A stretch of 64,000 nt of DNA from Setoptus koraiensis (GCA_048013815.1 CM106586.1:14570001-14634000); one strand, 5' to 3'; counted from the stretch's first letter, positions 1 to 64,000 are shown. Translations and numbers: made by a program. The notes: generated from the letters alone by a model not told the origin.

Positions 1-2
1 GC

Positions 3-794
3 GGGCTGAGAAGTTCCGATGAGAGTGCCGCTGATCTTGAATCTTATGGTGCAGCAAGTAAAACTTCGCAGCAACGGCTATTCACCATTGACGGTAAATA
101 ACAACATTCACCATGAAATCTTGTATTCTATGACTGTGTAGTACTTGAGAGTTGACGTCTGATAATTTTGTCTTCATTTCTGTTCACAGAGGACCGAAAC
201 GATGATGGCCAGTATGGTGGAATAGACAATCAAATGATGAACGACTCGTCATTGATTGACGGGAAGTGCGATATTCCTGATAAGAACGGTCAGCAGCATC
301 AACACGCCAAAGGAAAAGATGTGTCCAAGAGCAAGAGGCAGTACAGACTGCCCCCAAGTGTACATCCAACAGCTTCGTCGAGCGGTGCATCGGCTGGCAA
401 GTTTATCGCTAGCACATTTGGTGTGGCCACTGGTCAAGTGGGCGCCAAATTGGGTGCAGTGCGTGCAGCAGCAAATCATTTCAATCAGAATAAAATAAAG
501 TTCCAGAATTTGCCTGACGACGGAAGTGAGGTTGGCGACCAGGATCAAGATGACGACGACGAGGAGGACGAGCGGGCCCAATTGGACGACAATCTAGACG
601 GAGCCACCGATGGGGGTACCTACAAATGTCTGGACAATAGTGTGGCGTTGTTGATTAAGACTCGCTACGAGGAACTGATGCTACGTATCGCTTTGTTTGC
701 TGTTATATTGGTGGCCGTGGGCATATTTATATTGTTTTCGATACCGCCGGCGCCCCTTCCTAAGGAGCTGATTGACATACTGAAGCAGAGTTGA
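3..794 (+). CDS. 3' part of a spliced gene encoding an unnamed protein with an acidic tract and one C-terminal TM helix; exons <3-93 and 190-794; 5' end lies outside the window
   Basis: Open frame 3-93 (GLRSSDESAADLESYGAASKTSQQRLFTID) joins in phase 1 through a GTAAAT...TTCTGTTCACAG intron (94-189) to ORF 168-794. Hydrophobic LMLRIALFAVILVAVGIFILFSI lies near the stop; AATAAA at 1000-1005. Confidence 0.7.
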
Positions 795-1306
795 GTTGTG
801 TGTCGGTGCGCGAATGATTGCGTAACGGCCGATGTTGATAACGGACATGAGTGGTGTGCGACGTGTTTAAAAAGTTTGTAAAAAGTAGTGGCAATAATAG
901 TAGTGGTTTGCATATCTGTAATGAGGCTCTGTTTTGTGTCACGGTGAATCCTTTCCTAGATCTGGGGCTCGCATCAATAACAATAATGATAATATAAATA
1001 ATAAACGTTTGCTCTCTGCATTAACACATTGGCGTGATATCAAACTGTAATTGATCGATACGCGGATAATACCAAACTGTGTCGTGATGCCGGGTCGTCG
1101 TTTTTGGCCAGTGCCTGCGAATTGAATCCGATTTGAATTTCGAATGCGCCCAGTCGAATTGTGGTGGTTCGCCGGGGGCGGCGACAATAATGAGGATTAC
1201 ACACAATAGGATGTAATGATGAGATGCAATAACAAAGCGTCGATATAATAATAATCGATGTAGTGATCGACCGTTGGGAAGGCGCTACAGCAAACTGTAG
1301 AACTTG

Positions 1307-1382
1307 GCTGGCGAAAAGGTTCAATCTGCGATCCGTTGTTTGCTGGCGAAAAAGTTCGATCTGCGATGCGTTGTTTGCTGGC
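1307..1382. repeat. 35-bp tandem duplication (2 copies plus partial)
   Basis: gctggcgaaaaggttcaatctgcgatccgttgttt followed by gctggcgaaaaagttcgatctgcgatgcgttgttt and gctggc. Confidence 0.9.
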
Positions 1383-1915
1383 TTTGTGGTGCACAAAGCG
1401 AGCGAACTTTTTCACCGCCTTGCCGTTACACAGTTAGACGGGTCACACTCTCAGGCCACATGACGACCAATTTACCGTTTTTCGCATGCTGCCTGCACAG
1501 CCTGTTGCCGTTGTGCCGTAACAGGCAACGCAAAGGCAACCAACCGCCAAGCAGCCAGTCTGTGTGTCCGTACCAATGCACTACTGATTGCAGCGCTGTA
1601 GCACATAATAACAGTACATAATGTATCATAATGATAGTGCACTGCACACACTGCTGCGCAAGCTGTGCGATACACACACCTATTGTTGCAGTGTCGTTTG
1701 TCTTGCCTGGTCTTGCAAGAATTGCAAGAGAATTGTGCGCTCATTAATGGTGATGACTTTTTTTCAGCGCACACACTCTCCTGTGTTTCGCAAGCGAAAA
1801 TGTTGTTGCCCAAGCCAAAAGTGTCCAACGTAAATATTCAACTCGGCGTAAGCCAACCACTTCAATTCCCCCTGCATGCTGCTCAACATGCAACAATAAA
1901 CTTGTCCTCGCTCAC

Positions 1916-1916
<1 letters not shown>

Positions 1917-1961
<45 letters not shown>
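1917..1961. repeat. (AC)n microsatellite
   Basis: Uninterrupted AC run read directly. Confidence 0.98.
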
Positions 1962-1963
<2 letters not shown>

Positions 1964-2155
1964 ACAATAAGTTATTGTCAATAAGTACACCATACTTCAG
2001 TGGATGCTGTGCACACTTGCTAGGTAGTCTGGCCTACGACGTCATGCCAGACAATCAACAGGCAGCAAGACACAAGCCAGCAAGACGACACTTCAATAAT
2101 ATTTCTTATTTCTTACAACATATATAACACTAATACCATCGATATTTATGCAAAA

Positions 2156-2716
2156 ATGGATGAAAGCGACGAGGAAAGCGATGAACAAATCGTCAGGCAA
2201 CAGACTCTCAAAAAAGAATTGAAAATTCACCACACTAGAGGCTTTCACGATGGTTATGATGAATCTACGCAACTGAGTGCTAATCGAGCTACCGATCATG
2301 GTTATAATTTAGCCTATGAGCAACACTTCATATTGTCCACCCTTAGAGGTGTCGCATTTGGATTAATATCCTCTAAGTCAACAAAACAAACAACCAAAGA
2401 AGAAGAACAACCACCACCGAATACAGACTCAGAGTCATCGACCACCACCTCGCCCATTCCATCGACAACCATCACCAACACCACCACAACCACCAACACA
2501 AATATTAAACAAACTCTTGATGTGCAACAGCTCAATTCAATTCTAATCAGAATTGACAAATTACAAAGGATCATTATGAGTCAATTGACGAAATCACCAT
2601 ATCAGAGGGGAAATAATGAGGAAAACGAATTGTATGATATAAAACAGGATCTCATCAAAATATGCAAAGATAATCGCTTTGAAATATTGGCGCATTATGT
2701 TTCAGAAATAGGCTAA
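2156..2716 (+). CDS. YAE1: YAE1 homolog (Yae1_N; ABCE1 maturation factor), intronless
   Basis: DEESDEQ...RGFHDGY...DHGYNLAY...LRG matches the YAE1 pattern DEEADE...EGYRDG...QGFNQGY...LRG (the deca-GX3 glycines are partly degenerate). AATAAA at 2812-2817. Confidence 0.8.
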   Translation: MDESDEESDEQIVRQQTLKKELKIHHTRGFHDGYDESTQLSANRATDHGYNLAYEQHFILSTLRGVAFGLISSKSTKQTTKEEEQPPPNTDSESSTTTSPIPSTTITNTTTTTNTNIKQTLDVQQLNSILIRIDKLQRIIMSQLTKSPYQRGNNEENELYDIKQDLIKICKDNRFEILAHYVSEIG

Positions 2717-3035
2717 TTGAACACTGTATGCCCTCGATAAGGACATCGTAAATTTGTATCTCTTATTACATTTTATCTTTTTCTGTCTTTGTAATTATAT
2801 ATTATAATTCGAATAAAATATTTACGTGCCTTATTGTTACCCTCTTAAAAATTTTAAACTTGGCGCTCCGATAAAGTGAAAGCTTGGGCACTCAACTTGC
2901 TATTTACACGTGATGCATGTGCATCTACACCCCACATTCGACCCCACATTTTCCAAAAACTAAATTACAACTGGTTTGCTCAAAGGTTCTTTATCCGTCA
3001 CTACTCGGAGCAGGTTGATACATCAGCCAGCATTC

Positions 3036-3356
3036 ATGGAACGTTTCGGAGGTAACATATTGAGGTTGGCTCTCAGTAACAAGACGGTGGTAAAGCCTAT
3101 TCAATATCTCAATCATACTCGTGGAATGAAAGTTAAAGACGTTCTTACTCTCAGATGCGATAACTGCTACTACAAAAAGATCGACGACAGGTGGCATGTA
3201 TTATGTTCAAAATATGGGCGTCATAAACAGATGGAAAAATATGAAGGAAACGGAAAGAACAACTGGATAGTCAGTGATGTAGTTATAGGCAAAGGGCCTC
3301 ATTTCAGGAAGCGAGTACAATACCCTGGTCAACATCTTGGTCAATATGATCCATAG
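3036..3356 (+). CDS. mRpL36: Mitochondrial ribosomal protein L36 (bL36m), intronless; first ATG at 3036 (the track start at 2976 is TTG)
   Basis: MKVKDVLTLRCDNCYYKKIDDRWHVLCSKYGRHKQ is a bL36 zinc ribbon (C-x2-C-x12-C-x5-H, RHKQ end), preceded by a basic presequence-like N-terminus. Confidence 0.92.
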   Translation: MERFGGNILRLALSNKTVVKPIQYLNHTRGMKVKDVLTLRCDNCYYKKIDDRWHVLCSKYGRHKQMEKYEGNGKNNWIVSDVVIGKGPHFRKRVQYPGQHLGQYDP

Positions 3357-3598
3357 ACAAGAAACGGATTAAGATGACGTTACTAAACAAATCTAGATCA
3401 CAATAATAATATATATATTCGATAGAATTACAGTACAAACTATTTACTGGAAATTTGCATAGTTTAAACAGCGTAGCTTGCACTAGCATTCGGTTATTGG
3501 TGTGACAATATTTACATTCAAATCTGATTAAGAGTTCTGACAATTCGTCATCAGTACATAAGAAATTCAGTTGGTGAGCTTCTTTATAGTACAAATTA

Positions 3599-4999
3599 TT
3601 AGATCCTACTTGTAAGCGAATGCTCCAATTCAGCTCTTCTTTGCTGCACCTTACGGTAGAAATATCTACATACAGCCTCCTGGGTCCAAGGTTGGAAGAA
3701 ATAATCTGACCTGCGTTCTTCTTCTGGGTTCCCAACCTGATCCGTCATTAATTTTAGATCTTGCATCTGTGATATGAGCCACTTATTAGTAAATCGCTGA
3801 GGATCCTCAGCGAAGCCAAGGAAAAACTCGCGGTTAGTCTTAAGCTGGTTGATTGCCTCGACTGTTTCATAAATTTTACTATCCAAAGATTGTATCTCAT
3901 GTATGTTTGCCGTAGACATCATGAAGTTGTTCATCTGAATCTTTAGCTGATCATCCACCTCCACATCAATGTCGAACACTGATGTCATTCTTGGGTTGTG
4001 GGCGTCATTTTGGATTACATGATTTATAATTATTGGATCTGGTGGATTTAACAATCTACTGATTCTTGAGGGTATCTCTGAGAATTTCATGCGTTGACAT
4101 TGGAAGATTTGTTCTAGATATTTATCGCAATTGATGAATTCTCGTTCATGAGCGTCCTGCAATTTGTTTGTTTTTATATATTGCCATAATGCATTGATTA
4201 CGGCGGGTCTGGTGTCAGTTTGTTTGCCTAACAATCGTGCTAATCTAGGATCCAATTTAAATTGGTGAGGCTGATGGTCAAGTAGCAATAGTATGGTGCA
4301 TTTCACGTTGCGATCCCCTGGTCTTTTCACCTGAAAACCGTCCGTCTCAGTTGTTGTTGGTGTTCTATGCCATTCAACCAAGTGATTGTCCGGACCATAC
4401 AATTGATTGTCCAGTTCAATTACTAAACTTTTAAAGAATGACGAAAATTTCCTTTTCATTCTATTTTGATCGGATCTCGAAGATTTTGCCGGATCATCCA
4501 AGAGCCTTCCTTCTACTCTCAATTCCCAGGATGGAACACCAAGTTCTTCGTTGGTCGCTGGATCTGGCCTCACCGGGAAGAAGGTATTTGTGATGAATAT
4601 TCTTAAACGGCGCTTTTGTTTCATGGGACGTTTCAGAGCTTCCTGTATATCCAATCGTTTTCTAGTGATTGTAAAATCCAATTTTCTTTCAAATGTCAGC
4701 AAATCCATGTAGGCTTGACTTTCTGGTACAAGTTCTCTGACTTTTGAGGGTATAATCTTATCAGCTATCTTCCTCTTCTTCTTGCTACTGGCTTGTTGCT
4801 GAGTGGCAACTTGATGATGGGTGGTCTGAGTTGCTTGAGGGGGCCCATGAGCAGGTACAGTATGCTGAGGGGGCTGTTGTTGCTGTTGTTGTTGAGGTGG
4901 TGGTGGCTGCGGCTGTTGTTGCTGCTGCGGTTGCTGTTGTTGCTGCGGCGGGGGCGGCGGCGGCTGCTGTTGTTGTTGTTGCTGATGTTGTTGGGACAT
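3599..4999 (-). CDS. SMARCD1: SWI/SNF (BAF) 60-kDa subunit with SWIB domain and polyQ/P N-terminus, intronless
   Basis: [91 protein letters not shown] are all SMARCD/Bap60 motifs. The paralog cannot be assigned in an invertebrate. Confidence 0.97.
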
Positions 5000-5903
5000 G
5001 ATTGTTTTTTCAAATTATATTTTTTGTCAAATCAGTATCTCAAATCGGGATCAATGTGGACCGTTTGTGGCTCCAGATTATTCGACGGCACACAAATGAA
5101 TAACATATGCAAGAGAATTCAAAGGCGGGTGAGCTTTGCCTGTTAGCTGTTGAGCAGTGAACGTTTTCTGGTATCTTTGCTTGTTACTCTCTCGCTAGGG
5201 TGCGCGATATAGTTTCCATGCACGCATTAGTACTACAAAAAGTCCATCTATGTTTCTGCAGTTGATTTCTATGTAGCAGAACCACGGTCAAGCACCTGGA
5301 ACGCTGTGCAACGTAGTCATAACTAGCGCCACATAGTGTTGGTATAAGTAATACAAATATCGCAGTTCACCGCTAAACAAAGACGCTCAACGATATTGTG
5401 CTGCACAAACTCGCACAATCTTGCAAAAGCGCTCGAAATTTGAAAGCATGAAAAAGGACGCCCTGATGTCCTTTTCGTTCACTTTTGGCTAGGTGATAGA
5501 GGGAAAAAGCACTAAATTAATTGGAATCGATCATTTTTCGTTGTTCTTTTTTCATCATTCAGTGATTTCTCCGCGCCTTTACACAGAAATGATCCGACAA
5601 AGAGACGGGCATTTTCGCTGGCAGGATAAATATCCATCGCCGAACGGGGATACACCCCAGATCAGTAAGGTGTGGGTAATATTTTCAGCTTTGCGCGCTT
5701 TGAACTGCGCGCTGTGCAAGGCTGTTCTCAAAACTGCGTCCGATACTTTTTGACCAGGATTTCTCTCCTTTCACACATGTTCCTGGCATGTTCAATCGGA
5801 CTTTCTAATCCATTCTTATGACTAAAACTCTAGCTAAGAAAAAAACATCGCTATTCAAATCTCATCAAGAGGCCGTGCCCCAATCTAACTCGTCAGGTTC
5901 AAC
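5000..5903. promoter_or_regulatory. Probable bidirectional promoter region between divergent SMARCD and Nup85
   Basis: Head-to-head gene arrangement with a 904-bp gap. No specific elements were confirmed. Confidence 0.4.
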
Positions 5904-7883
5904 ATGAATGCCCCAATTTTTAGATCCAGAAGCAATCTTCTAGGCAACAAGCACACCAGATTACTTGTAAAGGAAAGTCATGCCATATTCGAGTCCATAC
6001 AAAAACTGCCAAATCAGAGCTCGGATATTCATAATCCCATGACTAGAGCACAAATAGTGTCGCTATCAAGACGCTATAGATGTATCGTTCATGAATGTAT
6101 AGAGAATCTTAGACTTTCAGACAATTGTAGGATGTTCAAAGAGATTGAAATCATATGGAATCTCTGTGAGATACTCATGTTGGATGTATACCAAACAGGT
6201 ATACTAATAACACAGTTAATAAACTGGATTAAATGGCACCAGGAAGAGCCCGAACCCAAGGCCAAAGCCATGTTAGACAGTGTCGATGAAGGAAAGGCAG
6301 ACTTGGCTATCGAGGAAAATGAGGAGACATATTGGTCGTTGACTACCAAGTTAGCACTTCGTGGAGAACTGAAGAGAGCAGTTAAATTATTGCGGTGCCA
6401 CCCTAGATACAGCACCAGCGACCAATTCCAGATTGTGGCTGAGCTCTTAGAAAAGATGCCACTGTCCAATCAGTACTTGTTACACGAATTCTGTATGAAA
6501 TGGAAATCATGGTCAGATTTGTGCCAACGTGAAATGGAGACTGGCCGATTCAATGATCACCCTCATCTGTTGACAATAATTCGAGTATTAGCTAAAGATG
6601 TCGATGTTTTTGATGAGATATGTCATCTGTATGACAACTGGTTTCAGTTGATGGTTACCTATTTACTATACAATGACCCTTGCATAAAAGAAACTGATTT
6701 ATCTCAGTTGTGCCGCACAAGTATCAAGATTTTCAACAAACACACGAATCGATTAACCAATGGTCATGAGAATTTTACAAATGGAGACGATACCAACCAA
6801 CAAGGAGAAATCAACGAGTTTGACGAGATTATTATATCTGCATTCGAGTATGATTTAACTCAAGTTATACGCTATTGTTGCTCGTATCTCGACGACAATT
6901 GGTGGTTTGTAACTCATTTTGTCGACTTATTGCACAACATGGATCAACTAAAGCTTCATGACATAAATGAGTCAGCTAAGCTCAGAGAATTCTTTCTTAT
7001 CGATTATGCCAGAACTTTGTTTGACGATCCCAGTTTATGGACAGTAGGAGTTGTATATTTAGATCAATGCCCAACATTCGGTCTTCAAATCTTAGAGGAG
7101 CAACTGTTGCGAGTGCCCTTATATCGAGGACAAGACAAAAAAGCGCACAAAATAATTGCGATCGCGGCAAGTAGAGGTTTAGTGGAAACAACTAGATCTA
7201 TCAGTCGTCTGATGGCAAGAAACTGGTTCTCAAGCAACCTCAAACTGAGTGATGACCCTTCTCCGAACCATGATGATAACCCGATTGAAAACTACAACTT
7301 CGACAATATCATGTCTTCTCCATTAGATTTAGCGAACGCCATGTGCTGGGCTGTGGACAGCGAAGATGCACTATTGGCCACACATGTTGCCGACAAATTC
7401 CTCTACTACTATAGCAAGAATGGAACATTCCCTGATGAGGACTCTTTGGAAAAGATGGAGGCCTCAATGTTGATAAGTGATAGATTGGCATTTTTAGCGA
7501 AATACTATGAATTTAAACAGTTAATGAAAAGCAAAAATTTGGTCAGCGCAGCGAATTTGCTTGTTTCGTTACTCGTTTCAAAAATATCCCCCAGATTTTT
7601 TTCATCAACAATATTGTTGGATGCGCAAACTTTATTGGATGTGAGGCCTAAACTGCTTTTTTCATCTCAGCAGATTCTCGACTTGATGACATCGCTAGAA
7701 GAAATATCAAAAGAGCATGTCTATTTACCAAGATCTGAACACGAAAAAGAGAGATGTATCACCAAAGAAAAAGAGAGAGCGTTGCGTAAGTCGTTACAAT
7801 TAAATCTCGCCAGAGCTTTAACCATATCCGATGCCTCAAGCGACTCAAGTAAGCCCATAGAGTGTAATACCAATGAAAAATAA
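5904..7883 (+). CDS. NUP85: Nucleoporin Nup85/Nup75; true 5' end uncertain
   Basis: KESHAIF, IWNLCEIL, LLEKMP, WFQLMVTYLLY, NWWFVTHFVDLL, LREFFLIDYA, LWTVGVVYLDQCP, SDRLAFLAKYYEF are collinear with metazoan Nup85. AATAAA overlaps the stop (7882-7887). Confidence 0.93.
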   Translation: MNAPIFRSRSNLLGNKHTRLLVKESHAIFESIQKLPNQSSDIHNPMTRAQIVSLSRRYRCIVHECIENLRLSDNCRMFKEIEIIWNLCEILMLDVYQTGILITQLINWIKWHQEEPEPKAKAMLDSVDEGKADLAIEENEETYWSLTTKLALRGELKRAVKLLRCHPRYSTSDQFQIVAELLEKMPLSNQYLLHEFCMKWKSWSDLCQREMETGRFNDHPHLLTIIRVLAKDVDVFDEICHLYDNWFQLMVTYLLYNDPCIKETDLSQLCRTSIKIFNKHTNRLTNGHENFTNGDDTNQQGEINEFDEIIISAFEYDLTQVIRYCCSYLDDNWWFVTHFVDLLHNMDQLKLHDINESAKLREFFLIDYARTLFDDPSLWTVGVVYLDQCPTFGLQILEEQLLRVPLYRGQDKKAHKIIAIAASRGLVETTRSISRLMARNWFSSNLKLSDDPSPNHDDNPIENYNFDNIMSSPLDLANAMCWAVDSEDALLATHVADKFLYYYSKNGTFPDEDSLEKMEASMLISDRLAFLAKYYEFKQLMKSKNLVSAANLLVSLLVSKISPRFFSSTILLDAQTLLDVRPKLLFSSQQILDLMTSLEEISKEHVYLPRSEHEKERCITKEKERALRKSLQLNLARALTISDASSDSSKPIECNTNEK

Positions 7884-10800
7884 TAAACTAGCGGTTCGAG
7901 AGAACTTGCAACAGAGTAGTCTGACGAAAATCTAACAGTTTTCTCGTAACAATCAGTGTTGATTCTCTTGAGATATTTTTTGAGCCCGTATATATCACTA
8001 ACAGTTATTTGTCTAAATTTCTATCCAAGAGGCCCAGATCGATTATATTAGGATAGTTTGTTGTACTACTACTACTACGGTGGTCGTCTCCACTTGCCTT
8101 GTATCTATCTGATACCATTTCCGGTCGAGTTGAGTCTAAAAGCATTTGGTGCGGCGAGCAATAGCTGAGATGAGTCTCACCTTCATTTCAGAGAAGTAGC
8201 GAGATCTAGTGTTTACACGAAGAATTCTGAATGAACGGTTGCAGCCGTTTACAACAAAACAGTCATTATTGTTTGATCATGACAAACAATATCTTCATTT
8301 TCAAACTGATTTTTACAGCTTGAGCTCATGCTACTAACCCCAGACATACTGCCAGGTCGATTACTGGTTTGGATGTGGCCAGTGCTGGCAATTTCAGCTT
8401 GTTTGCAGAGATGCATCTCCATGATGTATAGAAAGAGGAAGAACAATTTGTGCGACTTCTCCGTTGATTTAGTTATTTAAGTTTGATATCTGACGGACAC
8501 ACTGCGACTCTTATTAAAACAAATCTAAAGTTCAAGCAACCTGAGTGTAGAGTGTTAGTACGGAAGAAAGTGAAATATCCAGTAATAGAGATTGATACTC
8601 TGACCGACAAAGACCCACTTTTTCGCGAATACCCTGTGAATGTCGGCTCAAACTCGAATTCACCTGTGTCTTGGTGCGCATGACCCTCTCTCTTTCTCTC
8701 ATTACATGCCTTTTGGTGTGTTCCATTAGCCTGATAAGGCTTAAACAGAAACTTGCCAGACTCCTTGTGTGTTCTCTCATGTCGAAAAATCGTCGTGTTT
8801 AAGAAGATTACTTCCACTCACTGGCCCATCTATTTTCAGCCTGGGGATCTGATTAAGAATTGCCCGTTAACATACATGCACCTCCTGTTATACAGCGCAC
8901 ATACTCTTATTTGATAGCCAGAAAAAGTTTAACACGTCACTGGGTTCAAAAGTGTAAATAACACAATATCTAACTTTTGAGACGTTCGATTGGTTAGAGG
9001 GATAGATCGCGTTTTAATTTTAATTTTGCACAAGATCTCCCATATGTGCCCAAACAGTGCCAAACGCTCATAATATCAGTATGAAGATTTTCCATTTTAC
9101 ACACAACCTAACCAACTGTTTCACACAATTGGTATTAAGCCAAACGCAAAATACTCGGACACCCGGTACGCAAGCTATGCATTGGAATTCGGTTTTATCG
9201 TGATAGATACATATATGATAAACGATTTCAATCGCAGCCACACAATACTATTTGCAAATCGTGCCAAAGCCAAAATCCAAGCAACCGAATATCGCGTTAC
9301 AACGACGATCTAGGTGTCGATAGAGTAAGTGTGGTGGTGCCACAATCAACCCAGCCCAGCGGCAAAAGAGCTGACTTACAGCCAATAGTGACTTATAGTG
9401 ATGACACCACTACTGAACGGCACTCACCTGAGTAACGAACAAGATAACTCGATTAAATGGGGGCATATGCTTGCCACAGTTTGATTGCTATTTGATCAAG
9501 AGAACTTTTGGCGGTGCAAAGCCATCACGTAGGGATGTGGAGGCGACTATTTAGACTGGTGGTGTGTTTATCGAAAGCTCTCCAGTGGTTGGTTAGATGT
9601 GAAACCAGGTAGGCGAGAAAAAGGTTTTAAATGATTTTCATTAGATTACCCGGGACTGTGAGTGTTGTTTGTATATCGCTATATTTTGCCGTCGAAATAA
9701 ATTTATTTTCAACGTACCATCCGGAATGGGTACTTTGATGCGCCTTTGGCAGCTTTACCGCGTTTGTTGGCACTCTCAATTCTGCTGGTGTGGGCCATAG
9801 TGTGCATTGGACAAAGTGGAACGCATATTGAAATAAATTGGTTCTTCTCTAGTAATCTCTCGGTTAGTGTCTACAATGGGGCGCATTTCTGGCGCCCAAT
9901 ACCGGCTGAAGGCCGGCAGCTTATGCATCGCAAACTGAGACATGTTGAGCCAATTAATCGTCTTCGCCAGGCCCGGACACTCAGCAAAACACATGCATGA
10001 TGTTTTAAATAAATCTATCCTCATACTCGACTTTGCATAACCGTAGACTCAATACCTGAGTGCGTGACAACAAGAGTATGCACAAATATCACACAAGCAA
10101 TTTTATCCGGTTGAAAGCGTCAACTGAAACAAGAAATAGAGAAAGAGGGGGGGGCCATTAGTGTCAATATGGATCAACATTGTTGTACTGTGACAGATCT
10201 TGAAGCCCGCGTTCCATGTAGAATAAATTTTCATTAGTGGGGCCTCGTTTTATAGGCCATTTCCAAGTGTGTCTAGCTGTACAAACATTGAACATAATAG
10301 AGAGCGAGCAAGCACAATGCGGCAAGACATGTATCTTTTGTGTTTGCATGCCTAGCCTTTGTCTAAGTCAGAAAAAAAAACATGCTAATTGGGCCCCATC
10401 GTGCATGTGATATATGGCTATGTATAACAGCCAGCACACAATCACAACTGGCGACTCGCAAGCCAGTTAGCCGAGACGTTAGAACAGGTAGATGAAACAC
10501 AAACAAGCAGCAAACATTGTTTGTGTTGGCAACAATTTAATCATTTATCTAGCCACATATTCGCACGGCTACATTCATGCATCAGGACATATTTTGGTGA
10601 GGGGCGCAACGGAAACGCCGTCATTAACAACGATACGTGCACGCTGCTTGTTCGTGGACCAAGTCGCTTGGTTGCATCATGCTGGCAGTTCATTTGATTA
10701 TATGGGATATGGCGCACTGAGGGGGTGTCCATTGAAACTCACGCTTGCACCCACCTTCATCAACCAACGGCCAAGCGTCAGAAGACGAAGAAGAGCAAAA

Positions 10801-12055
10801 GAGACCCGTTATGTGGACTTGTAATTATGTGATCTTGGCCAGAGTGTCAGAGAAATGTCAGGACGAAAGAGCAAAAGTGAGCTGTCACTTAATTACTTCT
10901 CTGAGTGCATCATTTCGGATCGCTTGCCTACGGGGCCCGGCTCACCGGCCCCGTTCTAACCTTGCGCTGTCGCGCTGCCGCATCCACAGCAAGTTGAAAC
11001 AGCAAACTGTTTAATACACATTTTGCAGCAAACATTTTGCTGTTGCTGTCACTTTTGGGGCCCGTGCGAACGCGACCCCAAAAGTGTGCGATGACACGCC
11101 GATACAGGTTACATAGAGCGCACTGTAATTGGCAAACGTAAGGGCGCAGTCTCGCCAGATCAGAGTTCAACCAATAGAGGCAAACATAGAGCACGGCATT
11201 GAATTTTGTTGTCGACATTACGGAAATTGACAACACTGTTATTTTGTTACTTTTAGCCGTCAGGTGCGCCAATAATCACCGCAATCATCGTGCTGCTGCC
11301 GTCTATCGTGCATAGGCAAACAAATGTAATCTTGTGTTCATGTTGTTTAGCATAACCGTCAGCACCTTTATACCGTTACACAGGTAGATTTTACACAGTT
11401 ATAAATGGCAATGTGCACATTCCAGATGGAATCAAACCGACGCAACTATTGCCAGTGTTTACAGTGAGCATATTCAAATTTGTTGTCATCAACAACACAA
11501 AACGTGACATTAGTAAGACAAGTGCACACTGGTGTTGACATTTTCCCACGCCGACGACAGCCACTGGCCACATAGCGAAGAAAAACAACGCCCGCAACTA
11601 AATTGAGTGATTTGCATCATAAATGACGCACCAAATCACCTAATCCCGTCAGATTTGTAGTGGATCATGGTGGAGAGACTCTCAAAAACTTAGCTGGCTC
11701 TTTCATCACAAGAACAATTGCGCTTGGTGTCGTTGTTAGCGACAAACGTGACATTTAAATACAATTTTTCTTCATTGTTCGACGGCAACCAACTCGTGTC
11801 ACACGAGCGAGCATCGCAGTTGACTTTTGTGCCTCGTCACAATGACTAGCTCGTTAAGTGGCGCTGTTGCTGATTGAAGATCAATTCGAGTTGTTTCATA
11901 AACATGATCGTGCATCATAACATCCGATATTCTGTCACAATCGCATCGTTATGCCAAAAGCCACAAGCATCGACAAGAAAATAAAGCACAATCAGAAAAA
12001 AAGCCACCACCAAAAGTTTACTATTTGTTTTCCAATCAGCAGTCAATCATCGGCA

Positions 12056-13453
12056 ATGCGTCAACCACTTAATATCTATCGGACAATAACTGTTGTTGCT
12101 GTTACTGTTAATTGTTTACTACTCATAATTTCCATTTTGCCTTCAACGGACGCATCACAAAACCACAACATTTCAGCAGCAGCAGCACCACCAGATGCAA
12201 TCAGTTCAAACAAAGACCAGACAACTGTCGAGAAATCTATTGTGCAAACAAGTGACAGTTATGCAACAGCAGTAGAGAGGCCGCTAGCGTTGCCCTCGAA
12301 CGATAAGCACGATACAGATGATGATCGTTACAGCCAAGAAAATAATCGGATTAGTGTGGGCCGAAATGATTTCGACGGCAGCGCCAAGCTACAGCGTGAC
12401 GACAACTGGAAGGATAACAGTGAAGCATCGCATTATTCCAATTTAGTTATGACTGTACTGGACGAAGCGTTGCCCGGCGAATTGCGTCATCAGTACGAGA
12501 ACGGCGGTGGAGGTGGCCAAAATTTGGCAACTCTAGTCAAGAGGTCCATTCAGACACAAGATAAGAGGCACAAAACGAAGGCTTCTAGTAGAGATTTTTA
12601 CGGCAACAACTTGCAACAAGCCAAGTCAATTGATGGTGAATTTCTAGAAAAATCAAGAGCACATAATGTCAACTACAACAAGATTCCCACTTGGATCATT
12701 GTGAGAAATAGAAGAAATAAGAAAAGAAGAAGTGTAACCAATTATGACAATGAAGAGTCGATTGACGAGACCATTGGATTAGGTGATAGCGAGTTTGAGC
12801 CCGATGAACTAGGCAACGACCAAGCTAAGGCCGCTGAGACGGCTGCCGGCAGCAGCAAAAAGAATGATAACAACGATCTCGATGGGGCCAAATCTAAATC
12901 TGTACCGTACAGACGTCGCAAACGAGCCGCCGTTGAAGACGACAACAACAACGATTACGGCCGTCAATTCAGCGCCGCTGCTTCCATTAATCCGAGTAAC
13001 TTTTCGTCACGAAATTACAATGCTCTCAACGATCGGTTAGCCGAAGAAATAATTGCGCGCCTAATGAGATCAAGACAAATAGAAACTTCAATCAGAAAAA
13101 GAATAGCCGACTCGTCAACGCTGGCCGATGCGATCTTGCCCATCGTACGCCGGCAAGAGGAACAGATACTGTCATTGGATGAAGATGACGACGACGATTT
13201 GGAAGGAAACATTCAACCCGAACACGGTTGGACACTGTTGACGACGAGAAAATATCTCGACGAAGGCTCGCCAGATACCAACGCTAATGTATTTGTGAAA
13301 AATATAGACAACGGTCAGATTGTCCTATTGCCAATGGACGGAAAAATAATTGAGGCACATCAATGGAACACTGATCAGGATCTAATTAGTAGACCATCTT
13401 ATCATGGCATCTACATGCCCAGATTCTCGAGAAGAAGTCTGTTCTCGAGGTAG
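12056..13453 (+). CDS. Orphan secreted precursor (465 aa from ATG 12056) with signal peptide and multiple basic cleavage sites; prohormone-like
   Basis: Long intronless ORF. Signal-like MRQPLNIYRTITVVAVTVNCLLLIISILPSTDA; sites LVKR, RNKKRR, RRRKR, IRKR, VRR, FSRR; AATAAA at 13560-13565. Upstream in-frame ATG at 11951 is an alternative start. Confidence 0.75.
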   Translation: MRQPLNIYRTITVVAVTVNCLLLIISILPSTDASQNHNISAAAAPPDAISSNKDQTTVEKSIVQTSDSYATAVERPLALPSNDKHDTDDDRYSQENNRISVGRNDFDGSAKLQRDDNWKDNSEASHYSNLVMTVLDEALPGELRHQYENGGGGGQNLATLVKRSIQTQDKRHKTKASSRDFYGNNLQQAKSIDGEFLEKSRAHNVNYNKIPTWIIVRNRRNKKRRSVTNYDNEESIDETIGLGDSEFEPDELGNDQAKAAETAAGSSKKNDNNDLDGAKSKSVPYRRRKRAAVEDDNNNDYGRQFSAAASINPSNFSSRNYNALNDRLAEEIIARLMRSRQIETSIRKRIADSSTLADAILPIVRRQEEQILSLDEDDDDDLEGNIQPEHGWTLLTTRKYLDEGSPDTNANVFVKNIDNGQIVLLPMDGKIIEAHQWNTDQDLISRPSYHGIYMPRFSRRSLFSR

Positions 13454-13929
13454 ATCTAAATCAATGAGACACCTCCTCTCTTTCTCTCAATGTCATCATC
13501 GTTCTTTACTCTCCCCTCTCTCAATATCTCTTTCTCTCACGTCGAAGCGCGTAAACAATAATAAATACACACTAGAACTCTCGCATGCGTCAATATATTA
13601 TCACTGTGCCCATGCAATAAATATGTTAGGTATCCCTCTAGATCACAGTTGATGCAACGATCGGACACAATGTCACATAATATAGACCAATAGATGTGCA
13701 GAATAAAAAGCACAGATTAGTGCGAACAATCAATTATTTTGACGATTATTTTTTTCTCCAACAGCAAGATGGACATTGCTCGAGAGTATCATCATGCCAT
13801 GAGGTAGTGAGAAAATGCAGTGAGATGCTAGAATCAGTGATTCGAGTCGAAACAAATACGTGTCCAACGAGGCACTTTTTCCTAGAAATACCAATTTCCA
13901 GAGTTTCCGCTTAGCCAGAACTGAATCGT

Positions 13930-14217
13930 TTACCAATCGATTGTGCCGGCCCCATAGATGACCATTGTTAGGCAGCGTTTCGCCCCTATAATCTCCTGAG
14001 TTAGTTCATGCGTGAATCGGGTTCCAGATAAAACTCTCGACACTTCAATGGCACGACGATTGTTTTGAGATATCAGCACATACTCCAATAATTTGGCCCG
14101 TGAGCCCACAAGTTCTCTTGAAGACCATAAAGAACTCGTTGACCTGTCCTCTATTATTTTTGTAATAGAGTTCACCTCCGTTCGAACAATTGTTGAGATC
14201 GTTTCATCGGAATGCAT
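13930..14217 (-). CDS. Small hypothetical ORF (95 aa), unassigned
   Basis: ATG start with protein-like amphipathic composition. No recognised motif; lies downstream of an integrase relic on the same strand. Confidence 0.2.
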   Translation of the reverse strand: MHSDETISTIVRTEVNSITKIIEDRSTSSLWSSRELVGSRAKLLEYVLISQNNRRAIEVSRVLSGTRFTHELTQEIIGAKRCLTMVIYGAGTIDW

Positions 14218-14589
14218 TACATAGAATTACGTAAGGACGAATTTAGTAGAAGTAGATTTCATCTAACGTTTGTTTCGTTCGTTACACAAATTCTCCTATT
14301 CATATATGCACCAATTATTCTTGCATTCAAGAACACCAAAAACGACACTAGACCATCCCGCGTTTACCAACTAACCTCATGAGACAAACCAATCAATTGA
14401 CCAGAATAACCAAAATGCATCTAGCTTGCTACCGGTAGAGGTGGACTTTCCTGGAAATGCTTGTATGAGTGAATACGTCTGTGAAGTGTACAAAAACGAA
14501 CTGCACGTTGACGAAACGATCCGAAAGATTGTTTTCCTCAGATCGTTCTAGAGCCATCGGTGCAAATATCGTAGCAGCATGAACAGTTC

Positions 14590-15030
14590 AAGTCCTTGGC
14601 CTTCATCGCCCTGGAAAAAATAGAGAGATCGATGCAGTGTCGCCATACATGCCTTGAGATGAAATTTCGGACGATCGGCATTCTTTTCATTTTGTGTTTG
14701 TCAAACAACTACTGTGACTGCCCGTTCGTTAAAATTGAAGACAGTTGATTTCGGGCCCGCACCGATGACCTCTAAACATCCATTTCTATGCGGGTCGGCA
14801 TATCTAGAATGGACCCACAGGGTTGCTAGGTGCCCAGAGTTATTGCTTAATAGTTTTAGAGTGGTAGTTGATATGAGTTTTGTTCCTCGGTCTTGACTAT
14901 TTTCACAAGAACTAGCATTTTCTTCTTTGTTGGATTGTTTGGCCCATCGATAATGGATGCTCCACCTAGAATAACCAGCCCATATGTGACCGGTGAGATC
15001 TTCTCGTCGGTGATTGCAATATCTTTTTGA
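14590..15030 (-). mobile_element. Decayed LTR-retrotransposon (Ty3/gypsy-like) integrase relic
   Basis: Across frameshifts and stops, in the expected order: H-x7-H (15012, 14988), C-E-N-S 26 codons later (14907-14896, HHCC-like), PTRIEMD (14798-14778), VVV*, NFISRH (14666-14649), QGDEG (14613-14599). Confidence 0.4.
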
Positions 15031-15371
15031 GTTTCAGAACATCTCAAGGCAACATCAACTTCTTTCTATCAGATGAAATTCATATGGCACCTGATCAGAG
15101 CTGTTTCTTCTTGTGCTATCTAATCTATTTACAATTGCTTTCGCTGAATCCGTTTATTTCGGAAAAGAATTTCCCATGTGTCATGTCCAGATTTTTATTT
15201 AAAACCTCTTTTTTTTAATTTTTACGATAAGCAAACCGATCATCAAAATGGATAATTTTGGGGACGGATTTTAAAAAAAAAATGTGTCGTTCTTGTCATC
15301 AGAATTATAGAGGCACATATAAAAGAATAGGTTTCTAAAAAGGAAGTTCTCTGGTTCTCGAAAGATGGAAT

Positions 15372-15533
15372 GGGTGACGATTGCCTGACAAACAGAAAAT
15401 TTTTAAATGTTTGTTTGCATGAAAGTGTGACTGTCCGGCAAGTTTGTTGGGAAGGTCAGTCTTTTCAGGCTAATGCACTGTCAGGCAGCCATTCGATTTT
15501 GAAATTTCTGATCGTCGGGCAATCTCTGTACCC
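15372..15533. mobile_element. Imperfect foldback / old MITE-like element
   Basis: 15379-15407 gattgcctgacaaacagaaaatttttaaa versus the reverse complement of 15498-15524 gattgcccgacgatcagaaatttcaaa; outer gggt/accc. Confidence 0.5.
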
Positions 15534-15954
15534 TCAAAAGTAGTTCGGACTTTTTATTTCTACCGAAAACTTGCTAGAATATTCTTTAACTCCAGAACTA
15601 TTTGCACCGAGCAATCTCTTTCGATCAACTCTTTCCTTGTAAGCTGATCTCAACATCGTTGCCACTATAACCACGATATGAAATGAAATTTCTGATCGAT
15701 CACAGGTCGAGCACGAGGTGGAAAAGGTTCATTTTTTTTATTAAAATGCAGAAGTGTGGTCGAATTCAACACAGCCTGACTCTCGTTCCTTTCTGTGTCA
15801 TAAACCGATCTAAATGCATGATTAAATTTGTCGTGTGTGTCACTCCGAAGAGAGACTGCGATCTGAACTGTATTCAGATAGATGTTACACATGCGACATC
15901 AAAGACATCTCAATAATCTCTGAAGCTATTCTTTATGAATGGATGCATCTTGGC

Positions 15955-17550
15955 CTATGCAATCAATCTGAACTTGCCGGCTGGCTCGCCAGCTTGGCTA
16001 TCATACTGTTGTTTTTCATATTGGTCAATGATGTGTTGCACATAGCTTTTTGGTGGCGGCTTTTTTGCGGGCGGAACTGGATCAGCGTGTGCCTGTTCGA
16101 CCGCGGGCGCAATTTCCGGTATTTTCTGGGTGTCTGTTGGATGGTCGTTGTTTATTGTGTTTGTTTGGGGCTCTGCAAGCTGTTGTTTTTGCTCTTCTGG
16201 GCTTGGCGGAGGTTCTCTATACAATTCATATTCCGTGTTCCCGTGTTGGCGAGTTACAGTTTCTGCGTCCTTTAACAACTTTTTCACGTCTTCATCGACA
16301 TTAGACCATTCGTGTAGACACGAGACAAGCTCCAGCCAGGCATAGTCGCCCACTTCCTCTTTTTCAAAGGCACCAATGATCTGCATGAAACGTTTTCTCA
16401 CCGGTTTTTTACACAATAGACGGTGCTCTGGTTGCAGTTTCTCGTCCTTGCTCACTAGTTGTGAGCCGTCCTCTGCTAGCTCGTCAATGAGCTCTAGCGA
16501 CAAATGCTCTGGCGGGACTATAAACAATTTGCTATAATGGTTGCATCTATCCTCAAACTTAGCCTCTGGCCCAAAGTTGCTAAACAGCAGATGAGCGCCA
16601 GCAGCCAAGCCGCCGAGGATATCCATTTTTTCTGGTTCGGCATAATTGTTGAACTGCAGCTCCTCGTCGGTCGGCGGCACATAGGCAGCTTCGGCATGCT
16701 CAACTGGCCCCTGTTGTTGCGGCTCAACATTGTCAACGGATGGCCTCTCTCTGGGGCTCGTTGTTTGCTTTTTATAATAATCTTCGGGATTGCTGTCTTG
16801 TTTTTTCGGTGCAGCCACTTCCGGTATTCTTGGTGCAGGTGGTGGCGAATAGAAATACGTTGGCGACACAGTCTCTAGTCGCTCCAATCCCGGAATTGTT
16901 TCATCGTCGCTTGCTACGAATGATTTCGATGATGGAAACATCAAATTGAATTGTTTCTCATTATTATCCACAAGTTCCAACGCAAATTTTTTCATCTGTC
17001 CAGTAAGCTGATCGCCTCTCAGTTCGGGATGTGGTTTATCCTGGCTGATTAGCCACGAGTAGGGCATGGAAACAATAGAATCGTATTGTTTCATTGACTT
17101 CGTTCGCGTTGGATCCGACAGAAATTTTTTCGCCTTTGCATCTAGTCGTCCGAAGCCACTTCTCAGGCACTCAATCAATTCGATCCATGCCTTATCTGTT
17201 ATTTTTCGCTGTTCGAAATCTTCAATTGCCTTCATGAACTGATTGCGCAATTTTGTGAAATCTAATTTTTGATACAATCTGGATATTTGAGCGCTTGACT
17301 CGAATGCATTCTCTGCAATGCTGAATTGATTCCAGGAGGCTCGGTCCATATTGAGTAAGATGGCATAACGCATGCAGCGTTCTTTTTCTTCGAAAGAATT
17401 TGGCATCGATTTTCGGGTTAAAATGGCCGCATCGCTGATCAAATCAACAGATTGCGCCTTGATAGTATAGGACCTTCTTGGTGCAATTGCCAGTGACAGT
17501 TGCACATTCATAGTTACAACGGTAACAACAATAAAAGCTTTCAACAACAT
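15955..17550 (-). CDS. Orphan secreted protein (531 aa) with two copies of a ~95-aa helical domain and Pro/Glu/Gln-rich linker and tail, intronless
   Basis: Signal-like MLLKAFIVVTVVTMNVQLSLA; clear internal repeat at aa 53-146 and aa 332-428. Confidence 0.85.
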   Translation of the reverse strand: MLLKAFIVVTVVTMNVQLSLAIAPRRSYTIKAQSVDLISDAAILTRKSMPNSFEEKERCMRYAILLNMDRASWNQFSIAENAFESSAQISRLYQKLDFTKLRNQFMKAIEDFEQRKITDKAWIELIECLRSGFGRLDAKAKKFLSDPTRTKSMKQYDSIVSMPYSWLISQDKPHPELRGDQLTGQMKKFALELVDNNEKQFNLMFPSSKSFVASDDETIPGLERLETVSPTYFYSPPPAPRIPEVAAPKKQDSNPEDYYKKQTTSPRERPSVDNVEPQQQGPVEHAEAAYVPPTDEELQFNNYAEPEKMDILGGLAAGAHLLFSNFGPEAKFEDRCNHYSKLFIVPPEHLSLELIDELAEDGSQLVSKDEKLQPEHRLLCKKPVRKRFMQIIGAFEKEEVGDYAWLELVSCLHEWSNVDEDVKKLLKDAETVTRQHGNTEYELYREPPPSPEEQKQQLAEPQTNTINNDHPTDTQKIPEIAPAVEQAHADPVPPAKKPPPKSYVQHIIDQYEKQQYDSQAGEPAGKFRLIA

Positions 17551-18026
17551 GTTTGCCCTGTTGATGAACGTGTCGATAAATTGAAAATTTTCAGTAGGAG
17601 CAAGTGATTAGTAGTAGTTCATTAGTAGTCAGATCTGTATTGTTTCTTTTTTTACGGGAATTCTTTGAAAAAAAACCGATCGAATTTACGGCACTCGTAA
17701 TGACAAAAATAAATGAATTGCCTGTTGCTATCGTTGTATTACGAGAGACGATGTTGACATGCGATCTACGTCGCTATTGTTTCCGAGTTGTGTTTTCTGG
17801 CGTCATTTTTCGCGATCCATCTGTCTATTTTTACCATCTATTTCGGGCCCAAGCGGAGGGCTGATTACGCCAGTGCCAGTGAAATTCTGCCAGCGTAAAT
17901 GCAAACAACAGCAAAAAACAAAAGAATTGGCTCAACTATTTATAGTAATCATGACGAATTGTCGATTGATCTGCAGATCTAATTGAATCAATGATAGCAG
18001 TTTCTATGCTAGAAATAGTATCGTTA

Positions 18027-21000
18027 TTATTGCGATCGTATCTTGTAGGCAACTAGAAAATATGTGAGAAATCGAGTACCCAAAAAGAGTGAATAGGACA
18101 CCGCTAGGGCCGTCCAGATGGTATCATTGTTCAAATCAAACTCCTGTATTATGTAAGGCTTGTAGTTCCTGGGACAGGCCGGCTCAAAGTCCAGTCCAAA
18201 GGGAAAAAATGAGCTCGCTCTGGTACTGAGCACGGAATCGCCCAAACTGCTAGCCAGCGAATCGGCATCGTTCTGATGTTGCGTAATAACCACTTGAGTG
18301 GTATTGACATCTATCAAGGTGTCGTAATAGTCGACCGTATTGAGCGATCCCTCGCTGCTAATGTCGGCCAGTCGCGCTATCTCTTGTTCGCGTAACTGTT
18401 GATAATGATGCAAGAAATTGTCGCAATCGCATCTGTCGCGACCATAAACAGCCGACAGAATTCCCTCGAAAATATAACGCGTAAACAGGCCCTGAGAACA
18501 TATCTGAAGTGGCCTCTGAAATCTGTTGATGCGCTTGGTGAAACCGGTGAACAAATAATAGGGTATGGCCAGACAGGGCCCCATAAGTGTGGCCGCCGAA
18601 ATGCTGTCCATGAATAGGGAGCCTATGATGAGGCCGAGATTTTGCGAGTTGATAGCGTTACTGATCATCAGTAACAGGTAGCCACCGAAGCGCCACCAAT
18701 CTTTTGTGTCCTGGCCGCCGGCGTACCAGATTATTACGCAATACAATATGGGATAAATGGTGACAAATGGCAAATCCGACAGGGACTTGCCCAAGAAATA
18801 GGTGGCCGTATTGTACCAGCCATTCCTGTATTCGCGACTGATTGTCTTGATGTCCATGGGAAAGGTGAGAATGGTGGCCATCATGGCCAAATAGGTCACC
18901 ATCAGCATGGACATGTTCAGGTAGCTGATGTTGTCGGCCAAATCGGTGAGATCGTCATTGTTTGGATCGGTGATTTGCGCCGGCAGGCCGATGACCGGCG
19001 GACAACCGACCGCTCGGCCACTGCGGGTCCCGTACAGCACCGTCACCAGAATGGCAAACAAGAAATGAATTAATGCGCGCAAATTATTCAATATGGGGTC
19101 TCGCATTGATTGCAGCAACGACCTGTGACTGTGCAGCCACAAATGCCAAAATATCGGGTGCCTAATGTTGCTGGTGCTGGCCGCCTTGTGCAACGGCAAC
19201 AATATGTGCTCGCTAGTTACTTGGGCCACTTCCGGTCGCCCACTCAACGCACTCGGACTTGTTGGTTTGATCCACTTGCTCCACAGCGAGCCCTTGTCTG
19301 ATTTGATTTGGCTGAAGCTTGCGGCTTCCGGACTGGGCACCGGATGTTCGCGAACGTATTGCTCAGCCTTGTCCTGTTCATATTGTATCAGCTTGTCGGG
19401 ATACTCGTCGCCGTAGTCGAGCGCCACCAGCTCAATCATGAAATCGGCCGGATTGCTGTACTGCGGACACTGCAGACCAGTCACCCTGCTTATGGTGGAC
19501 ACAAGCTCGCCAGGGGTCCCAAAATAGGCCGTCAGGCCGGATTTGCCCAACAGGTACACCTTGTCAAACAATTGAAACACCTTGGCGCTGGGCTGATGGA
19601 TTGTGCTCACCACGGCCATTGGTTCGTCTGTTGACACGCTCATGTCAAGCACGTCGCGCATAACCTTCATAGTCTGATAACAACAGGACGAGTCCAAACC
19701 GGAAGTGGGCTCGTCCAATATCAATATGTTAGGTTTGCTAATTATCTCTTGTGCTATTGCGACGCGTTTCTGCTGCCCGCCTGAGCATCGTTGAATGTTG
19801 TTGTGCTCACAAATACCCAATCCCAACTGCTTTATTACGTCATCAACTGCCTGTTGATGATTGTATTGGAATGGGTTCTTTAATTTGCTTGCGTACAATA
19901 TTATTTCGCGCACTGTAAATTGGGGCAGAAAAAAGTCATATTGTGACACAATGGCCATCTTAACAGTGGCGCGTCCGCGCAACCAAATGTCGCCGCCCAG
20001 GCCCGTTTTACGCGCCCCCGAAATGCACTCAAGCAGACAGGTCTTGCCGGCTCCCGACGGTCCCATCAGCGCCACCATTTGGCCCGACGACAGACCACCA
20101 CTGATGCCCTTGATAATGCGCCGGGCCTCTTTGTGCAGGCACCCGTTTATCTTGCCCCATTTTGGATTCTCGTACCAACTAGGATCCACTTGATAGGTGA
20201 AATTGCACCAGCCAATTTCGAAGCCCCTCGACGTCACAGTACCCGGCGTGGGGGTACCTTCGCTTGGTGTATGTATTGCAGTTGACAACATCGACGACAC
20301 GTTCCGCTGGGATTCAAGCCGCGATCCAGCATAATTGTTTGATTCGTCGTCGTCGCCGCCGGGGCCCATGAATTTGGGCCTCGATTCACTGTCACAATTG
20401 TTGGTATCGTTGTTGCCGTTGGTGTTGGTCGCATCATCACGGTTCGAATTATCCAGCTCGCCGACATAAAACAATTTCTCGTTGTTGACCACATGTTGAT
20501 TGCCACTGTCTGCATCGGCGACCTCTTGCTGGTCGACTATGGTCGATTGGCTAGACTCTGCCGAATAACTGTACTTTGCCGTCATCTCCACTTGCTGCAC
20601 AATTGCGTCATTTAGTTTCACCTCCACGAAAGAAGCCTCCAAAATGTCGCCTCTAGACTCTTGTTGCGGGCCCGTTATCGATTGGTCGCCGCCGGTCTGT
20701 CTATCTAGTCGCCGATGATTTATTCCATGAGTGTGTTCTTTACTCGTGACCAACGGCCCGCTGTCGTCGTTCGACTGCTCAGCTGAATTATTTTTCGGAC
20801 TATTCGGACCGACACTCACATTGGAGATATTTAGTTGGTCTGAATGACAGCTGGCCAACGAGTTGAGCTCATTGGTAGGGCCAGCATTTTCGCCCCGAGC
20901 TAGTGATGGTTGAGAGCACCTCGTCGCCAAATTGTCTCCATGATCGACACTTGCTTCTGTAATAGAGTGGCCATTTGAGTGGACAGGATTTTGTTGAATG

Positions 21001-21248
21001 TGTTCTGCTGCACCGCCAACTTGCTTGAATCCGCTACATATTTCTTGGAGGGCAATCACCTGATTATGGCCAATGCTGGCCGAGGTGCTTGGGATAATTT
21101 TATTGAGCTTATTTTTCAACTCCTCAAGACTATTTTCAATTGGTGGCTTGTGTGAATCATCTGGCCTGCTTTCGTGCAGGCCGGACTCCTTTCGATTGCT
21201 GCATTCTCTGCCATCATTGCCCTTGTTTATCTCACTTTTTTGTTCCAT
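18027..21248 (-). CDS. ABCG-subfamily half transporter (NBD then TMD), ABCG1/4/white-like, with ~340-aa low-complexity N-terminal extension, intronless
   Basis: Walker A GPSGAGKT (20063-20040), signature CSGGQQKRVAIA, Walker B ILILDEPTSGLD, ABCG-type STIHQPS, REYRNGWY, and C-terminal TM segments. Confidence 0.95.
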   Translation of the reverse strand: MEQKSEINKGNDGRECSNRKESGLHESRPDDSHKPPIENSLEELKNKLNKIIPSTSASIGHNQVIALQEICSGFKQVGGAAEHIQQNPVHSNGHSITEASVDHGDNLATRCSQPSLARGENAGPTNELNSLASCHSDQLNISNVSVGPNSPKNNSAEQSNDDSGPLVTSKEHTHGINHRRLDRQTGGDQSITGPQQESRGDILEASFVEVKLNDAIVQQVEMTAKYSYSAESSQSTIVDQQEVADADSGNQHVVNNEKLFYVGELDNSNRDDATNTNGNNDTNNCDSESRPKFMGPGGDDDESNNYAGSRLESQRNVSSMLSTAIHTPSEGTPTPGTVTSRGFEIGWCNFTYQVDPSWYENPKWGKINGCLHKEARRIIKGISGGLSSGQMVALMGPSGAGKTCLLECISGARKTGLGGDIWLRGRATVKMAIVSQYDFFLPQFTVREIILYASKLKNPFQYNHQQAVDDVIKQLGLGICEHNNIQRCSGGQQKRVAIAQEIISKPNILILDEPTSGLDSSCCYQTMKVMRDVLDMSVSTDEPMAVVSTIHQPSAKVFQLFDKVYLLGKSGLTAYFGTPGELVSTISRVTGLQCPQYSNPADFMIELVALDYGDEYPDKLIQYEQDKAEQYVREHPVPSPEAASFSQIKSDKGSLWSKWIKPTSPSALSGRPEVAQVTSEHILLPLHKAASTSNIRHPIFWHLWLHSHRSLLQSMRDPILNNLRALIHFLFAILVTVLYGTRSGRAVGCPPVIGLPAQITDPNNDDLTDLADNISYLNMSMLMVTYLAMMATILTFPMDIKTISREYRNGWYNTATYFLGKSLSDLPFVTIYPILYCVIIWYAGGQDTKDWWRFGGYLLLMISNAINSQNLGLIIGSLFMDSISAATLMGPCLAIPYYLFTGFTKRINRFQRPLQICSQGLFTRYIFEGILSAVYGRDRCDCDNFLHHYQQLREQEIARLADISSEGSLNTVDYYDTLIDVNTTQVVITQHQNDADSLASSLGDSVLSTRASSFFPFGLDFEPACPRNYKPYIIQEFDLNNDTIWTALAVSYSLFLGTRFLTYFLVAYKIRSQ

Positions 21249-22089
21249 GATAAAAAAAGACTATTGTGTTAAATTCAATATTGGAAAAATATTCTCGATA
21301 GTAGCATGGACCAAACGGGTGAATCAGTTAATGTTGAGCCTCAATTCACTTGAATTCCATGATCAAATTTATTTTAGCACGCATAATAGTCATTATTGTC
21401 AGTCAACATAAAATCAGTGTCCATTTGTTGTGCAAGCAATATATCATTATTCAAATTCAAGACCAAAAGCATTGTAAATATTCTAACCGAAGAAAAAAGC
21501 CATTTGTGGCGTTTTCTAACGCAGTTTTCAAATGATCGGAAATAATTGCCCTACTTTGAACATTGGATGGTCTCATGTTGCACGAAAGGCTCTGTTGCTG
21601 AAATCATTATTATTGCCATGACTGGGATTTTATCAGCTACGACTAGCCAGTCAGACAGTATGAGAAGTGCAAAATAATAACACATGGAGTTTACAATAGC
21701 GATCACAGTAGAAGAGGACGTATGATAATCACATCGTGATTGGAGCAAGTTGATGACTGTCGGATCCTTGAATTCAAATAAAACTATGATTTTCTTCATC
21801 CGAAATTCTGATATGACTCTAATTCACTTATTTTCTTGCATCAGCTATCAATTGAATCGAAAAAATTGACTGCTAAGGCATTGGCAACTCGGTTTTTACG
21901 GAATCATTCGCAAGATGTAATTTTCTGACATGGGAAAATTTCCACCTGCAGCTTATTGTGTTGCTCGACAGATCTTCAGATCTGTGTCTCATCTGGTTGA
22001 GAACCTATTTTGCTGGCCTCAGCTATCAGTGAAGTCACAGTATTCAGGCCCGATATTGCAACAAGATCCCCAACAATTTCTGTCGCATT

Positions 22090-22179
22090 TTCACAGAAAT
22101 TTTCCGGGCAAATCTTCACAGAAATTTTCCGGGCAAATCTTCACAGAAATTTTCCGGGCAAATCTTCACAGAAATTTTC
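22090..22179. repeat. 25-bp tandem repeat, 3.6 copies
   Basis: ttcacagaaattttccgggcaaatc x3 plus ttcacagaaattttc, with no spacers. Confidence 0.97.
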
Positions 22180-22218
22180 AGCGTAATTTTTCGGGTGAAA
22201 TTCCAATTCCACACGAAG

Positions 22219-22790
22219 TAACAAATTTAAGAATGTGTCGGATTTGTGAGGCTCGACACCTCACTGAGTGCAATCCAATCACAGTCTCACCATTGTATCC
22301 AACTCTGACACATGCATCTCATGAATTGATGCGCGCTGGTATCGCCACGGGGGTTCTCGGCGGTACATTGTCCGGTGTGTCCGGCCGGCCAGAGTGTGGG
22401 CCCAGAGTGATATCTTCGGGCAATCAGTGGCTTCAATTTCGGAGATCTATAGATAGATGTGGCTGTTTGGTGCGTTCAAAAGGAGGCTTCTTTCTGGAGC
22501 CCCATGAAATTGGCCAAAGAGTGAACCCTGTCGATGGGCATCATGAGCGGCAGATGGCGTGAGTGGGCCCTCGTGTGGAGTGGCCAGCGGGTGCCCAGAG
22601 TGCAATGGAGATGCGCCAACTGTTAGTGGGGACAGGCAGTTGGGCAGCAGTTTCACCTGTGCGCAAATGTCGGACGCCTGATCGATTACGGCGGTTGCTG
22701 GTGGTGGTGTGGTATGAATATGCGCGAAGCCAGGATGTAACGGTGCCGGCATGGCGTGCGAGCCGGGCCATTGAGTGGGGCCAGTGTGAG
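22219..22790 (-). mobile_element. Decayed Ty3/gypsy-like integrase relic
   Basis: In order across frameshifts: HSMARLARHAG (22777-22745), SDICAQVK (22674-22651; CxxC with the first C mutated), LPVPTNSWRISI (22639-22604), MPIDR (22542-22528), H*LPEDI..GP (22429-22397; cf. HGLPxxIxSDxGP), NGET (22294-22283), QIRHILKFV. Confidence 0.65.
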
Positions 22791-23516
22791 GGTTGCAGCG
22801 ACACAGTTAGCAGGTCGGCTCATTTTGGCATTTTATCATTTAGAAACAAGTGATCAGTGTATCAATTGTAGAGACAGCGGCGCAGTGGTTGAGAGCGAAT
22901 AACGTCAAGAATTGTCGGAATTGTTGTGTTTGCGAATATGGCGCAGTGTTTTTAATGCTGGCGTGTTGCCTAGAGCGTAGCATTGTTTACAAGTGTTGTT
23001 GTTGGTGTTGTTGGCTGCTGCTGCTGCTCTCTTTTACCATCGTGTATCACCATTTATAGCCTATCTATCATTACATAATATATATATATAGCTTACGTAA
23101 AGTAGTGCGTATGCCAGCATTGTCGTTAGTGTGTGTGTGTGTGCGTGAGCGACGCCAGTGAATCAATGATTTAGCTGTTAGTTAGCCAGCCAGCCAGCCA
23201 GCCAGTCGTTCGAAAGAAGCTTCCGAAGCTTCCATTGGCTTCCATATTCGCACAAGTCACTCGTTTGCATTGTCGCAACAGCAACAGCAACCGCAACAAC
23301 AGCAACCACCGCCATATGTATATATAGCAGCAGTGAGTGTGCGGCAACTACAGTTGTCGCAATAAGCATCGCCTATTAACAGTTTTTATCGGCGGCCCAG
23401 TTGGCCGACGCTCACCTGTACCGCAGCAACTCGCACTAGCTTTGCCAGTCGGTGTTTGTGCATTCCAAACTCATTAAATGTGTTCAACTTTATCCACAAG
23501 CGCACACACACACTCA

Positions 23517-23564
23517 CACAATTTTATCCTCTCACAGTTTTATCCGCACACAATTTTATCCGCG
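23517..23564. repeat. 16-bp tandem repeat x3 (cacaRttttatccNcN) upstream of CADPS
   Basis: cacaattttatcctct / cacagttttatccgca / cacaattttatccgcg. Confidence 0.85.
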
Positions 23565-24634
23565 CACAGGTAAAGTGTTGATGGTGTCGTCACTGCAACA
23601 GCAGCGCCAACGATAGACTCATACTCACATTAGACACACTAGACTATAGATTACAAACTGACAAATGCCCACATAATACACACCAGTGCCCACATACGCC
23701 AGCTACTGCCCATATCGCGCCGCACTGAGCCACTACTGAGGCCCGAAATTGACCACGACAGCAGCCAACGAGCCGCCAGCGCAATATCTGGCCACTTGCC
23801 GCGCCGAAAAGCGACCAAAAAACAGTTTGAGGCCGCTGCAACATCAGCATAGTCCGTAGTGGGCAAAGTGGCTAATTTGTGCCGATTTTAGGTCATGGTG
23901 TCGCAAGTGAGCCAGTCGTTTCCACTGCAACCGAATTAGCGACCGCAACATCACCTGACTACTAATCATCAGCGTCGCGTTGGCCGTCATACATCATCGG
24001 AGTGCCATCGATTAAATTGACCAAATTGATTGGATAGATAGAGAGCACGCAAGCGACAAGTGACAAGTGGCCAATTGACAAGTGACACCAGCAGCGCACT
24101 GCCCCGCCGGGCCAGCGGGGCCCAGTCACAACGGCGAGTCAACATTGAGCGATTGGAATAAATCTCGGCGCACACCGTTACGTCACATCGCACCGTTACA
24201 TCATACTGCTGCTATTGCCTCCCTATTCATATAGGGAGATTTTAGTTGTATATTGTCGTTGTATATTCAGGCCGACAGATAAACAAATATTGCGACACAT
24301 TTTTTCGAGTTGCCGCCGCCGCCGTCGCCAGCCAGCAAACACACACACCAGCAAAAGCAGTGCAAGTCGGCAGTGCCATTTCGGGGGGGCCCTGGCGGCT
24401 TAAGCAGATTAGATCGCAGTTAGTTAATCTGTGTTGTGTTGCGCCATCCAACTAAATTGTTGATCCCATGATATTTTATCCGTGACAGGTGTAGCTGTTT
24501 TGGGCTGTTCATGGTAGCGGCGACAGTGGCGGCGGACGACGTTAGCATTAAATTAAATTGGATAAGCTAACACTGTTACACACACACACACACACACGAA
24601 CACAACCACTGGCGCGCATAAAAACACTGCCGAA

Positions 24635-25648
24635 ATGTCCGGCTACGATTTTACAACATCGCCCATATCACAGGCTGCTGCCACCCAACGAAACTCTATG
24701 ATGTCGCTGTCAAATTCAAACTCGCCAGACATTCAGCAGCCTTTGTCGCTCATGAGCGACTCGTCGTCCTCTTCATCCTCGTTGGCCGATATACAAACTA
24801 ATCCCAATCAATTTCTGCCCTGGCGTTTGGACACTTCCTCCAGCAGTGCGTCCAGTTTTCAGAAGCATCACAGCGCCGCCAGAGCCACCGGCCAACAGCA
24901 CAACTCGCTAACGGGCCAATCAACGACATCCACAACATCGTCGTCGTCAGCGGGGGCGCCGGCCAACATTTCGGGACCGGCCTCACTGTCGGCCATCAAT
25001 GCAAATCAACACCAGAGTAGCGGTCTGCACAACATACTCATGGGCTCCTCATTTTCGGCCGCGTCGTCGCAAAATTCCAGCACTGGCTATCTGGCGTCAG
25101 GCGCCGATCAGCCGACAGGTGGCAAACAACAACAACAACAGTTAGATAACAGAGCGGCGACAGTGACAATGTCTTCCATGTTCTCGTTGACGGGCACCAA
25201 TCAGGCGCTGACGGCCGACTCGCTGATGGCGGCCGCAAGCGTAAATTTGGAACAAAAAAGCGAAGAACAAGAGGAAGAAAACAGAAAGACTCGCCTGCAA
25301 TTGTATGTGTTTGTGTTGCGTTGCATATCCTATTCGTTCAATGCAAAACAACCGACAGATTTAGTGAGGCGCCAACAATTAAAAATAAACCAGGCTGCCA
25401 TGGGTCAAATTCAAGCGAGATTCAAGTCTTACATAGCCAATCAAATCAAACAACAACAGCACCACCAACAGCAACAACTACAAAATCCATCTCATGTGTC
25501 TAACTCGCTGGCCAGAAATCAATGGCATTATCCCCAGCAGAAAATTAGTGAGCCAACAGCACTTATACTCGAACAGACATTCAAGCGCCTCAATCAGCTC
25601 TATCTCAAACGCTACCTCCAAAGCGACCGGCTCGAGTTGCTCGTCCAG
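24635..25648 (+). CDS. CADPS: CADPS coding exon 1
   Basis: S/Q-rich N-terminus, then [28 protein letters not shown] and [12 protein letters not shown]. Donor CAG|GTGAGT at 25649, phase 0. The start ATG is less certain than the 3' end. Confidence 0.9.
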
Positions 25649-28600
25649 GTGAGTTATTGTTTGTTTGATCTCATTATGCTCTCTCTCTCTCGATCTAATT
25701 ATATTAGCCCACGTTGGCCCACTATTGATTTCCGGCAAACAATGCCGCTGCTGGCCAGCGGCTCAACATTGTAGGTTGACGCTACTGGCCAGCGGCGCCA
25801 ACTAAAACATGAGAATGCAATTAGGATCGAGCTAGATTTTCCAATGGCTCCGGGCTGTTCATGATGAGATGCATTGCATTAATTAATTGAACTGCTCGTG
25901 CAACCAGGGAAAACAGTAGTTTCGAAAGTTGAGTGTTTTCGGCCCGAACAAGTAGGGCTTCGAAGCTTGTTAGCAAGCTTTTTTTTCTGTGTTATTACGT
26001 TTGCATGCTGACTTTCATTATGAAACTTTCATAGTGAAACTTCACAGTTAATTCATGTGCGGCGAAAATTTCCGATCGAAACCCGTGCGGCGTTTTTTCT
26101 GCCTCGAAACTGTTTTTCGGGATGAAAAAAAAAAACACTTCGAAAGACGTCGCCATTGTTGCCGGGACAGGCCCTTTCTAGCGCTCTGTTTATTTTTACT
26201 TTTTTTCGGCTATAGTCCAAAGTAACCCAAAGTAAGATTGATGCCCCCTAAATCCCTGACTAATTGGACAACGGCCATCGATGCCACTATTAGCCGGACT
26301 GACCGACTATTTGCAGCAGCAGTTTGCCATTTTGCGTAGTGGCGCATTGTACATTTTCACATTTGCACATTTGCACATTTGCACATTCAACTCGAATTTG
26401 TTCGGTTGGGCCCATGCCAAACCAATCTCCATCGATTGAACTAATGGCGCCTGACTCCTATCAAGCCCCCTATCATGATTAAAATAAACTACAAGTCGGG
26501 GGCCGGCCAGCCCATTTACCTGCCGGCTGCGGCACTGTTGCCGTTATTACTATTATTATTGTTATTATCGGCCCGCCATAGCGCAGCACCGCAGTGGGGC
26601 CAATTTGAATGGGCTTGTCAGCTGAGGACTGTAGTTTACAGCTACATAATTGATTATCCACCGGCTATAGCCACTAGCCGGCATTGTCGGGCCAACATGG
26701 GCTATTAATACAGGCCCCCGCATTCTGTATTCTTATTGGTGGCCCACTACGCAGTGGGGCCCCATAGCTATGCACGGCCGGGCAAGTTGTGTGCTGGCCT
26801 GTCTCGATAATGGCATTCTCATGGTCACTCACTTTGTAGTGTCGGCCATAGTGGCCTCCCCCACTTCTGGCTCTGGCGCAAATAAGAGCATATGTCCTAT
26901 GTGCGGTATGTGATATAAACAATGACAAGTGTATATATGCCAACTTGCTTATGTGCTAATGTACAGATAATACATCACTTAATGATTCCATTTGTTCGAG
27001 GCCGAGCCATTTGCGAGGGGGCCCCTCGACAAGGCGCACCCTTTATGGCTTCTTCGGTGGTGGGTGCTCGCCCCCAAACCCAACACAAACTGCTTGCGTG
27101 AGATACAACGCTGCTAATATCTGTTAAACAGAGTCTGTCTGTAGCAGCACTACCTGGCCACCTCCGGCGAGTCGGCGAGCCTCTCAGCCAACAACCGACA
27201 AAAGTAGCTTTTCGGGGCTCAAGCGGCTACGTGATTTCTAGCAACTACAACCGCTCATCGTTGCGTCTATTTTTATATCTTTTTTTTAATGCCTGCCTTG
27301 ACATGTTTCGAGCGGCTGAAAGTGCCCATTCTCTTATGGGAATTCCCACGCAGTGCAAGCGAATTTATCATTGGTTCGTAATTCTGCATGTAATCAACCG
27401 CTAGTGCGAAACGCAATTCTCATTATGCGCATAGAGAACACCACATATATCCCTTGTCACTGTAACCAACTTGGTGCACATAAGTGTTCTGGCAGAACCC
27501 AAGCTTTTTGTCACTTTTTGCCATTTTTTGTCACTTTTTGCCGCTTTTCGTCACTTTTTGCCACTTTTCGTCCTTTATCCCGCGTGTGATTTAAAGCGTC
27601 ACCGGAACAACGGCACAAAAGGGATAAACGGTTACAACCTAGCGAGCATCGGCTTCACCATCGATCAGATGCAGTTTTTTGCAACTTTCTGCCAACTTTC
27701 TGCCAGTTTTTGCCAGTTTTTGTCAATTTTTGCCAACTTTTTGCCATTCCTTCTAAGCCATTTATTCCGCTCTGGAATAAACTTGGCTTCATTTGTTTTG
27801 ATGGGGGCACCTGGTTAAATGTTTTTGGCAGAGCGCCAAAATTAGGGAAACTGTGCAAAGTAATTCCCAGCTCCCATAGCTAATCAGTGATTAGTAATCA
27901 CGCAACTGCAATTGATGAGCTTCTTGTCTTTGAAGTTCGAGTTGTCTCTCACGAACTGTCAATTTCTGCTGGATATCCCCTGTTTCTGTTGACAGTGGAG
28001 AGCACTATGCTTTACCTCCATTTTAGAGGAGCTAGCTCGCGCCTTTGGCGAACAAACCTCGTCTGTAATTGGCTGCATTGGGCAAACTTCATTAGGATCG
28101 ACCATGGGATATAGAGAATTTTGCGATTGATTCGTTTCGGCAGGCACAAATGACCATACTTCTTGTATATTAAACTCTGGTTGTAATGATAGAATATCCA
28201 GATAAGCTAATTGGTCGTCCATAATTCTGTAATTATTTAGTAATTGTTCCATATCTTTGAAGGTTGAAGTAATTTTTGGTCAATTATAAAAATCAGGAAC
28301 AAAATCCTTCATTACTGGACCGGCAAGTGACATAAGTAGGGTAGGGCAAATCGATCGCTAAAATCAACCAAAATCGGTTCTTATGGGAGGAAATGTAGCA
28401 TTTTTTCGCTTTATTCGGTGACTACAAATGCGTCTCAATATCATCCTTATGATAAGAATGACTTGCTAGAAAATTCTTAGGGTTTTTGCCATGCACAGGA
28501 AAAGTTCGGCTCGGAACCGATTTGCCCTACCCTACTAATCACGGATTAGTAATTAGGCATCCAAACCGGGAAAAATATGTTCTTCCGGTTAGTTTGCTCG

Positions 28601-31600
28601 TTCGAAGTGTTTTCTGTGGATATAATTGCCTCCGATTGCCCTGAGCAATCCGACAGTCGTATGCGCAACCATTTTTCGCAGTTTTCGGCATGCTCACTGT
28701 TCAAGACCGAGCTGTTTGAGGGGGCCCACTTCTGAAATGTGGCCCGAAATCGCCGAAAACCTATTTCGAACCGAGAGAAACCTAGTGCAAGAGTATCCGA
28801 CAATCTGTGCAGTATCTGTGAGCTGGTCTATTACTGATTAGCAAACTTGGATTCCTTCCTCTTGAAAAAAAAAATGCGGTGAAAAAAAATATTCCTCTTG
28901 CAGTGGACTGGCGCGCATACGCATGCAAATGTCACCACAAAACCCAGTTCGCGGCTGAATAGATTTTCTGCGGTTCAAGCACATTGTAAATCCAATGTAA
29001 ATACATCCGATCAATTGAGGATGAGATGAGCCGGCGCAAATATCCGATTTGACCTGTATTATCCATTAGATTAAAGTGCCAATATTAGGTATATGTCAGG
29101 TAGCGCCCGGCGCGTAAAAGCAAAAGATGGGAGCAGACTGGAAACAAACGACAAAATCGCAATTAGCCAGAGGCGGATTGCCGTGGACAAAGAGGCTGCC
29201 ATTGTCGATAGATTGAACAATTAGACGTCAATTATCAGAGTAGGCAGATGTGAGCTGGCTGGCACAGAATATTATATTATTTGAATTGCAACGGGCCAGA
29301 GATGGGCCGACAGCTAACTGGAGTTAGCTGGTGCGGCCCGTTTAGTAGCCAGTGGCGATTGTTTGTCGTGTTTAATGTTTGTGTGTGTGTGTAAGTTAAT
29401 ATTTGGTTTTGTATTTAATATCAAGCTATTTAGTATTATGTAATGGTTGAATATTGGCAGTTGCTAGATAACAACGATTATATGTTTGCACTGGGCACGC
29501 GTTTGCTCGAAAACAGCAAGCGTTCCGCATCGGGCGTTTGTTGCTTTACCTCACACACTAACAATTGTGAGAACAGGGCTATTTGTTGGCCTACCTTGCC
29601 TAACAATTGCAATAATATCGGTATTGGTTGACCGGCAGGCGTGCTGGCCGCAGCATTTGGCAGCACGAACGAATTGTGCCGAGCTAGATGCCGAGATGCT
29701 GATGCCGAGCTGCTGATGCTGGCGAGGCATCAACAGCGACATACAACGACTGGTATAATGCAAGTAACGGTACTTATGCAACGGTATTATTGCTGCTTCG
29801 TCTAGTTGCTAGACACACAACGGCCCCACAGACTAGCCCACAGCAATGTAACAAGATCATGGGGCTTATCGTCAAGCTCTATGCCATTGCACCAAACCAA
29901 GAGCCGGTATTAACGATGCGATCGGCGACCGGCGATCGGCGACCGGCGAGCAAGTAGCTACTAACTGCTAGTTGCTGCTAGCGCCAGACAAGATTGTTAC
30001 CTGGTCGCCGGCGAGCCAGCCACAGCTAGCTTGCCGGTGACTGTTATTATTGTTGGCTGCTGGTTTGGCATTGCCGGGCCGGGCCGGTCCGGTCCGGATC
30101 TCTGGCGTGCCGGCACGCGGATCTTGTTAGTTGTTGAGAGTTAGTTGTGGCGCTCACACAGGATCACAACACTAACAAGATGAAAGCGCCTAAATCAATA
30201 TTTTTATGTGTCGCCAACTCTGGTTATTTCATACATTTAAGTTGTGCGGATCCCCAAATACACCCAACACAAACTCGAGTGCTGAGTCTTGAACGCCACC
30301 CACAAACACGGCCCAAACAAGGGCCCAGAGCCACCGAGAATCGGCTTACACAAGACAGTTAGCAAGATGGATAGATAAGTAAATGGATAGGTGGATGCAT
30401 GAATAAATGGATGGATAGATGAATAAATAGAGAAATAAATGAATAAACAGGCCAGGTCGACGGGTCGGCTGTCTCTCCACTAGAGAGTCTCTAGTATCGC
30501 ACTAGTAGTATGATATTAGTAGTATCATACTACATCATGGTCGGCGGCGGCGGCGGCTCGGCTCGGCTCGGCTCGAGTCTAGAGTCGCGCGACACCGAAA
30601 TGAATTCATCATTTGCGTAGCCCGATATATTTTAATATCTTAGCATTATCTCTCTGCTCAAGTAGTCGCGCGAGTTGACGCCAGCTCACAGCGAGGTGAC
30701 GCTGCTAGCGAGCGCCAGACGAAAGGAGCCAGCGCGCGAGACGCAAAAAGCCCGGCACGATTATCTCGTCGGTTGCGCGGGCGGGCCTCTTAGTTATAAT
30801 TATTCCATTCTTTTCAAAGGGCATATCGCTGACTCGGCCCAATCTAATCTAATCCAACGCAGTCCGATCTCTTTCAGCTCGGGCTCTTTCAGCCTTTCAT
30901 CCTTGTCGCGACACTGGCTCGCTATTCTATTCTGTTTCTATTCAATCTATTTATTTGCATCGGAAGCCTACAACAACAACAGCAACAACAACAGCAGCGG
31001 CAACTACAACAGCAGCAACAACAGCAGCGACAGCGGCAACTACAACAGCAGCAACAACAGCAGCGACCTCGATATACCGGCATGTAAGTGTGTCAATCGG
31101 AGGGGTCCATCAGCATTAGTCAGCATTAGACTACCGGTCGATGCCAGTCAATCAGCGATATTCCGCTGGGGCCAATTTTGATGGCGACGACCTTTGAGCA
31201 GCCATCTAGCCAGCGAAGTCTAACTACTAGCTATCAGTAACTAGCATCGGCAACAATGATGTCACGACATGCCCGGTCCTTGATCGTTATTTATTGGCAC
31301 GGCCATACTGTTATTATTATTATTATTATTGTTATTACGGCCGCCAGTCGGATTACTACTATTTGCATTATCCTTGTTGTTGTCGTTGCTGTCGTTGTTG
31401 TTGTCGTTGCTGTCGTTGTTGTTGCCGTTGTTGCCGCTGCTGTTGCGACGGCGAGCGCCCGGTCGGGCCCAAGTCGGGCCGCGACCGGGCGCCGGGTTTG
31501 TGTAAATCGAGAACAGCGACTCTCCACTGGAGGGCCGCATCTCTCGTTCGCTCAATCCAACGTGACAGGAGATGTTGGCCCTGTTTAGTGTCTCGCCGCG

Positions 31601-34600
31601 CACAAACGCACTGGCTCAGCGAGCAACTCGGGTCGAGGGGCCCGCGAACGAGCGCGAACGAACGCAAAAGAACGCGAACGAACGCAAAAGAACGCGAACG
31701 AACGTAAAAGAACGCGAGCGAACGCAAAAGAACGCGAGCGAACGCCAGGGGATTCGCCCAAGACTGGCCTGGCCGGTCGCTCGAAGAACTGGAGGACCTC
31801 AAAACTCGCCGTGCAGCTTTGACTAGAATCGCGCCGCCCAGAACCTCGGCCATTTTCTTTATAATTCGCTCTCTCTCTCTCTCGCGCTGTCTGTCGACCG
31901 ATAATTCCCTTAGAGAGGCCGCAAGTTTGCACGTGTAGCCTAGTTACGCCCTAAGTAAGTCTAATTACCAGTTTTATCTGCGGGCCCCACAGCAACTAAT
32001 GTTCTTTTCTCGGTGTGTCAGTCTGGCTGTGTTTGGGGCCTATATGATTCGGGCGAGTGGTTTTTAACGCGACTCGACTCTGTCTCTCTCGCTCTCTCGT
32101 TTGTTTTGCCTGCCACATCGGCCGGCCAGTTAGCCAGTCAGCCAGCCTAAACTAAACTAAACAAACACAACAGCCACCGAGAGACAGACGGAGCCAGCGG
32201 AAAAATTGTTGACACCCAGTGGCCAAGTGGACTAGTCGATTAAAGTCACTTCTTAAGCCATTTGTAGCGGCTACAGTCGGTTGCATCACTGCGACAACAC
32301 TGTTATCATAGCCAGAGTGTTATAATAAGGGTGTTGCGTCATATTGCGCACCACACCATATACAACAGTGGCAACAACAACAGTGCCAACAACAACACCA
32401 ACGACAATATTAAGTCATGTGATGATGCAACAGACAACACGTCGCAATCCAAAAGTGATGTCACCCATACACTGTCAAGATTGATCTCGTCTTATATATC
32501 ACATCGTGGTGGTCGTCGTCGTATAAGCAACCGTTATCTCTGCCGCCGTTATTACTATTATTATTATTATTATTATCATCATTTAATTTAGTTGTTGTCT
32601 ATCTACGCTGGGCGCCGCTATGACTTCTCGCGGCGCGATATAGTGATTGATTGAATAGATCAAGCTCATGAATGTATTATTGGCCAGACAACAAAGACAA
32701 CAAAGCCAGCACTCTGGCTTTGTCGCACGAGCTGTAGTTATGCGACGACCAGTTACACTACCAACTATAACTATACGACAACTTGGCAATTGTCGATCGG
32801 CCAAATTTATTCCGCACAAAATATGCCCGTCGCTTGCTGCGGGCTCTTAACCGGGCCGCTCGGCTCCACCGCGCGGCTCCACCGCTCCACCGCGCCGCTC
32901 TGGGCCGCGACCGGATTCGTCGAGTCTCAGAGCTCGACAAGAATCATTATCGGGTTGTCGCGGCGCGCTCATGATGAATACTCTTTCTTGTGGGGCCGGC
33001 CCGCTCGGTACGGCCCGTAAACGACCCGCACAACAAGAGAGCTCGCTATCTCTATCGTGACTCGCGATTCTCGAGTCACATTAATCCATTGTAAGCCAGA
33101 GCACACACACACAAAGACCAGCAGAGATAATATAAAAGGAAGCTCCTTATTATTGGTCAGTCGGCGCTAGTTAGGCTCGCTCAGTTTATCGCGCTGTCGC
33201 TTTGGCCCCAACTTGTGCCTCAACTGGTCGCTGGTGCACGGGACCTTGGGGCCTCGCTAGCCGGGGCCCCTCACATAATTTCCGCTAGCCGGGGCCTCGC
33301 ACATCATTCTATTTTTGGTCACAGGTGTGCGCGGCGGCTGTAGCTCATTGCGAAGATTAGTCAGGCGTCTTTCGCAAATATTATATATATATATATTTTC
33401 ATCTTTTTTTAAACTTTTCAAACCATGAAATTCAAACTAATCGATCACACGCACATTGACAAGTGTCGAGGCAGCGCGCGTTGCGTAAGAAAACCGTTGA
33501 AATTAACCCCATCAGAGGATATAATGATTTCAAAATGTACTCTCAAATGCACCTCTCTGTTCTCCATGGGTAGTGGGCGACAGGAGGGCGGCATTCATAT
33601 CGGGGCGCCATATCGGGGCGCCGATCTCCGCTGAACAAACAGCGCACACTATGACGCAAGTGCACCTACACAATGTAGGCTACATTCGTGTTCACAAATA
33701 ACGGGGGCCCCGACGTAAACTGGATAAATTGTTATTCTAACCAGTCGTTGTGTGCATGTGTCGTCGTATAACGGTGAGTGCGCACTCTGGCGAGCGTTCG
33801 GGCGAGCTCTCGCTGTGGCGCCCCTTGTCGTTGTTCGTCGTATGTACTGCCGGCCCGGTCTGACTTGACCTTTGCCACTTGTCTTTCATGCCTATCATTT
33901 TCATTTATCTGCTACAATTATCACGACGATGGCACCGATAGTGATTGTTGAGTGAGCAAATTCAATAGGGCTGCACATCTAGTTTATTGTGTGTGCAGTA
34001 TCTCGTGATATCTCGCTCGAATGCCAGAGATATCACTAATGCCACTGCTACTAGATATAGTCCGGCCCAAAAGTTATCATTCATCGCGAGCTTGAGTGTT
34101 TGCAAACTGGACCAGTCTGCACTCGAACGCTCTAGCTCGGCATGTCATGTCAAGCCGCCAGCCACTGACCACACGAACAAACTATCAAACAGTTGGTCAG
34201 TGTTGGGGCGCCCGAGTTGAGCGGCTCAAATATTATATAATGGGGCCACAATGCAATTGCGATGGCGCTTAAGATTCGCTCGGCTTGCCAAGCCAACTGG
34301 GCTCACAAAGTTGAATTAAAGTTTTGCGATAAGAGCAGTTGTGCGTGCCTGTGTGTGTGTGTGTCCCAGCAACATCAACAATGGGGCCCACTTGAAATAG
34401 TTCTAGATGAGGCCGCCAGTCATTTTGTGTGTCAGTGCGCACGAGGTGACTGGCGAGCTCGCTTATTTTGGCTTAAATTGGCAGCGCTGCTGCAACAATA
34501 GTAGGTAGCCATGAGAGCTGATATACTGGCTGCGAAGGCAAATTTAATATCGTGATCGACTTGTTTGCGCAGCGATACCAACTCGAAATTGAAATGAAAA

Positions 34601-37600
34601 CAGCTTGTCAGTGTGCTCATCTGGCCGCCGCCGCAGCCGCCGTTGCTGACGAATATCCGGATATGTCAGAGTTGCAATAACGGTATGCGAGACTAATAAC
34701 AGCCGGCAATATGTGCTCTGCCTGGCACAGTCTGGCCCCGGCTAGGTGCGGCCCCAAAATTTGGGGCCCAAATTGGTGAGGCCAGACGCCAGCCAGCCAG
34801 TCATCCAGCCAGCCGAAATGGCAATCTCAATCAGCGCGCCAAAAACACTTGCTGTCTTGTTTGTGAGCTGCTAGTAACAATATCCAGCCGTTACACACAA
34901 AGACACAACGACCGGGGGCCCCGACGACTGCAGCGGCGGAAAGAAGCCAAGCGTCAATTAATCGTACACGTATAAATTTATATATTGGGCACTCTATCGG
35001 AACAAGAGCCAATTCGATTATTTTTGGCGCATGATTCACCTGAATCGAATGAATATTCAACTGTTCGGCGTGGCTGGCCCCAAAGATGCTCGCTCGCTGG
35101 CGATCGCAACGTGCTCTAGCCGGCACAAGTAGCACTACAACCGTTGTAGTACAAAGCGGGACAGGGTTAGTTAAGCCACTTGGCACCTATTCATTTAATT
35201 TGCGTTACATAAGTTCGGATAAGTTCGGATGAGTTTGGATGAGTTCGGATGAGTTCGGATAAGTTATATGAGCGGGCCTGTGAGGCGCCAAAAGAAGCGA
35301 GCAGTCGAATTTGCTCATTGGAGCGCGTCGAGCTGCTAATAGGAAGTCAGTCGCTGTTAATCGCACGTATTGCCACCGCTGGCTCACTTATAAGGCTCGC
35401 GGTACGAAGCGGGGACCCGCATTGGCCCCGCGACTGGCGAAACTGTTCAGTTGGACTGACTGACGTAATAATGACTCTCATGGAGAATGACACAATCAGT
35501 CAAACGATCGTTGGCAAACATTTGCTTGCTGTCGTGACGCGCCATCTCGAACCAGCAATTTGCCTTTTGCCCATTTGTTTGCCCGTGCCCGCTGCCCACC
35601 ATGCGCGCTTTAGCGACTGCCCGTGGGCAGGGCTGGCTCGCTGCCCGTGACCCAGTCGGCCCGCGCTGACAGCCGGTCCGGCGCCGGCAACCGAGCATCC
35701 AACGGTCCTCGTTGGAAATGTTGCCGGCAGAAACGGCAAAACGAAGGGCAACCGCTCCAGCCGACGAGAACAATGGCCCCATCAATGGGGCCGCGTCGAT
35801 GGGGCCGCAGCGTGGCGCGACATGGGTGCCCAATATTGCGAGTTGTTGCTGTTGTTGTTTGCCCAGAGCGGCGACACGGGCGCCGCAAGACGTGCACTTG
35901 AGTGGGCCCGAGCGGGCCAGCGTCGCCCGACAAGGCGGCACCTAGGCCGTGCCATCTCTCAATCTGGCACTGAGACTGGTAGCCGCGGAACCCCTCGAAA
36001 ACCGACCGACTCCCGTCGGCTGGACGCGCAGATGGCCGGCTGATATGGTGATGCGGCGATAGGCTCATGTGGCGGTGCGGTGATGGGCTGATACGGGCCG
36101 AGCTTGCTCAACGGACAGGATAAACTAAAATAAGACGCGCAATCTCCATATAGACACACAAAAGCAATTACTTCATCGAATAATCACCCCGGAGCCGGGC
36201 GCTATCCGCGACGCTTTGCCCGAGCGCCAGCCCTCGCGCTCGGGCAAAAGCCTATCTGTATATAGTATCTGTATATAGCTGTGCCGGGGGCCCGCGTCTA
36301 GCGGCTGGAGTCTAGTCAATTTGGTGGCTCGCTTGAGTGTGTCGGTGAATAATGTTGTCGGTGGCCCATTTTTGGACTCGCGAGTCGCGACTAGCGCACA
36401 ACTTGCCACAGGTCGCGCTTGGCAAGCGAGCGCCCGATTAGATCGCACAGACACAAACATAGTTTGCATCTCATTTGGCCACGAGCCACTTCTCCGCTCG
36501 GCCCCGCTCGGCGGACCGAGCGGCAGCTCGGTCCCTCTCGGCGACACTTTCGGCGGGCCCGCAAACACCTAATCTGGCGCAACGCCGCCGCCGCCGACGG
36601 GCCGACCATCATAAATAATTCTTAGTGCGCACAAGGGGACCCGCGCACCGGGCCCTCTTGTGTGCCATTGATATACCCCTGGCAAGTGCTTCGGACACGT
36701 TGCCGGATCGCCGGCTCGATCTGTCCAAACTAAACTGGCTCGCTGGCCCCCTCATTTGGCGCGGCTCTCGTTGGTGTGCGTGTCGGCGCCGTTATTGCCC
36801 ACTGAATTGCCGATTGAAAGTAAATCTGAGCGCTTACACCAAATTTCACCTGTCCATTTTGCTGATATTGTTTTACACACACACACATTGTCCACAAGCT
36901 GGCTGCACTTACGTAACTGCCACCAGCAGCTGCTACTTCTGACGAAGCTGCTGCGAACGAAATGCAAAAGAAGCCAATGGACAGGCTGCTTTATGTTTGC
37001 GTATGGATATTCACCGGCGGCAGGCTGGAAAACGATCCATTTCATCGAAAGCTATTCATATTCATGAAGCTCGCCTGAAATGGAAACTCAATTTTCGGCC
37101 AGTTTTTTCCCTCACTCTCTCTCTCGCTCGCTCGCTTCGTCCTCTAACCACTCTCGTCCAAATGATGCAAATTAAAATTGCAAGCAGTCTATAGAGAAGA
37201 GCCAATTTACTACGTCGGGCTGCGCGCAACAGCCCAACGGATTTTCATAACGGTGCCTCAGCTAATTTTCTAATTTCGGATAAGTTGAGCGCAACTATAA
37301 CATGATCTGATAAAGAAAAAAACGAACACAACCGTGCAATTTCTACTCTTTTTTCGTCTCTGTTCTTGTTTTTTCTTTTCTGTACTTTTTTCTGCCTCCT
37401 CTGTTTGTGTCTGCTTAGACCCAAATAAAAGATTAAAAGATACCATCTGAAACGTTGAACATTATGCTATCTGCAAATAGAATCAACCCGGATACACAAC
37501 AAACACTTCGGCTGTACAATAGCGCATGATTCGAAGCATGCAATAAAATGACCAATTGATATCCTCATCTGGCTTCCAAACTATTGCTCGTGCACTCCGG

Positions 37601-40600
37601 TGATTACACTTCAGATTTGAAGATCCGACCCGACTACAGACAATAGACAGAAAGTCGATAGAAACCGAGAGCGCTCTCATGAGCACATTGATTTTGGTGC
37701 CAAATTTCGGGAGGCCCCGATATTCTAATATTCGATTTCAATATTCATGATTATCCAGGCCTAGTGCACGTGAATTGTGCGCCAGTGATGGCGGGAGAGC
37801 GGGGGAGCGTCTTCCAAACGGGGGCCTCCCCTGAACCAAGCGAGCAGAATAGAGCGAGGGAAAAGAAAAAAAAAATACAAAATAAAATAAAACTTCTATT
37901 ATAAGTCGATTGATATTTTGAGTGCCGATTCGAGACTCGAAATCCGAAATTCTAAATTTGCGAAACGAAGTTAGCGATGAATTGTAATGTACTGACAAGT
38001 TTCAGGGTTGAGTTAGTATTTCGGGAAAATTTTGTTGCCATTGTTTGCGGGCTTGTTGCCGAGAAAGTATTATTTCGATGCGTTGTTGCAAACACAAGCC
38101 GAAGACAATTACCATACAATAATATTTATCATTTATTTTATTTTCGGCCCACATTTTCTCGCTGCCCCCATTTTTACCGTAGGCGGGCGCTTGCTCACAC
38201 CATGACCTCAGGGAGATTTACAGACAACAAGCGGATAAGATTTTGAAGAACACCAGCGTCATTTACGCCGATGGTCTGAATAAAGAATCCATATTAAATT
38301 CTTGGCTGAACAAATTTGATTCTATTGTGAATGGAAACGAAATGTCCGGACAAGCCGGCTCAGTGGGCTCGTCGGGGTCGCTGGCAAACAATAGTCCGGG
38401 CCTCGGCATCACGGGCATATCTGGTTCGGGCCTCGCAGGGGGCCTGGCTTCTGGGAATTCTGGTGGCTCTATTGGTGGCAGTGGCACAGCAAAACAACAA
38501 TTGAGACCATCGCAACAGCAGCAAGCGATCAATTTGCATCAGCAACAGCAGCAAGAGAACATACTTAGCAAGGAGCAATTGTATCAAATGTTTCAAAATA
38601 TACTTAATATTAAAAAATTTGAACACCAACTCCTTTATAACGCCCTCCAGGTGAGTAGCCAGCCGTTCAACCCGTTCCTCTCGGCCCTTTCAATGCACCT
38701 TTGTCATGCCCAGTTGCCTTTGTGGCGCTACTTCACATTCGCTCGCCACAACTTGGCCCCAATAACAACTCCTCGGACCCCTTGAGATGTGTGTCGCGCC
38801 TGATCGATCGGTGTGCCGTGTGAACTTGAGCTGAAGAAGGAAAACTCACGACAAGATTGCTCTCTCTCTCTCTCCCTCTCTCGCCTGCATATATCTCTAT
38901 TATGTATAATGAAAAATCGAATAACTCCGCCGGCTCTGGAAACGCCGAAACACGCATACAAACACAAAATGCCCCCCAATCTGCCTATATGAGGGCCCGT
39001 GAACCGAATCGTCGCGACACCCGAATTGCGCGTACGTTATTTATACATTTGAACGCCACGCTTGCCACTGTGGGCCAATTCGGTGCTCGAAAAATCGCAA
39101 CAACGAAACGCCGAAATCGCGGACTTGAAAAACTTGAAACACTGCGAAACACTGCGAAACACTGCGAAACACTGCGAAAAAATACGAACAACTGCTAAAA
39201 TGAATCCGCGACTAAAAAATCGACCGCCGATGCGGGCCGCCAACCGGACGCCCTTTTCGGAAACAATTACCACCGGTCCGGGCCGTCGCGCACCGACATG
39301 ATGATATTTACGATAATCCCCGGCCTTGCCGCGTCACGTCACTTGGGCCCAATTTTTGTTTGGTTTTGTTTCTTTCTGGCTGCGTTGGGGCGCTCGCTGA
39401 TGCTGGGGCCACCGGCAACTGGCTGGACACTTTTCGCTGGCCATCGTCATTGTGTGTGTGCCCGTGTCTTGATGACGTCGCAATCAACGCCTTGACACGC
39501 ACGAACTGTTCGTTTTTGTATCTTGATTGGTGCCGCTGGCCACCGGCAAACGGCGACTGACCGGAACTAACCACACGGACATGGTACGGCCAACGGCGTC
39601 ATCTTGGTGCACATGCCATTTGCCGGGCAACAACACGATGCACGGCACAATATGGACAACAACCTCTTGTGACAACAACGACAAAAACAACGACGGCAAC
39701 AACGACAACAACAACGACAACAACGACAACAACGACAACAACGACAACAACGACAACAACGACAACAACGACAACAACGACAACAACGACAACAACGACA
39801 ACAACGACCGCATGATCTGCAACGACACACGACACATGGCACGACTTGTCGCAATAAATAAAAAACTGAACCCCCGCCGCCGACTGGCCGACAAAACGCA
39901 TCGACAACAACGACAACTGACCAACCGATGCCGCTAATGTCCATTGTCGGCCGAAACAACAACCGAACGCGCACACAAAACAACAACCGGCCGACATGCC
40001 AATCCATCATTGGCCACAATTGGCAACAAACAATGCGCGCGACAACATTACGCAACCATTGCCGCGTGCTATATGGCCATGTCGGCCGCATCTAACTTGC
40101 CTCGTGTGTGTGTGACCCACACCTAATGAGCACAATACCGTTTGTTGTGGCTGTTACATCATACTGCATTCGTTCGTGATGTTTGCGCCGTTATGCAACC
40201 AATCTAACCTTGCCAACGACACCGACAACGCGGCCAACGCCGACAACCACCGACAACCACCGCGCTACGTGTACTTTGTGCGCGCGTCTCGACGACTCGG
40301 AAACAACGCCGACACAACCAAAACCGCGACAACTCTCCTTCGGCTCGCCACTAATTATCTGGCGCTGCCACACCACTGACAACTCCGACGCAACGGCAAA
40401 TCGACGTAACGACAACCCCGACGCAACGACAATTGCGCGCGCCTCGCCACATTGACAACTGGCAACAACGGGGCCCGCAAACACACCAAGCGGCCAAACA
40501 ACGCGCGCGACGCAACACGAAACCAATAATAACTGATAATAACTAATAATAAAACCGCCACGTTACGCACGCCATCCATCATTATCCTTCCGCTTGATTG

Positions 40601-42149
40601 GCCCCTTGGACCGTCCGCGACGCCAACCACCGCCGCCGCCGCCGCCGCCCCCCCCCCCCGCGCGCTCACTCCCGTTGGGGCGCTCATGGTCGCGCGTTAT
40701 TATTTGTTGATTCCACAATCAACCCGCCGGCTGCTCGGGCGTGCTGCTGCGCATTGCCGTCTGCTCACCTGACCTTGTTACGCAACCCCCGCAATCTCGC
40801 TGCAATGTTCGCAACGGACCCCAACGACGGCCCCATTGCCATTCAAATTGGCCGGCGCTCGAATCCATCCATCTCGTCACCGTGGTCGCTGCGGCATACA
40901 ATCGTCGGCGTCGTGCGCTGGGCCCCACTTCGCCCCGCAACAACATGTGATATTGTTGTGATTGACAACGGCGCTCAATGGTGGCACCGATCATCGCAAA
41001 CAACCGTCGCCGTGCCTACCAATCACGTAACAAACGTCTAACACTGCAAACAACACACAGTTGGACTCGAGCGACGAACAGGCGGCCGCCATAAGGCGCG
41101 AGCTCGACGGACGCGTCCAGCGTATCAGCGAATTAGAGAAGGTAATATTGCGTAATTACTAGTGTTATTTGTTTACAATTGTTTACCTGTGTGTGTGTGT
41201 GTGCCACCGACCCGAGCGTGCGTCTATCGGCGCACGTTACCTGGTGCTGGCCCCCTGATTAAATCAATGCCCATTAAACCCGTAATCTTTTCCCTGTCTC
41301 CGCTCTCTTTCTGGGGCCCAATGGGGGCGCCTTCAATGCGACAATCCACGCGCTGCCCATGCCAGAATCGCAAGTTAATGCCCCGCTTCGTGCTCAAAGA
41401 AATGGACTGTCTGTACATAGAGGAGCTTAGGTCGTCTGTGAATCAATTGATGGTCAATCTGGAGAGTTTGCCCGTGACAAAAGGCCAAAATGGGTCACGG
41501 TACGGCCTGCAAAAATTCCGACGCTACAACAATAGGTGAGTTTTCTTGGCCGGCAGCTCATGATCGATTGTTGATTTGATTTCCCAAAACTGCACCCACT
41601 CGCACCCACAAAGACACACACACGCACACTTTTACACACTTTCGTACACTTTACACACACACTTTTATACACAATTTATACATTTTTGTATACACTTTTC
41701 CGTAGACTTTAGCACAGGTGGCAGCACCGTTTTGAAAGTAGTTTAGGTTTCACTGAAAAGAAACAAAATTAATAAGTTTAATTAGCGCACAAACGCGACA
41801 AAACTCATTACGTAACTTGTGTCTTGTGTTTATCATTTGTCATGTCATCTCACATTTCGCATTGATTAATCATACTCACGTGTTGCCACGAGACGGCCAC
41901 GAGATAAATTGTGATTGCGCGCGTGATTGTGTCAGACAGTGTCTGGCTACTGTCGACCGTGGGACGGTATAACGGTACACAATTGTAATCATGTAATTGT
42001 TTTTTTCTGCTTTGTTTTTCTTTTCATAATAACACACACACGCACACAGCATGCAGGTATTGCAGTCGGTGTTTTATTTAATGCAACGGCAACTGTCATA
42101 GTGCGGCCAAGATAGACAGACCAAAAGTTGCAAACATTGACCAGACACA

Positions 42150-42191
<42 letters not shown>

Positions 42192-45100
42192 GTATGCATG
42201 CACGTGGCAATCACGTTGCCGCGCTCAGACGGATAAAATTTCCAGACAAATACAAACAAACGAACGCGCGCGCGCGCCAGTTTATCTAGTTTGACATTTC
42301 AACTGCACGCCGGCCCCGCCGGCGGTCGTGATTTTTTTCGTCTATTCCATTTCATTCAATTCGAAACATAATCATTACAACTATCATTATTGTTGGCGTT
42401 GCGCAACGCATAGTTGTTGCGCGCCTCTGCCGGCTACGACGACCAGCACTGCTCGTACCTCACAATATGCGAAAAAAAAACATATATATATACAGCCGAA
42501 AAATATACGCGCGATGTGCCAGACAGAAAATCCGAAATGCACTGCGGCAAACGATAGTTAGTGCCAACTTTTCTTGACAGCCAGCGTTCGAGGGGCCATA
42601 AGCAATTTCTATGCACGGCCCACGTCCTGTGGCTGTAATGGCACCGGGGGGAAATTGTGCGCCAGACAGTAGGAAATTGTGCCTCGGATACCGACTGAAC
42701 CGACTAGATATTTGATATGAGATAAACTTGCAATAATAGCAGTAATTTCTGACGCTGGCACACAAGGTCGTTGCATACAGCCATCGATATACTAATAACC
42801 CGGCCAGTGGCTGTGAGCGGCAAGGGGCCCCGCTCGCAATTATCCTCTCTGTTGTAACGGATCTGTTGTAGCGGCTCTGTTGTAGCGGCTCTGTTGTAGC
42901 GGCTCTGTTGTAACGGCTCTGTTTCGGATAGATGGCGAGCTGAATGGCTGGACGGGGCGCTGTTTTGAATAGATAGCAACTCGCGACAAATCGCAGCAAC
43001 CACCGCGACTAGCTGAATGGCACCGATAACTAGCGCGCCAGCAGTCACTGTTTTTTGTTTGTGCCAGCCACGACATGTATCAATGTCAGCCTGTCGCTTG
43101 ACATTGATCCGATTTAATAAATAAATATCCGATTGATTGAATTGGCCCTGTCTCGCTGCCAGTTGCACACACGCGCAAACACACAATTCACAATTGGCAG
43201 CCAGATAAATTGATCGAGAAATAAAGGATAAGACCGGGGCCCCGAATAGGTGCAGCCGAAATTGCTGCCGATTGCTTTTTTGGCTGGCTATTATTGCTTT
43301 TTAGCTGCTGTTTGCCAATTGTCCGGCCGGGGCTTAATGGTCTCGCTAAGCTGCCCGACACATATGGTTGGCCCGATTTTTTGCCGTTGTCGCTGCTGTT
43401 GTCGTTGGCGCTGTTGTTGTTTTTGTTGTTGCCGAGTCAAGTGTATAGTGAGTATCTAAGTGCACTAATAACCAACTGACTCAGTTGAACTGAGGATTGG
43501 TGGCCAGTAGGTGCCCGCTGCGAGTCCATTTGTGATAATTGTATAATTGGCAAGACACTTTGGCGCACGGGAGAGGGGCCCGCTTGAAACTGATTAATTG
43601 GCGTTTAGTTGACTGGAGAAGAAGAAAAAAAAGGAGAGCAATTGTGTCCATTGAGGAACGATGTTGTCGGCGTTGTTTTTGCCCTTGTCAAGTGCATTGG
43701 CGGCTGCATCATTCGGCTCACCAGTCAGCAATTGCAATACCGATTGACCACTGAAGCGGAACTGGCTGCAGAGCCGGACAATCGCACCGCTGCCCGCCAA
43801 GTAAAGAGTTACTTGACTATCACAATATCGGTGTTATAATAATTCAACAACTCTATCTATTGCATCATCGAACGGGGCCTGGCCAATGGGCAAAAAGGGG
43901 CCAGAGGGAAAAAGAAGCGAGATTTGCTTTCAAATTGTGAGTTCGTCGAGCTCACAATGGTGCCCACTGTGGTGATTTCTGGACAGTGCCCGCAGCTACT
44001 CGGGCTCGAATCAAGCGTTTGAATCAAAGTTGCAACAACAACCAAAGAGCGACTCAACAACACGATTCGGCACTAGTTGGCGGCGATGCCGACCACTGCA
44101 CCAATGCTGTAATGATGGCCCCACTATTACGTAATAGTGGCGAGCTTTGCCAAGTGCGCCGGGCATCGAGGTAAGGCCGCTTTTGAAAAACGGAAACCGG
44201 CACACGGTGGCGCATTAACGGTGGCCGTGGTATAATTTTTTCCTCCTCTTTGTAGCATTATATTTTCACTAATGCTGGCCAGTGTCTAGTGCCAACGGTG
44301 GTCGTAATAGTAGCTTGCCAGTCGGCATTGTTGTTGTCGGCATTGTCAATGCCACACAACGGGATGCCTATTTTATAATGATCTCGGCCGCGGTCGCGCC
44401 AACAGGCCTGTCTAGCACCCTGTCTGGAACTCGGGCGCCTCCTCTCGGCGGTGTCTCGGCGTATTCGTCTGGCGTATTAGTGTGGCGGCCAGTCGCTCGG
44501 ACCGGCCAATGGGGCCAAGGGCCCGACCAGTTGCCGGGCCGGCCCTCGACCAAGTGCTCCACGCCTAATGAGCCAGCAAGTCGAAAGCCAACAGCCAAAA
44601 CGAAGACGCGTCAGCGGGCCCCATTTTAGCCAGTAATAGCCGTGTGTGTGTGTGTTTGCGCCCCATTTGGGCTGCCGGTCTGCGGCCCGCTACACCCGAT
44701 AGTGGCGCCAGTGCGGCCAAATGGTGCGTATAGGCCATTGAGCACACTCTATTTGTTGATTTCGACGAATATTATTGCATAGCAATAATTCACAATATAT
44801 ATATACATTGTATGAAACACACCAATGCCCGATGTGCGGCCCGCAGTTTTCCGCGCCCGGGCGCGGCTCGACCGAGCAAATACATACACAGACCGCGCGT
44901 TAGTTATCCGCCAAGATAGATTGTAGTTTTGGCCGCGTCTGGGGCCGGGCACAAACTCGTACTCGGAATCCGAGTCTAGGATGCAAAATTTAAAATGCTA
45001 CGACAGTGCAAACACGGCTGCCTCTGCGGGCCCCAAACGGTGTGTTGCAAAAAGTAAAACACGCCATAACAGCGACAGGGACAACGGCGTTCGCAACAAT

Positions 45101-48100
45101 AACATCATTAAATCATTATTTACAGTTTTTGGCCTCTCGGCCCGGCCAAGAGTCTCGGGTCCCCAGTGAGTGGTTAGGCTGTTTTTGGGGTGCGTTGACA
45201 ACAGACAAAAGTGTCATCTCTCGGCCATTCTTGCAACCTCTGCGTGGCTCGCCATTGTATGTCGACAACATTGTGCGTTGTCCGATGTTTTCAAACGGTT
45301 GCATCATGTCGCAAACATGCAATTGTCGCCACTTGCACACTTGCCTAGTCTAAATCGTGGGGCCTCCACGGGCCCCGAACGTTGAGCGAGTTGTGACAAT
45401 GTTGCCCCATCTACAGAGCTTTTTATCGCACGATCAGCACTCACTCTACGGCATGTTTGTTGATGGCGAGGCTGCCTAAACGAGAAACAGACTGTCTGTT
45501 TAACAGAGCCATCGAAAAGTTATTGGTGCAAATCATGGGCCGCTTACTCAATCAAAGTCACGGGCCCATTGAGCGGGCCCATGGCCAGTGATTTGGAAAT
45601 CATTTGCAACATTGGTGCTCGGTGACGATACGGTATTTCGCTGGTGCGTCGAATTTTTGCGAATTGGATAATGCGATTACACAAACAACAAATTTTCGCC
45701 AAAAGCGTCCGCGGCCGATTGTCCGATTGGCGAGACCAGCCGACTCGACAGCCGGCCGGCGGCCGGAATCTGGCCACTGTTTCCTTTGTGCCCCTCAGCT
45801 TCCGAGGCGCCAGCCGCACAGTTTGTGGCGGCCCGAGAGGGCGCTCAATGAGCCCATTAATGGCGCAACAATGTCATTTTAACAAGATTTATCTCTCGCC
45901 CATTGTGTTCATCCATCTGGCTGACCGATCCACTGGCCGGCAAGCTAGCAAGCTGGCAAGCTGGCTGGGTGCGTTGATACATTACAGGTATCGCGCTGAC
46001 ACATTGACCAGCGGCAATCAGCGATGATGGCCATAATGTCACCATTGAGTCCGGCGAGTAGCGGTCAGTTTAACCGTTTTCACTTTGTCAGCGCTGTTAT
46101 CGCGCGCCAACTATTTTCCAATAGTCGCCTTCTCTTTTCCTGCGCGCGCGCCCCCCCCCCTAATACCATTTGCTTATTGGGGCGCCTGGGGGCAGTTATG
46201 TCGTTGTTTTGTGTTGTTGTTGCGTTGTTGTTGCGTTGTTGTTGCGTTGTTGACGCTGTTGTTGTGAGGGGGGCGCATTTTTGATAGCACTTAGCCGAGG
46301 CTCTATTACATCCGCCTGTATCTACCGCAGGTACCCGGTTGGATCGCCCCAAGCCGACTGGGCCCGCTGATACAATAATAATAATAATAATAATAATGCT
46401 GGTTATTATCAGTAAAGCTGTTGTGTTACATTCTCGATTATTGTGCAGAGAGACTCGCTCTGTCCCTGAAAGAGTGTATTTTTCAGTTTGCCTTTTCGGA
46501 GTCAACCAACAACAACAACAGCAACAACAACAGCGAAAACAACGCCCCCGATGACGTCGAACCGACCAACGGAGGGAATTGTATGAATTGTTAATATCCA
46601 AAAAGCAACAGCGCGACATTAAGCATCAAAAGAAAATCTTGTCACGTATCTGGATGTCATTTCCATTGCAACGAGGCTCTCATTTTTTCGGCCCCGAAGC
46701 TCGGTCGTGTCGTTGAGGCACAACTGTGTGTCCGATTGTAGTTATAGTGGCTGTCGCAATAGCGACAACAACAACAACAACAACAGCAAACACAGGCATT
46801 TCACGGGGTCGCGCCAGCGGAGGAGATTGCAGATCTTCACACGCAGGTCGTCACATTCTTTTTATGAAATATTCTTTATTATTCTAAACACTGACAATGG
46901 GGGCCCGATAGATTAGATTACTACCACTAGCGGGGAAAATTGCAATCAAGAGGCAACCCGCAGGCAGCGGGCACAGCTTTTGGTGGCGCACTAACGCACA
47001 GAGCAACGACAAAAGAACAAGGGGCGAGCCTCGAAAGCGATTTGGGGCCGGCGAGCTTGAATTGGATATGGCCGGCACAGGGTGAGCCAAAGTGAGCTTA
47101 AATCCAATGTCATAGCGAGCGAGAGCGAGATGAGAAAAATAACACCGCGCGCGCGCCAGACACAAAAGATATGTGCCCGAAATAAATTGCATTAATGATC
47201 CGTTAACTTGTCTTCGCCAAGAACAGCAACTAGCTCGATTTGGGCCCAGTTGAGCCCGTTTGGGCGCTCAAGGACCCTTTGGGGTTTGTTAATAACTTGT
47301 TTGAGTGTGTGCTGGGGCCACATTTCGACACTCGACCAGAGATAAAGTGCCAAGGTCGGTGTGACATGCTCCAATTGTGTTCTGGCTGGTGATGCATAAA
47401 ACGACCAATACAAATATACGTAGTAGTAGTACGACATTTCGGCCCTTCGGTATCATCATGATTATCATGTATTAATATGAAAATAATCGGAGCGCGACAC
47501 GTTCAATGCGTGCCGAAGATCATTCACCGAATCGTACATGTAACCTTTTTCTCTCATGATGGTTATTTCTCTCGCTCTCTCGCTCTCTGCCAGCGCCTAG
47601 GCACCAATTCAATTTCTACCTGTCCAAGCTTTGGTCAACCAACCAATTATTATTGTATCTTGCGCCGGCATCGGCTGCACAGGCCCCAAATGGCCAAATC
47701 GTTGTATTTTTTGCCCTGTTGTATTTTTTCGCCCTGTTGTATTTTTTTTTTTGCCCTGTCGTATTTTTTTTTCGCCCTGTTGTACTGTTGCAGTGCAAAG
47801 TAGAAGTGGTTCTCTCTAAACAAGTCCGCCCTCTAAGGCAAGTAGAAAAATTGTTCCCCAACAATGTCAGTGTATTTAGTGAATACACCGGACTTGCCAT
47901 TCGACATTGTCAAGACATCGGGCACGCGGTGGACAATAAATAAAAGGAATTACTATTGCATCACAGTTGCTGCTGCTGTCACTGGCGAAACAATGCTCAC
48001 TTGACCATTGCGGGCCCCAGAGAGCCTTCAAGCTGTTTCGCTCGCGACACATGGCAAGACACATTCTTCTGGCGCGCAGACAAAGACAGATAGAGCCCGG

Positions 48101-51100
48101 ATTAGTGGCCCCATAATTCATCATTGGCGATCAGTTAGACCGACAGTGCATTGTTGGTTGGGGCTCCTCCTATAACGTGCTCTCTATATTGCAATTCAAA
48201 TAACTCGGATGCCAGTGTCAAGAAAAAAGCACAAATGAGAGATGTTTCAAAAAGGGGCCTCTCATTAGTGAGTTATCTCCAGCACAGGCCAGTCTCGTCA
48301 TTCCATCTCTAACACGCTGCAATTATGTCCGAAATTGTGTCACAGTGACGTGTTCGCTCGTTTGGCCCCACTGTCGGCTGCCGGTTTGGCCCCACTGTCG
48401 GCTGCCGGTTTGGCCCCAAGGCGCCATTAATCAATTGTTGTCAGGCAGCGGCACCACTACGATACACTGTTCAGCGTTATTGTTCCACGTCAAACAAAAC
48501 TGAAACTAGATCCCTTATTCGGTTGTTTGGGTAATAAGACCCCGTCCGATATACGGTAGAGCCCAACTAATTACAGATAATTGCGCTTATAATAATGGTA
48601 TTCTGTTTGTTTGTTATCATTGCTTACACATGCAAAAATTCACTAATGTGGGCCCTTTTTTTTCACTGTGTGAATTATCATGCTGCTTGTGGCAAAAAAA
48701 CACCCAATATTCAATGTTGTGTGTGTGTAATTACGTCACATCTATACTCGATTTCACCAGCAAAAATCATAGCCCTTGGCGACATAAATGAGTTTCATAA
48801 ATAATGACACTTGCAGTTGCAAAATTTATCGGCCCATTTCGCGCCATGACGCTCGCATGAAATAGTTCATTTGATAAATGGCACCAATTTTTCCACACCA
48901 TATCATTCGGTGGTGCAAAAAAGAAACAAAAAATCAGCAATTTGAGCGGAACAATTCAAAAATCAGTAGTGTAACGAGAGCTCGTGGTTGGCAACTATTT
49001 CAGGAAAAATTAATCATCTAGTGGCGAAAACTGCGTTTTTTTCCGCTCTCATTGAGACACATCTACATAGGGGCTTACGAAAAGCTCTCGAAGCCATTCA
49101 GCATCGACAGAAATCTGAAATTATAATTATAATCGGGGAGACTTGCATCATGAACTGCTCTTTTCGTGTGACGCGACCTAATGCGTGCATCCATTTCCAT
49201 GGAAAAACCATTTTCGGGCACTTGTTTTTCCGTGAAATCAGGTGAAAAATTTTCGGGTATTTTCGCTAGAAATCACCTGACTCAATTTTTTCGCCTGCAA
49301 CAAAAGTGTCACAGCGGCTCATCTTTTCACCCCCAAAATTACGGGTGTCCGGAGCTCCGAGAATAGGTCTCTCGGTGGATTTTCTTTTATTTTAGTAGGA
49401 AAAAAAAACTGAGAACAAAGTTTAGTTGAGTGGCATCGCAAACGATGTTTTCGATGAAAAACTTTGTATGAAACAAAGCAACAAAATTAAATTTGCGTTT
49501 ATGTTAAACAGAAATTAAATTGAATCGCTAGTTAGTCAGGGTCAAACAAGAAAAAAAGCTTCGCTTAAGACGATGTAGAATATGGAATGTTTTTTTTTGA
49601 TGCTCCGAAAAAATTGGTTTATTTTTCAAGCAACTATGTTGATTATGATTGTTTGTGAGGCATTTGTAGGTACGCATTGCATAAGAAAGTTTTGGTATCA
49701 ATGTTATTATTATCACTAGCACTACACTAACACTTGCACCGAAGTTGCTTTTTCGTTGGTTGGATAGCGTCAATATAGCACTAGTTATTATTAGTACTAC
49801 TTTGTATATATATTGCGATGGCTCGGCATGATTTGATTGTATATGTTTGCTAGATTGCTTGCTGGCCCCGTCACGATGGGGCCAGCAAGAGAATCGAGTT
49901 TATTGTTGTTTGTTTGATCAGTTTAATATGCAAACTGTGTCTTGTTTGTGTGTGTTTGTCAATAATTACAAGACTTAGTTAGCAGTCGAGCTGATGCTAT
50001 TGAATCAAGCTCGACTGGCCAGCATGTTTGATAGTGAAATGGAATGGAATAAGCCCACTGTCAATGGCAACCGCGATTGATGTTTGCAGCCAAGTGGACT
50101 AATTTGCTATTGTAATAGCAACAACAACAAACTCAGACACTCAGTCACTAGCTGGCCGAAATCATTAATATTCGAGCTAGCTGGTCATTGGCTGCCAGTT
50201 ATGTTAACATCAATATAAATATCATTGTTTATTCTATTTATCCTCCATGACAAACACGCCAACCAACGACAACAACAACACCAACAACACTGTCACAACA
50301 ATCAATGATAATAACAACAACGATAACAACAACACAACAATTAACGAACCGTTAAATCAACAACATTAAATCGGCATGCATACTGTCGACTCATTACTGG
50401 CAACAACCCCGACAACAACCACTCCTGTTTGTCGGTGCGTGTGTCCGTGGCAAATGTCACCGGCCGCCGCTACCTGCAAATGTCAACGGTCATCTATGGC
50501 TGCCGAACTGGCCGAACTGGCCGAATTGACCGCTTCTCCCACTCCCACTCGCACTTCCACACCACAAACAACAACAACACTAAACAACAACACTAAACAA
50601 CAACACTAAACAACAACGACAACAACAACAACTAACAACACAGCGGAGGCAACCGACGCGCCTCTATCCTAAGGCAGGTATTAGTATTGTAAACAAACAA
50701 ACGAGGCCACTGATTATGATTATTTGCACGACTAACTATATCGGGCTTGCCGGATAAATGTCTGCACATGGTGGCACGAGTTAACGAACGGACAGCGCGC
50801 CATTGGCGAGACATTTTGTCCTCAGAGAGACACGTAATTCTAATGGCGATAGCGATCGCCGAGAGCGTCCGCTAATAGCGACCGCTAGGCACCGCTAGCC
50901 AGCTGCCTCTGGCGCCCGTAGCAAGCAAATGCGAGTCGGAAGTAGATAACTGGACTGGCTGACTGTTTATTATTATTACATTATTACATATATAAATGCC
51001 GGCGAGGCCGGCAAATAAGCGCCAGTGGCGCCCCTCTCGAGTATGGTCGCCGGGCGCTTATCGGGGCCGTTTATGCGACTATTGCAGCATAATTGTCATA

Positions 51101-51734
51101 TCCGCTGCCTTCGGCAACGGTGGGGCCCGTCGCAAGCAGACGCCCGGCAAGTCGTTTTCGCTTAGCTTCGCTCGGCTGCCAGCCCCACTAATATATGTAT
51201 ATTTTTGTAGTATGTCTCATCGTGTGTGTGTGTTATTGAATCTTCATTAGACAGTGTTAGGGTGCGAGGCCGCAAATTAGGGAGGCCCGTCCCTGATTGA
51301 GCGTCGCCACCCGCCACTGGCGCCTATCAAGCGGCCCCATGAAGCCGACGCTGCACACATATAGCGCCACGCGATTATTTGGGCCCCTTATATATTATTT
51401 AGGCGGCCCAAGCTGGCGTGCGGGCCGCACAAACAGCGGGGCCCGTCTAACTGGGTAGCTGAAGTAGCGGCGGCATCATTAGCAAACGAGGCCGGCAGTT
51501 TGTTAGATTAGTTAGCTGGTCGGCGGCGGCGACGAGCGAGAGCCACCGACAAATTAACTCGCGCAAGTGATACACACACACAAACAAATTATATTTATCT
51601 TGCATTTGCACAGTATGCATACAGTATGATACTGTCAGTATGCGCCGCTGGCGCCCGCACCAACAAAAGCGGCCCCAAATCCGGCCAGCTTATCGACTTG
51701 AGCGTGCACTGGGGCCCGGCTCTGTGCGGCTTCT

Positions 51735-51797
<63 letters not shown>

Positions 51798-54700
51798 CTC
51801 TGGCTCCCTCTGGCTCTCTCCGGCTCCCTCTAGCTCCCTCTAGCTTCCTCTGGCTCCCTCTGGCTCTATCTGTTTCTATCTGGCGCGTTGTTTCAGCAGC
51901 GGCGCCAGCTCCAGTTGTCACCGGTGACATCTATCTAACCGTCGTCTGGTTATCAGCCGACAAGCACTGCGGCCCATTTCGACCTTGCGCGCACACATTG
52001 TGCACGAGATTCTTTTGGCTCCTCATTCTTTTTGGCTCCTCATTCCCGTCGCCTTGCGAGCCTCACGGGCCCCATGCGCCCCGAGAGCCTCGCGGGCCTC
52101 ATAGGCCTCACAGAGCTCACAGAACTCACAAGCCTTACAGGCCGAGCTCGCGAGGCGACCCCACGGCCCGACGAGGGCGCTATATTAATAATAGGCCCGT
52201 GAGTGTGTGTGTGCTTCTGTCCCAATATCGCTTGCCAATCTGCTGCGTGCGAATGTGTGGTCGGCGTGGCTAGATGGCTAGAAACACGGCCGAAAAATAT
52301 GGATTTTGTGGGCGATTGAACGCGCCAGCGAGCCCCGTGAATAGAGTGGCTGCAAACAGGGGCCCGCTTTGCTGACGGTCGGGCTGAGTGCGTGCGGCCC
52401 GAGCGCCCGCGACAGAGCGGCCGAGGCACGGCGCCCGAGACAGAGCGGCCGCGCCGGAGCGCCCGAGACAGCGGGCCAGTGGCGGTCGGGCACAAACAAA
52501 AAAGAATGGAGTAGGTGAGTGCATTTGTGTTGACATTTAGAGAGGCGAGTCGATTTGGCGAGATAAGCGCGAGTCTCTTTGTCTGGCGGCCATCGGGCCG
52601 GCGGATGACCGATCGAGAGCAATACATAATCGAGCCAGGGAGCAATAGGAGGCAGCGGTGGCAGCGGGCGGGGCAATGGGAGAGGGTGACGGGAGAGGGA
52701 GAGAGGAACGGACAGGCCCGGCCGGGGCCAGTGATGAAATAGGCGCGACAACAATGGACAGCCAGACAGAAACAACAAGCGAACAAGATGAATGACGCAA
52801 TTAAGACAGCCGAACAGACACAACAAAACCCGCTCGCTCGCTCGCTCACTCACTCATCATTAGTTACCATACCAGTTAGTGACGGCGCCATTTTTGATGG
52901 GGGCCCGCTCGCCAATGTCACCGGCCCGACGGCGTCACCGGCGCGGCTGGCGTCACCGGCGGGCCGCGTCGCCAGCGTCTCGAGTCACTCGTGGGCCAGC
53001 TCGCAGCCGCTAACAAGCTCGCCAAGTAGCTTGCCGAGTAGCTTGCCATTTGGCTGGCCGACTAAGCCGCCAAGTGGCCGGCTGCACAAGCAGACAAGTG
53101 GCGTGCGCGTCGGCGTGTCTAGCAGCGCCCGTCTGACGCGCCAGACAGACGGGCCAAATATCGCAAATTGGGGCGCCCGAGTGGCGGCCTAGCGAGCAAC
53201 TAAATAATACATGCGGCAGTGGACAATTGGACGCACAATTGGCCGGCTCAGACGGGCCGAGAGCAAACATATTGGCCCGATAAAACATGATACGATAATG
53301 TTGCGCTCGAGAGCCCAACAGAGAGTTAAATTGCACCAACTGTGATGCTTCGATTGGGCGCTTTTTATCTCGCGCCACTTTCATCCCCCGCTCAGCTCGC
53401 TCGCCTGGCTCGTCTGGCTCAGCTCGCTTATCTGTTTGTTTGGGGCCCATTTATCAGCGTGCCATTTATTAGCCGGCAGCTGATACTGGCCGGCTCGCTG
53501 CCGACAAATATCAGCCCACAAATTGGCCGTTGCGCTCGGCGGGGCCGCGATGCGCAAAGTGCCCCCAAACTATGATGAACGGCAACTGCAAACTGTAACT
53601 ACAGACTGGGCATCGTGATGACGGCGCTAGCGCAAAACAGGCATATTTGTTCGGCTGGCGGTCGCCCGAGTGTCACGCTCAGTGTGCCGGTGTCGCCGGC
53701 CGCCAGGCGGTGCATCGGTACACATGTATATCGTACGCAGTATATCATGCACGGTGCCCATCATACGCGGATAGGTCGCTGTGCGGATATGTCGCTAGGT
53801 GCAGCGCCACTTATTAGGCCGCTGCAAATTGCCTTCGCATGCTCTCTCGCGACCGAAACAAAACGACATTGCGGCATTGTGTTTATTTTGGCCACTCCGG
53901 CCGGACTCTGCCGTTGTTGCGGGCCAACAACAACAACAACGGTAACAGCAACAACAACAACAACAACGGTAACAGCAACAACAACAACAACAACGGTAAC
54001 AGCAACAACAACGGCAACGACAACAACAACGACGACAACAACAACAACGACGACAACAACAACAGCGACAACAACAACCCGATTCGATCGAACGCTACAC
54101 TTGTTCAGCCAAGCGGCAAGTCTGGCCCCGTGAGTGTGTTGCACTTGTTTCAGTTTGGGCCCCAACAAAGCATTCAAGTGGCTTTTGTTTCACAGTGTCT
54201 CGGTGCACAATTGGCGCACAATGGCTCTGGGTCTGGCCATGTCGCCATTTGGCCGCAGTGCGCCACTAACCAGCTCGCTAGGCAAACAGCGGCTCCGCTA
54301 GGCGCACGCTGAGTGATGATATTAAATTTTTTGGGGCCCCTTTGTGCGCGCACAAGTCGCACTGGTCAGCTCGATTGTTGTCGCACAAGCGCATGCAAAG
54401 ATAGGATAATTTTTATTTTTATGTGTGCGCCCGCCTGCCCGTGTCTATCTGCGCAATCTATGATGCAGCAGCATTTCGGCCAAGGTCACCACCGGGCCGG
54501 CCGAAATTGGGGCCGCCGAACTGGCCGCCGATCTGGTCGAGTTGCGAGCGACGGGCTTGTTTTGAGCGGCGCTCTTGTTTTGAGCGGCGGCCCGGCTTTG
54601 AGCGGCGCCCGTTGGCCCGTTCCCGGAGGCCGGCGCTAACTAGCCAACTCAACTGACCGATGTGAATTGAGTGGCGCTGGCGTCGTTTGTTTGTTTGCAT

Positions 54701-57700
54701 GTCGCTTCTTTGCGACCAAATTGCTCTGCCCGACAGCCAGTTGCCGGTCGCCAGAATGAGAAGTGGCCAGTTTGTTTGTTTGCTCCCCTGCCTCCCTTTT
54801 GGCAACCTTTGGCTGGCAAGTTGCTTTGGCACCGACAACAAGGGAGATATCTGAAAAAAAGGGGGCCACTATCTCGAGTGAGAGACGCATACTAATAACT
54901 CGCCAACCGGTCCACTCTATTTAGACACGCAGAGCCTCTATGTGACAAACTGGACATTGTCTTTTGCGCGTCGCCGTGCGCCACTAGACACACTGGCCAC
55001 ACACTGAGGGGCCCCCTTGCGCCGATTGTCCCAAATGTTAATTTATTAACCCTTTACTTGCCTACACTTGATCACTTATACTTTGAGCGCACATAATGCC
55101 ATTAGTGGCACCGTGTGCCGCTGCGTGCCCTGTCGCCCCCCGTACCCTGGCCGTCGCGCACCCTCCGTACCCTCAGGGCAGCCAATTGCACCCCCATGGC
55201 AGCCACCTGTGCCCCCGCGGCGGCCCCTCTCACCCTCTTCATTTGTACCCTCTTCATTTGTACCCTCATCATCACTGACCCATAAATCATTGTATCGCCC
55301 TACCCTGCATCCGCTTGATATCGCCACTTATTTGACACCCACGCACTTTTAATTGGTTGGCCTGACGCCCCCCGCCCCTGACAAACTGCCCCCTGTTTTT
55401 GTCGCTGTCGCAACGACAACCACAACCCCGGCAACAACAACGACAACAACGACGACCAATTGGCCAATTGCGACCGGCCCGTATCCGGCTCAAACGACGG
55501 ACAAAAACTGGTGGCCGCATCAAATCACGACCGCCACCGTGGCGCCGATGAAAACAAATACACCCTCCCATCCCGCGCTTACGCAACATTGTCCCGTTAT
55601 TTTCTCTGTTATTTTGTCACCCGTGCCCACGCACGTACGCGAAATCGCAACACCGACACAACAAACCAAACACAACAAACCGAACCCTCGCTCAAACGCG
55701 CAATATTGCGCAATATGCAAAATGCGTTTGCGTTGTTGTTTCTATTAATATATCCATTAATTTTAAACAACAACAACAACAAACGTCAACCACCGATGAC
55801 CAACTTGAGCGGCGCTCGTTTGCGAACCCCACAAACATGCGCCTGTGACACATGGGCCCCAACGACAACCCCGAAACTTAAACACAATCGCATGTTATTA
55901 TTATTATGACAATATCAAATATGCGACGCCACGCCAAATAAAATCGCCCAAAAACAACGACAACGACAACAAAACACCCACTCAACCAAAACGGCGCCAA
56001 ACCAAACTGTGGCACCGGCAAAACAAACATTCAATTGGCAAACTCTCCCATAAAAACAAGTGATTGCGCTAATGTCCGTCAGGGGGCCCCATTTTTGCAT
56101 GCCCTCAAGTACGAGCACAAACTCAAGTACCCGCTGCTCGTGTTTGCCGTGAACTGCCTGCAGATGCCGCTCTGGTCAATTTTGTTTACAATACTGGAGT
56201 CGCTTGTAAGACTATTGTACGTTGTTTCGTGGCTGGCACTCCGCCAACGACCCTATGTTCGCGCAGTGGCGCCCCCTAATGCGAGCACCGGCAAGCGCGC
56301 TCGCCCGCGCACAGCGTCAATTGTCAGTTGCCGGCTCAAACGCTGTGCCAAGCCCGATTTTCGGGTGCCACGTTTGTCCCAAAATGTGCCAATTTCGCCC
56401 CAAAATGTGCCAATTTTGCCCCCAAATGTGCCAAAATTGGCCAAATTGGCCGGAATTGGCCAAATTGGCTGTGGGACGCTTGTGTGGATCGCAAATTATG
56501 CTGGCCAGTGGGCGATTGCGTTGGCGTCTGTGACGGCGAGCGGATCACTTGATCGCTCATTATATCGCTCATCATTCTGGCTCTTTATTCCCCTCGCGCT
56601 GACCACTCTAATGCGCCCACTCACTCTGCGCCATTCACGGTCACTTTATCAGCAAGCTCATCACCAGTCAACACGGCGGACCCCTCGGCGGGGCCCCCAT
56701 TCGGACCTATAACGCTGGCCGTGATGGCAATCAATCTGTGCGCCCCGCGATCGCGCGGCCTGCACGGCGACACTGCGACCGTGAATGGCGCCCCAAGCCG
56801 CAACGTAGCCGGGCCCAATTTGCTATAGCTATCGGCCGCTATGACTATCGGTGACTCTCTGAATAACTTTGCCATTAATTGAACCAATCAACTAATGTCT
56901 CACTTTATGCTCACTTTATGCTCACTTTATGCACTCCCGCTCGCGCTCGCTCGACATTTCGGTGTCGACTGCGAACGCCGGCTAATTAATTAACGATGTT
57001 CGCATATCTGGCCAATGTGGCATATCTGACGAATGGGCCCCATGAATGGATAAATGGACAAAACATGAATAAATAAAATAAAATAATCGCAACGACGCAC
57101 ACAACAGATCGCAGGCGTCGCTGTCGCGCGAGGGCCTCGTCGAGAGCCATCCCGTGGAGCCCAGCCTGAGCAAACTGGACGTCATGCTGACCTTCAACCT
57201 GGAGGTGGTGGTGATGGAGGTGCGCGGCCTCAAGTCGCTGGCCCCAAGCCGGATATTGTACTGCACCATGGAGGTGGAGGGCAGCGACAAGCTGCAAACG
57301 GATCACGTCGAGGCGAAAAAGGCCCTGTGGGATACGCAGGGCGACTTCACTACAAATCATCCGTTGCCTTTGGTGAAAATAAAATTGTACGCCGTCAATC
57401 CTGGCCTGTTGTCGCTCGAGGACAAGGAACTGGGCAAATGGATCATACAGCCGACAATATTGTCGCCTAAGACGCCCGAATGGTATCCGGTTAACACGGC
57501 CACAAAGTCCAGTTTGGATCAAGATCTCAAAATTAAAATTATTATTCGCATGGATAAGCCACAAAATTTGAAACATTGCGGCTACCTGTACGCCTACGGC
57601 AAGTCCGTGTGGAAAAAATTCAAACGGCGCTACCATATTCTCATTCAGGTGTCCCAATACACGTTTGTCATGTGCAGCTACCGAGAGAAAAAATCCAAAC

Positions 57701-60700
57701 CGACGGAAATGCTGCAATTGGACGGTTACACCGTCGACTACATAGAGCCCCCCAATGAGCTGCTGCAAATGGAGCAGCAGCTCATTCAGGAGGGCGCCCT
57801 GGCGACCTGGTCAACGGGGCCCAACGCGAACAGTGGCTACAACGGACCCGCGTCGGACAGCAACGCGGATTTGGGTAGCGGCAGCGGCGGCAATTCAGCG
57901 TCAACCAACGGCACGGACGGAAACGATTGCGCTGGCAACGATCTGTCGGGCCGGGGCCGCGATCTGTCCAGCAAATATTATTTTAATGCCGTGAAAGAGG
58001 GCGACTCGGTGGTGTTTGCGTGCGACGACCAACAAGAGTGCTTCGCCTGGGTAATGGCCCTGTATCGGGCCACGGGCCAGGCGCACAAGCCCACGCCCCT
58101 GACTCAGTACACCACTGTGAGTCACCACGGACGGTCGGGCGGACACGGTGGCCTGGCGCACGGCGGCCCGGCCTCAGGCAGCGGACTGGGTGGCGGTTTG
58201 GGCTCGGGCAGTTCGGGCTCGGGCCAGCTGGCGGGCGCCGGTTACCATCACAAGTTGGGCGGCGGCGTGGGCGGCCGCTTTGGGGGTCGCGGTAGCGGAC
58301 AAGCAGGCCACGGCAGCGGGCAGGGTGGCGTGGACGCCGAGGGCCGGGCCCGCAAGCACGGAATGGACGAGTTTATAGCGGCCGATCCGTGCAAATTTGC
58401 GCATCATCAATTGTTCCGGTTGTTGCAACACGAAACACTGTGTTATCGCCTGAAAGATATTTACTGTTCGCTGGGCTGGTTCTCGCCTGGCCAGGTATTT
58501 GTTTTGGACGAATATTGCGCCAGATACGGCGTTCGCACTTGTTATAGGCACCTGACTTATTTGGACAGTTTGTTGGATTTTACGCAACAGGATTATTTTA
58601 TCGATCAGACATTGTTGAATTACGGCTACGACTTTTGTTCGTCGCATGTGGCCGGAAACAGCAGCTCGGCGCATCCCATCGGATCGGTGGCGTTTGATTT
58701 GCGGCCGGACGGCATAGGCACCGTAACGGTGGAGGAGCGCGATTTGTATTTTAGTGTCAAAATGAAATTAGTGAAATTAATAGAGAAACAAATATCCAAT
58801 TTTCGCTACTGTTTTCCGTTCGGTCGGCCAGAGGGGGCGCTGAAGGCCACGCTGAGCCTGTTGGAGCGCGTCATGATGAAAGATCACATGTCCAGTACCC
58901 AGAGTGAGGATGTTCGCGCCCTAATTAAGAAATGTCTCGAAAACGCCGCCCTCATTCACTATTCGAAGATATCCGAACAGGCAGATCTGTCGCTGGGCGA
59001 CAAGTCTCAGCAGCCGCAACAACAACAACAACAACAAGTGTCAGTTGGGTCAACGGCGGCCGACACGATGACGCAACAGGGCGGTCAGTTGGGCAAGCGA
59101 CTGGAAACTGGAGCAACAGCAGCGGCAGCAGCAGCAGCACAGGCCAACAATAGCGGCCAGGTGAAGCTGGTGCGACATGGCAGCAATTTGTCCAGCGGCA
59201 GCCACACTAGCGGAACGAGTGGCGCATCGCTGACCGCTGGTCAGCAACAGGTGACAACAGGTGATGGTGACAGTTTGACGGGCAACAGCAACAGCTTCGG
59301 CGAGCCCTCGTTGGGCCAGCAGCAGAGCAGCGCCAACAACAGCAGCGGCAACAACAACAACAAACCCGTCACAATGGCCCAGGTCATTTGTAATATGCAA
59401 ATGTCGTCGCAACAAAAATTGAAACATCTCATCCGATTGAGCGAGCTGTGCGTGGAACAAGTGCAAGAAAACAACGATTATTACAGCGAGGCGTTCGCTT
59501 GGTACAGCGACCTCATGGTGGATCATTGCGAAATATTTTGGTCACTGTTTCAGGTGGACATGGACAAAATATTGGCCGAACAGTGCAGCGATGATTGGCA
59601 ATCGTTCACACTGTTTCAGGTGCTCAACAATTATCTCCGCTGGGACGAAAATTTGCGAGGGGGCCGATTTCACAATCATTTGAGGGAGTTGTTTGCGCCA
59701 CAAGTCATAAAATATGTCGATCTCATGGAGACTAGCATCACGCGAATGCTTCTGAAGGCGTACGAAAAAAACAATCAGGTCAATTGTCAGCAAGCTGAAC
59801 AAATGTTTGACAAGTGCGACGAGCTGCAAACTTTCATCAGCAATCTGCGCTGGCCAGATCAGTCGTTTGCCGATCATCTCGAACAGAGGCTCAAATTGAT
59901 GGCATACGAAATGTGCGAGTCGTGCGTCCAGCGAACACTGCAGGCCTTCCAAATGGTCGAGCGGAAGTCGAACAAGTGGACCGCGGCCACCACCCAGGGC
60001 TACATTGTGCCCGTGGACATGTTTCTCATGATCAATTTGGTGCTTGAGGCGCGCATCAAGTCGCAAAAGTTGTGCACCTTCAAGGACGAGGACACGGTGA
60101 GTTTTGAGTTCTGTTTTCGTCATTTGTGTTTACTTGTTTATTTGGTATTTGCATTTGTATATGCATAATAAATATAAATTCTGAGAAAAAAATGCTCGTC
60201 ATGACTAACACGCCGACAACGCTCAATGGTCTGTCTATCCACAATTATCTATCCACAACAAATAATTTGCCCACACTGAACACGTGACGCGCTCGTGCAA
60301 AATGCAAAATGCAAAATAAACAGCAACAATATCACGAGCGCATCGATCGCATGGTAGAGGCGACCCTGGACGAAATGCAAACAGGTCTCATGTTGAAGGT
60401 TAGTAATGACGCAATACGCGCACCATAATTAGTCTATGGGCAACACACATGATGGCCAATGAGCCCATTAAACAACATATAACAACAATAACTCTCTCAT
60501 TTGGAAATCGCCCAACTGTCACTCTCATTTGATGGCAATTTGCGCTCTTTGCGCCATCGTGTTTGCTTAAAATAAATCGTGTTTGCGCAATAAAATTTGC
60601 GCAAATGCAAAACGCAACCAACAATTTTCGCAACTCCAACAATTTGCTACTGCAAACTATCTACAACAAATGCCAAATATGTATTGATGGATACGTATTC

Positions 60701-62156
60701 AATTCTACATCTCATTTAACCAAATCAAATCAATCACTGTGCGCGATATATAGCTACTGAGCGCGCTAGAGGCCACCCTCAACAAGTTGTCGCGCTACGA
60801 CGAGGGCTCCCTCTTGGCGCCCATCCTGTCGCTTACGGTAAGTGATTACGCTGACGTAACACTGATTAATGCTGGCTAAGTAATTAGTCGGTAGGCACAT
60901 AATTGACTAATTAACGAGCACATGTAGACTAATGAATTGTCACGTAATGTTCATGTCATGTTACATAATGTACGCACTAATCACACAACTACCATTATTG
61001 ATTCGAAATAAAACAAACAAATTTCAACTGATCCAATAACAGTACAAACAGGGCATGTCTAGCTCTGGCAGGGACATAAGCAAACTGTACATAACATTCG
61101 TGTCCAACAGTTGCGAACAAATGCGCCAAAAGATCAACGACGAGCTCTGGGTGATCAACCTGTTCGAGGTGAGTAGTGATAGTCCATGTAGATCCATGAG
61201 TCATTGGCTCACCAAGTTACTCTACTCATCAATTAGCAGCACTCATTAATTAACCTAAAAACCAAACATTTAATTCGATCAATCAACCCGTCCATCGGCA
61301 CTGATTTTGGCGCCTGGGCACGCGCTGTCCGTCGGTCTCGGCAACAACGCGTGCCAACAACGCGTGCCAACAACGACGCCCACGACAACAGCAATGGTAC
61401 GCCGCTCAGATGACCATTCTGTGCACTTGGCTGAGCGAAAGGATCGATCACAGTCTTCACAGTGTCCAGTTGGTGGCGCTGTCGAGCATATTGCACAAGC
61501 TGCATTTGGACATGTCGCTGCAGGGTCTGGCCGAGGACAAACTGAATTTAAAGTCGTTTCAGACCATCGTTAGCCGGCTAAAGGTGGAGGAAACCGCAGC
61601 CTCGTTGGGCGGCACCGCGCCAGAGGGCGCCACGACCATCACCTCAAATCTGTTGTCTTCGTTGGCGGCCAACACTCAAAAATATCACCAGCCGACGGGC
61701 GGCGCCGCCGGCGCCGGCCCGCAGCCCGGCGGCCAACAAGCGGACAGCTCGCTGGACAGCAACTCGGTCACTTCTTTCATGACAAACAACAACACAGCAC
61801 AGCCAACAGGTGATAGCAGCACAACAAGTCAGGGCAGTCAATTGTTTCAGGCCACTTCGTCCATTATTAATAATCCCCTAAACAGTCTAACCAGTTTGGC
61901 CAACATAGGATTTGCGCGGGCGGGCAGCGGCAGCACCACGGCCAGCAGCAGCAGCGCCGGCACGAACACCGGCGCCGACCAGCAGCAACAATTTTCTCTG
62001 GCCAACCATTTGCCAAATCAGTATCAACGCCAGCAGCAGCAGCACCAATTCGCCTCCATGGCGCCGGACCAGAACGCGCCGCAAGCGCCCGACAACAACA
62101 TCGCCGACCGGGCGCTCCAGTCGGCCACGCGCATGTTCGAGCGGCTGTGGCAGTGA
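24635..62156 (+). CDS. CADPS: Calcium-dependent secretion activator CAPS/UNC-31, join(24635-25648, 38183-38650, 41061-41141, 41366-41535, 57108-60096, 60324-60398, 60754-60837, 61052-61168, 61392-62156), ~1,920 aa
   Basis: All eight introns are GT-AG with compatible phases. The spliced length is 5,763 nt, a multiple of 3, and the product is collinear with the CAPS N-terminal region, C2, PH and MUN domains. Confidence 0.96.
27501..27750. repeat. Two degenerate ~10-bp T-tract minisatellites (27501-27570 and 27671-27750)
   Basis: tcactttttg / ccattttttg / ccgcttttcg blocks in exact 10-bp register, then tgccaRYttt-type units. Confidence 0.85.
27959..28252 (-). CDS. Nested antisense ORF (97 aa) in CADPS intron 1; possibly a frameshifted small gene or TE fragment
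   Basis: aaagatATG start in an AT-rich island; acidic N-terminus. A shifted frame continues as the coiled-coil-like [28 protein letters not shown] to ~27893. Confidence 0.35.
   Translation of the reverse strand: MEQLLNNYRIMDDQLAYLDILSLQPEFNIQEVWSFVPAETNQSQNSLYPMVDPNEVCPMQPITDEVCSPKARASSSKMEVKHSALHCQQKQGISSRN
28339..28532. mobile_element. 194-bp MITE with perfect 15-bp TIRs and TA target-site duplication
   Basis: GGGTAGGGCAAATCG (28339-28353) and CGATTTGCCCTACCC (28518-28532), flanked by TA at 28337-38 and 28533-34. The empty site reconstructs to the palindrome AGTACT. Confidence 0.8.
30970..31067. repeat. Compound (AAC/AGC)n repeat
   Basis: Read directly. Confidence 0.9.
31644..31745. repeat. 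20-bp (2x10) minisatellite aacgcaaaag-aacgcgaRcg
   Basis: About five 20-bp units in exact register. Confidence 0.93.
35211..35265. repeat. 10-bp tandem repeat RagttYggat x5
   Basis: aagttcggat aagttcggat gagtttggat gagttcggat gagttcggat aagtt. Confidence 0.95.
38183..38650 (+). CDS. CADPS: CADPS coding exon 2
   Basis: Acceptor ttttaccgtAG; [13 protein letters not shown]...[17 protein letters not shown]...[30 protein letters not shown]; donor GTGAGT at 38651. Confidence 0.95.
39141..39180. repeat. 10-bp tandem repeat actgcgaaac x4
   Basis: Read directly. Confidence 0.95.
39671..39807. repeat. (GACAACAAC)n 9-bp repeat in CADPS intron 2
   Basis: Long near-perfect array; it generates the spurious poly-ND, poly-V and LLS ORFs in the track. 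Confidence 0.97.
41061..41141 (+). CDS. CADPS: CADPS coding exon 3 (81 nt, absent from the ORF track)
   Basis: [27 protein letters not shown] matches [22 protein letters not shown]; acceptor cacacAG, donor GTAATA. Confidence 0.95.
41366..41535 (+). CDS. CADPS: CADPS coding exon 4
   Basis: [37 protein letters not shown]; acceptor tgccAG; donor AG|GTGAGT, phase 2. Confidence 0.95.
42152..42189. repeat. (CA)n microsatellite
   Basis: Read directly. Confidence 0.97.
42847..42923. repeat. 14-bp tandem repeat ctctgttgtaRcgg x5.5
   Basis: Read directly. Confidence 0.95.
47705..47785. repeat. ~18-20-bp T-tract repeat (T)n-gccctgtYgta x4
   Basis: Four units with variable T-run length. Confidence 0.85.
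48361..48418. repeat. 24-bp tandem repeat x2.4
   Basis: tttggccccactgtcggctgccgg x2 plus tttggcccca. Confidence 0.95.
51737..51870. repeat. (TC)n microsatellite (51737-51793) grading into a 10-bp tRgctcYctc array (51801-51870)
   Basis: Read directly; seven 10-bp blocks in register. Confidence 0.95.
53925..54078. repeat. Compound (AAC)n repeat with ggtaacagc spacers
   Basis: Read directly. Confidence 0.93.
56379..56469. repeat. ~21-bp then ~10-bp degenerate repeats (caaaatgtgccaatt.., ccaaattgg)
   Basis: Read directly. Confidence 0.8.
57108..60096 (+). CDS. CADPS: CADPS coding exon 5 (2,989 nt; C2, PH and most of MUN)
   Basis: The phase-2 join gives RRYNNR-SQASL. Motifs [104 protein letters not shown]; donor ACG|GTGAGT. 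Confidence 0.97.
60324..60398 (+). CDS. CADPS: CADPS coding exon 6
   Basis: [25 protein letters not shown] matches CAPS HQYHSKIDELIEETVKEM; donor GTTAGT. Confidence 0.92.
60754..60837 (+). CDS. CADPS: CADPS coding exon 7
   Basis: [28 protein letters not shown] contains the KLSRYDEG motif; donor GTAAGT. Confidence 0.95.
61052..61168 (+). CDS. CADPS: CADPS coding exon 8 (alternative in-frame acceptor at 61043)
   Basis: [39 protein letters not shown]; donor GTGAGT at 61169. Confidence 0.9.
61392..62156 (+). CDS. CADPS: CADPS terminal coding exon 9
   Basis: [23 protein letters not shown]...LQG...[11 protein letters not shown], then a long low-complexity tail to TGA. Confidence 0.95.
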   Translation, partial: QWYAAQMTILCTWLSERIDHSLHSVQLVALSSILHKLHLDMSLQGLAEDKLNLKSFQTIVSRLKVEETAASLGGTAPEGATTITSNLLSSLAANTQKYHQPTGGAAGAGPQPGGQQADSSLDSNSVTSFMTNNNTAQPTGDSSTTSQGSQLFQATSSIINNPLNSLTSLANIGFARAGSGSTTASSSSAGTNTGADQQQQFSLANHLPNQYQRQQQQHQFASMAPDQNAPQAPDNNIADRALQSATRMFERLWQ

Positions 62157-64000
62157 GGGGCGCCGCGCTCCGCGCTAGGCCGGCCCGAGCCGACGCGAGC
62201 TGATGGGAGGCGACGGGAGCTGATGAGAGGCGACGGGAGCGGCCCGTGCCACAGGCCCGTATTATAAGCACAGTGACAGTCTGTCACTGACAGGTGACCG
62301 GCTGACAGGCGAGTGGCGCCGTTTGACAGTTGTGACACTCGTGACGGACGCAACAAGTGCAATTGCAATTGCAGGTTACGCAACACACGCTATACTATAG
62401 CGGCTATAGTTGATATGCTGCGCAGTGCGCTTGTTGAGTGCGATATGGCCGTAGTGTGGCGCACGATAATGCGCACAATGGTGCATGTAAAATACAATTT
62501 AATATATATATATATATATATGATGTAATAGCAGCGAATGCAAAGCGGAAAATAAATGATGAATAATCGAGTTAAATCGAGCAACTGTGTAGAACAAATA
62601 AACAAATAAACAAATAACGCGCACGCCGTGTCCCCGTTAGCCACTTACGCAACAAGTGCACCAGACAAACGCACCGTCGACGAGCAACAAACAAGCTAAT
62701 TGGCAAGTGTAATTGGCAGTCGTAATGGGCAATCGTATAATAGTGAGCGATGGTAACAGGCAATTGTAAACAAACGAGCGCGACAAACAAGCAACGTAAA
62801 CAACGGACTTACGTAAGCAGCGAGTCTGCTGTTGTTGAGTGACAAACTGAGCTGACAGTTGCGCAAGTGACAAGTGATTAAGTTTGATTGTGAGTTCAAG
62901 TGACTCGACTGACACTGATGACATTGTGAGCGGCTCAATTCGTGCTGCTGGCATTATAATATCGGTATTGTCAGTCAGATGTACAAATCGACTGACAATA
63001 CATTGTGAGTCGCTGGTGGTGAGCCGAAGGGATTGTCGCAATTATTGTGTTCGCTGACATTAATGTGACATTATTGTTATTTTATTCACTGACAGAGATT
63101 GCGAGCCAATCGATGATGTCGACGATGATGATACCGATTCGACGCAATTGACACAATAAACGCTTGCCTGTGTCGACTGGCACACACTGGCACACACCAA
63201 CGGGGGCCGGACGTAATGACGGCTGCCCGTTGGGCCGGATCTGGCACAGGTACCATCACTCAGGCAGCCAGCGAGCGTGTGAGATGGAGTGTGAAATGGA
63301 GTTCAACTTCCGCATTTTCGCGCATCAGCCCACTGCGGCGGCACATGTGCGCCGTCGGGCCGGCGCTGTGCGCCGGCCGGGATGAGCCGCACTCGGTCGG
63401 GCTGCCCGAGTGATGTTACCTGTGCCAGACTCTTTGGAAGGCGAAACGGCGCAAAGGCCGGCTAACGGCCGGCGTCGTCATTATTATTATTACACAGTGA
63501 GTGTGTGTATTGCACAGTGTGGCTGACAATTGTGTGAGCCACTGACATTACGCAACACATACAACGTCTTGCATGCGACAGGTTGCCAGTGCGCCGGCCG
63601 AAACAACAATTGCATTACGTCAGTGGCGAGCGTTGGGCAAGGGCGGCCGCCGAGCGCAGTGTGTCACGTTTGTCAGAACTGGCTGGCCCGATTATGTGGC
63701 CGGTGTCGTCGCATTGAGTGGTATTGGGTCGCTGCGAGTCGTTGCGAGTCGTTGTGAGCCGGGCAATAATGCAGTTGGATATAATATGATATTATTGAAC
63801 ATTGTAGCAGCTCTCTGACATGCGCTATCGTGACGCCAGGCACCGGCGAGCGAGCGATTGAGACAATTGAATGATGCCAATGATGATGCCGCCGTTGGCG
63901 CTGTTGCGCAACAGTTGCACTTGTCGTTGTTGCCGTCAGTGTTGTTGTCGTTGTTGTCGCTGTTGTTGTTTTCAGTGTTGCTGTCGCTGTTGTTGTTGTG

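What the first reader, a model, noticed from the sequence alone, without database searches (positions are those of the whole stretch)
41041..61391. CADPS 3' splice sites are A/C-rich and lack a polypyrimidine tract, even after a 15.6-kb intron
Seen, last 20 nt of each intron: intron 2 acactgcaaacaacacacAG (1 T); intron 3 ccacgcgctgcccatgccAG (2 T); intron 4 cgcaacgacgcacacaacAG (0 T); intron 5 gcaaaatgcaaaataaacAG (2 T); intron 7 tccaataacagtacaaacAG (3 T); intron 8 aacgacgcccacgacaacAG (0 T). Intron 6 is mixed. Only intron 1 (and the intron at 94-189) has a normal U-rich tract. Protein homology and phase fix these junctions, and the donors are strong (GTGAGT x5, GTAAGT). Established: metazoan U2AF65 recognises a U-rich tract, which is normally strongest in long introns. 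Inference: a divergent acceptor-recognition mode, such as branch-point/SF1- or exon-definition-driven splicing, a CA-binding factor, or altered U2AF.
Basis: partly seen in the sequence, partly recalled or inferred. Interest (0 to 1): 0.75.

Follow-up and report, generated by a model that had tools for sequence, protein, structure and literature searches.

The report
Mite CAPS introns lacking uridine tracts
In the CAPS neurosecretion gene of an intron-poor gall-mite-type genome, most introns end without the usual uridine-rich tract and instead sit behind unusually long stretches free of AG, which suggests, without RNA evidence, that the splice acceptor is chosen as the first AG after a distant branch site.

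Summary
All six quoted acceptor strings are at the stated coordinates. Homology fixes five junctions exactly. The intron-7 acceptor is probably 9 nt upstream (AG at 61041-61042). The "15.6-kb intron" probably holds a conserved in-frame cassette exon (56061-56216).

CAPS introns 2, 3, 4, 5 and 8 have 5-15% T in their last 40 nt. The figure is 25-53% for nine verified introns in other genes of this genome and 33-60% in an outgroup mite's CAPS. So this is not a genome-wide loss of the tract.

New here: CAPS acceptors follow AG-free zones of 76-568 nt (about 80 AG expected, none seen, 49 GA seen). Donors are near-consensus GTRAGT. ACTRAY branch-like motifs are enriched, mostly 60-120 nt upstream.

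The U2AF large subunit has canonical RNA-binding domains but no RS domain and a doubled inter-RRM linker.

Best reading (about 0.5): the acceptor is defined as the first AG after the branch site, and the U-tract is optional. This is a variant of known distant-branch-point and yeast-like architectures. No RNA evidence was available.

First readers of this scan noted the same trait in at least seven other windows of this genome; those notes are unchecked.

The parts
25280..25648 (+). CAPS N-terminal coding exon (open frame from 24566; true start not fixed). Donor is CAG|GTGAGT.
   Evidence: tblastn with Brevipalpus, Tetranychus and Dinothrombium CAPS; donor context
25649..38182 (+). Intron 1 (12.5 kb). 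It has an ordinary T/C tract (7 T and 7 C in the last 18 nt). AG-free zone 38105-38180 (76 nt).
38183..38650 (+). CAPS exon B. Donor GTGAGT.
38651..41060 (+). Intron 2. The last 18 nt hold 1 T. CTAAC lies 19 nt before the AG. The body is A/C-rich (A+C 0.60). AG-free zone 40491-41058 (568 nt).
41061..41141 (+). CAPS exon C ([17 protein letters not shown]...). Donor GTAATA.
41142..41365 (+). Intron 3. C-rich end (10 C and 2 T in 18). AG-free zone 41217-41363 (147 nt). CTGAT lies 107 nt upstream.
41366..41535 (+). CAPS exon D ([13 protein letters not shown]...). Donor AG|GTGAGT, phase 2.
41536..57107 (+). Intron 4 (15.6 kb if the cassette exon is skipped). The last 18 nt hold 0 T. AG-free zone 56829-57105 (277 nt). 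CTGAC lies 78 nt and CTAAT 122 nt upstream.
56061..56216 (+). Probable in-frame cassette exon (156 nt). AAG acceptor with 3 T in 18 and a 249-nt AG-free zone. Donor TT|GTACGT.
   Evidence: tblastn match to F. setiger CAPS residues 294-333; junction refinement
57108..60096 (+). CAPS large exon (C2_CAPS, PH and most of MUN). Donor ACG|GTGAGT.
   Evidence: Pfam
60097..60323 (+). Intron 5. A-rich end (2 T, 11 A in 18). AG-free zone 60186-60321 (136 nt). ACTAAC lies 115 nt upstream.
60324..60398 (+). CAPS exon F ([25 protein letters not shown]). Donor GTTAGT.
60399..60753 (+). Intron 6. Mixed end (6 T in 18). AG-free zone 60464-60751 (288 nt).
60754..60837 (+). CAPS exon G. Donor ACG|GTAAGT.
60838..61042 (+). 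Intron 7. AG-free zone 60928-61040 (113 nt). ACTAAT lies 62 and 110 nt upstream, and ACTGAT 11 nt upstream.
61043..61168 (+). CAPS exon H ([14 protein letters not shown]...). Donor GAG|GTGAGT.
61169..61391 (+). Intron 8. The last 18 nt hold 0 T. AG-free zone 61240-61389 (150 nt). ACTGAT lies 87 nt upstream. A possible hairpin lies between them (not significant).
61392..62156 (+). CAPS last coding exon, including the stop codon.

Best explanation
The locus is the CAPS/CADPS gene of an intron-poor, eriophyoid-type mite.

Shown:
- Five of its eight introns, and a probable cassette exon, end in T-poor, A/C- or C-rich sequence.
- Seven of eight acceptors lie behind AG-free zones of 113-568 nt.
- Donors are near-consensus GTRAGT.
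- ACTRAY branch-like motifs are enriched in the AG-free zones, mostly 60-120 nt from the acceptor.
- Other genes of the same genome keep ordinary T/C tracts.
- The U2AF large subunit keeps canonical RRMs, the tryptophan motif (ULM) that binds the small subunit, and the C-terminal UHM. It has no RS domain and has a doubled inter-RRM linker.

Inferred:
- In this lineage the 3' splice site is specified chiefly as the first AG downstream of a branch site that is often distant, together with a strong 5' splice site. The uridine tract is optional.
- Because any AG within reach would compete, selection removes AGs over a long stretch.
- The spacer is then free to take the composition of the local (AAC)n-type low-complexity sequence. 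These runs are strongly sense-biased in this gene (30 AAC runs against 8 GTT runs).
- These are weak-tract, AG-dependent U2-type introns. They probably lean on the small U2AF subunit and on SF1/U2 pairing rather than on U2AF65 binding a U-tract.
For: - Junctions: tblastn plus refinement against several mite CAPS proteins, and an intronless relative that reads straight across introns 5-8.
- T-poverty: CAPS T40 is 0.19, against 0.37-0.39 in eight to nine introns of other genes here and 0.45 in Dinothrombium CAPS.
- AG-free zones are 76, 568, 147, 277, 136, 288, 113 and 150 nt. AG spacing in the same introns has median 10 and P(>=100) = 0.023. In the zones 79.9 AG are expected from composition, 0 are seen, and 49 GA are seen. 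Seven of eight zones have shuffle P <= 0.0035.
- Median zone length is 148.5 nt here, against 66 (other genes), 92 (F. setiger), 48 (L033/L034) and 38.5 (Dinothrombium).
- Donors are GTRAGT in 14 of 17 homology-verified introns of this genome, against 3/18 in Dinothrombium.
- ACTRAY in the zones: 8 observed against 2.5 expected in CAPS, 5 against 1.0 in other genes, and 1 against 1.2 in Dinothrombium.
- L033/L034 relatives have CTAAC or CTGAC in 6/6 introns, with C- or A/C-rich spacers.
- U2AF65: TIGR01642 at 424 bits. RRM1 and RRM2 match human chains with RNP motifs intact. The protein starts 16 aa before the ULM tryptophan, and no RS-coding frame lies in the 1 kb upstream.
- An SF1 domain is present. 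A U2AF35-like pair of CCCH fingers 138 aa apart is present.
- Background from papers: long AG exclusion zones mark distant branch points (PMC1431707). Distant-branch-point introns occur in intron-poor yeast (PMC3239191).
Against: - There is no RNA evidence for any junction or branch point.
- The sample is small: 17 homology-verified introns in this genome, from 264 kb.
- CTRAY alone is not enriched in the CAPS zones (13 against 8.7). Introns 1 and 6 have no such motif.
- Intron 2 has its CTAAC only 19 nt from the AG yet has a 568-nt AG-free zone. Distance to the branch site therefore does not explain all zones.
- U2AF65's uridine-reading residues are intact, and many introns here do have T/C tracts. 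The tract is therefore still used somewhere.
- F. setiger keeps an RS/RD-rich block between ULM and RRM1, and some relatives keep a few RS dipeptides. RS loss is not uniform across the clade.
- Tetranychus also has a very short N-terminus, so a short N-terminus is not unique to eriophyoids.
- The link between the U2AF65 changes and these acceptors is correlation only.
Confidence: 0.5

Rival explanations
1. The A/C-rich tracts are positive intronic elements. An A/C- or CA-binding protein (hnRNP L, YB-1 or Tra2/SR type) binds them and recruits U2AF or U2 to acceptors that lack a U-tract.
For: - A/C-rich sequence recurs at the orthologous intron 2 of F. setiger (caacaacaacaacaa...) and in L033 intron 6, although intron sequence should be randomised at this divergence.
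- (AAC)n runs are 30 against 8 in favour of the sense strand.
- YB-1 binding to CAUC/CACC motifs is reported to recruit U2AF to weak tracts (PMC3458536).
Against: - The T-poor ends share no motif. Intron 3 is C-rich, introns 4 and 5 are A-rich, and introns 2 and 8 are CAA/CGA-like.
- The sense bias of AAC runs is equally explained by avoidance of G and T, which make GT and AG.
- This idea does not explain the AG-free zones.
- No binding protein was tested.
Confidence: 0.15
2. Neutral drift only. The tract is simply not needed in this lineage, and the CAPS locus happens to be rich in A/C low-complexity DNA. The AG-free zones are a by-product of composition.
For: - A/C-rich patches of 1-1.5 kb lie upstream of exons C and E.
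- Introns are G-poor in every set examined.
- Other genes in a less A/C-rich region have T-rich ends.
Against: - The zones contain 10-22% G and 16-41% A. They hold 49 GA dinucleotides but no AG. Shuffles keeping composition give P <= 0.0035 for seven of eight zones.
- T in the last 40 nt is below the intron's own T content in introns 2-5 and 8.
- GC3 of CAPS (0.68) and of the tyrosine decarboxylase gene (0.62) is similar, so there is no isochore effect.
Confidence: 0.15
3. The junctions are mis-set, and the real acceptors are U-rich sites elsewhere.
For:
- No transcript data are available.
Against: - Residue-exact continuity with several homologues and with an intronless relative.
- There is no other AG for 113-568 nt upstream.
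- Downstream AGs would delete conserved residues.
Confidence: 0.05
4. These are U12-type (minor spliceosome) introns, which normally lack a polypyrimidine tract.
For: Absence of a tract is a U12 hallmark.
Against: - Donors are GTGAGT, GTAAGT, GTTAGT or GTAATA, not RTATCCTT.
- No TCCTTAAC-like branch site lies 10-20 nt from the acceptor.
Confidence: 0.01

Closest known systems
Exons with distant branch points marked by long AG dinucleotide exclusion zones (Gooding et al. 2006, PMC1431707)
   Same: The acceptor is the first AG after a zone of 100 nt or more that is free of AG. The zone is far longer than the usual 20-40 nt.
   Different: In the human class, as I recall it, the zone is largely a long pyrimidine tract and the exons are often PTB-regulated. 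Here the zone is T-poor and A/C-rich. Branch points are not mapped here.
Intron architecture of intron-poor yeasts (strong GTATGT/TACTAAC signals, first AG used, U-tract dispensable, Mud2 without RS domain; distant-branch-point introns, PMC3239191)
   Same: - Intron-poor genome.
- Near-consensus donors.
- ACTRAY motifs enriched.
- Acceptors without U-tracts.
- Large U2AF subunit without an RS domain.
- Branch-to-acceptor distances possibly above 50 nt.
   Different: - It is an animal.
- The branch motif is far from invariant here.
- Many introns keep T/C tracts.
- U2AF65 keeps its U-reading RRMs and the motif that binds the small subunit.
- The spacers show no significant secondary structure, whereas structure is needed in the yeast cases.
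AG-dependent introns with weak polypyrimidine tracts in flies and mammals (dependence on U2AF35 contact with the AG; my own knowledge)
   Same: U2-type introns whose tract is too weak for U2AF65 alone; the AG itself carries weight.
   Different: In those systems the tract is interrupted, not absent, and such introns are a regulated minority. Here 0-2 T in 18 nt is found in five introns of one essential gene.
Canonical arthropod 3' splice sites, e.g. the orthologous CAPS gene of Dinothrombium tinctorium (L035)
   Same: Same gene, several shared intron positions, GT-AG boundaries.
   Different: Dinothrombium has 18 introns in the gene, 6-12 T in the last 18 nt of every intron, degenerate donors (GTRAGT in 3/18) and a median AG-free zone of 38.5 nt.

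Membership tests
CAPS/CADPS (calcium-dependent secretion activator) | C2_CAPS, PH and MUN domains in that order | tested here: met
   Pfam on 57154-60165: MUN 1e-56, C2_CAPS 4.7e-45, PH 5e-05 (just below the curated cut-off, 24.2 against 25.1 bits). Best hits are mite and spider CAPS.
Canonical metazoan U2-type 3' splice site | Uridine- or pyrimidine-rich tract in the last 20-40 nt of the intron | tested here: not met
   T40 is 0.05-0.15 in introns 2, 3, 4, 5 and 8. The pyrimidine fraction of the last 18 nt is 0.28-0.44 in introns 2, 4, 5 and 8. Intron 3 is C-rich (0.67). Intron 1 meets the criterion.
Canonical metazoan U2-type 3' splice site | GT-AG boundaries with a U1-complementary donor | tested here: met
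   All eight introns are GT...AG. Six of eight donors are GTRAGT.
Distant-branch-point / AG-exclusion-zone introns | AG-free zone of about 100 nt or more directly upstream of the acceptor | tested here: met
   Seven of eight zones are 113-568 nt; the cassette exon's is 249 nt. P(>=100) for AG spacing in the same introns is 0.023.
Distant-branch-point / AG-exclusion-zone introns | Branch point mapped at the upstream end of the zone | not testable with these tools
   Only motif positions are available: ACTAAC at -115 (intron 5), CTGAT at -107 (intron 3), ACTGAT at -87 (intron 8), ACTAAT at -62 and -110 (intron 7). There are no lariat data.
Yeast-like intron architecture of intron-poor genomes | Near-invariant branch-site consensus | tested here: inconclusive
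   ACTRAY is enriched (8 against 2.5; 5 against 1.0 in other genes). CTRAY within 60 nt of the acceptor occurs in only 2/8 CAPS and 4/9 other introns. It occurs in 6/6 introns of relatives L033/L034.
Yeast-like intron architecture of intron-poor genomes | Large U2AF subunit without an RS domain (Mud2-like) | tested here: met
   The N-terminus is 16 aa before the ULM, and the whole protein has 2 RS/SR dipeptides. No RS frame lies in the 1 kb upstream. Not confirmed by transcripts of this species.
Yeast-like intron architecture of intron-poor genomes | Loss of the small U2AF subunit (as in S. cerevisiae) | tested here: not met
   U2AF65 keeps the YWDVPP tryptophan motif. A 347-aa frame with two CCCH fingers 138 aa apart lies at C2:9531516-9531989. 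Its sequence could not be read.
U12-type introns | RTATCCTT donor and TCCTTAAC branch site close to the acceptor | tested here: not met
   Donors are GTGAGT, GTAAGT, GTTAGT or GTAATA.
U2AF large subunit (U2AF65/U2AF50) | ULM, RRM1, RRM2 and C-terminal UHM, with conserved RNP motifs | tested here: met
   TIGR01642 at 424 bits over a 310 cut-off. PDB matches to U2AF65 RRM1-RRM2 (E = 1.6e-86) and UHM chains. Alignment A1.
U2AF large subunit (U2AF65/U2AF50) | N-terminal arginine-serine domain | tested here: not met
   Absent here and in all roughly 17 eriophyoid-type orthologues with an intact N-terminus. Outgroups have 49-130 aa with 7-20 RS/SR. F. setiger has an internal RS/RD block instead.

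The most novel reading that the evidence does not exclude
Eriophyoid-type mites may have moved, within animals, to a 3' splice-site code in which the uridine tract is dispensable. The acceptor would be read as the first AG after a branch site that can lie 60-120 nt away, and fidelity would be kept by purging AGs. This would go with a U2AF large subunit that has lost or displaced its RS domain and doubled its inter-RRM linker.
Probability: 0.3. Interest if true: 0.75.

Novelty: new variant of a known kind. Interest (0 to 1): 0.55.

Why it matters
Animal 3' splice sites are taught, and modelled in gene finders, as branch site plus U-rich tract plus AG within about 40 nt. Here an essential neuronal gene in an animal has five acceptors with 0-2 T in the last 18 nt, very long AG-free zones, and a U2AF large subunit without an RS domain.

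If confirmed by RNA data, this would be a natural test case for three questions:
- How much of 3' splice-site choice can be carried by the AG and the branch site alone.
- What the RS domain and the inter-RRM linker of U2AF65 contribute.
- How splice signals change when a lineage loses most of its introns.

Practically, annotation pipelines trained on insects will mis-place acceptors in these genomes. The eriophyoid genome papers I could read do not mention the tract.

Tried and rejected
- **Genome-wide intron set.** The fetch from genomes stopped after 200 kb, and the genome search then gave no loci. Only the window, one 200-kb block of the other chromosome and eight small loci could be read.
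- **De novo intron finder.** I joined open frames with a trained codon model. It gave few and ambiguous acceptors, including a false join of a POU gene to a dehydrogenase gene. Only introns supported by Pfam continuity or homologues were kept.
- **Branch site close to the acceptor.** CTRAY within 60 nt occurs in 2/8 CAPS introns, which is the chance level.
- **Isochore effect.** GC3 is 0.68 in CAPS and 0.62 in the tyrosine decarboxylase gene. Rejected.
- **Structure bridging the branch site and acceptor, as in yeast.** Six spacers have z-scores from -1.2 to +1.3. Not supported.
- **Changed RRM residues in U2AF65.** Rejected.
- **"RS domain lost in all eriophyoids".** I corrected this after reading the F. 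setiger genomic frame, which has an internal RS/RD block.
- **Tetranychus CAPS locus.** Not on record.
- **U12-type introns.** Rejected on the donor sequences.
- **Spliced model.** All searches were exon by exon, by reference. Only short junction flanks were joined inside scripts, to score them against homologues.

Full report
**What the locus is.** The window is G000:C2:14570001-14634000 of a 48.76-Mb genome in two contigs. The open frame 57154-60165 carries C2_CAPS, PH and MUN domains. Its best matches are CAPS proteins of mites, first Fragariocoptes setiger (Eriophyoidea) and unnamed metagenome proteins. CAPS is split into about 19 exons in Dinothrombium but into nine here, one of them 3 kb long. 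That fits the massive intron loss described for eriophyoid mites (PMC7738191; bioRxiv 10.64898/2026.08.24.746826). Neither paper mentions polypyrimidine tracts or branch sites.

**Checking the observation.**
- All six quoted strings are present once, at the stated coordinates.
- tblastn with five mite CAPS proteins, reading of the frames, and scoring of all GT...AG pairs against homologues give these exons: >=25280-25648, 38183-38650, 41061-41141, 41366-41535, 57108-60096, 60324-60398, 60754-60837, 61043-61168 and 61392-62156.
- A relative from a metagenome (P0014, L009) encodes the last 1484 residues in one open frame. It therefore reads straight across introns 5-8 and fixes those junctions to the residue.
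- One correction. All homologues have three residues (x-K-Q) before GMSSSG. The two AGs are in frame and could both be used.
- A second correction. A 156-nt in-frame exon at 56061-56216 matches residues 294-333 of the F. setiger protein. It has usable AAG and GTACGT boundaries. The 15.6-kb intron is therefore probably split in some transcripts.
- Donors are GTGAGT x5, GTAAGT, GTTAGT and GTAATA.

**Is it more than chance?**
- T counts in the last 18 nt of introns 1-8 are 7, 1, 2, 0, 2, 6, 5 and 0.
- AG dinucleotides taken at random inside the same introns have a mean of 4.1 T.
Introns 2-8 sum to 16 against 28.7 (P = 0.02).
- The acceptors are thus not merely unenriched in T; they are somewhat depleted.
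- The depletion is only partly local composition. A/C-rich patches lie upstream of exons C and E. Even so, T in the last 40 nt is below each intron's own T content in introns 2-5 and 8.

**Is it genome-wide? No.** In that block, Pfam continuity and homologues verify nine introns in five genes:
- five in a tyrosine decarboxylase gene;
- one each in a CAF1B/HIR1-type gene, a Vps4-like AAA gene and a C-type lectin gene;
- one in a POU-homeobox gene.

Their last 40 nt hold 25-53% T, and most have plain T/C tracts. The POU intron is a textbook GTAAGT...CTAAC...TTATTTTCTTTTCTTTCTCTTGCAG. The mean T40 of nine is 0.39, against 0.19 for CAPS. The Mann-Whitney test was run on eight of them, without POU (mean 0.37, P = 0.005). 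First readers noted T-poor acceptors in at least seven other windows. I could not test those notes. The trait looks like a class of introns, not a property of all.

**Relatives.**

| Set | Introns | Mean T in last 18 nt | GTRAGT donors | Notes |
|---|---|---|---|---|
| Dinothrombium CAPS (outgroup, Trombidiformes) | 18 | 8.9 (range 6-12) | 3/18 | T-rich acceptors throughout |
| F. setiger CAPS | 8 | 6.4 | 4/8 | About half T-rich, about half A- or A/C-rich; orthologue of intron 2 ends caacaacaacaacaa...tatag |
| L033 + L034 (eriophyoid-type metagenome contigs) | 6 | 3.5 | 4/6 | Spacers mostly C- or A/C-rich (some mixed T/C); CTAAC or CTGAC 16-41 nt before the AG in 6/6 (chance 0.19 each) |
| This genome, all verified | 17 | - | 14/17 | - |

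Strong donors and a weak or absent U-tract therefore go together in the clade. That agrees with the known tendency of intron-poor lineages towards consensus 5' and branch signals (my own knowledge of Irimia, Roy and colleagues; not re-read here).

**The strongest new signal: AG-free zones.**
- The distance from each CAPS acceptor back to the previous AG is 76, 568, 147, 277, 136, 288, 113 and 150 nt. It is 249 nt for the cassette exon.
- Within the same introns, AG spacing has median 10 nt and P(>=100) = 0.023.
- The zones are not G-free. From their own composition 79.9 AG are expected. None occurs, while the mirror dinucleotide GA occurs 49 times. Composition-preserving shuffles give P <= 0.0035 for seven of eight zones.
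- Median zone length is 148.5 nt in CAPS. It is 66 in the other genes here, 92 in F. setiger, 48 in L033/L034 and 38.5 in Dinothrombium.
- In the four short introns (205-227 nt) the zone covers more than half of the intron.
- This is the signature of selection against competing AGs between a branch site and its acceptor, described for human exons with distant branch points (PMC1431707).
- ACTRAY motifs are enriched inside the zones: 8 against 2.5 expected in CAPS, 5 against 1.0 in other genes here, and 1 against 1.2 in Dinothrombium.
- In CAPS the nearest such motifs mostly lie 62-122 nt from the AG.
- Intron 2 is an exception. Its CTAAC lies at -19 but its zone is 568 nt. AG purging may therefore also guard against use of upstream branch-like sites.
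- In yeast, distant-branch-point introns need a folded spacer (PMC3239191). Here the spacers are no more structured than shuffles (z from -1.2 to +1.3). Intron 8 has a possible hairpin, but it is not significant.

**The splicing factors.**
- A U2AF large-subunit gene is present as one open frame. Its RRM1 and RRM2 align almost residue for residue with human U2AF65, RNP motifs included, and its C-terminal UHM matches too.
- The protein begins MPSEGRVTKRRTKSIYWDVPP, only 16 residues before the tryptophan motif that binds the small subunit. No arginine-serine frame lies in the 1 kb upstream, which runs to the stop codon of the neighbouring gene.
- The same short N-terminus is seen in about 17 eriophyoid-type orthologues, including Aceria tosichella and F. 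setiger. Other mites, ticks, insects and a mammal have 49-130 residues there with 7-20 RS/SR dipeptides. Tetranychus is also short, at 29 residues.
- The clade instead has an expanded spacer between that motif and RRM1.
  - In F. setiger's genomic frame the spacer is RS/RD-rich (51 R, 17 RS/SR). The 413-aa database protein omits this block.
  - In this genome the spacer is 162 residues with 1 R, 32 S and 34 H. The whole protein has 2 RS/SR dipeptides.
- The RRM1-RRM2 linker is 49 residues here, against 25 in most outgroups (40-54 across the clade, 26 in F. setiger).
- SF1 is present. A U2AF35-like frame is present, but I could not read its sequence.

**How it most likely works.**
- Shown: T-poor acceptors, long AG-free zones, strong donors, enriched ACTRAY, coexisting ordinary tracts in other genes, and an RS-less U2AF65 with intact RRMs.
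- Inferred: the acceptor is taken as the first AG downstream of a branch site that can be distant. The AG and the branch site carry the information, and the U-tract is optional. The spacer composition then follows local A/C low-complexity DNA; (AAC)n runs favour the sense strand 30 to 8, perhaps because G and T create GT and AG.
- I put this at about 0.5.
- Rivals: A/C tracts as bound enhancer elements (0.15), pure compositional drift (0.15), wrong junctions (0.05) and U12-type introns (0.01).

**Comparison with the known.** It works like distant-branch-point (AG-exclusion-zone) introns and like the introns of intron-poor yeasts. It is not a clean member of either. The human class has long pyrimidine tracts. 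The yeast class has an invariant branch site and, for long spacers, structure. I file it as a new variant of a known kind.

**Limits.**
- There are no transcript or lariat data.
- The sample is 17 homology-verified introns from 264 kb.
- The U2AF65 link is a correlation.

Noticed in passing
window 56061-56216: Probable conserved in-frame cassette exon (52 codons) of CAPS inside the 15.6-kb intron. It is 53% identical to F. setiger residues 294-333. It has an AAG acceptor and a GTACGT donor.
   Followed up: partly
window 61041-61051: Two in-frame AGs lie 9 nt apart at the end of intron 7 (cag|TACAAACAG|GGC). Homology favours the upstream one. This is a possible alternative acceptor pair that adds or removes Y-K-Q.
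   Followed up: partly
window 25649-57107: (AAC)n, (ACA)n and (CAA)n runs of three or more units number 30, 23 and 23 on the sense strand of CAPS introns 1-4. Their complements number 8, 7 and 8. A long (GACAACAAC)n array lies at about 39690-39800. The low-complexity DNA is strand-biased within a gene.
   Followed up: partly
L009 10001-14455 (ENA metagenome contig): A related mite encodes the C-terminal 1484 residues of CAPS in one open frame, so introns 5-8 are absent there. L033 and L034 keep introns 5, 6 and 8 but lack 7. F. setiger keeps 5 and 7 but lacks 6 and 8. Intron loss is differential within the clade.
   Followed up: partly
L001 1270-3162 (-) = G000:C2:9393990-9395870: U2AF large subunit with a 162-aa His/Asn/Ser-rich spacer in place of any RS domain, a 49-aa inter-RRM linker, and a T/N/D/E-rich insert in the UHM. 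A (GACA)n tract lies in the presumed 5' UTR.
   Followed up: yes
L036 4001-5770 (F. setiger): The genomic open frame of U2AF50 is 589 aa, with an RS/RD-rich block between the ULM and RRM1. The database protein (413 aa) omits this block as if it were an intron. This is a likely annotation error.
   Followed up: partly
L013 5061-5063 (minus strand), G000:C1:5005061: An in-frame TAA lies inside the DOT1 methyltransferase domain. The open frames on either side are in the same frame and match Pfam positions 4-35 and 39-205. It could be a pseudogene, an assembly error or read-through.
   Followed up: no
L018-L019 and L030-L031 (G000:C1:5.05-5.18 Mb): Inverted duplicate gene pairs with identical donor contexts: two POU-homeobox genes (B 181517-182743 + and 175585-176775 -) and two BACK/Kelch genes (55117-56889 + and 49728-51491 -). 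A 2116-aa copia-type open frame (RVT_2, integrase) lies at 58368-64715.
   Followed up: no
window 24000-62000: Cumulative GC skew falls steadily across the CAPS gene (C>G and A>T on the sense strand) but is flat in the first 24 kb, where genes lie on both strands.
   Followed up: no
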